Part shown: positions 1-64,000 of the stretch, piece by piece | Layout of the letters: each line of letters opens with the position of its first letter | Position numbering within the stretch: the first letter of the stretch is position 1 | Origin: Nemertoderma westbladi | Taxonomy: Eukaryota > Animalia > Xenacoelomorpha | Reading direction: 5' to 3' | Assembly (NCBI GenBank): GCA_032718475.1 | Contig: JAUCBJ010000472.1 | Location: 35,039-99,038 of the forward strand | DNA: 64,000 bases | The notes under the pieces: model-generated | Seen by the model: the letters and a program-made list of their open reading frames with translations, nothing else | What the model was told of the DNA's origin: nothing | The model's database searches: none | Program-made: the position numbers and the translations under genes

Positions 1-551
1 ATACCTTTTGCGTTAAAGAGACAAGTGTTTGATTCATTTGTGATTACTTCAGTTATTTATGGATCTGAAGCCGGGCTGGTTGATAATATTAAAATAATGG
101 AAAAGATCTATACAAGACTTGTGAAAACACTGTGATGTGTCGATCAGCAAGCACTCCTGGTTTCCGTTTTTTAACTGATTCCTTAGAGTATAACTACGCT
201 GATCCTCTTGAAGTCGTTTGCAAACGAATTCTATATAAACCGTCTACAGCGACAACGTTTGTGACATACCGTACTCCAATAAATCCAGATCTATCGGTCC
301 ATCCCGTACACAGCTGCTGTAAACCGTTCATTCCAGATAATCTAAGGGTTAACCGGCTGCGGTTAATGACCCACAAACTGAAAGTTGAAACTGGTCGTTG
401 GAGCCGTATACCAGCTGACCAAAGAGTATGCGCATGTGACAATACATCGATCCAAAATGAACCGCACGTCTTGATCACCTGTCCGATGTCTGAAAATTTC
501 CGACATAACTACACATGCCTACATTTTTCAAGCATGATAAATTTGTTTTAG
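1..551 (+). mobile_element. Degenerate non-LTR retrotransposon (LINE) ORF2 C-terminal fragment
   Basis: ORF 132-551 contains RLRLMTHKLKVETGRW..IP..QRVCAC..IQNEPHVLITCP, resembling the Cys/His-bearing C-terminus that follows the RT domain in invertebrate LINEs. Upstream frame is broken. Confidence 0.7.
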
Positions 552-1952
552 GTTAAGGACCTAAAGAACTTATGTTATTATATTTAATATTTATTGAAGC
601 TATTTGAATAACAGTTTTTAGACATTAATAATGTCTATTTTTCCTTATATTTTGTTAATGGTTAGTCATCTGTTGAAACTCTTGCTGTACTACTATAATA
701 ATATGAGTTGTATAATGATAAAAACCTTATTGATGTGGCATAAAATCGTGCATTTTAATTAATATTATAGAGTAAGAAATACAGTAAAGTAAAATCTATC
801 TTTTACTGTAACATTTTTTTCTTTTTTTTTAGTTTATTACAAAAATATTATTAAACATTGGTATTAATTTCCTGACTCCAATTCACAACATAAATTATTT
901 ATTATGCAATTCAACAATCAAAGGAAGAAACTAGCTGTGAAACAAAACAATGACGAACAGGAAACAACAAGACACCAAAAACACTACCACAATTAAATAA
1001 ATAAAATCAAGAAATACAAACTAAGAAAAATATATACAAGAAATAAAACATTGAATTATCAGTGTTCAGGACCCCGACAGATCCCGTTATATAGTACAAT
1101 TAATTAGTTGGTTATAAATGTGTCTAAAATAAAGTCGAGTGAATGATGAAATTGAGAGTTGATTAAATGATGGAAGATGATTTCGAATATAAAGTGGAAT
1201 ATATGCGAGAATTGTCGTGTTAATATAATGTTTTCATGGTGTACTAATTAAAGATTAATATAATATTGCAAGGTAATAATAATAATGATTGGTCGTGTAA
1301 AATATATTCCCCATAGAAAGTAATGATGGGCGTGTAAGTAACTACCATAGCCCAACTGAATTTGAGTTTAAGTTTGTGATTGAAATATATGGAAGATTAA
1401 ATGATATGGCGAATTGGATGTACGGCAATTTAAATAAAATAAATAAATAATTAGTTTCTTAGGAAACATTAAAGAAACAAATGCTAATTTATTTTCAGTT
1501 TATTTGTATATTTTCATGTTTATTTGTTTGATTTGAATAGGAATGCTTTCTTTGTTGTGGAATATAATCGGCGTATTGCTGGGTTGAAAGGGGCTGTCGA
1601 CTGTATATATAATATTAGGATAAAAATTAGGGTTGGCAGGTTGGCGAACACCAATAATACAAAAAATATACATTTAGGGCATTCTAAAAATAGATAAAAT
1701 AAATAGATAGATAACTAATTAAAATATAAATAAACAATAATCATAAGGTGTCAAGGTGGGTGGCCTCGTTCCCACATAACCTGCACCCACAAGAATCAGT
1801 ATCATAATTAGTTTATCAATATGTAATGCTGAAACACAGGATACAGGTCGAAGAATGTCGATTTTCCTCTGGAGAGGTATAATTTTGATTGCATCAATAA
1901 TATTCATCCCCATCTGCTACAATTTGAAGAAAACTATTATTACATAATAATA

Positions 1953-4440
1953 CCTATAGTCATTGGGGGTAAAAAAAACAATTTTCCTTTTTTTGTGAAT
2001 AAATGTATTAATATTCCATGGATTTCAATAAATTTGGTATTGTCTGAAAGCTAATCAAAAATGCAATTTAATGATCATCAAACATCATTACCTAACATAT
2101 TTTTAAAGAAATTGTGGTCAAAAAAGTGATGTTTTTTTTTACCCCAAAATGGGGTAAAACAAAAACAACAGTGGGTAAATAAAAAACACGGTTTCAAGTG
2201 GGGAATCATCGCAGTGCAATTGATTATATTTAATATTTCAGTATTTATTATTGATTTTTAATTAAGTATCATACAAGTAATCATATATACGAGCATATTT
2301 TGATTAATAAAGTTGGTGTTGGCTCATATATTCGTACTTGAGACGCACAATTGTTAGCAGTTTTACATCAAATCGGAATATTCCTCCTCCTTTTAGTTTC
2401 TTGCCAGTCATCGGACCAAAAAATACATAGTTTGAGTTTAAAATGCTAATATCACCGGTTTTTATTTCGAACTCATCATCACCTTTGTATGTATAAAACT
2501 GGAATTCAATCTGATCTACTAATGACTCACAATCATTGCTAAAGAGCTTCAATGGCTGACCGAAATAAAATGATTTCTCATAGGCTACCACAAAAAATTT
2601 TGATTTCACTTCATCTTCGTTAGTTTCGGTAATATAACGTTGCACAGCTTGAATTTCGTCTACAAGAATATCCTTTCCCCCCTTCCTCTTTGTAGGTTCT
2701 TTTGACGATGACGTTGGTTCATCTACATAAGAATCAGATAAAACTTCAAACCGTCACCAAACCCCTGGAAGACACATGATTGATCTTGAGACTCTGATTC
2801 CTCTGATTCCATGAGATTACAACCTTGCGTTTCTTAGCTATTTTCTTAACTTGCGTTTTTTTAGCTAAATTTTTCTTTTGAAGCTTTTTCTTTTCAATCT
2901 CCTTTTTATCCTCGATTTCTTTTTCGTCGTCTGCCTTTCTGTTTAGATTAGATTTATTTTTTCAAAAGTTCTCTAGAAATAACTCAGCAAAGGATTTCTT
3001 TGGCCCTTGATGTTGGTGTTGACCTTCCTGAAGTCGGAAATAATTCATTCGAAACCATAATCCATTGACCAGATCCTGTTGGTGCCGTAGATGTGGATGG
3101 CTCTGTGGGTGTTGTTAAAGGTACCCAAGCCCAACGGGCAGAAGTGACTGAACTGGTGGTATTTGGTGGTGAAAGGAACGAAGTGGATAAACTGTTATTA
3201 ACAGTTGGTGATGCTATAACAGATTCCTCAATTTGTACAGGTCCCGTATTACTCCCGTCTGCGATTGAAACTTCTCCCTGGGCCCCGTCCTTGTCTGAAT
3301 CCTCTTCCTGGGTCACTGGCTCAACAGTGTTATCACAGACGGCTGGTCGCCCATCTTGGACCCACTTTACATACTTATCTTTCAGCCCCAAATCGAAGTC
3401 TCCCAAGTGACAATAACGCGATGGATTAAACGGGAATATACCAGTTGATTCAAATCCTGATTGAATGTTCGTGGGTGAACCGCCAATATGCCAAATTTGA
3501 GATAGTTGATTTACGAACTGTTTCTTTGACATAGCCTTTAACTTTCCGTCTTCTCCTATACCGTTGGAGACTATCAAATTCGTTAGCCGGTTAGCCCAAT
3601 GCTTCTTCAAGGGACCAAAAACTGACTTATCAAGTGGCTGTAAAGTGGTGGTAGTGTGGGGAGGCAACTTTAATATTGTGATATTTTCACTTCTAGCCTT
3701 TTTTATGGTTGGTATAGATACATGAGACAAGTGACCATCATATAAAAGAAGCAAAGGCCGTTCCGTGATTTTGTAACAAAACTCAAAGAACCAATCTTCA
3801 AAAACAGATGTTGTCATCCAACCAGTGGGACTTATTCCGTAAAAAATCTCAGGTAGGGCAATACCTTGATCACCTACCCAGTCTCTTGGAAGTCGAAGAC
3901 GATCACTCTTTGAAGAGAAAATTATCAAAGGGTCTAATAGGCGACCATCTGCATTACAAACTGCTAATGTAGTTATATTCTCCCTTCCACTCCCGGCGAC
4001 CACAGAAACCACTTTCTGACCAACTCGCGATACTGTTTCAACATTATTTGGGTCCATGGGAAAGCCGGACTCGTCTAAATTCCAACAATTCGCAGGTTTA
4101 TCTTTCAGATCAGTTTTATGGAAGATATTTTCAAGTTTGTCGTAAAAGTCATTGATGATGAAAGGGTTTTTTATTGCACTGATTCTCCCCGCGTGCATTG
4201 TTTTAGTTTTTTTACTACTTAGTTTATTCCGAGCCATGAACAATTGTAGCCAATCCCTTCCGGGACACCATATAGTTGAAGTTCCAGGCTTATAAATTTT
4301 CTCATTCCGTGCATACGTTTCCACAATCCCGAGAATTTGCTTTCTTATCGGGGCAAAGCCCATTGCAGCCATGCTTTCAATGCAGTTAGCTAAATCAGAT
4401 TCCTGGGCATTACTCAATATTGAATGTCTGCCTTGGTTTC
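1953..4440 (-). mobile_element. pogo-superfamily (Tc1/mariner-related) DNA transposon, 5'-truncated and degenerate
   Basis: Transposase ORF, frameshifted K/E-rich tail (2650-2980), C-terminal ORF 2304-2645, and subterminal GGGGTAAAA..AACA motifs at 1965-2190. Left boundary approximate; a second TIR was not found. Confidence 0.8.
2984..4417 (-). pseudogene. pogo-like DDE_1 transposase with CENP-B-type HTH remnant, DD35D triad
   Basis: Motifs PGRDWLQLFMARN, WNLDESG, GWMTTSVFEDW, LLLYDGHLSH, LPPHTT..LQPLDKSVFGPLK; 35 residues counted between the 2nd and 3rd Asp. No ATG start and N-terminal HTH missing. Confidence 0.88.
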
Positions 4441-4500
4441 TGTTCTGATAGCCTTTTGTTTATTGTTTCGGTTAGAATAACGTGCCACTGTAACCTGTAA
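4440..4500 (-). repeat. Copy of a dispersed repeat (CAGGTTACAGTGGCACGTTATTCTAACC...)
   Basis: Same motif occurs on + at ~10560, ~17455 and ~22017. Confidence 0.65.
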
Positions 4501-5419
4501 TTATTCTGTTGTATTAAAAATAATTTAACATCGAGGCAAAAGGCGAAAAATCAATTCGCCGATATGGGATTTGCGTCCAGTCTCCCCCCACCCCCCCCCC
4601 CCCCCCCCCTGTCTCAACAACAGGTTAAAGTTTTATTTTTGGGAGTAATCAGCTGTTATTTCGTCGATTTTCCCCTGGAGAGGAATGAGTTAGTTTTAAA
4701 ATACTGTAATAATGTAATAACTGTAAAATACTGTATGTAAGTGATTCGATATTTTGTCATTTTGAAAGTTGCTTATTATGGTTCACATCATGGTTTAAAT
4801 TTGATTTTTCTGCAATAAAAACTCAAATATTTGAAATAATATAAAACCCAACTCAACATGAAGTGAATTACATAATAACAGTATCATTCCTTGTCGGACG
4901 GAGCCTTTGTTATAGGATTGAAAACTGTCAAAGGGTGTGTGCTGGCTGGCTGGATGATATGGGTGTTTTCATAACTTATATATAAATGCAACAACAAAGC
5001 TATCCACATACTGTAGTTACATATAGACTCAAAAGTAGTTCCGACCTCCCTAATTACTTCCTTTCCCATATTATATGAGGTACTGAGGACTACAATTAAT
5101 CCAATGGGCGAGTTTCGTTGTCATCACAAATTGCGCAGGTAATAGGAACTTACAAATGAACGGATTGCATGGTTGTTTTCACAACACTTGATAATTTAGA
5201 CCCAGTAGTATCGTTCCACTCTCTTTCAATATAAACAGGTCCTAATAGTCGCCCCTTTCAGGATGGCCAGTAAATCACCTAGGGCTTGGAACAATAACGC
5301 TTGTATCTACCATTATAGCCCATGTCATAAATATTCATTCTAGAACATTATATTTATTTAAGATGGGGAGAATAAGTCAGCTAGTGGCAGAAACAAGTAG
5401 AAACATTATACTAAAGTGA

Positions 5420-5693
5420 ACTTGAGTTGATTCTATTGGTTGTCTGGTAAACGGTGACTTTGACTTTGCTGACTTATCAACAAAGTTGCACCGCCACAAC
5501 TCCCTATCCCCCATGATTTTCGCAAGATTATCCGCATCTTCAAGGCCAATGTCCTTCAGGAGGCGTCCCACGAAAATCATGGGCTGTCCATCATGCTTTT
5601 TTCTCCATGGAGCTGCCAAAGCACAACATTGTGAACAGGCTGGTCCTCACCGAGAAAACAATGTCCTGCAAAGCGGAGGTGGCTTCGTTCTAG
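5420..5693 (-). mobile_element. RTE-like LINE 3' fragment
   Basis: Minus strand reads HLRFAGHCF, then after a frameshift GQP....RLLKDIGLEDADNLAKIMGDRELWR, matching the typical RTE C-terminus RRLRFAGHC...GRP...DR..WR. Confidence 0.7.
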
Positions 5694-7058
5694 TAGCAAC
5701 CTACCCACCATATCTTACTTAACATTACTTGTAAGTGTATTAATTACCACTAGCAACCTACCCACTATATCTTACTTAACATTACTTGTAAGTGTATTAG
5801 TTACCACTAGCAACCTACCCACTATATCTTACTTAACATTACTTGTAAGTGTATTAGTTACCACTAGCAACCTACCCACTATATCTTACTTAACATTACT
5901 TGTAAGTGTATTAGTTACCACTAGTAACCTACCCACCATATCTTACTTAACATTACTTGTAAGTGTATTAGTTACCACTAGCAACCTACCCACCATATCT
6001 TACTTAACATTACTTGTAAGTGTATTAGTTACCACTAGCAACCTACCCACTATATCTTACTTAACATTACTTGTAAGTGTATTAGTTACCACTAGTAACC
6101 TACCCACCATATCTTACTTAACATTACTTGTAAGTGTATTAGTTACCACTAGCAACCTACCCACCATATCTTACTTAACATTACTTGTAAGTGTATTAGT
6201 TACCACTAGCTACCTACCCACTATATCTTACTTAACATTACTTGTAAGTGTATTAGTTACCACTAGCAACCTACCCACCATATCTTACTTAACATTACTT
6301 GTAAGTGTATTAATTACCACTAGCAACCTACCCACTATATCTTACTTAACATTACTTGTAAGTGTATTAGTTACCACTAGCAACCTACCCACCATATCTT
6401 ACTTAACATCACTTGTAAGTGTATTAGTTACCACTAGCAACCTACCCACCATATCTTACTTAACATTACTTGTAAGTGTATTAGTTACCACTAGCAACCT
6501 ACCCACCATATCTTACTTAACATTACTTGTAAGTGTATTAGTTACCACTAGCTACCTACCCACTATATCTTACTTAACATTACTTGTAAGTGTATTAGTT
6601 ACCACTAGCTACCTACCCACTATATCTTACTTAACATTACTTGTAAGTGTATTAATTACCACTAGCAACCTACCCACCATATCTTACTTAACATTACTTG
6701 TAAGTGTATTAGTTACCACTAGCAACCTACCCACTATATCTTACTTAACATTACTTGTAAGTGTATTAATTACCACTAGCTACCTACCAACTATATCTTA
6801 CTTAACATTACTTGTAAGTGTATTAATTACCACTAGCTACCTACCCACCATATCTTACTTAACATTACTTGTAAGTGTATTAGTTACCACTAGCTACCTA
6901 CCCACTATATCTTACTTAACATTACTTGTAAGTGTATTAGTTACCACTAGCAACCTACCCACCATATCTTACTTAACATTACTTGTAAGTGTATTAGTTA
7001 CCACTAGCTACCTACCAACTATATCTTACTTAACATTACTTGTAAATATATTAGTTAC
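5694..7058 (+). repeat. 57-bp minisatellite, 24 junction copies, derived from an ion-channel exon end plus 5' splice site
   Basis: GTAAGT at 5731, 5788 and onward in exact 57-nt register to GTAAAT at 7042. The unit translates as VSV-LVTTSNLPTISYLTLL. Confidence 0.95.
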
Positions 7059-7317
7059 AATAGTTTTATTTAGTTAGTTAGTTATTAACAATTAGTTAGT
7101 TAAATATATTAGCAAAATAAAATTTACTTTACTTTTATTTACTTTTATTTAATTTACTTTACAAAATCTATATTTAGTTTCAGTATTGTTATTAATTTAA
7201 TACGTCTCAGTTATATTTTTCGTTTCATGTGGTTGTGCTAATGTTATCTCGGAATTTGTTTCATATATGCGTATTTGGTTCAGGATGTATTATATTTCCT
7301 CGAACTTTACTTTATAG

Positions 7318-7438
7318 GATGTTTATATATTGGAGAATGTGGTGTTCCAATCCGTTATGTATGCGGTTTATGCGACACTTTCTCGAACTCGAGATTACGA
7401 TGCAACCATAGCACGATATTACGACTTTATTGCTCTAG
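7318..7438 (+). CDS. Pentameric ligand-gated ion channel exon (M3 to start of M4)
   Basis: tttatag|GAT...CTAG|gtaagt; open frame DVYILENVVFQSVMYAVYATLSRTRDYDATIARYYDFIAL. Phase-0 join to the upstream LPTISYLTLL gives LPTISYLTLLDVY. Confidence 0.8.
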
Positions 7439-7803
7439 GTAAGTTCGGGAGATATTGCACTCGGTAAGTTCGTAGATATTGCTCTAGGTAAGTTCGGCAG
7501 ATATTGCTCTAGGTAAGTTCGGGAGATATTGCTCTAGGTAAGTTCGGGAGATATTGCACTCGGTAAGTTCGTAGATATTGCTCTAGGTAAGTTCGGAAGA
7601 TATTGCTCTGGTAAGTTCGGCAGATATTGCTCTAGGTAAGTTCGGCAGATATTGCTCTAGGTAAGTTCGGGAGATATTGCTCTAGGTAAGTTCGGCAGAT
7701 ATTGCTCTAGGTAAGTTCGGCAGATATTGCTCTAGGTAAGTTCGGGAGATATTGCTTTAGGTAAGTTCGGCAGATATTGCTCTAGGTAAGTTCGGGAGAT
7801 ATT
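7428..7803 (+). repeat. 25-bp (24-25) minisatellite, 15 copies of the exon-end/donor junction TATTGCTCTAG|GTAAGTTCGGGAGA
   Basis: GTAAGT counted at 15 positions from 7439 to 7786; the first is the donor of exon 7318-7438. Confidence 0.95.
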
Positions 7804-8342
7804 ACAATATTTCGGCTCGACGGCTGCGTTGATGCTATTACGTTTTAACAAAACCTTAATAATTAACTGCAGAACTTATTCAACATTATGACAATATAAC
7901 CTTATAGTAAGTAGTATTGTATGTCTGTGGGCCCAGAATAGTATATTTTTATCTAAGTTTATGTGGACAACCCTGCACACCCGTACAGCCCACATGCTGT
8001 CTCTGCTGTAAGAAAGGGGCAGTCTATTCAAATATAATTTTTTCTCACCTTTTCGGATTTTGTCGTTATTATCAAGTAAAAAAGCTCCTATCATGGTTTT
8101 TCTAAATATGTGCAGATATTTTGATTCACCGTTAAAAATCCTTCAAATGTTCATGTGAACCTTCCTCAGTGCGCTCGCTTCATTCTTACTACAGTATTAA
8201 TGTATTTATAGCTCAGGTATAAATAGTTGTTTATTACATTTACTTATTTATTATAATATTATACGTAGGGAATATACAGTAGAAATGTAGAATCACACTG
8301 TATTCGGTAATCAGATTATAATGAGTGGCGGAATTGTTTCAG

Positions 8343-8512
8343 GTGTTACAGCTGGAATCCAATTCATATTCAACATCTGTTTCGGGATTCTCTTTGCCGT
8401 GAAGTTGAATAAAACGAAAAAGGATATCTCGGTGAAAGATAGGGATTACCGTAAACTTCGGGAGTTTATGAAACCTGATGTACCCGAGTTAGGGTTAACC
8501 GAGGCCTACTGA
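8343..8512 (+). CDS. Terminal coding exon of the ion channel gene (M4 plus C-terminal tail)
   Basis: gtttcag|GT completes a phase-1 Gly codon, then hydrophobic VTAGIQFIFNICFGILFAV followed by a basic/charged tail ending TEAY*. Confidence 0.78.
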
Positions 8513-8596
8513 CCGAGGGGCCTACTGTCCGAGGAGGCCTACTGACCGAGAAGGCATACTGACCGAGGAGGCCTACTGAACGAGGCCTACAAACCG
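8498..8596 (+). repeat. Short 15-18-bp tandem repeat (ACCGAG[GAG]GCCTACTG) starting at the last codons and stop codon
   Basis: About 6 imperfect copies; the first copy is ACC GAG GCC TAC TGA. Confidence 0.8.
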
Positions 8597-8747
8597 AACC
8601 TTCTAAACTAATTGCTTTATATGCTGGTGAATATTAGGTCAACTAATGAAAATCCACATTTATAGTACCGTAATTATACTTATTCATTATTTATTATTCG
8701 GTTAATGCTGTATAACATGTATTATTTGATACCTTAAGGTATCTTAA

Positions 8748-9263
8748 GGGGGGGTGGGGGGGGGGGGGGGGGGAGGTTCACCCCCAGTCTTTATTCATCA
8801 GATTTTTTTTTATTTGTTTTCCGCTGTAAACTTTTGTAATTTTCCCTCAAAATTTGAAAAATTTTATTTTTGGTGCAGCCATGATCTACTAAATATATCA
8901 ATATATATATATATATAGTAGGTCATGGTGCAGCACCACATTTGACACCAAAAGAGACCATCAAACACACAGGAATTTCGAAATATTTTGCCATTTTCGT
9001 AATCAGCGCCGAAAATTAGCCTATAGGTATCAAAACCGCAGAAGAGAAAATTAAAGTGAAAAAATAAAGTGAAAATTTTTAAAAATTTTTCAAAAATTAA
9101 TAATTTTCAAATTTTATGTGAAAATTACAAAAGTTGCCATAACTCGTGAACAAAACAACTTATCGAAAAACTGATTTCAGATTCGGAATCAGCATAAAAT
9201 TTTACATCGGAAAACACATTTTAAAAAATCTGATGAAAAAAAGACCCCCCCCCCCCCCCCCCT
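8748..9263. mobile_element. Non-autonomous TIR element, possibly Kolobok-like
   Basis: Poly-G...GTCTTTATTCATCAGATTTTT at left is inverted to AAAAATCTGATGAAAAAAAGAC-poly-C at right; TTAA flanks both ends. Confidence 0.55.
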
Positions 9264-10302
9264 TTAATTAAATGATTCAACATTATTTTTTTTAATTTTA
9301 CTTTGCAGAAATACACTTTATTGCTCGGTTGTGCATTTTTATCACATTTATTATATCTGATTAATAATATAAAACCAGCTGCATATAATTTATAAAACGA
9401 ATTAAAATAAATTCCTATTATTTGGCAGATATTTACTTGGAGCGATTTACTCATTAAATTCGAATTTCATTTGCCAAGTCATATTTTACTCTTCCAAAGC
9501 GCTTGTTGCTATGGCTCTAAATACAATTGCAATGATGTTGGCTCAGAAAATCAAATATTGGAATTAATAATTGTATTCGATAAACTGAACAAAAAGGATT
9601 AAACACGATTGTGTTGTTTATTTAATAAATGTTTTAATAATAAATTATCTAGGTGTTGTTAAAATATCTATGGTTACAGCATGATTATATTTTTATTTGA
9701 TTTTCAGTTTTGGAAAGCAAAACTTACAGTTTAGTATAAGGTAGTCGCCAAAAAATACAATATAAAATAGCGGCTATTTTGCAGGAGTTTCTCTTTGCAA
9801 ACCGATATATTTTTTTGCTGGGATACAGTTGAGCAGGTAACCCTTCTTTACTCTCCAGCTAGTAGTTAGTAGTTCCTCAAAGTTATCAGATTAACGACAA
9901 CAGGGTTGTTCCACACCTTCCTCACCTGTTCCACACTACATTCCGACGCGATAACAACTTGACACATTATGGATGCTGTTTGTTGTACTAATTGATATTT
10001 GTAACCCTTTTGTCTCTTGGATTTCCCATCTCTTTCTGTCGCTATTTACCATTCCAAGTAGGCCTACCCACTTAGGCCTATAAAATATTATATAGGTCTA
10101 CCGTGATTGCATTGTATTGTATATTGTCCTGAGAATAATTACTCTAAAAAAATTTAAAATAAAACTCGTACCATTTTAAATGTATTCTATATCAATATTT
10201 TTACAGAAGTTAATTAATTACAATCACATTCTACTGTAGGATCTGATTGTTCTTATACTTTATCTCTATTGGTAGTTAATTTTAGTCCAGAATTCGGCCG
10301 CT

Positions 10303-11194
10303 ATGGAGCTGCAGAAAGGTGCAGTTGGTCCCCGACACTATTACTGGCAGGATCACAAACCTGTCACAACTAATATGATCTACGGTCTCCATTATAGGAA
10401 GGATCCAAACTTTCAGATGTCCAGAACAGAAAAAAGCGATGCCAAGAAGAAAAATACTTTAAAAGGTTAATTAATACATTTCCGATACACTCGACGCCAA
10501 ACCCGCCTTGGCGAATTAGTATCCCGCCTCAATAATAAATTATCAATTTAGGGAAAGGAGCAGGTTACAGTGGCACGTTATTTTAACCAAAACTATAAAC
10601 TAAACACAATAGCTAACAGGTTACAGTTTTATTTTTGAGAATAATCAGCTGTTATTTGCGTCCAATTTCCTCTGGAGAGGGATGAATTTTTATTGCGTCC
10701 AGTATCCCCCCCCCCCCCCTCCCCCTCCTATCTGATATTTCCATATCTTTCCAATTTTAGAGCCAAAGTAGTGAAAATAATGTTCCATTACAAACATAAA
10801 ACTACGTACTGTAGAGCTACGGGATGAAAAATATGGTAAGGTATTATAGATAATGTCGATTCCTTATTAACATCGAAAAATAAAATATTTCGAGATAATT
10901 GAAAATAATGTTCGTCTATAATATTTACAAAACAATAAATAAATAATTTTTTTTGTTATATTTGTATAATTATATTTGTATAATTGCGATTATTTTTAAG
11001 ATCAAAGCGGTGGGAAACCCCCTACAGTGGCTGTCAAGAATACAGAAATGCTGCCAATTGATTTCCAAGCCAAGTTGTTAAGGAGAACCTTCAACGCGGT
11101 CGGTGAAAACTTTAAAAGTCCACCGGAGCAAGAGAACCTTGGATCCTACTTATGGCATGTACATTCTGGAAACCTTGTACACATACAACATTGA
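10303..11194 (+). other. Possible small spliced ORF or exon remnants of unknown product (10303-10465 joined to 11001-11194)
   Basis: Two GC-richer open segments joinable in phase 1 (MELQKGAVGPRHYYWQ...TLK / DQSGGKPP...HIQH*). Splice sites are weak, no motif recognised, and the exon-like 10761-10835 has stops in all three frames. Confidence 0.25.
10549..10710 (+). repeat. Dispersed repeat copy (same family as 4440-4500 and 4560-4690)
   Basis: Shares CAGGTTACAGTGGCACGTTATT, AATCAGCTGTTATTT..CTGGAGAGG and TTGCGTCCAGT-poly-C blocks with the 4.4-4.7 kb region. Confidence 0.65.
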
Positions 11195-11511
11195 CGATAT
11201 TAAACATTCACATTATACTGTAGAACTATAACTTATTGTTATACAGTAGTTAGAAGTATAAATGTACTGTATGTAGACCTATTCAATCTATTTTTATTGT
11301 TACTTTCTGGGATAAATATGTGCCGGATTTTGAAAACACCAACGTTTATAAACTCAAAAGTACTTTGGGGTATGAATGAGAGCGTGTGTGAGTTCACGAG
11401 TATTAACTAATAATGATTTTATGGAAATGTGGGCGAAAGGGTAACTTACTGAGAAAGGAAAAATTTTATCCAGATGTCGTTACTTACATACATACCGGTA
11501 CATCGACCATG

Positions 11512-14172
11512 CCTCCACGGTCCGCGTTCACAGGTAACACCTCCTCCACAGTTCACATTCACATGTAACTCCTCCACAGTTCACGTTCACAGGTAACAAA
11601 CACTTCCACAGTTCACGATCACAGCTAACACCTCCACAGTTCACGTTCACATGTAACAAACATCTCCACAGTTCACGTTCACAGGTAACACCTCTACAGT
11701 TCACATTCACATGTAAGTCCTCCAAAGTTCACGTTCACATGTAACACCTCCACAGTTCACGTTCACAGGTAACAAACACCTCCACAGTTCACGTTCACAG
11801 CTAACACCTCCACAGTTCACGTTCATAGGTAACACCACCACAGTTCACGTTCACAGGTAACACCTCCACAGTTCACGTTCATAGGTAACACCACCACAGT
11901 TCACGTTCCCAGGTAACAAACACCACCACAGTTCACGTTCACATGTAACAAACATCTCCACAGTTCACGTTCACAGGTAACACCTCCACAGTTCACGTTC
12001 ACAGGTAACACCTCCACAGTTCACGTTCACAGGTAACACCTCCACAGTTCACGTTCACAGGTAACACCTCCACAGTTCACGTTCATAGGTAACACCACCA
12101 CAGTTCACGTTCACATGTAACAAACATATCCCCAGTTCACGTTCACAGGTAATACCTCCACAGTTCATGTTAACAGTTAACACCTCCACAGTTCACGTTC
12201 ACAGGTAACACCTCCACAGTTCACGTTCACAGGGAACACCTCCACAGTACACGTTCACAGGAAACACCACCACAATTTACGTTCACATGTAACAAACACC
12301 TGCACAGTTCACGTTCACAGGTAACAAACACCTCCACAGTTCACGTTCACAGGTAACACCTCCACAGTTCACGTTCACATGTAACAAACACCTCCACATT
12401 TCAAGTTCGCAGTTAATACCTCCACAGTTCACGTTCACAGATAACAGCCACATAGACACGTTCAAAAGTAACACCTCCAAGGTTAACGTTCACAGGTAAC
12501 ACCTCCACAGTTCACGTTCACAGGTAACACCTCCACAGTTCACGTTCATAGGTAACACCACCACAGTTCACGTTCACATGTAACAAACATATCCCCAGTT
12601 CACGTTCACAGGTAATACCTCCACAGTTCATGTTAACAGTTAACACCTCCACAGTTCACGTTCACAGGTAACACCTCCACAGTTCACGTTCACAGGGAAC
12701 ACCTCCACAGTACACGTTCACAGGAAACACCACCACAATTTACGTTCACATGTAACAAACACCTGCACAGTTCACGTTCACAGGTAACAAACACCTCCAC
12801 AGTTCACGTTCACAGGTAACACCTCCACAGTTCACGTTCACATGTAACAAACACCTCCACATTTCAAGTTCGCAGTTAATACCTCCACAGTTCACGTTCA
12901 CAGATAACAGCCACATAGACACGTTCAAAAGTAACACCTCCAAGGTTAACGTTCACAGGTGACACCTCCACAGTTCACGTTCACAGGTAACACCACCACA
13001 GTTTACGTTCACATGTAAAAAACACCTCCACAGTTCACGTTCACAGGTAACAAACACCTTCACAGTTCACGTTCGCAGGTAACAGCTACATAGTTCACGA
13101 TCACAAGTAACACCTCCACATTTCACGTTTGCAGGTAATACCTCCACAGTTCACGTTTACAGATGACAGCCACATAGACACGTTCAAAAGTAACACCTCT
13201 AAGGTTCACGTTCACAGGTGACACCACCACAGTTTACGTTCACATGTAAAAAACACCTCCACAGTTCACGTTCACAGGTAACAAACACCTCCACAGTTCA
13301 CGTTCACAGGTAACACCTCCACAGTTCACGTTCACATGTAACAAACACCTCCACATTTCAAGTTCGCAGTTAATACCTCCACAGTTCACGTTCACAGATA
13401 ACAGCCACATAGACACGTTCAAAAGTAACACCTCCAAGGTTAACGTTCACAGGTAACACCTCCACAGTTCACGTTCACAGGTAACACCTCCACAGTTCAC
13501 GTTCACAGGGAACACCTCCACAGTACACGTTCACAGGAAACACCACCACAATTTACGTTCACATGTAACAAACACCTGCACAGTTCACGTTCACAGGTAA
13601 CAAACACCTCCACAGTTCACGTTCACAGGTAACACCTCCACAGTTCACGTTCACATGTAACAAACACCTCCACATTTCAAGTTCGCAGTTAATACCTCCA
13701 CAGTTCACGTTCACAGATAACAGCCACATAGACACGTTCAAAAGTAACACCTCCAAGGTTAACGTTCACAGGTGACACCTCCACAGTTCACGTTCACAGG
13801 TAACACCACCACAGTTTACGTTCACATGTAAAAAACACCTCCACAGTTCACGTTCACAGGTAACAAACACCTTCACAGTTCACGTTCGCAGGTAACAGCT
13901 ACATAGTTCACGATCACAAGTAACACCTCCACATTTCACGTTTGCAGGTAATACCTCCACAGTTCACGTTTACAGATGACAGCCACATAGACACGTTCAA
14001 AAGTAACACCTCTAAGGTTCACGTTCACAGGTGACACCACCACAGTTTACGTTCACATGTAAAAAACACCTCCACAGTTCACGTTCACAGGTAACAAACA
14101 CCTCCAAAGTTCACGGTCACAGGTAACACCTCCAGTAGTTCACGTTCACAGATAACACCTCCACAGTTCACA
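11512..14172 (+). repeat. 28/32-bp minisatellite (CCTCCACAGTTCACGTTCACAG|GTAACA[AACA]), roughly 90 units, with higher-order duplications
   Basis: Period 28 seen directly (11981, 12009). Identical variant blocks are offset by 463 bp (12283/12746) and 813 bp (12746/13559; 12961/13774). Confidence 0.95.
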
Positions 14173-14765
14173 TTTGTTCGAGACAAACTTACAGTCTGAT
14201 GAGACAATCTGTACAAATTAAAGGCGCCTCTAGGGGCGTCGGACCGACTTTCTCAGTTCTTCGAGGTCTCTGGCTGCGGGTAAGAACACATTTCATTGGC
14301 TGTTTCTGACGGCAGAGGTGGCTGCTGGGGTCGAAATATTTACAATATTGGTTGGGTCGAGTGGTATAGACGACAGCGCAGTTCGGATTGCCCTTTTAGC
14401 CAAGACATCGAAAGTGTAGACGAGTTGATTGTACTTCGATACATAAGAGCTTGGGAAGCTAGCGCAGATCTTCACTGGAAGTCGCGCCATTGGTATTATA
14501 CAGGACGCACTTACGAAGGAGTGTATGTATTTCACCCCTATCTCTTTCCCCAGGTCGAACAAAAAACTCGTATTCCCAGCTACGAATTAATAAATTCGTG
14601 CGAGTGTATTTCCACCAAATACATCCGAAAATATTTGAGACTTTCACACTGCTATTCTGCACTCAAAACTAAATAGTCGGTCCTGAGACGAACTAAGTAG
14701 CCAGTGGACAGAGTGTGCAAGCACTCTGGGGCTAGTTAGCCAGAGATCTATCTCAGTCCAAGACA

Positions 14766-14945
14766 GTAACGTCTTACCTTCCCAGCAACCGCGAACCCAC
14801 TAAGGCCGGCCTGGGAAGAAAGAAGTGCAATACCATGGAGCAGAGCTCACTTCAAGGCTAGTCAGCCAAACTCAGTCCTTGGCGGTAACGTCTTACCTTC
14901 CCAGCAACCACGAACCCGCTAAGGCTGGCCTGGGAAGAAAGAAGT
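14766..14945. repeat. Two ~60-bp direct repeats 119 bp apart in a GC-richer, probably retroelement-derived segment
   Basis: GTAACGTCTTACCTTCCCAGCAACC.CGAACCC.CTAAGGC.GGCCTGGGAAGAAAGAAGT at 14766 and 14885. Confidence 0.7.
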
Positions 14946-15685
14946 CCAATTAGAGCAGAGCCTAGTTTAGCTGTCGAGGCAGCCAACTATGAAGGCTGGT
15001 TTTTGGGACTCATTTTTTCATCCAAATGTTGCCCCTTTTAAACCCAGTGTGGGGTCAATAAGAAGTTGACCCCTAATTATCACCTAAACACAGTTTGTCA
15101 TTCTTGTGCAGTGATTTTACATTCAACCCATGTAAAATATAATTAATACGTTGTTCTTAGACTGACCAATAACCGATTACTGATGATGAATGGCAATAGA
15201 GTTTGCTGGTTATCAATTATTCCTTTATTAATAACTGGGTGAGACTAATAGGTGGGTGAAGGTTGGCGTACTAAGAGGCCAATGATAGAAAGGAGGGAGG
15301 TTGTGTAGCAACCTCCTTCATTGGATAGCAATGATTTGTAGGGGAGTAGTCAGCAATATTGGTTGGAATTGTGGGTGAGGGTGGTTAAGGATGTTTGGGA
15401 TGGAAATATGTTGTAATATTTGATATTAACGGAATGAAATATTATGGTGGGAAAGGGGGAATCATGACAGACTGTCTTTTTGTATGTTTGCCTACGGAGG
15501 TGCGAAAAATTGATTACAAAGCGTCCTCGGGAGGGAAACCAATCAAGATATTTGCAACCCAATAACAATAATGGTAGATTCGGTTGGCACCGAATCAATT
15601 AAGTAAGGGGAACAATCTCACCATTAAACCATATGGGAAACTTAGGTGCAATATAGTGTTGTTGGTGTTAGTGACCGCTATGGGT

Positions 15686-15944
15686 CATATGTATGAGGCG
15701 CCGTTAACGCTAAAAGGTCAGCAATAATATTAAAGGTTTTAAAAAGAATATTAGAGAATTTCAAACATATTTTCGGCCGAAATTTCGGCCGAAAGTGACA
15801 TCAAATGAAAGAACTGAAAAAATGTAACAAAATATTTCGGCCGAAATTTTGGCCGAAAATATGTTTTGAAATTCTCTAATATTCTTTTTAAAACCTTTAA
15901 TATTATTGCTGACCTTTTGGCGTTAACGGCGCCTCATACATATG
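15686..15944. mobile_element. Foldback MITE with ~105-bp terminal inverted repeats
   Basis: CATATGTATGAGGCGCCGTTAACGC... versus ...GCGTTAACGGCGCCTCATACATATG, near-perfect; GGT on both flanks is a candidate 3-bp TSD. Confidence 0.8.
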
Positions 15945-17356
15945 GGTAAGATTGTGAGTACCTGGCGAATATACCTCCCCGTAGATAATACACCAGGCGA
16001 GTAGCGGCCCACTGATAGTTGGATCTCCAGCCCGATGTGCAGTGCAGCAGCAGTAGCAGCAGCATCAGTCAGCGCAGCATCACTGGTTCACACGCACGAA
16101 TTGTGAGGATGGAGTAGTCCATGGGGTTTGACTGTCTGGCCGAGGGTTGCTGATGCAGTAGTATCGGGGGGGTGTTTGGTTCAAACTCTTACAGCGGGCT
16201 GCTAGGGATCTGGCTATGGGGCTGAGGATGTGAAAATTGCAGAGTGGTTCATTGTATAAAAAATGTATCTATAATATAATCAATCGCTGTCAATAAGCCT
16301 AGAAACTAATGTCCCACATTTACATTTACAAACATAACAAGTATTGGAAATAACAGAAAAGGTGACTTACTGGCATTGAATAATCTGCACAATGAAAAAC
16401 CAGCACGAACTAACAGACCAGAGAGACACGGCTTCCAAAGTTTGTAATTGATTTGATTCTCCAAACTGCTCACGCTGACAAAGAACAACCAGAACTGTCG
16501 AAGCACCATCGAACAACAGAACTGCATTTGAATATAATTCGTGTGTGCGTGCGTGAGTGCATGCGTGAGCGCGTGTGGTAACCAAAATTAAGTGACCACT
16601 ATAACTGTAGGCCTTAGATGGCCAAGACTGATGTACTGCACTGCTAAATAGATGACAGCACAAACCAACAAGCTAGCTACCTACATACTGACAACGTGAA
16701 TTAATGACACATGAGAAATAGAGTGCACTATACTTATAGGGAGCTACTCTGTACAGAGGTCAACCTGTTGTATGAAATGTAACATTAAACTAAGTATAAA
16801 CCCCTGCTATTGGCTCGGCTATTAATTATCGAGTTTGTTAAGCACCGGAACCAAAGCTATGGCTACCTCTAATCAGAGCAAATATAATAGCACAATAATA
16901 TTATGGGCCTAAGATTTCGTTGTTAAGTAGATATCACCAATAAATATAAAGGGAATGCATATTGGTTCGCGAAAAGCTTGTTGGAGAGAGGATGGACAAT
17001 ACAGTGTAATAATGTATAACATACCCATGTAACTATAGAGAAGGCCAGGTTTGGTAGCTGTACATTAATCAGCTGACACAGTCTATTATAACCAACGAAC
17101 AATATACATATCATAGTCTACCGAAACATCAGACCTTTTTACTAACTGTATGAACCATCCATACCTGGCTGGCCGCGTAGTCAACAAGCTCACGTTTACG
17201 ATACAGCGCGGCAACCGCACGACTCGGTATCGCAACAATTCACTCACCCAATCAACGCAGATTAATTTCAGGTCTAACTTGTGACAGCAACAATTTTTAT
17301 ACATAAAATAATATAGGGCTTGCTGCCTCTTGGAAGGCCTGAAGCCAGGACTCCAC

Positions 17357-17597
17357 CGGGTGTAAATGCTACGCTGACACCCGACTACCAACAACCAACG
17401 CCAACAACCACTAGTAAAGCTAATTAATGTTATTCATTAATTGAGGGAAATGAACAGGTTACAGTTGAAGGTTATTCTAACCAAAACAATAAACGAGAGT
17501 CACGATCTCAGGTTACATTTTCATATTTGATGTTGTCTGTTGTCGGCAGTAGTTGTCGGCTGTCGGCTGTCGGTTGTCAGCGTAGCGTTTACACCCG
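17357..17597. mobile_element. Degenerate MITE with inverted termini
   Basis: CGGGTGTAAATGCTACGCTGACA versus TGTCAGCGTAGCGTTTACACCCG; contains a nested copy of the CAGGTTACAG repeat. Confidence 0.6.
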
Positions 17598-18199
17598 ACT
17601 CCACCCATGTTATTTAGGGTGAGATATAAGTTGTGAGAAGCAGTTGGTCGAATAGCAATATAGGCCACCTTTTGCATACCGATCTGCATACGACTGACTG
17701 ACCTGGCGAATAGTTTTCCAACTGCACTGTGAATAGACTTTATCTTGAGTGTTGGCAACAGGAGTACCTAAATGTATAAACCCTTATATAATAATCATTG
17801 CACATATAGATCCACGTTACTGCCTAAACTTGGCTAATGTCAGCATAAAATATATTGTGAATTATTAATTACCATTTACGCATATATCCAATGCATAAAT
17901 GTTTTACATGTTATACTCAAATAATTTTATAACAACATGTGTTGTAGACTTTTATGAAAATAGTTTAGAATAATTGGATATGATAATGCATGATTTATAC
18001 TATACAATATACACGTGAGCTAGTAACATTTAGTGTCATATTATTGTAATTCTGATTAATTTATTAACTAATTAATTAATCCTAACTATTGTCTTATTAT
18101 ACACTATACAGTTAATGAAGTTAGTTAAATATGTAGTTATATAGTTATTATGTAGTTTATATAGTGATATTATATAGATAAAGTCTGAACATATTATAA

Positions 18200-18304
18200 A
18201 TGAATATATTATTGGTACTAGTTGTGGCCAGCCATGCCATTTTGCGAGCTTCTCCAGTTGTATATAAACAGGATGTAACATTACCGATGTATCATCCAAC
18301 ATAC
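18200..18304 (+). CDS. PHM: PHM-like monooxygenase, coding exon 1 (signal peptide)
   Basis: MNILLVLVVASHAILRASPVVYKQDVTLPMYHPTY|gtaagt; hydrophobic leader; DVTLP..HP aligns with PAM DIRMPGVTP; phase 0 matches the next exon. Confidence 0.75.
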
Positions 18305-18374
18305 GTAAGTATGTTGTGTTTGTACCATCAAACATAATCTAGAGTTTACATACTAAAAATTTTAGTCATCGCAG

Positions 18375-18500
18375 AGAGGAATAAAAGAGAAGGGAAGAGA
18401 AGAGAAAAGAAAAGAAAAGAAACGCATAGAAGAGAAGAGCAAATAAGATGATAAAGAGAGCGGGTGACAAATCGAAGAGAAGATACGAGGAGGGAAGAGA
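18375..18500. repeat. Purine-rich low-complexity tract (AGAAA/AGAAG-like)
   Basis: Visible directly in PHM intron 1. Confidence 0.7.
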
Positions 18501-20111
18501 CGCTATTTTTACACGTACGATAATATTTAAGTTTTGACTTGAAAAAAACATGAAGATGAGAGAGAGAATTTGGAACAGTCTCGAAGTAAATCTCAGTATA
18601 AGGAGATGTATTAATTTATTATCGCTTAATTCGAATTATTAATTATTATATACGATAATCGAATAGAACTTTTGAATATCGCGAGTTATCGTTTGTTGAT
18701 ATCGTTTGTTGTTGTTATTGATATCCACCCTCCCCCGCAATTTTTCGAGGGGGGGGGGGGGGGGGGGAAGCGCTCCGAACATAAATGTTTGGTTGTTCAC
18801 CCAGCCACTCCATGGCTGGGTGAACATCAGTTTTCAACTGTCCGAGTTTATAGCATTTATAAAAAGAAACAAGGTTTAGTTCTAAAAATACTGTATTTAA
18901 CATCGGGACGCTTTCACTAAGTATGTTACATTTACTCAGATCATTAGGATAACATCGATTAGAGAATAGACCCTAAATGGATTAAAAATAACTATATTTC
19001 ATATAACATTACTTGTACGCAGCGCTCTAGGTCGAAAATAATTTTATCAATATACCTCGTATTCCCTTTTTTTCTCAATAATAGCAAAAATTGGATCGGC
19101 GGGCATTCGAGACCCTGACACGCCTTGTCGACAAAGACCTCAATTTTACAAAAAGTTGAATAACTCTGCTATTCTTGGGTCTTTTTCGAAATTTTAAAAA
19201 TTGGCGTATTCCTCTAATGGATTTACATCGATTGGCATCGTTACTTTCGCCAATTTATTTTTAATTAACTCTTAATTAGCGCTAATTGCTAATTAGTGCA
19301 TTTTTCTGTAGACTCGGTACTTCTGTCAATATCTAGAGAACTACTTAATACGCGACATCGGGACCGCTTCCGTTGGATAGAGGACCCCCTTCCCTACCAT
19401 ATCGCTTGTACATGTTTTTACTTTATTCGCTTACTTCCCGCCGAAATCGACGAAAACGCGATCGACCAATCAGAAATCTTCGACGGTCCGGTAGACCCCT
19501 AGAATTAAATTTTTTGTATTTTTTTTTATGACTTTTTTTTACTTTCACACTTTTTCGAAATTCCCACTCCTTCTAGTCGCGCCGGGCCGATGTGCCGCTT
19601 TGGCACGCGCCGCTGTCCGTGCGCCACCCTTAAATTCGACTGGCGTGTCTGAAAATGTATCTTCGTTAGGAAATCGTATGCCCCTAAAAAATTACGACTA
19701 ATGTGAAGAATGGTGCGATTTCGCAAAAGACACTTTTTTAAAACGCTTATTTAAAAAATTTAAAGGCGAAATCGAAAATTCCGGCTTCATGGTAACAACC
19801 ACGGTGAGTTGAACTAGTTGTGTTTCAAATTTCAAGCAATATGATAAAGATTTGTAGAAAAGTTTGGGGGGATCCCTTGTCATCAGAAAATGACACTATA
19901 TTACGGGTCATGGTGTAATTTAATTTGTGCAGTTACAATCACTTATAATATATGTACAATCATTTCGTAATGTTAAAATTTTGGAATAAAACTATATACA
20001 CACTTGTTGCAAAGTACTTTACAGTGTTCTGATCCTCGTGTGACTTTATTTGAACATTAAGCACTCGGATCACTACACTATAAAGTGCTACTTTACACAC
20101 AAGTATGTCAT

Positions 20112-20302
20112 TAGTTAGTACCAACCAATAGTAATAGGCGCTGAGCTCTAATATCCACATAGTTAGTACCAACCAATAGTAATAGGCGCTGAGCTCTAAT
20201 ATCCACATAGTTAGTACCATCCAATAGTAATAGGCGCTGAGCTCTAATATCCACATAGTTAGTACCAACCAATAGTAATAGGCGCTGAGCTCTAATATCC
20301 AC
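20112..20302. repeat. 48-bp tandem repeat, 4 copies, in PHM intron 1
   Basis: AGTTAGTACC at 20113, 20161, 20209 and 20257. Confidence 0.95.
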
Positions 20303-20332
20303 ACAAATTTCAATTGGCACTGTATTTTTTAG

Positions 20333-20481
20333 AATGATGAATATGTTTGTTACGAATTCCCAACAAATCCCAACAAAACAGAATATATTATTGGGTTCGA
20401 CCCGGTCTTTAAACCACACCGAGTGCATCATATATTAGTTTGGGCTTGTAAACATCCTGCTAGAGCATATGGAGTTGTTTG
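20333..20481 (+). CDS. PHM: PHM-like exon 2 (CuH ligands HH)
   Basis: ttttttag|NDEYVCYEFPTNPNKTEYIIGFDPVFKPHRVHHILVWACKHPARAYGVV-TG|gttagt; aligns with PAM SDTYFC...FVIDFKP..TVHHMLLFGC. Absent from the supplied ORF track. Confidence 0.92.
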
Positions 20482-20890
20482 GTTAGTTAAAATCATTTGG
20501 TTATTTGTGTACGACCAGGTAAAATAATCTACTATCCGAGGAATCGATATTTCTGATTGGAAAATATATATAAAATAAATTCAGTTACTTATTTTATTAA
20601 TGATAATTTATTATTAAATTTATCACAAATATAAATAAAATTTATATCAAAATATTTGGTTAAAATTGCCATGTATTTCAAACTAAAAGATCATTGCTAC
20701 TATTAGAAATGTGCTTTATTGATGTTATGGTTGATTTATATTTATCTCATAACAGATACATTATAGTATAGTATAATTCTAAATTTTAATTTAGACTACC
20801 GGTATCAATTTATTACCAAATAAATCATCCGTTTTTGAATTGTCAACTTAGATTGTCAGTCATAAAATAATACTTGGCAATATTTTCTAG

Positions 20891-21166
20891 GCATTGCGGT
20901 GGCGATAGAACTGCGTCCCCTCGACCAATCCCCGACCGGACTGACTCGGCTTGTCGGGACTCCAGGAACCACACCTTTGTCTACGACTGGGCGATGGACG
21001 CCCAAGGTGGTGTTGTGTTCCCGAAAGATGTTGGATTAGCGATCGGCGGAGACACCGGGGTCGGTTCTATAATTATACAGGTCCATTATGCAGAGGTCGA
21101 TGAGTTCAGTATGAATCCGAGACTAACCGATGATTCCGGAGTGAAGCTGACTATAACCGATGAGGC
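20891..21166 (+). CDS. PHM: PHM-like exon 3
   Basis: (W)HCGG...VYDWAMDA..VVFPKDVGLAIGGDTGVGSIIIQVHY...DDSGVKL aligns with PAM LYAWARNA..LPKGVGFRVGGETGSKYFVLQVHY..DCSGV; phase 2/2. Confidence 0.93.
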
Positions 21167-21587
21167 GTTAGTTTTATTATCTGAGAGATTAACAACTGGA
21201 ATAAATGAGACACATTGAAATTAATTATCAAAAATAAATAAAAATAGTGAAAAGAAAGAACTAATATCGTTGATTATTGTGGATTTGTTTCAATAATTTG
21301 GGAGGAAAAGACTTTCTATTATTAATTTTGATTCTAGGAAGTCATTCTGTTACAGTTTTATTGATTTCAATATTTTTAATATTAAAGTTTTTTTATTTTT
21401 TTTTAATGTTAATTCTGATAATCTCATGATTTTTTTTATAATACTTGCCTGCACATATTATATTCTGATTTAGAGTTGGTTTATTTTAATGATTTGTATA
21501 GGTCTAAGTCATTCCAAAAATACCTCTCCCTGAATTTATCGGCCTTTTTTTTACTTTATAGTCCATATTATTCCTGTTTTGTTTCAG

Positions 21588-21652
21588 ACCCAAATATATC
21601 GCCAGCATTTACCTCATATTGGGTGGATCACAAGCGAATCCTCATTCAGTTG
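21588..21652 (+). CDS. PHM: PHM-like exon 4
   Basis: gtttcag|A-PKYIASIYLILGGSQANPHSV-G|gtgagt; aligns with PAM PLIAGMYL; phase 2/1. Confidence 0.88.
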
Positions 21653-21778
21653 GTGAGTTTTATTGAGCCACTCAGCAGTTTATATTGTTTAATCTTATTT
21701 GTGTTAATAAAATAATAAATGAACAATTAAAAATTGACTCAGCCGAATTTTACTTCACTAATCTATGTATATTTCCAG

Positions 21779-21913
21779 GAGTGACAGAAATAGTTTGTAA
21801 ATGGCCTGACGACGGCCCAACTGTTTATCCTTTTCAGTACCACGTTCATTCTCATTCTACCGGAGTAGCGATCTCGGGGTACATCGTTAGAAATGGTATT
21901 TGGAATGAAATTG
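21779..21913 (+). CDS. PHM: PHM-like exon 5 (CuM HxH motif)
   Basis: VTEIVCKW...VYPFQYHVHSHSTGVAISGYIVRNGIWNEI aligns with PAM VFAYRVHTHHLGKVVSGYRVRNGQWTLI; phase 1/1. Confidence 0.93.
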
Positions 21914-22041
21914 GTGAGTTTGTAGTTAATCGTGCAAAACGACCGCAAGCACCAAATGTGTGTTTAGTTGTTTAAAAACCTAATTTAATTTAATTTAAAC
22001 ATTAAGGGGAAAGAGCAGGTTACAGTGGCGGTGCTGTTTAA

Positions 22042-22168
22042 GGGTCAGGCCACACATTAGCTCTCAACTTTCAACTTTAATATAAATAAGTTTATGTATG
22101 TGTGAAGGTTCCCATAGGCTACAAATGTGTTCAATCTTTAAGTTGAAAGCTGATGTGTGACCTGGGCC
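22042..22168. mobile_element. Small PIF/Harbinger-like MITE nested in a dispersed-repeat copy
   Basis: GGGTCAGGCCACACATTAGC versus GCTGATGTGTGACCTGGGCC, TAA on both sides. Removing it restores CAGGTTACAGTGGC...TAACCAAAACAA. Confidence 0.65.
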
Positions 22169-22539
22169 TAACCAAAACAACATGCGACCAATTTGCGCTG
22201 GAGATGACTTTTATCATTGTGGTTAATGTGCGCCACTATGTGCCGCACTATGTGCACCACAATGTGAGCCACAATCGCACAAAGTATGCCACTATCTGAA
22301 GTTTGCAGGTAATATGAACCACGCTGCCATCATAACTAAAAGTACAGGATATTTTTTGATGGGTTCCGGTAAGTCGAAAAATTTAATGATTATTTAAAGA
22401 AAGTAAATGTATAAAGGTGACATTAAATGAAAGTAAAGTCATGCAATTTGATATATTCAACAAAATGTGCCTTGCTAAAAAAATCTTTGAAGCCCTTAGA
22501 TTCTGTACGATGTTTGAATTAAATGTTAACCAATTTCAG

Positions 22540-22669
22540 GGAAGAAAAGCCCAAAATTGCCGCAAAGATTTTATCCGACCACAACTAAAGGACTTTCTAT
22601 TAGACCAGGAGATTACATCGCGGGGAGGTGTACCTACTACAACAACCGGAATGAACGAGTAGTAAATGG
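22540..22669 (+). CDS. PHM: PHM-like exon 6; gene continues beyond the window
   Basis: atttcag|GG-KKSPKLPQRFYPTTTKGLSIRPGDYIAGRCTYYNNRNERVVN-GG|gtaggt; aligns with PAM GRQNPQLPQAFYP...GDILAARCVFTGEGRTEATHIG. The EMCN (Met ligand) exon is not in the window. Confidence 0.92.
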
Positions 22670-25600
22670 GTAGGTGTACCAACTACACCAACCAGAATGA
22701 ACGAGTAGTGAATGGGTAGGTGTACCAACTACAACAACCGGAATGAACGAGTAGTGAATGGGTAGGTGTACCAACTACAATAACCGGAATGAACGAGTAG
22801 TGAATGGGTAGGTGTACCAACTACAATAACCGGAATAAACGAGTAGTGAATGGGTAGGTGTACCAACTACAATAACAACTGGAATAAACGAGTAGTAAAT
22901 GGGTAGGTGTACCAACTACAATAACAACTGGAATAAACGAGTAGTGAATGGGTAGGTGTACCAACTACAATAACAACTGGAATAAACGAGTAGTAAATGG
23001 GTAGGTGTACCAACTACAATAACAACTGGAATAAACGAGTAGTAAATGGGTAGGTGTACCAACTACAATAACAACTGGAATAAACGAGTAGTAAATGGGT
23101 AGGTGTACCAACTACAATAACAACTGGAATAAACGAGTAGTAAATGGGTAGGTGTACCAACTACAATAACAACTGGAATAAACGAGTAGTAAATGGGTAG
23201 GTGTACCAACTACAATAACAACTGGAATGGACGAGTAGTGAATGGGTAGGTGTACCAACTACAATAACAACTGGAATGAACGAGTAGTGAATGGGTAGGT
23301 GTACCAACTACAATAACAACTGGAATAAACGAGTAGTAAATGGGTAGGTGTACCAACTACAATAACAACTGGAATGGACGAGTAGTGAATGGGTAGGTGT
23401 ACCAACTACAATAACAACTGGAATAAACGAGTAGTAAATGGGTAGGTGTACCAACTACAATAACAACTGGAATGGACGAGTAGTGAATGGGTAGGTGTAC
23501 CAACTACAATAAAAACTGGAATGAACGAGTAGTGAATGGGTAGGTGTACCAACTACAATAACAACTGGAATAAACGAGTAGTGAATGGGTAGATCTACCA
23601 ACTACAATAACAACTGGAATAAACGAATAGTGAATGGGTAGGTGTACCAACTACAATAACAACTGGAATGGACGAGTAGTGAATGGGTAGGTGTACCAAC
23701 TACAATAACAACTGGAATAAACGAGTAGTGAATGGGTAGGTGTACCAACTACAATAACAACTGGAATAAACGAGTAGTGAATGGGTAGGTGTACCAACTA
23801 CAATAACAACTGGAATAAACTAGTAGTGAATGGGTAGGTGTACCAACTACAATAACAACTGGAATAAACGAGTAGTGAATGGGTAGGTGTACCAACTACA
23901 ATAACAACTGGAATAAACGAGTAGTGAATGGGTAGGTGTACCAACTACAATAACAACTGGAATAAACGAGTAGTGAATGGGTAGGTGTACCAACTACAAT
24001 AACAACTGGAATAAACGAGTAGTGAATGGGTAGGTGTACCAACTACAATAACAACTGGAATAAACGAGTAGTGAATGGGTAGGTGTACCAACTACAATAA
24101 CAACTGGAATAAACGAGTAGTGAATGGGTAGGTGTACCAACTACAATAACAACTGGAATAAACGAGTAGTGAATGGGTAGGTGTACCAACTACAATAACA
24201 ACTGGAATAAACGAGTAGTGAATGGGTAGGTGTACCAACTACAATAACAACTGGAATAAACGAGTAGTGAATGGGTAGGTGTACCAACTACAATAACAAC
24301 TGGAATAAACGAGTAGTGAATGGGTAGGTGTACCAACTACAATAACAACTGGAATAAACGAGTAGTGAATGGGTAGGTGTACCAACTACAATAACAACTG
24401 GAATAAACGAGTAGTGAATGGGTAGGTGTACCAACTACAATAACAACTGGAATAAACGAGTAGTGAATGGGTAGGTGTACCAACTACAATAACAACTGGA
24501 ATAAACGAGTAGTGAATGGGTAGGTGTACCAACTACAATAACAACTGGAATAAACGAGTAGTGAATGGGTAGGTGTACCAACTACAATAACAACTGGAAT
24601 AAACGAGTAGTGAATGGGTAGGTGTACCAACTACAATAACAACTGGAATAAACGAGTAGTGAATGGGTAGGTGTACCAACTACAATAACAACTGGAATAA
24701 ACGAGTAGTGAATGGGTAGGTGTACCAACTACAATAACAACTGGAATAAACGAGTAGTGAATGGGTAGGTGTACCAACTACAATAACAACTGGAATAAAC
24801 GAGTAGTGAATGGGTAGGTGTACCAACTACAATAACAACTGGAATAAACGAGTAGTGAATGGGTAGGTGTACCAACTACAATAACAACTGGAATAAACGA
24901 GTAGTGAATGGGTAGGTGTACCAACTACAATAACAACTGGAATAAACGAGTAGTGAATGGGTAGGTGTACCAACTACAATAACAACTGGAATAAACGAGT
25001 AGTGAATGGGTAGGTGTACCAACTACAATAACAACTGGAATAAACGAGTAGTGAATGGGTAGGTGTACCAACTACAATAACAACTGGAATAAACGAGTAG
25101 TGAATGGGTAGGTGTACCAACTACAATAACAACTGGAATAAACGAGTAGTGAATGGGTAGGTGTACCAACTACAATAACAACTGGAATAAACGAGTAGTG
25201 AATGGGTAGGTGTACCAACTACAATAACAACTGGAATAAACGAGTAGTGAATGGGTAGGTGTACCAACTACAATAACAACTGGAATAAACGAGTAGTGAA
25301 TGGGTAGGTGTACCAACTACAATAACAACTGGAATGAACGAGTAGTGAATGGGTAGGTGTACCAACTACAATAACAACTGGAATAAACGAGTAGTAAATG
25401 GGTAGGTGTACCAACTACAATAACAACTGGAATAAACGAGTAGTGAATGGGTAGGTGTACCAACTACAATAACAACTGGAATAAACGAGTAGTGAATGGG
25501 TAGGTGTACCAACTACAATAACAACTGGAATGAACGAGTAGTGAATGGGTAGATGTACCAACTACAATAACAACTGGAATAAACGAGTAGTGAATGGGTA

Positions 25601-28600
25601 GATCTACAGAATTACAATAACAAAGGGAATAAACGAGTAGTGAATGGGTAGGTGTACAGAATTACAATAACAAAGGGAATAAACGAGTAGTGAATGGGTA
25701 GGTGTACCAACTACAATAACAACTGGAATAAACGAGTAGTGAATGGGTAGGTGTACCAACTACAATAACAACTGGAATAAACGAGTAGTGAATGGGTAGG
25801 TGTACCAACTACAATAACAACTGGAATAAACGAGTAGTGAATGGGTAGGTGTACCAACTACAATAACAACTGGAATAAACGAGTAGTGAATGGGTAGATC
25901 TACAGAATTACAATAACAACTGGAATAAACGAGTAGTGAATGGGTAGGTGTACCAACTACAATAACAAAGGGAATAAACGAGTAGTGAATGGGTAGGTGT
26001 ACCAACTACAATAACAACTGGAATAAACGAGTAGTGAATGGGTAGGTGTACCAACTACAATAACAACTGGAATAAACGAGTAGTGAATGGGTAGGTGTAC
26101 CAACTACAATAACAACTGGAATAAACGAGTAGTGAATGGGTAGGTGTACCAACTACAATAACAACTGGAATGAACGAGTAGTGAATGGGTAGGTGTACCA
26201 ACTACAATAACAACTGGAATAAACGAGTAGTAAATGGGTAGGTGTACCAACTACAATAACAACTGGAATAAACGAGTAGTGAATGGGTAGGTGTACCAAC
26301 TACAATAACAACTGGAATAAACGAGTAGTGAATGGGTAGGTGTACCAACTACAATAACAACTGGAATAAACGAGTAGTGAATGGGTAGGTGTACCAACTA
26401 CAATAACAACTGGAATAAACGAGTAGTGAATGGGTAGGTGTACCAACTACAATAACAACTGGAATAAACGAGTAGTGAATGGGTAGGTGTACCAACTACA
26501 ATAACAACTGGAATGAACGAGTAGTGAATGGGTAGATGTACCAACTACAATAACAACTGGAATAAACGAGTAGTGAATGGGTAGATCTACAGAATTACAA
26601 TAACAAAGGGAATAAACGAGTAGTGAATGGGTAGGTGTACAGAATTACAATAACAAAGGGAATAAACGAGTAGTGAATGGGTAGGTGTACCAACTACAAT
26701 AACAAAGGGAATAAACGAGTAGTGAATGGGTAGGTGTACCAACTACAATAACAACTGGAATAAACGAGTAGTAAATGGGTAGGTGTACCAACTACAATAA
26801 CAACTGGAATAAACGAGTAGTGAATGGGTAGGTGTACCAACTACAATAACAACTGGAATAAACGAGTAGTAAATGGGTAGGTGTACCAACTACAATAACA
26901 ACTGGAATAAACGAGTAGTGAATGGGTAGGTGTACCAACTACAATAACAACTGGAATAAACGAGTAGTAAATGGGTAGGTGTACCAACTACAATAACAAC
27001 TGGAATAAACGAGTAGTGAATGGGTAGGTGTACCAACTACAATAACAACTGGAATAAACGAGTAGTGAATGGGTAGGTGTACCAACTACAATAACAACTG
27101 GAATAAACGAGTAGTGAATGGGTAGGTGTACCAACTACAATAACAACTGGAATAAACGAGTAGTGAATGGGTAGGTGTACCAACTACAATAACAACTGGA
27201 ATAAACGAGTAGTAAATGGGTAGATCTACAGAATTACAATAACAAAGGGAATAAACGAGTAGTGAATGGGTAGGTGTACCAACTACAATAACAACTGGAA
27301 TAAACGAGTAGTGAATGGGTAGGTGTACCACCTACAATAACAACTGGAATAAACGAGTAGTAAATGGGTAGGTGTACCAACTACAATAACAACTGGAATA
27401 AACGAGTAGTGAATGGGTAGGTGTACCAACTACAATAACAACTGGAATAAACGAGTAGTGAATGGGTAGGTGTACCAACTACAATAACAACTGGAATAAA
27501 CGAGTAGTAAATGGGTAGGTGTACCAACTACAATAACAACTGGAATAAACGAGTAGTGAATGGGTAGGTGTACCAACTACAATAACAACTGGAATAAACG
27601 AGTAGTAAATGGGTAGGTGTACCAACTACAATAACAACTGGAATAAACGAGTAGTGAATGGGTAGGTGTACCAACTACAATAACAACTGGAATAAACGAG
27701 TAGTAAATGGGTAGATCTACAGAATTACAATAACAAAGGGAATAAACGAGTAGTGAATGGGTAGGTGTACCAACTACAATAACAACTGGAATAAACGAGT
27801 AGTAAATGGGTAGGTGTACCAACTACAATAACAACTGGAATAAACGAGTAGTGAATGGGTAGGTGTACCAACTACAATAACAACTGGAATAAACGAGTAG
27901 TGAATGGGTAGGTGTACCAACTACAATAACAACTGGAATAAACGAGTAGTGAATGGGTAGGTGTACCAACTACAATAACAACTGGAATAAACGAGTAGTG
28001 AATGGGTAGGTGTACCAACTACAATAACAACTGGAATAAACGAGTAGTAAATGGGTAGATCTACAGAATTACAATAACAAAGGGAATAAACGAGTAGTGA
28101 ATGGGTAGGTGTACCAACTACAATAACAACTGGAATAAACGAGTAGTAAATGGGTAGGTGTACCAACTACAATAACAACTGGAATAAACGAGTAGTGAAT
28201 GGGTAGGTGTACCAACTACAATAACAACTGGAATAAACGAGTAGTGAATGGGTAGGTGTACCAACTACAATAACAACTGGAATGAACGAGTAGTGAATGG
28301 GTAGGTGTACCAACTACAATAACAACTGGAATAAACGAGTAATGAATGGGTAGATCTACAGAATTACAATAACAAAGGGAATAAACGAGTAGTGAATGGG
28401 TAGGTGTACCAACTACAATAACAACTGGAATGAACGAGTAGTGAATGGGTAGGTGTACCAACTACAATAACAACTGGAATAAACGAGTAGTAAATGGGTA
28501 GATCTACAGAATTACAATAACAACTGGAATAAACGAGTAGTGAATGGGTAGGTGTACCAACTACAATAACAACTGGAATAAACGAGTAGTGAATGGGTAG

Positions 28601-31600
28601 GTGTACCAACTACAATAACAACTGGAATAAACGAGTAGTGAATGGGTAGGTGTACCAACTACAATAACAACTGGAATAAACGAGTAGTAAATGGGTAGAT
28701 CTACAGAATTACAATAACAAAGGGAATAAACGAGTAGTGAATGGGTAGGTGTACCAACTACAATAACAACTGGAATAAACGAGTAGTGAATGGGTAGGTG
28801 TACAGAATTACAATAACAACTGGAATAAACGAGTAGTAAATGGGTAGATCTACAGAATTATAATAACAACTGGAATAAACGAGTAGTGAATGGGTAGGTG
28901 TACCAACTACAATAACAAAGGGAATAAACGAGTAGTGAATGGGTAGGTGTACCAACTACAATAACAAAGGGAATAAACGAGTAGTGAATGGGTAGGTGTA
29001 CCAACTACAATAACAACTGGAATAAACGAGTAGTGAATGGGTAGGTGTACCAACTACAATAACAACTGGAATAAACGAGTAGTGAATGGGTAGATGTACC
29101 AACTACAATAACAACTGGAATAAACGAGTAGTGAATGGGTAGGTGTACCAACTACAATAACAACTGGAATAAACGAGTAGTGAATGGGTAGGTGTACCAA
29201 CTACAATAACAACTGGAATAAACGAGTAGTGAATGGGTAGGTGTACCAACTACAATAACAACTGGAATAAACGAGTAGTGAATGGGTAGGTGTACCAACT
29301 ACAATAACAACTGGAATAAACGAGTAGTGAATGGGTAGGTGTACCAACTACAATAACAACTGGAATAAACGAGTAGTGAATGGGTAGGTGTACCAACTAC
29401 AATAACAACTGGAATAAACGAGTAGTGAATGGGTAGGTGTACCAACTACAATAACAACTGGAATAAACGAGTAGTAAATGGGTAGGTGTACCAACTACAA
29501 TAACAACTGGAATAAACGAGTAGTGAATGGGTAGGTGTACCAACTACAATAACAACTGGAATAAACGAGTAGTGAATGGGTAGATGTACCAACTACAATA
29601 ACAACTGGAATAAACGAGTAGTAAATGGGTAGGTGTACCAACTACAATAACAACTGGAATAAACGAGTAGTGAATGGGTAGGTGTACCAACTACAATAAC
29701 AACTGGAATAAACGAGTAGTGAATGGGTAGGTGTACCAACTACAATAACAACTGGAATAAACGAGTAGTGAATGGGTAGGTGTACCAACTACAATAACAA
29801 CTGGAATAAACGAGTAGTGAATGGGTAGGTGTACCAACTACAATAACAACTGGAATAAACGAGTAGTGAATGGGTAGGTGTACCAACTACAATAACAACT
29901 GGAATAAACGAGTAGTAAATGGGTAGGTGTACCAACTACAATAACAACTGGAATAAACGAGTAGTGAATGGGTAGGTGTACCAACTACAATAACAACTGG
30001 AATAAACGAGTAGTGAATGGGTAGGTGTACCAACTACAATAACAACTGGAATAAACGAGTAGTGAATGGGTAGATCTACAGAATTACAATAACAAAGGGA
30101 ATAAACGAGTAGTGAATGGGTAGGTGTACCAACTACAATAACAACTGGAATAAACGAGTAGTGAATGGGTAGGTGTACCAACTACAATAACAACTGGAAT
30201 AAACGAGTAGTGAATGGGTAGGTGTACCAACTACAATAACAACTGGAATAAACGAGTAGTGAATGGGTAGGTGTACCAACTACAATAACAACTGGAATAA
30301 ACGAGTAGTGAATGGGTAGGTGTACCAACTACAATAACAACTGGAATAAACGAGTAGTGAATGGGTAGGTGTACCAACTACAATAACAACTGGAATAAAC
30401 GAGTAGTGAATGGGTAGGTGTACCAACTACAATAACAACTGGAATAAACGAGTAGTGAATGGGTAGGTGTACCAACTACAATAACAACTGGAATAAACGA
30501 GTAGTGAATGGGTAGGTGTACCAACTACAATAACAACTGGAATAAACGAGTAGTGAATGGGTAGGTGTACCAACTACAATAACAACTGGAATAAACGAGT
30601 AGTGAATGGGTAGGTGTACCAACTACAATAACAACTGGAGTAAACGAGTAGTGAATGGGTAGGTGTACCAACTACAATAACAACTGGAATAAACGAGTAG
30701 TGAATGGGTAGGTGTACCAACTACAATAACAACTGGAATAAACGAGTAGTGAATGGGTAGGTGTACCAACTACAATAACAACTGGAATAAACGAGTAGTG
30801 AATGGGTAGGTGTACCAACTACAATAACAACTGGAATAAACGAGTAGTGAATGGGTAGGTGTACCAACTACAATAACAACTGGAATAAACGAGTAGTGAA
30901 TGGGTAGGTGTACCAAATACAATAACAACTGGAATGAACGAGTAGTGAATGGGTAGATGTTCAGAATTACAATAACAACTGGAATGAACGAGTAGTGAAT
31001 GGGTAGGTGTACCAACTACAATAACAACTGGAATAAACGAGTAGTAAATGGGTAGGTGTACCAACTACAATAACAACTGGAATAAACGAGTAGTGAATGG
31101 GTAGGTGTACCAACTACAATAACAACTGGAATAAACGAGTAGTGAATGGGTAGGTGTACCAACTACAATAACAACTGGAATAAACGAGTAGTGAATGGGT
31201 AGGTGTACCAACTACAATAACAACTGGAATAAACGAGTAGTGAATGGGTAGGTGTACCAACTACAATAACAACTGGAATAAACGAGTAGTGAATGGGTAG
31301 GTGTACCAACTACAATAACAACTGGAATAAACGAGTAGTGAATGGGTAGGTGTACCAACTACAATAACAACTGGAATAAACGAGTAGTGAATGGGTAGGT
31401 GTACCAAATACAATAACAACTGGAATAAACGAGTAGTGAATGGGTAGGTGTACCAACTACAATAACAACTGGAATAAACGAGTAGTGAATGGGTAGGTGT
31501 ACCAACTACAATAACAACTGGAATAAACGAGTAGTGAATGGGTAGGTGTACCAACTACAATAACAACTGGAATAAACGAGTAGTGAATGGGTAGGTGTAC

Positions 31601-34600
31601 CAACTACAATAACAACTGGAATAAACGAGTAGTGAATGGGTAGGTGTACCAACTACAATAACAACTGGAATAAACGAGTAGTGAATGGGTAGGTGTACCA
31701 ACTACAATAACAACTGGAATAAACGAGTAGTGAATGGGTAGGTGTACCAACTACAATAACAACTGGAATAAACGAGTAGTGAATGGGTAGGTGTACCAAC
31801 TACAATAACAACTGGAATAAACGAGTAGTGAATGGGTAGGTGTACCAACTACAATAACAACTGGAATAAACGAGTAGTGAATGGGTAGATGTTCAGAATT
31901 ACAATAACAACTGGAATGAACGAGTAGTGAATGGGTAGATGTTCAGAATTACAATAACAACTGGAATGAACGAGTAGTGAATGGGTGGGTGTACCAACTA
32001 CAATAACAACTGGAATAAACGAGTAGTAAATGGGTAGGTGTACCAACTACAATAACAACTGGAATAAACGAGTAGTGAATGGGTAGGTGTACCAACTACA
32101 ATAACAACTGGAATAAACGAGTAGTGAATGGGTAGGTGTACCAACTACAATAACAACTGGAATAAACGAGTAGTGAATGGGTAGGTGTACCAACTACAAT
32201 AACAACTGGAATAAACGAGTAGTGAATGGGTAGGTGTACCAAATACAATAACAACTGGAATGAACGAGTAGTGAATGGGTAGATGTTCAGAATTACAATA
32301 ACAACTGGAATGAACGAGTAGTGAATGGGTAGGTGTACCAACTACAATAACAACTGGAATGAACGAGTAGTGAATGGGTAGGTGTACCAACTACAATAAC
32401 AACTGGAATAAACGAGTAGTGAATGGGTAGGTGTACCAACTACAATAACAACTGGAATAAACGAGTAGTGAATGGGTAGGTGTACCAACTACAATAACAA
32501 CTGGAATGAACGAGTAGTGAATGGGTAGGTGTACCAACTACAATAACAACCGGAATAAACGAGTAGTGAATGGGTAGGTGTACCAACTACAATAACAACT
32601 GGAATAAACGAGTAGTGAATGGGTAGGTGTACCAACTACAATAACAACTGGAATAAACGAGTAGTGAATGGGTAGGTGTACCAACTACAATAACAACTGG
32701 AATAAACGAGTAGTGAATGGGTAGGTGTACCAACTACAATAACAACTGGAATAAACGAGTAGTGAATGGGTAGGTGTACCAACTACAATAACAACTGGAA
32801 TAAACGAGTAGTGAATGGGTAGGTGTACCAACTACAATAACAACTGGAATAAACGAGTAGTGAATGGGTAGGTGTACCAACTACAATAACAACTGGAATA
32901 AACGAGTAGTGAATGGGTAGGTGTACCAACTACAATAACAACTGGAATAAACGAGTAGTGAATGGGTAGGTGTACCAACTACAATAACAACTGGAATGAA
33001 CGAGTAGTGAATGGGTAGGTGTACCAACTACAATAACAACTGGAATAAACGAGTAGTGAATGGGTAGGTGTACCAACTACAATAACAACTGGAATAAACG
33101 AGTAGTGAATGGGTAGGTGTACCAACTACAATAACAACTGGAATAAACGAGTAGTGAATGGGTAGGTGTACCAACTACAATAACAACTGGAATAAACGAG
33201 TAGTGAATGGGTAGATGTTCAGAATTACAATAACAACTGGAATAAACGAGTAGTGAATGGGTAGGTGTACCAACTACAATAACAACTGGAATAAACGAGT
33301 AGTGAATGGGTAGGTGTACCAACTACAATAACAACTGGAATAAACGAGTAGTGAATGGGTAGGTGTACCAACTACAATAACAACTGGAATAAACGAGTAG
33401 TGAATGGGTAGGTGTACCAACTACAATAACAACTGGAATAAACGAGTAGTGAATGGGTAGGTGTACCAACTACAATAACAACTGGAATAAACGAGTAGTG
33501 AATGGGTAGGTGTACCAACTACAATAACAACTGGAATAAACGAGTAGTGAATGGGTAGGTGTACCAACTACAATAACAACTGGAATAAACGAGTAGTGAA
33601 TGGGTAGGTGTACCAACTACAATAACAACTGGAATAAACGAGTAGTGAATGGGTAGGTGTACCAACTACAATAACAACTGGAATGAACGAGTAGTGAATG
33701 GGTAGATGTTCAGAATTACAATAACAACTGGAATGGACGAGTAGTGAATGGGTAGATGTTCAGAATTACAATAACAACTGGAATAAACGAGTAGTGAATG
33801 GGTAGGTGTACCAACTACAATAACAACTGGAATAAACGAGTAGTGAATGGGTAGGTGTACCAACTACAATAACAACTGGAATAAACGAGTAGTGAATGGG
33901 TAGGTGTACCAACTACAATAACAACTGGAATAAACGAGTAGTGAATGGGTAGGTGTACCAACTACAATAACAACTGGAATAAACGAGTAGTGAATGGGTA
34001 GGTGTACCAACTACAATAACAACTGGAATAAACGAGTAGTGAATGGGTAGATGTTCAGAATTACAATAACAACTGGAATGAACGAGTAGTGAATGGGTAG
34101 ATGTTCAGAATTACAATAACAACTGGAATAAACGAGTAGTGAATGGGTAGGTGTACCAACTACAATAACAACTGGAATAAACGAGTAGTGAATGGGTAGA
34201 TGTTCAGAATTACAATAACAACTGGAATGAACGAGTAGTGAATGGGTAGATGTTCAGAATTACAATAACAACTGGAATAAACGAGTAGTGAATGGGTAGG
34301 TGTACCAACTACAATAACAACTGGAATAAACGAGTAGTGAATGGGTAGATGTTCAGAATTACAATAACAACTGGAATGAACGAGTAGTGAATGGGTAGAT
34401 GTTCAGAATTACAATAACAACTGGAATAAACGAGTAGTGAATGGGTAGGTGTACCAACTACAATAACAACTGGAATAAACGAGTAGTGAATGGGTAGGTG
34501 TACCAACTACAATAACAACTGGAATAAACGAGTAGTGAATGGGTAGATGTTCAGAATTACAATAACAACTGGAATGAACGAGTAGTGAATGGGTAGGTGT

Positions 34601-37600
34601 ACCAACTACAATAACAACTGGAATGAACGAGTAGTGAATGGGTAGGTGTACCAACTACAATAACAACTGGAATGAACGAGTAGTGAATGGGTAGGTGTAC
34701 CAACTACAATAACAACTGGAATAAACGAGTAGTGAATGGGTAGGTGTACCAACTACAATAACAACTGGAATAAACGAGTAGTGAATGGGTAGGTGTACCA
34801 ACTACAATAACAACTGGAATAAACGAGTAGTGAATGGGTAGATGTTCAGAATTACAATAACAACTGGAATAAACGAGTAGTGAATGGGTAGGTGTACCAA
34901 CTACAATAACAACTGGAATAAACGAGTAGTGAATGGGTAGGTGTACCAACTACAATAACAACTGGAATAAACGAGTAGTGAATGGGTAGATGTTCAGAAT
35001 TACAATAACAACTGGAATGAACGAGTAGTGAATGGGTAGATGTTCAGAATTACAATAACAACTGGAATGAACGAGTAGTGAATGGGTAGGTGTACCAACT
35101 ACAATAACAACTGGAATGAACGAGTAGTGAATGGGTAGGTGTACCAACTACAATAACAACTGGAATGAACGAGTAGTGAATGGGTAGGTGTACCAACTAC
35201 AATAACAACTGGAATAAACGAGTAGTGAATGGGTAGGTGTACCAACTACAATAACAACTGGAATAAACGAGTAGTGAATGGGTAGGTGTACCAACTACAA
35301 TAACAACTGGAATAAACGAGTAGTGAATGGGTAGATGTTCAGAATTACAATAACAACTGGAATAAACGAGTAGTGAATGGGTAGGTGTACCAACTACAAT
35401 AACAACTGGAATAAACGAGTAGTGAATGGGTAGGTGTACCAACTACAATAACAACTGGAATAAACGAGTAGTGAATGGGTAGATGTTCAGAATTACAATA
35501 ACAACTGGAATGAACGAGTAGTGAATGGGTAGGTGTACCAACTACAATAACAACTGGAATAAACGAGTAGTGAATGGGTAGATGTTCAGAATTACAATAA
35601 CAACTGGAATAAACGAGTAGTGAATGGGTAGGTGTACCAACTACAATAACAACTGGAATAAACGAGTAGTGAATGGGTAGGTGTACCAACTACAATAACA
35701 ACTGGAATAAACGAGTAGTGAATGGGTAGGTGTACCAACTACAATAACAACTGGAATAAACGAGTAGTGAATGGGTAGATGTTCAGAATTACAATAACAA
35801 CTGGAATAAACGAGTAGTGAATGGGTAGGTGTACCAACTACAATAACAACTGGAATAAACGAGTAGTGAATGGGTAGGTGTACCAACTACAATAACAACT
35901 GGAATAAACGAGTAGTGAATGGGTAGATGTTCAGAATTACAATAACAACTGGAATAAACGAGTAGTGAATGGGTAGGTGTACCAACTACAATAACAACTG
36001 GAATAAACGAGTAGTGAATGGGTAGGTGTACCAACTACAATAACAACTGGAATAAACGAGTAGTGAATGGGTAGATGTTCAGAATTACAATAACAACTGG
36101 AATAAACGAGTAGTGAATGGGTAGGTGTACCAACTACAATAACAACTGGAATAAACGAGTAGTAAATGGGTAGGTGTACCAACTACAATAACAACTGGAA
36201 TAAACGAGTAGTGAATGGGTAGGTGTACCAACTACAATAACAACTGGAATAAACGAGTAGTGAATGGGTAGGTGTACCAACTACAATAACAACTGGAATA
36301 AACGAGTAGTGAATGGGTAGGTGTACCAACTACAATAACAACTGGAATGAACGAGTAGTGAATGGGTAGGTGTACCAACTACAATAACAACTGGAATAAA
36401 CGAGTAGTAAATGGGTAGGTGTACCAACTACAATAACAACTGGAATAAACGAGTAGTGAATGGGTAGGTGTACCAACTACAATAACAACTGGAATAAACG
36501 AGTAGTGAATGGGTAGGTGTACCAACTACAATAACAACTGGAATAAACGAGTAGTGAATGGGTAGGTGTACCAACTACAATAACAACTGGAATGAACGAG
36601 TAGTGAATGGGTAGGTGTTCCAACTACAATAACAACTGGAATAAACGAGTAGTGAATGGGTAGATGTTCAGAATTACAATAACAACTGGAATGAACGAGT
36701 AGTGAATGGGTAGGTGTACCAACTACAATAACAACTGGAATGAACGAGTAGTAAATGGGTAGATCTACAGAATTACAATAACAACTGGAATAAACGAGTA
36801 GTGAATGGGTAGGTGTACCAACTACAATAACAACTGGAATAAACGAGTAGTGAATGGGTAGGTGTACCAACTACAATAACAACTGGAATGAACGAGTAGT
36901 GAATGGGTAGGTGTACCAACTACAATAACAGCTGGAATGAACGAGTAGTGAATGGGTAGGTGTACCAACTACAATAACAACTGGAATAAACGAGTAGTGA
37001 ATGGGTAGGTGTACCAACTACAATAACAACTGGAATGAACGAGTAGTGAATGGGTAGGTGTTCCAACTACAATAACAACTGGAATAAACGAGTAGTGAAT
37101 GGGTAGATGTTCAGAATTACAATAACAACTGGAATAAACGAGTAGTGAATGGGTAGGTGTACCAACTACAATAACAACTGGAATAAACGAGTAGTAAATG
37201 GGTAGGTGTACCAACTACAATAACAACTGGAATAAACGAGTAGTGAATGGGTAGGTGTACCAACTACAATAACAACTGGAATAAACGAGTAGTGAATGGG
37301 TAGGTGTACCAACTACAATAACAACTGGAATGAACGAGTAGTGAATGGGTAGGTGTTCCAACTACAATAACAACTGGAATAAACGAGTAGTGAATGGGTA
37401 GATGTTCAGAATTACAATAACAACTGGAATGAACGAGTAGTGAATGGGTAGGTGTACCAACTACAATAACAACTGGAATGAACGAGTAGTGAATGGGTAG
37501 GTGTACCAACTACAATAACAACTGGAATAAACGAGTAGTGAATGGGTAGGTGTACCAACTACAATAACAACTGGAATAAACGAGTAGTGAATGGGTAGGT

Positions 37601-40600
37601 GTACCAACTACAATAACAACTGGAATAAACGAGTAGTGAATGGGTAGGTGTACCAACTACAATAACAACTGGAATGAACGAGTAGTGAATGGGTAGGTGT
37701 ACCAACTACAATAACAACTGGAATAAACGAGTAGTGAATGGGTAGGTGTTCCAACTACAATAACAACTGGAATAAACGAGTAGTGAATGGGTAGATGTTC
37801 AGAATTACAATAACAACTGGAATGAACGAGTAGTGAATGGGTAGGTGTACCAACTACAATAACAACTGGAATAAACGAGTAGTGAATGGGTAGGTGTACC
37901 AACTACAATAACAACTGGAATAAACGAGTAGTGAATGGGTAGATGTTCAGAATTACAATAACAACTGGAATGAACGAGTAGTGAATGGGTAGGTGTACCA
38001 ACTACAATAACAACTGGAATAAACGAGTAGTGAATGGGTAGATGTTCAGAATTACAATAACAACTGGAATGAACGAGTAGTGAATGGGTAGGTGTACCAA
38101 ATACAATAACAACTGGAATAAACGAGTAGTGAATGGGTAGGTGTACCAACTACAATAACAACTGGAATAAACGAGTAGTGAATGGGTAGATGTTCAGAAT
38201 TACAATAACAACTGGAATAAACGAGTAGTGAATGGGTAGGTGTACCAACTACAATAACAACTGGAATAAACGAGTAGTGAATGGGTAGATGTTCAGAATT
38301 ACAATAACAACTGGAATGAACGAGTAGTGAATGGGTAGGTGTACCAACTACAATAACAACTGGAATAAACGAGTAGTGAATGGGTAGGTGTACCAACTAC
38401 AATAACAACTGGAATAAACGAGTAGTGAATGGGTAGGTGTTCCAACTACAATAACAACTGGAATAAACGAGTAGTGAATGGGTAGGTGTTCCAACTACAA
38501 TAACAACTGGAATAAACGAGTAGTGAATGGGTAGATGTTCAGAATTACAATAACAACTGGAATGAACGAGTAGTGAATGGGTAGGTGTACCAACTACAAT
38601 AACAACTGGAATAAACGAGTAGTGAATGGGTAGGTGTACCAACTACAATAACAACTGGAATAAACGAGTAGTGAATGGGTAGGTGTACCAACTACAATAA
38701 CAACTGGAATAAACGAGTAGTGAATGGGTAGGTGTACCAACTACAATAACAACTGGAATAAACGAGTAGTGAATGGGTAGGTGTACCAACTACAATAACA
38801 ACTGGAATAAACGAGTAGTGAATGGGTAGGTGTACCAACTACAATAACAACTGGAATAAACGAGTAGTGAATGGGTAGATGTTCAGAATTACAATAACAA
38901 CTGGAATGAACGAGTAGTGAATGGGTAGGTGTACCAACTACAATAACAACTGGAATAAACGAGTAGTGAATGGGTAGGTGTACCAACTACAATAACAACT
39001 GGAATAAACGAGTAGTGAATGGGTAGGTGTTCCAACTACAATAACAACTGGAATAAACGAGTAGTGAATGGGTAGGTGTTCCAACTACAATAACAACTGG
39101 AATAAACGAGTAGTGAATGGGTAGGTGTACCAACTACAATAACAACTGGAATAAACGAGTAGTGAATGGGTAGGTGTTCAGAATTACAATAACAACTGGA
39201 ATGAACGAGTAGTGAATGGGTAGGTGTACCAACTACAATAACAACTGGAATAAACGAGTAGTGAATGGGTAGGTGTACCAACTACAATAACAACTGGAAT
39301 AAACGAGTAGTGAATGGGTAGATGTTCAGAATTACAATAACAACTGGAATGAACGAGTAGTGAATGGGTAGGTGTACCAACTACAATAACAACTGGAATA
39401 AACGAGTAGTGAATGGGTAGGTGTACCAACTACAATAACAACTGGAATAAACGAGTAGTGAATGGGTAGGTGTTCCAACTACAATAACAACTGGAATAAA
39501 CGAGTAGTGAATGGGTAGGTGTACCAACTACAATAACAACTGGAATAAACGAGTAGTGAATGGGTAGGTGTACCAACTACAATAACAACTGGAATAAACG
39601 AGTAGTGAATGGGTAGGTGTACCAACTACAATAACAACTGGAATAAACGAGTAGTGAATGGGTAGGTGTTCCAACTACAATAACAACTGGAATAAACGAG
39701 TAGTGAATGGGTAGATGTTCAGAATTACAATAACAACTGGAATGAACGAGTAGTGAATGGGTAGGTGTACCAACTACAATAACAACTGGAATAAACGAGT
39801 AGTGAATGGGTAGGTGTACCAACTACAATAACAACTGGAATAAACGAGTAGTGAATGGGTAGGTGTACCAACTACAATAACAACTGGAATAAACGAGTAG
39901 TGAATGGGTAGGTGTTCCAACTACAATAACAACTGGAATAAACGAGTAGTGAATGGGTAGGTGTACCAACTACAATAACAACTGGAATAAACGAGTAGTG
40001 AATGGGTAGGTGTTCCAACTACAATAACAACTGGAATAAACGAGTAGTGAATGGGTAGGTGTACCAACTACAATAACAACTGGAATAAACGAGTAGTGAA
40101 TGGGTAGGTGTACCAACTACAATAACAACTGGAATAAACGAGTAGTGAATGGGTAGGTGTTCCAACTACAATAACAACTGGAATAAACGAGTAGTGAATG
40201 GGTAGGTGTTCCAACTACAATAACAACTGGAATAAACGAGTAGTGAATGGGTAGGTGTTCCAACTACAATAACAACTGGAATAAACGAGTAGTGAATGGG
40301 TAGGTGTACCAACTACAATAACAACTGGAATGAACGAGTAGTGAATGGGTAGGTGTTCCAACTACAATAACAACTGGAATAAACGAGTAGTGAATGGGTA
40401 GGTGTACCAACTACAATAACAACTGGAATAAACGAGTAGTGAATGGGTAGGTGTACCAACTACAATAACAACTGGAATAAACGAGTAGTGAATGGGTAGA
40501 TGTTCAGAATTACAATAACAACTGGAATGAACGAGTAGTGAATGGGTAGGTGTACCAACTACAATAACAACTGGAATAAACGAGTAGTGAATGGGTAGGT

Positions 40601-43600
40601 GTACCAACTACAATAACAACTGGAATAAACGAGTAGTGAATGGGTAGGTGTACCAACTACAATAACAACTGGAATAAACGAGTAGTGAATGGGTAGATGT
40701 TCAGAATTACAATAACAACTGGAATAAACGAGTAGTGAATGGGTAGGTGTTCCAACTACAATAACAACTGGAATAAACGAGTAGTGAATGGGTAGGTGTA
40801 CCAACTACAATAACAACTGGAATGAACGAGTAGTGAATGGGTAGGTGTTCCAACTACAATAACAACTGGAATAAACGAGTAGTGAATGGGTAGGTGTACC
40901 AACTACAATAACAACTGGAATAAACGAGTAGTGAATGGGTAGGTGTACCAACTACAATAACAACTGGAATAAACGAGTAGTGAATGGGTAGATGTTCAGA
41001 ATTACAATAACAACTGGAATGAACGAGTAGTGAATGGGTAGGTGTACCAACTACAATAACAACTGGAATAAACGAGTAGTGAATGGGTAGGTGTACCAAC
41101 TACAATAACAACTGGAATAAACGAGTAGTGAATGGGTAGGTGTACCAACTACAATAACAACTGGAATAAACGAGTAGTGAATGGGTAGGTGTACCAACTA
41201 CAATAACAACTGGAATAAACGAGTAGTGAATGGGTAGATGTTCAGAATTACAATAACAACTGGAATGAACGAGTAGTGAATGGGTAGGTGTACCAACTAC
41301 AATAACAACTGGAATAAACGAGTAGTGAATGGGTAGGTGTTCCAACTACAATAACAACTGGAATAAACGAGTAGTGAATGGGTAGGTGTTCCAACTACAA
41401 TAACAACTGGAATAAACGAGTAGTGAATGGGTAGGTGTTCCAACTACAATAACAACTGGAATAAACGAGTAGTGAATGGGTAGGTGTACCAACTACAATA
41501 ACAACTGGAATGAACGAGTAGTGAATGGGTAGGTGTTCCAACTACAATAACAACTGGAATAAACGAGTAGTGAATGGGTAGGTGTACCAACTACAATAAC
41601 AACTGGAATAAACGAGTAGTGAATGGGTAGGTGTACCAACTACAATAACAACTGGAATAAACGAGTAGTGAATGGGTAGGTGTACCAACTACAATAACAA
41701 CTGGAATAAACGAGTAGTGAATGGGTAGGTGTACCAACTACAATAACAACTGGAATAAACGAGTAGTGAATGGGTAGGTGTACCAACTACAATAACAACT
41801 GGAATAAACGAGTAGTGAATGGGTAGGTGTACCAACTACAATAACAACTGGAATAAACGAGTAGTGAATGGGTAGGTGTACCAACTACAATAACAACTGG
41901 AATAAACGAGTAGTGAATGGGTAGGTGTACCAACTACAATAACAACTGGAATAAACGAGTAGTGAATGGGTAGGTGTACCAACTACAATAACAACTGGAA
42001 TAAACGAGTAGTGAATGGGTAGATGTTCCGAACTACAATAACAACTGGAATAAACGAGTAGTGAATGGGTAGGTGTACCAACTACAATAACAACTGGAAT
42101 GAACGAGTAGTGAATGGGTAGGTGTACCAACTACAATAACAACTGGAATAAACGAGTAGTGAATGGGTAGGTGTACCAACTACAATAACAACTGGAATAA
42201 ACGAGTAGTGAATGGGTAGGTGTACCAACTACAATAACAACTGGAATAAACGAGTAGTGAATGGGTAGGTGTACCAACTACAATAACAACTGGAATAAAC
42301 GAGTAGTGAATGGGTAGATGTTCAGAATTACAATAACAACTGGAATGAACGAGTAGTGAATGGGTAGGTGTACCAACTACAATAACAACTGGAATAAACG
42401 AGTAGTGAATGGGTAGGTGTTCCAACTACAATAACAACTGGAATAAACGAGTAGTGAATGGGTAGGTGTTCCAACTACAATAACAACTGGAATAAACGAG
42501 TAGTGAATGGGTAGGTGTTCCAACTACAATAACAACTGGAATAAACGAGTAGTGAATGGGTAGGTGTACCAACTACAATAACAACTGGAATAAACGAGTA
42601 GTGAATGGGTAGGTGTACCAACTACAATAACAACTGGAATAAACGAGTAGTGAATGGGTAGGTGTACCAACTACAATAACAACTGGAATAAACGAGTAGT
42701 GAATGGGTAGGTGTACCAACTACAATAACAACTGGAATAAACGAGTAGTGAATGGGTAGGTGTACCAACTACAATAACAACTGGAATAAACGAGTAGTGA
42801 ATGGGTAGATGTTCCGAACTACAATAACAACTGGAATAAACGAGTAGTGAATGGGTAGGTGTACCAACTACAATAACAACTGGAATAAACGAGTAGTGAA
42901 TGGGTAGATGTTCCAGACTTACAATAACAACTGGAATAAACGAGTAGTGAATGGGTAGGTGTACCAACTACAATAACAACTGGAATAAACGAGTAGTGAA
43001 TGGGTAGGTGTACCAACTACAATAACAACTGGAATAAACGAGTAGTGAATGGGTAGGTGTACCAACTACAATAACAACTGGAATAAACGAGTAGTGAATG
43101 GGTAGGTGTACCAACTACAATAACAACTGGAATAAACGAGTAGTGAATGGGTAGGTGTACCAACTACAATAACAACTGGAATAAACGAGTAGTGAATGGG
43201 TAGGTGTACCAACTACAATAACAACTGGAATGAACGAGTAGTGAATGGGTAGGTGTACCAACTACAATAACAACTGGAATAAACGAGTAGTGAATGGGTA
43301 GGTGTACCAACTACAATAACAACTGGAATAAACGAGTAGTGAATGGGTAGGTGTACCAACTACAATAACAACTGGAATAAACGAGTAGTGAATGGGTAGG
43401 TGTACCAACTACAATAACAACTGGAATAAACGAGTAGTGAATGGGTAGGTGTACCAACTACAATAACAACTGGAATAAACGAGTAGTGAATGGGTAGGTG
43501 TACCAACTACAATAACAACTGGAATAAACGAGTAGTGAATGGGTAGGTGTACCAACTACAATAACAACTGGAATAAACGAGTAGTGAATGGGTAGGTGTA

Positions 43601-46600
43601 CCAACTACAATAACAACTGGAATGAACGAGTAGTGAATGGGTAGGTGTACCAACTACAATAACAACTGGAATAAACGAGTAGTGAATGGGTAGGTGTACC
43701 AACTACAATAACAACTGGAATAAACGAGTAGTGAATGGGTAGGTGTACCAACTACAATAACAACTGGAATAAACGAGTAGTGAATGGGTAGGTGTACCAA
43801 CTACAATAACAACTGGAATAAACGAGTAGTGAATGGGTAGGTGTACCAACTACAATAACAACTGGAATAAACGAGTAGTGAATGGGTAGGTGTACCAACT
43901 ACAATAACAACTGGAATAAACGAGTAGTGAATGGGTAGGTGTACCAACTACAATAACAACTGGAATAAACGAGTAGTGAATGGGTAGGTGTACCAACTAC
44001 AATAACAACTGGAATAAACGAGTAGTGAATGGGTAGGTGTACCAACTACAATAACAACTGGAATAAACGAGTAGTGAATGGGTAGATGTTCAGAATTACA
44101 ATAACAACTGGAATGAACGAGTAGTGAATGGGTAGGTGTACCAACTACAATAACAACTGGAATAAACGAGTAGTGAATGGGTAGGTGTTCCAACTACAAT
44201 AACAACTGGAATAAACGAGTAGTGAATGGGTAGGTGTTCCAACTACAATAACAACTGGAATAAACGAGTAGTGAATGGGTAGGTGTTCCAACTACAATAA
44301 CAACTGGAATAAACGAGTAGTGAATGGGTAGATGTTCAGAATTACAATAACAACTGGAATGAACGAGTAGTGAATGGGTAGGTGTACCAACTACAATAAC
44401 AACTGGAATAAACGAGTAGTGAATGGGTAGGTGTTCCAACTACAATAACAACTGGAATAAACGAGTAGTGAATGGGTAGGTGTTCCAACTACAATAACAA
44501 CTGGAATAAACGAGTAGTGAATGGGTAGATGTTCAGAATTACAATAACAACTGGAATGAACGAGTAGTGAATGGGTAGGTGTACCAACTACAATAACAAC
44601 TGGAATAAACGAGTAGTGAATGGGTAGGTGTACCAACTACAATAACAACTGGAATAAACGAGTAGTGAATGGGTAGATGTTCAGAATTACAATAACAACT
44701 GGAATGAACGAGTAGTGAATGGGTAGGTGTACCAACTACAATAACAACTGGAATAAACGAGTAGTGAATGGGTAGATGTTCAGAATTACAATAACAACTG
44801 GAATGAACGAGTAGTGAATGGGTAGGTGTACCAACTACAATAACAACTGGAATAAACGAGTAGTGAATGGGTAGGTGTTCCAACTACAATAACAACTGGA
44901 ATAAACGAGTAGTGAATGGGTAGGTGTTCCAACTACAATAACAACTGGAATAAACGAGTAGTGAATGGGTAGGTGTTCCAACTACAATAACAACTGGAAT
45001 AAACGAGTAGTGAATGGGTAGGTGTACCAACTACAATAACAACTGGAATAAACGAGTAGTGAATGGGTAGGTGTTCCAACTACAATAACAACTGGAATAA
45101 ACGAGTAGTGAATGGGTAGGTGTACCAACTACAATAACAACTGGAATAAACGAGTAGTGAATGGGTAGGTGTACCAACTACAATAACAACTGGAATAAAC
45201 GAGTAGTGAATGGGTAGATGTTCAGAATTACAATAACAACTGGAATGAACGAGTAGTGAATGGGTAGGTGTACCAACTACAATAACAACTGGAATAAACG
45301 AGTAGTGAATGGGTAGGTGTTCCAACTACAATAACAACTGGAATAAACGAGTAGTGAATGGGTAGATGTTCAGAATTACAATAACAACTGGAATGAACGA
45401 GTAGTGAATGGGTAGGTGTACCAACTACAATAACAACTGGAATAAACGAGTAGTGAATGGGTAGGTGTTCCAACTACAATAACAACTGGAATAAACGAGT
45501 AGTGAATGGGTAGGTGTACCAACTACAATAACAACTGGAATAAACGAGTAGTGAATGGGTAGGTGTACCAACTACAATAACAACTGGAATAAACGAGTAG
45601 TGAATGGGTAGATGTTCAGAATTACAATAACAACTGGAATGAACGAGTAGTGAATGGGTAGGTGTACCAACTACAATAACAACTGGAATAAACGAGTAGT
45701 GAATGGGTAGGTGTTCCAACTACAATAACAACTGGAATAAACGAGTAGTGAATGGGTAGGTGTTCCAACTACAATAACAACTGGAATAAACGAGTAGTGA
45801 ATGGGTAGGTGTTCCAACTACAATAACAACTGGAATAAACGAGTAGTGAATGGGTAGGTGTACCAACTACAATAACAACTGGAATGAACGAGTAGTGAAT
45901 GGGTAGGTGTTCCAACTACAATAACAACTGGAATAAACGAGTAGTGAATGGGTAGGTGTACCAACTACAATAACAACTGGAATAAACGAGTAGTGAATGG
46001 GTAGGTGTACCAACTACAATAACAACTGGAATAAACGAGTAGTGAATGGGTAGGTGTACCAACTACAATAACAACTGGAATAAACGAGTAGTGAATGGGT
46101 AGGTGTACCAACTACAATAACAACTGGAATAAACGAGTAGTGAATGGGTAGGTGTTCCAACTACAATAACAACTGGAATAAACGAGTAGTGAATGGGTAG
46201 GTGTACCAACTACAATAACAACTGGAATAAACGAGTAGTGAATGGGTAGGTGTACCAACTACAATAACAACTGGAATAAACGAGTAGTGAATGGGTAGGT
46301 GTACCAACTACAATAACAACTGGAATAAACGAGTAGTGAATGGGTAGGTGTACCAACTACAATAACAACTGGAATAAACGAGTAGTGAATGGGTAGGTGT
46401 ACCAACTACAATAACAACTGGAATAAACGAGTAGTGAATGGGTAGATGTTCAGAATTACAATAACAACTGGAATGAACGAGTAGTGAATGGGTAGGTGTA
46501 CCAACTACAATAACAACTGGAATAAACGAGTAGTGAATGGGTAGGTGTACCAACTACAATAACAACTGGAATAAACGAGTAGTGAATGGGTAGGTGTACC

Positions 46601-49600
46601 AACTACAATAACAACTGGAATAAACGAGTAGTGAATGGGTAGATGTTCAGAATTACAATAACAACTGGAATGAACGAGTAGTGAATGGGTAGGTGTACCA
46701 ACTACAATAACAACTGGAATAAACGAGTAGTGAATGGGTAGGTGTACCAACTACAATAACAACTGGAATAAACGAGTAGTGAATGGGTAGGTGTACCAAC
46801 TACAATAACAACTGGAATAAACGAGTAGTGAATGGGTAGGTGTACCAACTACAATAACAACTGGAATAAACGAGTAGTGAATGGGTAGGTGTACCAACTA
46901 CAATAACAACTGGAATAAACGAGTAGTGAATGGGTAGGTGTACCAACTACAATAACAACTGGAATAAACGAGTAGTGAATGGGTAGGTGTACCAACTACA
47001 ATAACAACTGGAATAAACGAGTAGTGAATGGGTAGATGTTCAGAATTACAATAACAACTGGAATGAACGAGTAGTGAATGGGTAGGTGTACCAACTACAA
47101 TAACAACTGGAATAAACGAGTAGTGAATGGGTAGGTGTACCAACTACAATAACAACTGGAATAAACGAGTAGTGAATGGGTAGGTGTACCAACTACAATA
47201 ACAACTGGAATAAACGAGTAGTGAATGGGTAGGTGTACCAACTACAATAACAACTGGAATAAACGAGTAGTGAATGGGTAGGTGTACCAACTACAATAAC
47301 AACTGGAATAAACGAGTAGTGAATGGGTAGATGTTCAGAATTACAATAACAACTGGAATGAACGAGTAGTGAATGGGTAGGTGTACCAACTACAATAACA
47401 ACTGGAATAAACGAGTAGTGAATGGGTAGGTGTACCAACTACAATAACAACTGGAATAAACGAGTAGTGAATGGGTAGGTGTTCCAACTACAATAACAAC
47501 TGGAATAAACGAGTAGTGAATGGGTAGGTGTTCCAACTACAATAACAACTGGAATAAACGAGTAGTGAATGGGTAGGTGTTCCAACTACAATAACAACTG
47601 GAATAAACGAGTAGTGAATGGGTAGATGTTCAGAATTACAATAACAACTGGAATGAACGAGTAGTGAATGGGTAGGTGTACCAACTACAATAACAACTGG
47701 AATAAACGAGTAGTGAATGGGTAGGTGTTCCAACTACAATAACAACTGGAATAAACGAGTAGTGAATGGGTAGGTGTTCCAACTACAATAACAACTGGAA
47801 TAAACGAGTAGTGAATGGGTAGGTGTTCCAACTACAATAACAACTGGAATAAACGAGTAGTGAATGGGTAGATGTTCAGAATTACAATAACAACTGGAAT
47901 GAACGAGTAGTGAATGGGTAGGTGTACCAACTACAATAACAACTGGAATGAACGAGTAGTGAATGGGTAGGTGTACCAACTACAATAACAACTGGAATAA
48001 ACGAGTAGTGAATGGGTAGATGTTCAGAATTACAATAACAACTGGAATGAACGAGTAGTGAATGGGTAGGTGTACCAACTACAATAACAACTGGAATAAA
48101 CGAGTAGTGAATGGGTAGGTGTACCAACTACAATAACAACTGGAATAAACGAGTAGTGAATGGGTAGGTGTACCAACTACAATAACAACTGGAATAAACG
48201 AGTAGTGAATGGGTAGGTGTACCAACTACAATAACAACTGGAATAAACGAGTAGTGAATGGGTAGGTGTACCAACTACAATAACAACTGGAATAAACGAG
48301 TAGTGAATGGGTAGGTGTTCCAACTACAATAACAACTGGAATAAACGAGTAGTGAATGGGTAGGTGTTCCAACTACAATAACAACTGGAATAAACGAGTA
48401 GTGAATGGGTAGGTGTTCCAACTACAATAACAACTGGAATAAACGAGTAGTGAATGGGTAGGTGTACAGAATTACAATAACAACTGGAATAAACGAGTAG
48501 TGAATGGGTAGGTGTACCAACTACAATAACAACTGGAATAAACGAGTAGTGAATGGGTAGGTGTACCAACTACAATAACAACTGGAATAAACGAGTAGTG
48601 AATGGGTAGATGTTCAGAATTACAATAACAACTGGAATGAACGAGTAGTGAATGGGTAGGTGTACCAACTACAATAACAACTGGAATAAACGAGTAGTGA
48701 ATGGGTAGGTGTACCAACTACAATAACAACTGGAATAAACGAGTAGTGAATGGGTAGGTGTTCCAACTACAATAACAACTGGAATAAACGAGTAGTGAAT
48801 GGGTAGGTGTTCCAACTACAATAACAACTGGAATAAACGAGTAGTGAATGGGTAGGTGTTCCAACTACAATAACAACTGGAATAAACGAGTAGTGAATGG
48901 GTAGATGTTCAGAATTACAATAACAACTGGAATGAACGAGTAGTGAATGGGTAGGTGTACCAACTACAATAACAACTGGAATAAACGAGTAGTGAATGGG
49001 TAGATGTTCAGAATTACAATAACAACTGGAATGAACGAGTAGTGAATGGGTAGGTGTACCAACTACAATAACAACTGGAATAAACGAGTAGTGAATGGGT
49101 AGGTGTACCAACTACAATAACAACTGGAATAAACGAGTAGTGAATGGGTAGGTGTACCAACTACAATAACAACTGGAATAAACGAGTAGTGAATGGGTAG
49201 ATGTTCAGAATTACAATAACAACTGGAATGAACGAGTAGTGAATGGGTAGGTGTACCAACTACAATAACAACTGGAATAAACGAGTAGTGAATGGGTAGG
49301 TGTACCAACTACAATAACAACTGGAATAAACGAGTAGTGAATGGGTAGATGTTCAGAATTACAATAACAACTGGAATGAACGAGTAGTGAATGGGTAGGT
49401 GTTCCAACTACAATAACAACTGGAATAAACGAGTAGTGAATGGGTAGGTGTACCAACTACAATAACAACTGGAATGAACGAGTAGTGAATGGGTAGGTGT
49501 ACCAACTACAATAACAACTGGAATAAACGAGTAGTGAATGGGTAGATGTTCAGAATTACAATAACAACTGGAATGAACGAGTAGTGAATGGGTAGGTGTA

Positions 49601-52600
49601 CCAACTACAATAACAACTGGAATAAACGAGTAGTGAATGGGTAGGTGTACCAACTACAATAACAACTGGAATAAACGAGTAGTGAATGGGTAGGTGTACC
49701 AACTACAATAACAACTGGAATAAACGAGTAGTGAATGGGTAGGTGTACCAACTACAATAACAACTGGAATAAACGAGTAGTGAATGGGTAGGTGTACCAA
49801 CTACAATAACAACTGGAATAAACGAGTAGTGAATGGGTAGATGTTCAGAATTACAATAACAACTGGAATGAACGAGTAGTGAATGGGTAGGTGTACCAAC
49901 TACAATAACAACTGGAATAAACGAGTAGTGAATGGGTAGGTGTACCAACTACAATAACAACTGGAATAAACGAGTAGTGAATGGGTAGGTGTACCAACTA
50001 CAATAACAACTGGAATAAACGAGTAGTGAATGGGTAGATGTTCAGAATTACAATAACAACTGGAATGAACGAGTAGTGAATGGGTAGGTGTACCAACTAC
50101 AATAACAACTGGAATAAACGAGTAGTGAATGGGTAGGTGTACCAACTACAATAACAACTGGAATAAACGAGTAGTGAATGGGTAGGTGTTCCAACTACAA
50201 TAACAACTGGAATAAACGAGTAGTGAATGGGTAGGTGTTCCAACTACAATAACAACTGGAATAAACGAGTAGTGAATGGGTAGGTGTTCCAACTACAATA
50301 ACAACTGGAATAAACGAGTAGTGAATGGGTAGATGTTCAGAATTACAATAACAACTGGAATGAACGAGTAGTGAATGGGTAGGTGTACCAACTACAATAA
50401 CAACTGGAATAAACGAGTAGTGAATGGGTAGGTGTTCCAACTACAATAACAACTGGAATAAACGAGTAGTGAATGGGTAGGTGTTCCAACTACAATAACA
50501 ACTGGAATAAACGAGTAGTGAATGGGTAGGTGTTCCAACTACAATAACAACTGGAATAAACGAGTAGTGAATGGGTAGGTGTACAGAATTACAATAACAA
50601 CTGGAATAAACGAGTAGTGAATGGGTAGGTGTACCAACTACAATAACAACTGGAATAAACGAGTAGTGAATGGGTAGGTGTACCAACTACAATAACAACT
50701 GGAATAAACGAGTAGTGAATGGGTAGATGTTCAGAATTACAATAACAACTGGAATGAACGAGTAGTGAATGGGTAGGTGTACCAACTACAATAACAACTG
50801 GAATAAACGAGTAGTGAATGGGTAGGTGTACCAACTACAATAACAACTGGAATAAACGAGTAGTGAATGGGTAGGTGTTCCAACTACAATAACAACTGGA
50901 ATAAACGAGTAGTGAATGGGTAGGTGTTCCAACTACAATAACAACTGGAATAAACGAGTAGTGAATGGGTAGGTGTTCCAACTACAATAACAACTGGAAT
51001 AAACGAGTAGTGAATGGGTAGATGTTCAGAATTACAATAACAACTGGAATGAACGAGTAGTGAATGGGTAGGTGTACCAACTACAATAACAACTGGAATA
51101 AACGAGTAGTGAATGGGTAGGTGTACCAACTACAATAACAACTGGAATAAACGAGTAGTGAATGGGTAGGTGTACCAACTACAATAACAACTGGAATAAA
51201 CGAGTAGTGAATGGGTAGATGTTCAGAATTACAATAACAACTGGAATGAACGAGTAGTGAATGGGTAGGTGTTCCAACTACAATAACAACTGGAATAAAC
51301 GAGTAGTGAATGGGTAGGTGTACCAACTACAATAACAACTGGAATGAACGAGTAGTGAATGGGTAGGTGTACCAACTACAATAACAACTGGAATGAACGA
51401 GTAGTGAATGGGTAGGTGTACCAACTACAATAACAACTGGAATGAACGAGTAGTGAATGGGTAGGTGTACCAACTACAATAACAACTGGAATAAACGAGT
51501 AGTGAATGGGTAGATGTTCAGAATTACAATAACAACTGGAATGAACGAGTAGTGAATGGGTAGGTGTACCAACTACAATAACAACTGGAATAAACGAGTA
51601 GTGAATGGGTAGATGTTCAGAATTACAATAACAACTGGAATGAACGAGTAGTGAATGGGTAGGTGTACCAACTACAATAACAACTGGAATAAACGAGTAG
51701 TGAATGGGTAGGTGTACCAACTACAATAACAACTGGAATAAACGAGTAGTGAATGGGTAGGTGTACCAACTACAATAACAACTGGAATGAACGAGTAGTG
51801 AATGGGTAGATGTTCAGAATTACAATAACAACTGGAATGGACGAGTAGTGAATGGGTAGGTGTACCAACTACAATAACAACTGGAATGAACGAGTAGTGA
51901 ATGGGTAGATGTTCAGAATTACAATAACAACTGGAATGAACGAGTAGTGAATGGGTAGGTGTACCAACTACAATAACAACTGGAATAAACGAGTAGTGAA
52001 TGGGTAGGTGTACCAACTACAATAACAACTGGAATGAACGAGTAGTGAATGGGTAGGTGTACCAACTACAATAACAACTGGAATGGACGAGTAGTGAATG
52101 GGTAGATGTTCAGAATTACAATAACAACTGGAATGAACGAGTAGTGAATGGGTAGGTGTACCAACTACAATAACAACTGGAATAAACGAGTAGTGAATGG
52201 GTAGGTGTACCAACTACAATAACAACTGGAATAAACGAGTAGTGAATGGGTAGGTGTACCAACTACAATAACAACTGGAATAAACGAGTAGTGAATGGGT
52301 AGGTGTACCAACTACAATAACAACTGGAATGAACGAGTAGTGAATGGGTAGATGTTCAGAATTACAATAACAACTGGAATGGACGAGTAGTGAATGGGTA
52401 GGTGTACCAACTACAATAACAACTGGAATAAACGAGTAGTGAATGGGTAGGTGTACCAACTACAATAACAACTGGAATAAACGAGTAGTGAATGGGTAGG
52501 TGTACCAACTACAATAACAACTGGAATAAACGAGTAGTGAATGGGTAGGTGTACCAACTACAATAACAACTGGAATAAACGAGTAGTGAATGGGTAGGTG

Positions 52601-55600
52601 TACCAACTACAATAACAACTGGAATGAACGAGTAGTGAATGGGTAGATGTTCAGAATTACAATAACAACTGGAATGAACGAGTAGTGAATGGGTAGGTGT
52701 ACCAACTACAATAACAACTGGAATGAACGAGTAGTGAATGGGTAGATGTTCAGAATTACAATAACAACTGGAATGGACGAGTAGTGAATGGGTAGGTGTA
52801 CCAACTACAATAACAACTGGAATAAACGAGTAGTGAATGGGTAGGTGTACCAACTACAATAACAACTGGAATGAACGAGTAGTGAATGGGTAGATGTTCA
52901 GAATTACAATAACAACTGGAATGGACGAGTAGTGAATGGGTAGGTGTACCAACTACAATAACAACTGGAATAAACGAGTAGTGAATGGGTAGGTGTACCA
53001 ACTACAATAACAACTGGAATGAACGAGTAGTGAATGGGTAGATGTTCAGAATTACAATAACAACTGGAATGAACGAGTAGTGAATGGGTAGGTGTACCAA
53101 CTACAATAACAACTGGAATAAACGAGTAGTGAATGGGTAGGTGTACCAACTACAATAACAACTGGAATAAACGAGTAGTGAATGGGTAGGTGTACCAACT
53201 ACAATAACAACTGGAATAAACGAGTAGTGAATGGGTAGGTGTACCAACTACAATAACAACTGGAATAAACGAGTAGTGAATGGGTAGGTGTACCAACTAC
53301 AATAACAACTGGAATAAACGAGTAGTGAATGGGTAGGTGTACCAACTACAATAACAACTGGAATAAACGAGTAGTGAATGGGTAGGTGTACCAACTACAA
53401 TAACAACTGGAATGAACGAGTAGTGAATGGGTAGATGTTCAGAATTACAATAACAACTGGAATGGACGAGTAGTGAATGGGTAGGTGTACCAACTACAAT
53501 AACAACTGGAATGAACGAGTAGTGAATGGGTAGATGTTCAGAATTACAATAACAACTGGAATGAACGAGTAGTGAATGGGTAGGTGTACCAACTACAATA
53601 ACAACTGGAATAAACGAGTAGTGAATGGGTAGGTGTACCAACTACAATAACAACTGGAATGAACGAGTAGTGAATGGGTAGGTGTACCAACTACAATAAC
53701 AACTGGAATGAACGAGTAGTGAATGGGTAGATGTTCAGAATTACAATAACAACTGGAATGAACGAGTAGTGAATGGGTAGGTGTACCAACTACAATAACA
53801 ACTGGAATAAACGAGTAGTGAATGGGTAGGTGTACCAACTACAATAACAACTGGAATAAACGAGTAGTGAATGGGTAGGTGTACCAACTACAATAACAAC
53901 TGGAATGAACGAGTAGTGAATGGGTAGGTGTACCAACTACAATAACAACTGGAATAAACGAGTAGTGAATGGGTAGATGTTCAGAATTACAATAACAACT
54001 GGAATGGACGAGTAGTGAATGGGTAGATGTTCAGAATTACAATAACAACTGGAATGAACGAGTAGTGAATGGGTAGGTGTACCAACTACAATAACAACTG
54101 GAATAAACGAGTAGTGAATGGGTAGGTGTACCAACTACAATAACAACTGGAATAAACGAGTAGTGAATGGGTAGGTGTACCAACTACAATAACAACTGGA
54201 ATAAACGAGTAGTGAATGGGTAGGTGTACCAACTACAATAACAACTGGAATAAACGAGTAGTGAATGGGTAGGTGTACCAACTACAATAACAACTGGAAT
54301 AAACGAGTAGTGAATGGGTAGATGTTCAGAATTACAATAACAACTGGAATGAACGAGTAGTGAATGGGTAGGTGTACCAACTACAATAACAACTGGAATA
54401 AACGAGTAGTGAATGGGTAGGTGTACCAACTACAATAACAACTGGAATAAACGAGTAGTGAATGGGTAGGTGTACCAACTACAATAACAACTGGAATAAA
54501 CGAGTAGTGAATGGGTAGATGTTCAGAATTACAATAACAACTGGAATGAACGAGTAGTGAATGGGTAGGTGTACCAACTACAATAACAACTGGAATAAAC
54601 GAGTAGTGAATGGGTAGGTGTACCAACTACAATAACAACTGGAATAAACGAGTAGTGAATGGGTAGGTGTACCAACTACAATAACAACTGGAATAAACGA
54701 GTAGTGAATGGGTAGATGTTCAGAATTACAATAACAACTGGAATGAACGAGTAGTGAATGGGTAGATGTTCAGAATTACAATAACAACTGGAATGAACGA
54801 GTAGTGAATGGGTAGGTGTACCAACTACAATAACAACTGGAATAAACGAGTAGTGAATGGGTAGGTGTACCAACTACAATAACAACTGGAATGAACGAGT
54901 AGTGAATGGGTAGATGTTCAGAATTACAATAACAACTGGAATAAACGAGTAGTGAATGGGTAGGTGTACCAACTACAATAACAACTGGAATAAACGAGTA
55001 GTGAATGGGTAGGTGTACCAACTACAATAACAACTGGAATGAACGAGTAGTGAATGGGTAGGTGTACCAACTACAATAACAACTGGAATAAACGAGTAGT
55101 GAATGGGTAGGTGTACCAACTACAATAACAACTGGAATAAACGAGTAGTGAATGGGTAGGTGTACCAACTACAATAACAACTGGAATGAACGAGTAGTGA
55201 ATGGGTAGGTGTACCAACTACAATAACAACTGGAATGAACGAGTAGTGAATGGGTAGGTGTACCAACTACAATAACAACTGGAATGAACGAGTAGTGAAT
55301 GGGTAGGTGTACCAACTACAATAACAACTGGAATAAACGAGTAGTGAATGGGTAGGTGTACCAACTACAATAACAACTGGAATGAACGAGTAGTGAATGG
55401 GTAGATGTTCAGAATTACAATAACAACTGGAATGAACGAGTAGTGAATGGGTAGATGTTCAGAATTACAATAACAACTGGAATGAACGAGTAGTGAATGG
55501 GTAGGTGTACCAACTACAATAACAACTGGAATAAACGAGTAGTGAATGGGTAGGTGTACCAACTACAATAACAACTGGAATGAACGAGTAGTGAATGGGT

Positions 55601-58600
55601 AGGTGTACCAACTACAATAACAACTGGAATAAACGAGTAGTGAATGGGTAGGTGTACCAACTACAATAACAACTGGAATAAACGAGTAGTGAATGGGTAG
55701 ATGTTCAGAATTACAATAACAACTGGAATGAACGAGTAGTGAATGGGTAGGTGTACCAACTACAATAACAACTGGAATAAACGAGTAGTGAATGGGTAGG
55801 TGTACCAACTACAATAACAACTGGAATGAACGAGTAGTGAATGGGTAGGTGTACCAACTACAATAACAACTGGAATAAACGAGTAGTGAATGGGTAGGTG
55901 TACCAACTACAATAACAACTGGAATAAACGAGTAGTGAATGGGTAGGTGTACCAACTACAATAACAACTGGAATAAACGAGTAGTGAATGGGTAGGTGTA
56001 CCAACTACAATAACAACTGGAATAAACGAGTAGTGAATGGGTAGGTGTACCAACTACAATAACAACTGGAATAAACGAGTAGTGAATGGGTAGGTGTACC
56101 AACTACAATAACAACTGGAATGAACGAGTAGTGAATGGGTAGATGTTCAGAATTACAATAACAACTGGAATGAACGAGTAGTGAATGGGTAGGTGTACCA
56201 ACTACAATAACAACTGGAATAAACGAGTAGTGAATGGGTAGGTGTACCAACTACAATAACAACTGGAATAAACGAGTAGTGAATGGGTAGGTGTACCAAC
56301 TACAATAACAACTGGAATGAACGAGTAGTGAATGGGTAGGTGTACCAACTACAATAACAACTGGAATAAACGAGTAGTGAATGGGTAGATGTTCAGAATT
56401 ACAATAACAACTGGAATGGACGAGTAGTGAATGGGTAGATGTTCAGAATTACAATAACAACTGGAATGAACGAGTAGTGAATGGGTAGGTGTACCAACTA
56501 CAATAACAACTGGAATAAACGAGTAGTGAATGGGTAGGTGTACCAACTACAATAACAACTGGAATAAACGAGTAGTGAATGGGTAGGTGTACCAACTACA
56601 ATAACAACTGGAATAAACGAGTAGTGAATGGGTAGGTGTACCAACTACAATAACAACTGGAATAAACGAGTAGTGAATGGGTAGGTGTACCAACTACAAT
56701 AACAACTGGAATAAACGAGTAGTGAATGGGTAGATGTTCAGAATTACAATAACAACTGGAATGAACGAGTAGTGAATGGGTAGGTGTACCAACTACAATA
56801 ACAACTGGAATAAACGAGTAGTGAATGGGTAGGTGTACCAACTACAATAACAACTGGAATAAACGAGTAGTGAATGGGTAGGTGTACCAACTACAATAAC
56901 AACTGGAATAAACGAGTAGTGAATGGGTAGATGTTCAGAATTACAATAACAACTGGAATGAACGAGTAGTGAATGGGTAGGTGTACCAACTACAATAACA
57001 ACTGGAATAAACGAGTAGTGAATGGGTAGGTGTACCAACTACAATAACAACTGGAATAAACGAGTAGTGAATGGGTAGGTGTACCAACTACAATAACAAC
57101 TGGAATAAACGAGTAGTGAATGGGTAGATGTTCAGAATTACAATAACAACTGGAATGGACGAGTAGTGAATGGGTAGATGTTCAGAATTACAATAACAAC
57201 TGGAATAAACGAGTAGTGAATGGGTAGGTGTACCAACTACAATAACAACTGGAATAAACGAGTAGTGAATGGGTAGGTGTACCAACTACAATAACAACTG
57301 GAATGAACGAGTAGTGAATGGGTAGATGTTCAGAATTACAATAACAACTGGAATGAACGAGTAGTGAATGGGTAGGTGTACCAACTACAATAACAACTGG
57401 AATAAACGAGTAGTGAATGGGTAGGTGTACCAACTACAATAACAACTGGAATGAACGAGTAGTGAATGGGTAGGTGTACCAACTACAATAACAACTGGAA
57501 TGAACGAGTAGTGAATGGGTAGGTGTACCAACTACAATAACAACTGGAATAAACGAGTAGTGAATGGGTAGGTGTACCAACTACAATAACAACTGGAATG
57601 AACGAGTAGTGAATGGGTAGATGTTCAGAATTACAATAACAACTGGAATAAACGAGTAGTGAATGGGTAGGTGTACCAACTACAATAACAACTGGAATAA
57701 ACGAGTAGTGAATGGGTAGGTGTACCAACTACAATAACAACTGGAATGAACGAGTAGTGAATGGGTAGGTGTACCAACTACAATAACAACTGGAATGAAC
57801 GAGTAGTGAATGGGTAGGTGTACCAACTACAATAACAACTGGAATAAACGAGTAGTGAATGGGTAGGTGTACCAACTACAATAACAACTGGAATGAACGA
57901 GTAGTGAATGGGTAGATGTTCAGAATTACAATAACAACTGGAATAAACGAGTAGTGAATGGGTAGGTGTACCAACTACAATAACAACTGGAATGAACGAG
58001 TAGTGAATGGGTAGGTGTACCAACTACAATAACAACTGGAATAAACGAGTAGTGAATGGGTAGGTGTACCAACTACAATAACAACTGGAATAAACGAGTA
58101 GTGAATGGGTAGGTGTACCAACTACAATAACAACTGGAATAAACGAGTAGTGAATGGGTAGGTGTACCAACTACAATAACAACTGGAATGAACGAGTAGT
58201 GAATGGGTAGGTGTACCAACTACAATAACAACTGGAATGAACGAGTAGTGAATGGGTAGGTGTACCAACTACAATAACAACTGGAATAAACGAGTAGTGA
58301 ATGGGTAGGTGTACCAACTACAATAACAACTGGAATGAACGAGTAGTGAATGGGTAGGTGTACCAACTACAATAACAACTGGAATAAACGAGTAGTGAAT
58401 GGGTAGGTGTACCAACTACAATAACAACTGGAATGAACGAGTAGTGAATGGGTAGGTGTACCAACTACAATAACAACTGGAATAAACGAGTAGTGAATGG
58501 GTAGGTGTACCAACTACAATAACAACTGGAATAAACGAGTAGTGAATGGGTAGGTGTACCAACTACAATAACAACTGGAATAAACGAGTAGTGAATGGGT

Positions 58601-61600
58601 AGGTGTACCAACTACAATAACAACTGGAATGAACGAGTAGTGAATGGGTAGATGTTCAGAATTACAATAACAACTGGAATAAACGAGTAGTGAATGGGTA
58701 GGTGTACCAACTACAATAACAACTGGAATAAACGAGTAGTGAATGGGTAGGTGTACCAACTACAATAACAACTGGAATAAACGAGTAGTGAATGGGTAGG
58801 TGTACCAACTACAATAACAACTGGAATAAACGAGTAGTGAATGGGTAGGTGTACCAACTACAATAACAACTGGAATAAACGAGTAGTGAATGGGTAGGTG
58901 TACCAACTACAATAACAACTGGAATAAACGAGTAGTGAATGGGTAGGTGTACCAACTACAATAACAACTGGAATAAACGAGTAGTGAATGGGTAGGTGTA
59001 CCAACTACAATAACAACTGGAATAAACGAGTAGTGAATGGGTAGGTGTACCAACTACAATAACAACTGGAATAAACGAGTAGTGAATGGGTAGGTGTACC
59101 AACTACAATAACAACTGGAATAAACGAGTAGTGAATGGGTAGGTGTACCAACTACAATAACAACTGGAATAAACGAGTAGTGAATGGGTAGGTGTACCAA
59201 CTACAATAACAACTGGAATAAACGAGTAGTGAATGGGTAGGTGTACCAACTACAATAACAACTGGAATGAACGAGTAGTGAATGGGTAGGTGTACCAACT
59301 ACAATAACAACTGGAATAAACGAGTAGTGAATGGGTAGGTGTACCAACTACAATAACAACTGGAATAAACGAGTAGTGAATGGGTAGGTGTACCAACTAC
59401 AATAACAACTGGAATAAACGAGTAGTGAATGGGTAGATGTTCAGAATTACAATAACAACTGGAATAAACGAGTAGTGAATGGGTAGGTGTACCAACTACA
59501 ATAACAACTGGAATAAACGAGTAGTGAATGGGTAGGTGTACCAACTACAATAACAACTGGAATAAACGAGTAGTGAATGGGTAGGTGTACCAACTACAAT
59601 AACAACTGGAATAAACGAGTAGTGAATGGGTAGGTGTACCAACTACAATAACAACTGGAATGAACGAGTAGTGAATGGGTAGGTGTACCAACTACAATAA
59701 CAACTGGAATAAACGAGTAGTGAATGGGTAGGTGTACCAACTACAATAACAACTGGAATAAACGAGTAGTGAATGGGTAGGTGTACCAACTACAATAACA
59801 ACTGGAATAAACGAGTAGTGAATGGGTAGGTGTTCAGAATTACAATAACAACTGGAATAAACGAGTAGTGAATGGGTAGGTGTACCAACTACAATAACAA
59901 CTGGAATAAACGAGTAGTGAATGGGTAGGTGTACCAACTACAATAACAACTGGAATAAACGAGTAGTGAATGGGTAGGTGTACCAACTACAATAACAACT
60001 GGAATAAACGAGTAGTGAATGGGTAGGTGTACCAACTACAATAACAACTGGAATAAACGAGTAGTGAATGGGTAGGTGTACCAACTACAATAACAACTGG
60101 AATAAACGAGTAGTGAATGGGTAGGTGTACCAACTACAATAACAACTGGAATAAACGAGTAGTGAATGGGTAGGTGTACCAACTACAATAACAACTGGAA
60201 TAAACGAGTAGTGAATGGGTAGGTGTACAGAACTACAATAACAACTGGAATAAACGAGTAGTGAATGGGTAGGTGTACCAACTACAATAACAACTGGAAT
60301 AAACGAGTAGTGAATGGGTAGGTGTACCAACTACAATAACAACTGGAATAAACGAGTAGTGAATGGGTAGGTGTACCAACTACAATAACAACTGGAATAA
60401 ACGAGTAGTGAATGGGTAGGTGTACCAACTACAATAACAACTGGAATAAACGAGTAGTGAATGGGTAGGTGTACCAACTACAATAACAACTGGAATAAAC
60501 GAGTAGTGAATGGGTAGGTGTTCCAACTACAATAACAACTGGAATAAACGAGTAGTGAATGGGTAGGTGTACCAACTACAATAACAACTGGAATAAACGA
60601 GTAGTGAATGGGTAGGTGTACCAACTACAATAACAACTGGAATAAACGAGTAGTGAATGGGTAGGTGTACCAACTACAATAACAACTGGAATAAACGAGT
60701 AGTGAATGGGTAGGTGTACCAACTACAATAACAACTGGAATAAACGAGTAGTGAATGGGTAGGTGTACCAACTACAATAACAACTGGAATAAACGAGTAG
60801 TGAATGGGTAGGTGTACCAACTACAATAACAACTGGAATAAACGAGTAGTGAATGGGTAGGTGTACCAACTACAATAACAACTGGAATAAACGAGTAGTG
60901 AATGGGTAGGTGTACCAACTACAATAACAACTGGAATAAACGAGTAGTGAATGGGTAGGTGTACCAACTACAATAACAACTGGAATAAACGAGTAGTGAA
61001 TGGGTAGGTGTACCAACTACAATAACAACTGGAATAAACGAGTAGTGAATGGGTAGGTGTACCAACTACAATAACAACTGGAATAAACGAGTAGTGAATG
61101 GGTAGGTGTACCAACTACAATAACAACTGGAATAAACGAGTAGTGAATGGGTAGGTGTACCAACTACAATAACAACTGGAATAAACGAGTAGTGAATGGG
61201 TAGGTGTACCAACTACAATAACAACTGGAATAAACGAGTAGTGAATGGGTAGGTGTACCAACTACAATAACAACTGGAATAAACGAGTAGTGAATGGGTA
61301 GGTGTACCAACTACAATAACAACTGGAATAAACGAGTAGTGAATGGGTAGGTGTACCAACTACAATAACAACTGGAATAAACGAGTAGTGAATGGGTAGG
61401 TGTACCAACTACAATAACAACTGGAATAAACGAGTAGTGAATGGGTAGGTGTACCAACTACAATAACAACTGGAATAAACGAGTAGTGAATGGGTAGGTG
61501 TACCAACTACAATAACAACTGGAATAAACGAGTAGTGAATGGGTAGGTGTACCAACTACAATAACAACTGGAATAAACGAGTAGTGAATGGGTAGGTGTA

Positions 61601-64000
61601 CCAACTACAATAACAACTGGAATAAACGAGTAGTGAATGGGTAGGTGTACCAACTACAATAACAACTGGAATAAACGAGTAGTGAATGGGTAGGTGTACC
61701 AACTACAATAACAACTGGAATAAACGAGTAGTGAATGGGTAGGTGTACCAACTACAATAACAACTGGAATAAACGAGTAGTGAATGGGTAGGTGTACCAA
61801 CTACAATAACAACTGGAATAAACGAGTAGTGAATGGGTAGGTGTACCAACTACAATAACAACTGGAATAAACGAGTAGTGAATGGGTAGGTGTACCAACT
61901 ACAATAACAACTGGAATAAACGAGTAGTGAATGGGTAGGTGTACCAACTACAATAACAACTGGAATAAACGAGTAGTGAATGGGTAGGTGTACCAACTAC
62001 AATAACAACTGGAATAAACGAGTAGTGAATGGGTAGGTGTACCAACTACAATAACAACTGGAATAAACGAGTAGTGAATGGGTAGGTGTACCAACTACAA
62101 TAACAACTGGAATAAACGAGTAGTGAATGGGTAGGTGTACCAACTACAATAACAACTGGAATAAACGAGTAGTGAATGGGTAGGTGTACCAACTACAATA
62201 ACAACTGGAATAAACGAGTAGTGAATGGGTAGGTGTACCAACTACAATAACAACTGGAATAAACGAGTAGTGAATGGGTAGGTGTACCAACTACAATAAC
62301 AACTGGAATAAACGAGTAGTGAATGGGTAGGTGTACCAACTACAATAACAACTGGAATAAACGAGTAGTGAATGGGTAGGTGTACCAACTACAATAACAA
62401 CTGGAATAAACGAGTAGTGAATGGGTAGGTGTACCAACTACAATAACAACTGGAATAAACGAGTAGTGAATGGGTAGGTGTACCAACTACAATAACAACT
62501 GGAATAAACGAGTAGTGAATGGGTAGGTGTACCAACTACAATAACAACTGGAATAAACGAGTAGTGAATGGGTAGGTGTACCAACTACAATAACAACTGG
62601 AATAAACGAGTAGTGAATGGGTAGGTGTACCAACTACAATAACAACTGGAATAAACGAGTAGTGAATGGGTAGGTGTACCAACTACAATAACAACTGGAA
62701 TAAACGAGTAGTGAATGGGTAGGTGTACCAACTACAATAACAACTGGAATAAACGAGTAGTGAATGGGTAGGTGTACCAACTACAATAACAACTGGAATA
62801 AACGAGTAGTGAATGGGTAGGTGTACCAACTACAATAACAACTGGAATAAACGAGTAGTGAATGGGTAGGTGTACCAACTACAATAACAACTGGAATAAA
62901 CGAGTAGTGAATGGGTAGGTGTACCAACTACAATAACAACTGGAATAAACGAGTAGTGAATGGGTAGGTGTACCAACTACAATAACAACTGGAATAAACG
63001 AGTAGTGAATGGGTAGGTGTACCAACTACAATAACAACTGGAATAAACGAGTAGTGAATGGGTAGGTGTACCAACTACAATAACAACTGGAATAAACGAG
63101 TAGTGAATGGGTAGGTGTACCAACTACAATAACAACTGGAATAAACGAGTAGTGAATGGGTAGGTGTACCAACTACAATAACAACTGGAATAAACGAGTA
63201 GTGAATGGGTAGGTGTACCAACTACAATAACAACTGGAATAAACGAGTAGTGAATGGGTAGGTGTACCAACTACAATAACAACTGGAATAAACGAGTAGT
63301 GAATGGGTAGGTGTACCAACTACAATAACAACTGGAATAAACGAGTAGTGAATGGGTAGGTGTACCAACTACAATAACAACTGGAATAAACGAGTAGTGA
63401 ATGGGTAGGTGTACCAACTACAATAACAACTGGAATAAACGAGTAGTGAATGGGTAGGTGTACCAACTACAATAACAACTGGAATAAACGAGTAGTGAAT
63501 GGGTAGGTGTACCAACTACAATAACAACTGGAATAAACGAGTAGTGAATGGGTAGGTGTACCAACTACAATAACAACTGGAATAAACGAGTAGTGAATGG
63601 GTAGGTGTACCAACTACAATAACAACTGGAATAAACGAGTAGTGAATGGGTAGGTGTACCAACTACAATAACAACTGGAATGAACGAGTAGTGAATGGGT
63701 AGGTGTACCAACTACAATAACAACTGGAATAAACGAGTAGTGAATGGGTAGGTGTACCAACTACAATAACAACTGGAATAAACGAGTAGTGAATGGGTAG
63801 GTGTACCAACTACAATAACAACTGGAATAAACGAGTAGTGAATGGGTAGATGTACCAACTACAATAACAACTGGAATAAACGAGTAGTGAATGGGTAGGT
63901 GTACCAACTACAATAACAACTGGAATGGACGAGTAGTGAATGGGTAGGTGTACCAACTACAATAACAACTGGAATAAACGAGTAGTGATTGGGTAGGTGT
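22626..64000 (+). repeat. 49-bp satellite array (AGGTGTACCAACTACAATAACAACTGGAATAAACGAGTAGTGAATGGGT), ~840 units, >41 kb, runs off the window
   Basis: Continuous, uninterrupted head-to-tail units. The first five are 46 bp; interspersed 50-bp variants occur. Confidence 0.99.

Follow-up and report, generated by a model that had tools for sequence, protein, structure and literature searches.

The window, i.e., the whole 64,000-nt stretch of DNA that was analyzed, represents a single haplotype and carries two plus-strand genes in which tandem arrays, identified with TRF, cover exon-intron boundaries. The first encodes a pentameric ligand-gated ion-channel-like protein and carries arrays of 57 and 25 bp at two consecutive donors; the second encodes a peptidylglycine monooxygenase (PHM/PAM-like) and runs into an array of 46/49 bp. 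A preliminary description of this DNA had named four arrays in at least two genes. All four were recovered by TRF at the claimed places, but two further arrays with a TRF score of ≥100 in the same span had been omitted (17 and 48 bp, see below).

Motif scans for homologs of the channel-like gene returned 55 loci, of which 27 translate to the motif and 17 have channel context; the remaining 38 were left out as presumed chance matches. A GT directly follows the M2-M3 motif in 12 of 12 genomic homologous loci, and all five intron-less contigs read on in frame past it; judged from these sequences, the intron position at this motif is conserved. The M3-region exon (7318–7438, plus strand, phase 0 to phase 1), delineated by homolog alignment and also the best frame in the coding model, aligns to five of five intron-less homologs (z 3.1–4.3), beginning at their first residue past the intron and running on into the next exon. 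This last coding exon, covering the M4 region (8343–8512, plus strand), ends with TGA and is in phase with its predecessor; alone it gave no significant alignment, whereas the alignment crossing the junction of the two exons reached z 4.0–7.3. Against PF02932, the channel homologs scored 24.9–27.3 bits, just below the 28.1-bit cut-off. Single channel exons of the window had no match in Pfam, NCBIfam or PDB. For this DNA, word-indexed protein searches gave no match, and the ESM Atlas no usable one. An XK-related identity, a first guess for this transmembrane gene, was abandoned once the channel homologs had been found. M1-M2 and the extracellular domain were not found in the window, and a profile search of positions 1–22620, whose positive controls belonged to the profile's own training set, did not find the 5′ portion of the channel exon. 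Hence, the gene may be broken; if so, splicing selection would not act on its 57- and 25-bp arrays. Upstream, a candidate exon at 5262–5415 is phase-compatible but lacks similarity to the channel homologs, and 5456–5693 resembles an antisense LINE C-terminus, for which searches gave no confirmation.

The unit of the 57-bp array (5694–7058, plus strand, 23.9 or about 24 copies; TRF and homology) consists of the final 37 nt of the exon, which encode the M2-M3 motif, and 20 nt of intron, with the first donor after position 5730 and 23 copies of CTT|GTAAGT. It is 19 codons long; the frame of the exon remains open across all 24 units. The coding score of this exon segment is no better than that of pseudo-exons; the exon was accepted nevertheless because the intron position is conserved among homologs. 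At the following donor, the 25-bp array (7428–7803, plus strand, 15.2 copies; TRF and homology) joins the last 11 nt of exon 7318–7438 to 14 nt of intron and thereby repeats GTAAGT 15 times; read-through meets an in-frame stop at 7465. Microhomology is present at both ends of these arrays, TATT for the 25-bp and TAG for the 57-bp array. The 17-bp array (8501–8585, plus strand, five copies; TRF) has no donor. In its first unit lie the final codons of the channel-like gene together with the stop codon, i.e., a constrained edge without a splice site.

The PHM gene (18200–22669, plus strand) comprises six coding exons in the window (18200–18304, 20333–20481, 20891–21166, 21588–21652, 21779–21913 and 22540–22669), which together form 286 codons without a stop. 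It starts at 18200 with an ATG and a signal peptide of its own and contains the PF01082 and PF03712 domains and the histidine motifs. The PF03712 match extends to residue 43 of the 44 residues of exon 22540–22669, and the donor after 22669 splits a glycine shared by all 10 aligned homologs. The remaining exon or exons lie outside the window, and the homologs' C-terminal EMC motif lies past the array. This array (plus strand; TRF and homology) starts at 22622–22626 and reaches the window end at 64000, where it is open-ended, with about 842 units over at least 41.4 kb. Its unit is the last 44 nt of exon 22540–22669 plus GT. A period of 49 bp was reported initially, but the first five units measure 46 bp. 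TGG|GTAGGT is kept at 718 of 841 junctions, and an in-frame stop at 22671 stands directly past the first donor. Units 2–5 differ from the exon unit at 2–4 positions, and the median among the units further on is 7 (840 units); similarity to the exon unit thus decays with distance from the exon. The 48-bp array (20112–20303, plus strand, four copies; TRF) lies wholly within intron 1 of this gene and ends 29 nt before exon 20333; containing neither exon nor genuine donor, its unit is a counter-example.

Between the two genes lies the 28-bp array (11512–14171, plus strand, about 91 copies with CAG|GTAACA; TRF), the fourth for which a unit of exon end plus donor had been proposed. Homology backs this composition for the 57-, 25- and 46/49-bp arrays but not here: no homology was found for the 60-nt stretch preceding the array (11474–11533), which is open in all three frames. 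The coding score favors an exon, although this score is influenced by GC content, and the stretch is a possible candidate exon. As part of PHM it was ruled out, since that gene has its own start and signal peptide. Positions 14190–14590 resemble a degenerate tyrosine recombinase, which searches did not confirm.

The first unit of each of the three homology-backed arrays straddles a genuine exon-intron boundary, and all three arrays run head-to-tail from the exon into the intron on the sense strand, as originally described. The donor hexamer is kept in 23 of 24 (57 bp), 15 of 15 (25 bp) and 718 of 841 (46/49 bp) copies. Units of different arrays are unrelated, each matching its own exon, and a self-BLAST of positions 1–22620 gave no cross-match between arrays. 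On the strength of the homolog alignments, each of the three repeats in tandem the 3′ end of an exon together with its donor. The copies match each other by 92–96%; the arrays are young, and intact donors therefore require no selection. A donor-like motif is by itself weak evidence: 6–34% of random circularised units of matching lengths match equally well on the plus strand, compared to 0.8% in the same control for the 25-bp unit.

Arrays occupy three of the eight local donors vs 0.09–0.31 expected by random placement, with a post hoc P of 6e-5 to 2e-3, the latter under the most conservative null, for a window that had been flagged for the pattern. This local pattern is real and exceeds simple chance. 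None of the seven acceptors carries an array, but the difference from the donors is not significant (Fisher P 0.12 one-sided, 0.2 two-sided). Within this window, the comparison suggested in the preliminary description yielded the excess over random placement without a significant contrast to acceptors, and the specificity for 5′ splice sites that it proposed was not shown: a further array lies on a stop codon, and the comparable repeats of lancelets occur at both boundaries (PMC3087553).

The channel donor of the 57-bp array was also found duplicated in two of three other lineages fetched: L007 contains 50 bp × 2.9, in L016 the donor occurs three times within 232 nt, and the units differ among the window, L007 and L016. 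The lineages were retrieved with a search pattern that stops where the exon does and is blind to repeats, but which multi-copy loci are somewhat likelier to match (n = 3); the chance of the single array in L007 is about 0.03. No array was found at the same donor in 10 related genomic loci. The repeated duplication of one channel donor hints at a hotspot. It also weighs, within the limits of three lineages and a pattern favoring multi-copy loci, against a chance cluster without any enrichment, as might arise in a repeat-rich genome from which one window out of about 250,000 was picked. The post hoc test, with P up to 2e-3, and the fact that 13 of the window's 16 TRF loci lie away from any homology-backed donor fit such a cluster, which we nonetheless judge decidedly unlikely. 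Far less probable still is that the arrays are functional, as ladders of alternative donors tuning expression or, for the 57-bp repeat, as an in-frame extension of the channel's M2-M3/M3 region. The open 19-codon frame of all 24 units and the largely intact donors would agree with this, but the arrays are young, stops lie right past the first PHM donor and at 7465, and units at the shared donor differ between lineages.

We consider it most probable, at roughly 60%, that these arrays, of the kind known as mirages in lancelets and from the human F7 gene, were seeded by microhomology, amplified by slippage or unequal exchange, and kept since the first donor is used and a protected first unit anchors them. 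Seeding likely involved ordinary short duplications via the 3–4 nt microhomologies that the 57- and 25-bp arrays show at their ends, and slippage or unequal exchange likely enlarged them. By analogy with F7 and the lancelet genes, the first donor is likely still spliced, which would explain why boundary arrays are tolerated. Where the 25- and 46/49-bp arrays occasionally cause mis-splicing, nonsense-mediated decay is predicted to clear the products, but not the in-frame products of the 57-bp array. Exon-internal repeats would be purged, whereas boundary repeats could not be deleted along with their first unit. The excess at exon ends would then reflect survivorship at the edges of constrained sequence in a repeat-prone genome rather than mutagenesis aimed at donors. 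The 17-bp array on the stop codon and the local excess (3 vs 0.09–0.31) speak for survivorship; tolerance alone predicts parity with intron interiors and no excess, and the duplication of one channel donor in the window as well as in L007 and L016 exceeds what passive survival would easily yield. The acceptors without arrays, the possibly broken channel-like gene, and the fact that first-donor use of the F7 type is not universal also count against it.

The foremost alternative, though an unlikely one, is a mutational process that targets 5′ splice sites, such as transcription- or splicing-coupled pausing, R-loops or breaks whose repair leaves short duplications, so that arrays are born there preferentially. 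It would account for arrays at three of eight donors and none of seven acceptors, for their uniform extension 3′ of the exon, for two of them residing in a possibly broken gene, and for the independent involvement of the same channel donor in L007 and L016 with different units. However, the donor/acceptor difference is not significant, survival of the first copy gives the 3′ polarity regardless, arrays also occur on a stop codon and inside an intron, the lancelet repeats at both boundaries (PMC3087553) do not fit, and 10 related loci of the channel donor are free of arrays. A bolder view is improbable as well: that tandem repeats arise by mutation at the 5′ splice sites of some marine invertebrate lineages, with the same donors hit repeatedly in unrelated animals (the channel donor in three of four lineages), and that such a repeat can reach satellite size, tens of kb, within a working neuropeptide-processing gene, the spliceosome passing >700 identical decoy donors. 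If true, a genome-wide donor-specific excess among new duplications would link splicing to repeat birth; our literature search found no genome-wide test of such an excess.

Although the phenomenon had been put forward as undescribed, repeats spanning exon-intron boundaries were already named "mirages" in lancelets, where, according to PMC3087553 and PMC3902484, they occur at both boundaries without disturbing splicing. Mirage genes there include Adh3, the globins BflGb6/BflGb9, troponin C and PGBD5, with unrelated units of 10–160 bp (PMC3087553, PMC3902484). In PGBD5, unrelated 60-bp and 108-bp arrays abut the 5′ splice sites at exons 3 and 4, a precedent for two affected donors in one gene (PMC3902484). 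The tandem boundary copies, the unrelated units and the presence of several arrays in one gene are alike. However, the lancelet globin and PGBD5 cases comprise 2–7 units, whereas one array here is satellite-sized (about 842 units, at least 41 kb), and the window contains only donor-side and stop-codon cases. The lancelet authors considered mirages possibly general in the lineage and their mechanism "unclear" (PMC3087553, PMC3902484), a question that a donor-specific excess would answer. In human genes within segmental duplications, internal variable tandem repeats were systematically found at exon-intron boundaries (PMC2812944); that set consists of recent human paralogs studied for intron formation, and the available portion of the article holds no comparison of donors with acceptors or random placement.

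The closest human counterpart is the 37-bp VNTR of F7 IVS7, in a class with CBS IVS13, 6-16, LMNB2 and PDGF intron 4 (PMC1557585). There, too, the first unit covers the exon end and donor, and identical pseudo-donors are repeated into the intron. Only the most upstream donor of F7 is used, while 6-16 and CBS employ extra donors (PMC1557585). The earlier suggestion that such duplications survive with the first donor intact fits these F7 experiments by analogy. The three arrays appear from their anatomy to be new, well-anchored cases of the known mirage/F7-type boundary minisatellites, with an extreme one among them, a satellite at least 41 kb long that arose from the end of a coding exon. Compared to the 5–25 copies of the F7 class (PMC1557585), identical pseudo-donors number at least 718 in the PHM array, whose unit is, unlike those, nearly all exon (44 of 46 nt). 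This array is a natural experiment in which the choice of the first donor is set against hundreds of identical rivals.

TRF returned 22 rows for the whole window, which collapsed to 16 loci, and six arrays had a score of at least 100 and a period of at least 15: 57 bp × 23.9 (5694-7058), 25 bp × 15.2 (7428-7803), 17 bp × 5.1 (8501-8585), 28 bp × ~91 (11512-14171), 48 bp × 4 (20112-20303) and 49 bp with at least ~842 copies (22622-64000, open-ended). The preliminary description had named four of these, all of which are present, but had omitted the 17-bp and the 48-bp arrays; the latter lies entirely within an intron. Donor-likeness of the units was scored as matches to MAG|GTRAGT, with circularised fragments drawn at random from the unique sequence of the window (+ strand) as null. 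The observed match was reached by 12% of random 57-mers (7/9), 0.8% of 25-mers (8/9), 6% of 28-mers (7/9) and 34% of 46-mers (6/9). A donor-like motif within a repeat unit is little proof of a real donor, and each array was therefore checked against gene structure.

Database searches with single exons of the ligand-gated channel-like gene gave no match. Searching with a degenerate pattern built from the 10 codons that precede the 57-bp donor, and from no sequence downstream of it, retrieved 55 loci; the motif is encoded in 27 of them, and 17 show channel M2 context. GT directly follows the motif in 12/12 genomic channel loci, and in the five intron-less loci the reading frame runs on past it; two of the fetched homologs match PF02932, just under the cut-off. 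The common GT position and the open frame of the intron-less loci thus place the 57-bp unit at an intron position that is conserved, its first 37 nt being exonic and the remaining 20 nt intronic. Exon 7318-7438 (M3 region) aligns with five intron-less homologs from the first residue past this intron (z 3.1-4.3; 1-13/1000 shuffles), its other open frame aligning more poorly and out of register. The alignment runs on into the last coding exon, 8343-8512 (z 4.0-7.3; this exon alone is not significant), and the 25-bp unit therefore belongs to the following donor in this gene, whose stop codon is covered by the 17-bp array. A search of 1-22620 did not recover the 5′ portion of the M2-M3 exon, so that either the gene breaks off at 5693 or it continues beyond the upstream edge of the window. 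Adjoining the first 57-bp unit, where this exon part is missing, is a stretch (5456-5693) that may resemble an antisense LINE C-terminus. Two similar acceptor plus exon-start stretches (AG|GATGT.., 33 nt apart, 7276-7339) may be the two copies left by an old duplication of the exon 7318 acceptor. Farther upstream, a 491-codon open frame (2984-4459, − strand) carries a DDE_1 transposase domain (PF03184, E 1e-22), with a second piece at 2304-2753, and a 152-codon open stretch at 93-551 (+), without match in the Pfam search, presumably resembles the cysteine-rich C-terminus of LINE ORF2.

The second gene encodes a peptidylglycine monooxygenase (PHM). Exons in 20333-22669 match PF01082 and PF03712 (Pfam) as well as solved PHM structures, and a library search named PHM-like proteins of crinoid, sea urchins, limpet, annelid and coral (~40-48% identity), from which a marine invertebrate is the probable host. 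Starting from an ATG at 18200, with a signal-peptide-like stretch within the same exon, six exons make up an open frame of 286 codons, and their product aligns with 10 homologs at 32-38%. The end of the last of these exons splits a Gly invariant in 10/10 homologs, just ahead of their EMC motif; the remainder of the gene beyond the array is absent from the window. The repeat unit consists of the final 44 nt of this exon plus GT, measuring 46 bp in units 1-5 and 49-50 bp later. Units 2-5 carry 2-4 differences from the exon unit, the median over 840 units being 7, and this higher divergence farther along fits growth outward from the exon. TGG|GTAGGT is intact at 718/841 junctions, and no unique sequence interrupts the array across 41 kb. 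Variant patterns differ regionally within 22626-64000, with runs of the 49-bp and the 50-bp variant and with short higher-order blocks, and one of the exon's CpGs is TpG in the consensus. Homology and conserved intron position thus bear out that arrays lie at donors of two different genes.

The 60 nt ahead of the 28-bp array come with an acceptor-like AG and a 7/9 donor, and score well in a small coding model (equalled by 0 and 2.5% of 204 pseudo-exons); they are GC-rich with all three frames open, and ~10-19% of random donor-like sites likewise have an open pseudo-exon upstream. Homology to these 60 nt was looked for and none was found. The claim that every unit derives from an exon end and donor therefore holds for the 57-, 25- and 46/49-bp arrays, whereas the 28-bp array is an unverified candidate. 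Its 60 nt were rejected as a PHM exon, as PHM does not require them. Exon-like open + strand stretches between the two genes (10291-10465, 11001-11170, 11474-11533), without Pfam match or PHM homology, could be part of a further gene to which this candidate donor would belong. Also in this region are two 80-bp direct repeats (14752-14950; 119 bp apart, 90% identical) beside a degenerate mobile-element-like stretch, each with a donor-like AAG|GTAAGA on the − strand, and a MITE-like palindromic element of ~260 bp (15686-15944; 86% self-complementary).

With each array reduced to a single unit (18,168 nt) and eight homology-backed donors as targets, first units covered a donor in 3/6 arrays against 0.09 expected (P 6e-5), 0.15 when all 16 TRF loci were counted (P 4e-4) and 0.26-0.31 when limited to gene spans (P 1-2e-3), all P values being post hoc for a window picked for this pattern out of a very large scan. 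Chance combined with such ascertainment is unlikely as the explanation. Donors and acceptors did not differ significantly (3/8 vs 0/7; P 0.12 one-sided, 0.2 two-sided, window only), which does not establish donor specificity. That a mutational process targets donors, one of the two options proposed, we consider unlikely. The fetched loci served as a small independent check: by intron similarity the 12 genomic ones fall into three lineages, and the channel M2-M3 donor that carries the 57-bp array is duplicated, with differing units, in two of them, a tiny sample in which multi-copy loci are somewhat likelier to match the search pattern: L007, a contig from another organism, has a 50-bp × 2.9 array over it (887-1033, − strand) and L016 carries it three times within 232 nt (892-1131, − strand); the third lineage, 10 related loci, has no array there. 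Donor-targeted repeat birth with hotspots is likewise rather unlikely. The L016 copies lie within partial copies of the exon, at spacings of 68 and 116 nt, and because the outer ones differ at several, mostly synonymous sites, this repeat may be of greater age or complexity than a plain minisatellite; an intronic array of 22 bp × 17 follows ~110 nt beyond the last donor.

Both ends are visible in the 57- and 25-bp arrays, with 3-4 nt of microhomology, which would suit duplications arising from ordinary slippage or from end joining. When a duplication spans a donor, neither the exon nor the upstream copy is altered. In F7 minigenes the most upstream donor wins, although in 6-16 and CBS additional donors are used (PMC1557585). 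Mis-splicing of the 25- and 46/49-bp arrays would run into stops; the 57-bp array keeps the reading frame without a stop over its whole length and would insert repeats of 19 residues. An in-frame stop at 22671 directly follows the first PHM donor, so splicing from any later one would truncate the enzyme before the methionine known to ligate copper in PHM. Tolerance accounts for the persistence and polarity of the arrays, not for their excess over intron interiors. For the source of this excess we infer anchoring at constrained edges: a protected first unit would reseed the array and prevent its clean deletion. This predicts an excess at all constrained edges, and the 17-bp array at the stop codon fits.

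No genome-wide test of donor enrichment was found in a literature search, most subscription papers lying outside its scope; PMC10078293 maps repeats that affect splicing, with no such test in the passages covered, and boundary repeats of human duplicated genes are catalogued in PMC2812944. The arrays had been put forward as an undescribed phenomenon, yet they belong to a class already described, which includes minisatellites of human genes (F7, CBS, 6-16, LMNB2 and PDGF) that begin with a unit lying across an exon-intron boundary (PMC1557585). Two features are notable: how large the PHM array is, and that one channel donor has been hit repeatedly. The arrays are real, three of four being confirmed at donors, with a local enrichment, and they are an addition to this class.

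Follow-up and report, generated by a model that had tools for sequence, protein, structure and literature searches.

An array of more than 41 kb apparently grown from the coding end and splice donor of a PHM exon in Nemertoderma westbladi

In a contig of Nemertoderma westbladi (JAUCBJ010000472.1), a gene resembling that of the peptide-amidating animal enzyme PHM (peptidylglycine alpha-hydroxylating monooxygenase) runs at the end of its sixth exon into a tandem array in which this exon end and its 5' splice site recur hundreds of times. The locus raises the question of how such an array could arise from a coding exon, and whether the gene could still be spliced across it. The window analysed here is the whole stretch of 64,000 nucleotides. 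The reading which we prefer, and hold to be rather probable, is that the exon end was amplified from a slippage event beside an intron that was likely there already, and that the first donor is likely still joined to a downstream exon.

Upstream of the array a six-exon PHM model was obtained, with an open frame of 860 nt, each exon being followed by GT and exons 2–6 preceded by AG:

18200..18304, + strand: exon 1, inferred; ATG and hydrophobic, signal-peptide-like start; phase-0 donor GTAAGT; BLASTP alignment to animal PHM N-termini
20333..20481, + strand: exon 2, HH copper-H ligands; PF01082, E 1.4e-06
20891..21166, + strand: exon 3, QVHY with the third copper-H ligand; PF01082, E 1.4e-08
21588..21652, + strand: exon 4, assigned on the AG/GT sites and reading frame; continuous BLASTP alignment
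21779..21913, + strand: exon 5, HxH copper-M ligands, His at the Arg240 position; PF03712, E 4.1e-05; alignment to rat PHM 234–261
22540..22669, + strand: exon 6, ending after two bases of a conserved Gly codon; PF03712, E 2.3e-04

PHM Pfam domains were matched by exons 2, 3, 5 and 6; exons 1 and 4 were assigned from frame and similarity, and exon 1 taken alone gave no PHM Pfam match. Word-based protein searches with exon 3 or exon 5 found no match, but the full HMMER scan did (67 matches for exon 3, mostly PHM-like). The nearest of 184 fetched proteins, none of them from the source species, had 36–40% identity to the model. Five copper ligands, H67, H68, H150, H222 and H224, are kept in conserved columns (corresponding to His107, 108, 172, 242 and 244). 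The model is like rat PHM structures in both Pfam domains, the five His ligands and the RC cysteine; it is unlike them in the His at Arg240, and in that the window is without the Met314 segment.

Exon 6 ends with RCTYYNNRNERVVN-GG|GT and halts at Gly, five residues ahead of DEMC; the Cys-to-Asp spacing of 18 sets its last codon on a Gly that is conserved in 143 of 144 DEMC motifs. If the first donor is read through, Gly is followed by TAG (22671–22673), and every later donor is therefore unproductive. The original prediction had stated that the first unit consists of the last 44 nt of exon 6 plus GT, that only the first donor can yield full-length enzyme, and that the exon with the CuM methionine (EMCN/DEMC) is absent from this DNA. 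The first statement agrees with the unit found at 22626–22671, the second with the in-frame TAG in the product of every later donor, and the third with a model that stops at the Gly before DEMC, the methionine exon not being within the window. The founder unit encodes conserved PHM core, so that the first monomer includes coding exon sequence. The array is composed as follows:

22622..22629, + strand: exonic microhomology GGGGAGGT, 7/8 identical to the exon-end GGGTAGGT 46 bp downstream (period-46 self-alignment)
22626..22671, + strand: founder unit and first array copy, 44 terminal coding bases plus donor GT
22670..22675, + strand: GTAGGT, the first 5' splice site and presumably the authentic one; if unspliced, in-frame TAG at 22671–22673
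22670..22853, + strand: four 46-bp transitional units, 3–5 edits from the exon template
22854..64000, + strand: main array of 49/50-bp units with a donor copy at the end of each, most with AATAAA

TRF placed the array, whose units are arranged head-to-tail, at 22622–64000 (period 49, 842.2 copies, 96% matches); since it continues past the window end at 64000, 41 kb is a minimum length and 842 a lower bound on copies. The donor sequence is reiterated in later monomers at 842 TGG|GT junctions, which read TGG|GTAGGT (718), TGG|GTAGAT (123) or TGG|GTGGGT (1); 123 array donors have lost the +5 G. Complete inter-junction units numbered 841, with lengths of 49 bp (712), 50 bp (124), 46 bp (4) and 51 bp (1), and 116 of the 124 50-mers start with GTAGAT. 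These counts bear out the predicted satellite of more than 41 kb with about 840 cloned donors, in which later units would mostly keep the GTAGGT junction and 50-bp variants mostly carry GTAGAT. AATAAA, the canonical poly(A) hexamer, is present in 671 of the 841 units (80%). Its first occurrence, at 22834, lies inside the fourth 46-bp unit, approximately 160 bases past the in-frame stop; in the majority unit it is found 29 bases past one donor and 14 ahead of the next. The upstream 22 kb holds five further tandem arrays, measuring 85 bp to 2.7 kb (TRF), and the local DNA therefore readily forms repeats; a single 16-bp stretch was the only upstream match to the array repeat within the window. 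No exact match to the repeat was present in metagenome or viral contigs, which say little about genome-wide copies, and Rfam gave no match within 1–26000.

From about 60560 onwards, 63 units in succession are identical, and one 21-unit pattern occurs at both 53678 and 56090, which might suggest a shorter genuine array that was inflated during assembly. This appears extremely unlikely: the 39 unit types are clustered by region and form local higher-order patterns, singletons being few, as expected where unequal exchange has been read with accurate long reads.

The edit distances to the exon template are 5, 3, 4 and 5 in the first four units and 7–8 in most later ones. The units nearest the exon are the most similar to it; therefore the exon seeded the array. 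All of 143 homolog motifs have M, Y, F or I as the second residue after Cys; the founder has Y there, and none of the 39 downstream unit types does. Periodicity begins at 22622 because of the GGGGAGGT/GGGTAGGT microhomology, and the array probably started via slippage at this GGG.AGGT microhomology. A nascent strand ending in GGGT(AGGT) would have mis-annealed 46 bp back, at GGGGAGGT, next to an intron likely present beforehand; the resulting pair would then have grown by unequal exchange, acquired 3 bp and become homogenised in local blocks. Only the donor GT (+1, +2) would have to derive from the intron, and the AGGT (+3 to +6) could be an exon copy. The product would be a tandem amplification of 44 terminal coding bases of exon 6 plus the donor GT, most likely neutral DNA tolerated by the gene. 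The graded units should represent a stepwise record of satellite birth from a coding exon, whatever the function.

An intron at the conserved Gly is likely to have predated the array. In contiguous PHM coding sequence, GT follows GG at just 4 of 84 Gly junctions, which makes the GT here much likelier to be an intron start. The homolog P0018 terminates precisely at the conserved Gly, as expected of a retained phase-2 intron, and at the transcript locus L007 the DEMC segment is present twice, the second copy starting inside the conserved Gly codon. In human PAM an intron is probably present at the conserved Gly, which is not counted as evidence here. Published PAM/PHM exon boundaries were not found in the literature searched, including one supplementary file of PMC10303134. 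A Gly intron occurred in 0 of the 8 intron-containing PHM loci examined, and the same loci were also without the window's introns 2–5. The Gly intron count is as would be seen if a 46-bp duplication within a longer exon had created a donor-like junction, and the array had then either broken the gene or become an intron by the Rogers route, with the AG|GT at 22627/22628 as donor and that of the last unit as acceptor. Each GTAGGT unit contains such an AG|GT, a phase-2 intron lies at the same Arg codon in locus L058, GGG TCN is possible because 46 of 144 homolog motifs have Ser after Gly, and intron gain from mirages has been proposed (PMC3087553). We nevertheless consider this course of events very doubtful. 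Besides the rarity of GG-GT and the breaks at Gly in both P0018 and L007, the alternative donor GAG|GTGTAC has merely 4 Watson-Crick matches to U1, the longest pyrimidine run within the array is 4, and the conserved hydrophobic residue was kept by the founder and not by later units. Against the U1 consensus, the first donor scores 6 Watson-Crick matches, and the other five donors of the gene score 5–7.

In Drosophila, kl-3 and kl-5 have giant introns filled with simple satellites, which are not known to be exon-end copies of the gene. These introns reach megabases and are comparable in that transcription and splicing are demanded across a very long array (PMC6508621, PMC11207136). Chicken LL2R is similar in that donor sites exceed acceptor sites; its unit is non-coding and depleted of poly(A) signals, and its transcription and condensates have been shown (bioRxiv 10.64898/2026.03.19.712899), whereas the PHM array, known here as DNA sequence, lies within a coding gene and abounds in AATAAA. 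The array is an extreme case of a described class, the exon-intron boundary minisatellites, and its size is the new feature. Reported members are human F7 intron 7, IFI6 (6-16), CBS intron 13, LMNB2 and PDGF (PMC1557585), and the amphioxus mirages (PMC3087553). In the human F7 37-bp VNTR type the first monomer straddles the exon-intron boundary, so that donor copies extend into the intron; the same probably holds here, and the F7 donor UGG/gugggu resembles TGG/GTAGGT; F7-type arrays, however, are described with 5–26 copies, against at least 842 here, and F7 with 4 exonic bases per unit, against 44 (PMC1557585). Splicing of the F7 type was measured (PMC1557585), whereas in the PHM array the boundary is presumed from sequence. 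The amphioxus mirages (Adh3 and the globins BflGb6 and BflGb9) would be alike in being boundaries in tandem, in an invertebrate, with a sizeable exonic part and less homogenised edge units; BflGb6, with 3–6 units and splicing reportedly undisturbed, differs from the satellite scale found here (PMC3087553).

In exon-boundary minisatellites the first donor is mostly the one used (PMC1557585, PMC3087553). This was reported for F7, LMNB2 and PDGF; with IFI6 and CBS, splicing also took place at the two pseudo-donors nearest by (PMC1557585), and the amphioxus mirages are reportedly spliced normally (PMC3087553). If the spliceosome behaves as it does in mammals, exon definition and scanning in the 5'-to-3' direction should tie it to the donor lying furthest upstream. 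The cell thus likely uses the first donor only; the cited arrays have at most about 26 donors, compared with 842 here. Later copies would remain mostly silent, and their occasional use would yield an mRNA with a stop. With U1 bound at the numerous donor copies, the intervening AATAAA signals would tend to be masked. Should the gene be alive, nature has here stress-tested the most-upstream-identical-donor rule, with a copy number about 30-fold above the highest among the cited arrays; the locus would also test U1 masking of hundreds of interleaved poly(A) signals.

It is likely that the gene is alive and joined to a downstream exon across the array. The His at Arg240 and the AATAAA in 671 of 841 units call for caution in this respect, since a transcript could end inside the array. 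Neither of these features, nor the described class to which the array belongs, had been part of the original prediction. A dead, dying or truncated PHM paralog, read through to TAG and cleaved at an array AATAAA or no longer expressed, in which the array grew free of splicing constraint, is possible, if on the whole unlikely. All of 132 full-length homologs have Arg240, a substrate-binding residue of PHM (PMC12164859). Out of 51 highly conserved columns the model retains 41, the other 10 being changed, and just one of the 132 retains fewer. In a quick tree of 38 rows, the model had the longest branch (4.04, median 0.75) and no supported placement. The hexamer soon after the stop would fit such a paralog, as would the report that Met314 variants retain at most about 5% activity (PMC12164859). 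On the other hand, the gene has six exons with an open frame and canonical sites and all five His ligands, the long branch may be lineage-wide, given that no close relative was found, and AATAAA is a single G-to-A change that was amplified afterwards. If the gene is dead, the array is merely a large neutral repeat.

Two further proposals assign the array a role. In a live gene transcribed through more than 41 kb of alternating U1 sites and poly(A) signals copied from its exon, the balance of U1 protection and cleavage in the array might decide whether full-length enzyme or a secreted product without the CuM methionine is made, the nascent RNA gathering U1 snRNP into a locus-specific body; this we regard as very unlikely. 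That the array was selected as a regulatory device, with U1 sites and poly(A) signals setting the full-length/truncated ratio or nucleating a splicing-factor condensate, is hardly credible. It contains about 40 donor copies per 2 kb, and AATAAA does lie between donors at the spacing given above. For the RNA of chicken LL2R, on which spliceosomal snRNAs become concentrated, just over 5 donors per 2 kb are predicted (bioRxiv 10.64898/2026.03.19.712899). However, a selection signal is missing: GT is invariant among the 712 49-mers, yet so are 31 of 49 positions, and selection on donor copies was rejected. The loss of +5 G in 123 donors and the five more tandem arrays in this repeat-prone DNA also argue against such a device.

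Other candidates were rejected. Recursive splicing or poison micro-exons via GTTCAG, which is present in 104 50-mers, would lack a pyrimidine tract. A hairpin driving duplication was not favoured by DNA folds (z 0.1 and −0.6), nor one masking the first donor by a 12-bp RNA stem (z −1.9; 8 of 200 shuffles as good) or a 361-nt fold (z −0.1); predicted accessibility of the donor varied with the length of sequence chosen for folding. As to coding potential of the array, its longest open stretch is just 28 codons on the + strand and 114 on the − strand.

The array is real and is a very large repeat of an exon end together with its splice donor, of a kind already known but notable in size. Tandem Repeats Finder detected a single array from 22622 to the end of the window (period 49, 842.2 copies, 96% matches), its 41 kb being a lower bound on the array length. 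Splitting it at the junction yielded 842 TGG|GT sites (718 GTAGGT, 123 GTAGAT and one GTGGGT); the original prediction of a satellite of more than 41 kb with about 840 cloned donors was accurate. The 841 complete units belong to 39 types, the commonest of which accounts for 516 units; 712 units are of 49 bp, 124 of 50 bp (116 of these starting with GTAGAT), four of 46 bp and one of 51 bp. Variants are grouped by region of the array, with local higher-order patterns, as unequal exchange would produce. The GT is constant throughout, but so are 31 of the 49 positions, and thus the donor copies show no sign of selection. The last three complete units (about 63800–64000) are of rare types, two of which occur otherwise mainly near the array start; the far edge may lie near the window end.

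The host gene encodes a peptidylglycine alpha-hydroxylating monooxygenase (PHM):

18200–18304, 20333–20481, 20891–21166, 21588–21652, 21779–21913 and 22540–22669, + strand: PHM exons 1–6, a joined open frame of 860 nt with canonical GT-AG introns

Pfam searches assigned exons 2 and 3 to PF01082 and exons 5 and 6 to PF03712; the latter two can also be aligned to rat PHM structures. Among 184 fetched proteins, including crinoid, urchin and mollusc PHMs, the best identity was 36–40%, and a quick tree placed the model on a long branch without support. Exon 6 ends with the first two bases of a Gly codon, 13 residues past the cysteine of an RC pair. In homologs this cysteine precedes the DEMC motif with a spacing of 18 residues (131 of 144 motifs), and a Gly is found five residues ahead of the Asp of DEMC (143 of 144); therefore the copper-M ligand Met314 should follow just past the junction. 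It is absent from the window, as the original prediction had stated. Copper-ligand variants, M314H among them, are reported to have at most about 5% activity left (PMC12164859). Read-through of the first donor meets a stop codon at 22671, and since any later donor would include it, only the first could give full-length enzyme, as had also been proposed.

The founder copy (22626–22671) carries Tyr two residues past the Cys, a position with M, Y, F or I in 143 of 143 homolog motifs; this Tyr is absent from all 39 downstream unit types. The 46-bp length persists through the first four units, which differ from the template by 3–5 edits, compared with 7–8 for most later ones. Because the founder retains a conserved residue and the nearest units are closest to it, the exon gave rise to the array, in agreement with the original prediction. 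The period-46 self-alignment begins at GGGGAGGT, identical in 7 of 8 bases to GGGTAGGT at the exon end; slippage at this microhomology probably caused the first duplication. Only the GT of the donor must be intronic; +4 to +6 read AGT in all five other donors of the gene, so that the AGGT of the first donor may be exon-derived. Folding tests gave no support for hairpin explanations. A 16-base stretch of PHM intron 3 (21190–21205) is an exact match to the stretch of the majority 49-mer that departs from the exon; a match this long was reached in 1 of 500 Markov resamplings of upstream DNA. It may be a patch of templated conversion or a coincidence.

The best reading, held with somewhat better than even confidence, is that the array is tolerated in a pre-existing intron and the first donor is used. 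An intron at the Gly probably predated the array. GT follows GG at only 4 of 84 contiguous Gly junctions, drawn from 80 PHM loci (the 80 best of 350; most are transcripts, and some are near-duplicates). One homologous protein (P0018) terminates exactly at the conserved Gly, and a PHM transcript contig (L007, about 1065–1293) contains a second, diverged DEMC segment starting inside the Gly codon, which may be an alternative last exon that was duplicated; both breaks are hints that other animals may have a phase-2 boundary at this point. On the other side, no intron was present at the Gly in eight aligned intron-containing loci picked from the 80, two near-duplicates being left out; the search favours intron-poor matches, and the same eight also lack window introns 2–5. 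One of these eight (L058, about 3850–4300) has, within the Arg codon of ARC, a phase-2 intron of 450 bp at the same AG|GT where the repeat unit begins. The literature searched yielded no published PHM gene structures.

The main rival, a dead or truncated paralog, is considered rather unlikely. Arg240, reported to form a salt bridge to the substrate (PMC12164859) and kept in 132 of 132 full-length homologs, is His in exon 5, which might mean altered substrate or lost function; of 51 highly conserved columns the model retains 41, and only one of the 132 homologs retains fewer. Furthermore, 671 of 841 units contain AATAAA (first at 22834), arisen by a G-to-A change relative to the exon, so that transcripts could be cleaved within the array. 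Against this stand the intact frame, canonical splice sites and five retained His ligands. Every array AATAAA is flanked on either side by a donor copy; U1 is described as suppressing proximal intronic poly(A) signals (PMC5499120).

Minisatellites with a first monomer across an exon-intron boundary are described for F7 (5–9 units), IFI6 (25 pseudo-sites), CBS (15–20), LMNB2 (10–15) and PDGF (16–18); the first donor alone is used in F7, LMNB2 and PDGF, and the nearest two extra donors as well in IFI6 and CBS (PMC1557585). For amphioxus "mirages", splicing is reported as seemingly undisturbed, and intron gain from them was proposed (PMC3087553). No such array of this size was found in the literature searched, whose coverage is incomplete. 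If the array has a function, the closest model for it is the chicken LL2R repeat RNA, reported to have many predicted donors and to concentrate splicing factors (bioRxiv 10.64898/2026.03.19.712899).

The upstream 22 kb contain five further tandem arrays, between 85 bp and 2.7 kb long. Repeats of this sort seem to form easily in this DNA, and this speaks for a neutral origin of the PHM array. Features in this part are:

7428–7803, + strand: donor minisatellite, GTAAGT 15 times in 24–25-bp units, immediately downstream of a putative 121-nt exon
5694–7058, 11512–14171 and 20112–20303: tandem arrays with units of 57, about 28 and 48 bp
2984–4459, - strand: open frame of 491 codons containing a DDE_1 transposase domain (E 1.1e-22)

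The 48-bp array lies inside PHM intron 1, right ahead of exon 2. The putative 121-nt exon and the minisatellite behind it together occupy 7318–7803 (+ strand). The reading frame of this exon continues into a putative last exon that encodes a hydrophobic stretch (8343–8512, + strand); neither exon gave a convincing Pfam or Atlas match. A 17-bp repeat at 8501–8585 also copies the stop codon of this putative last exon.
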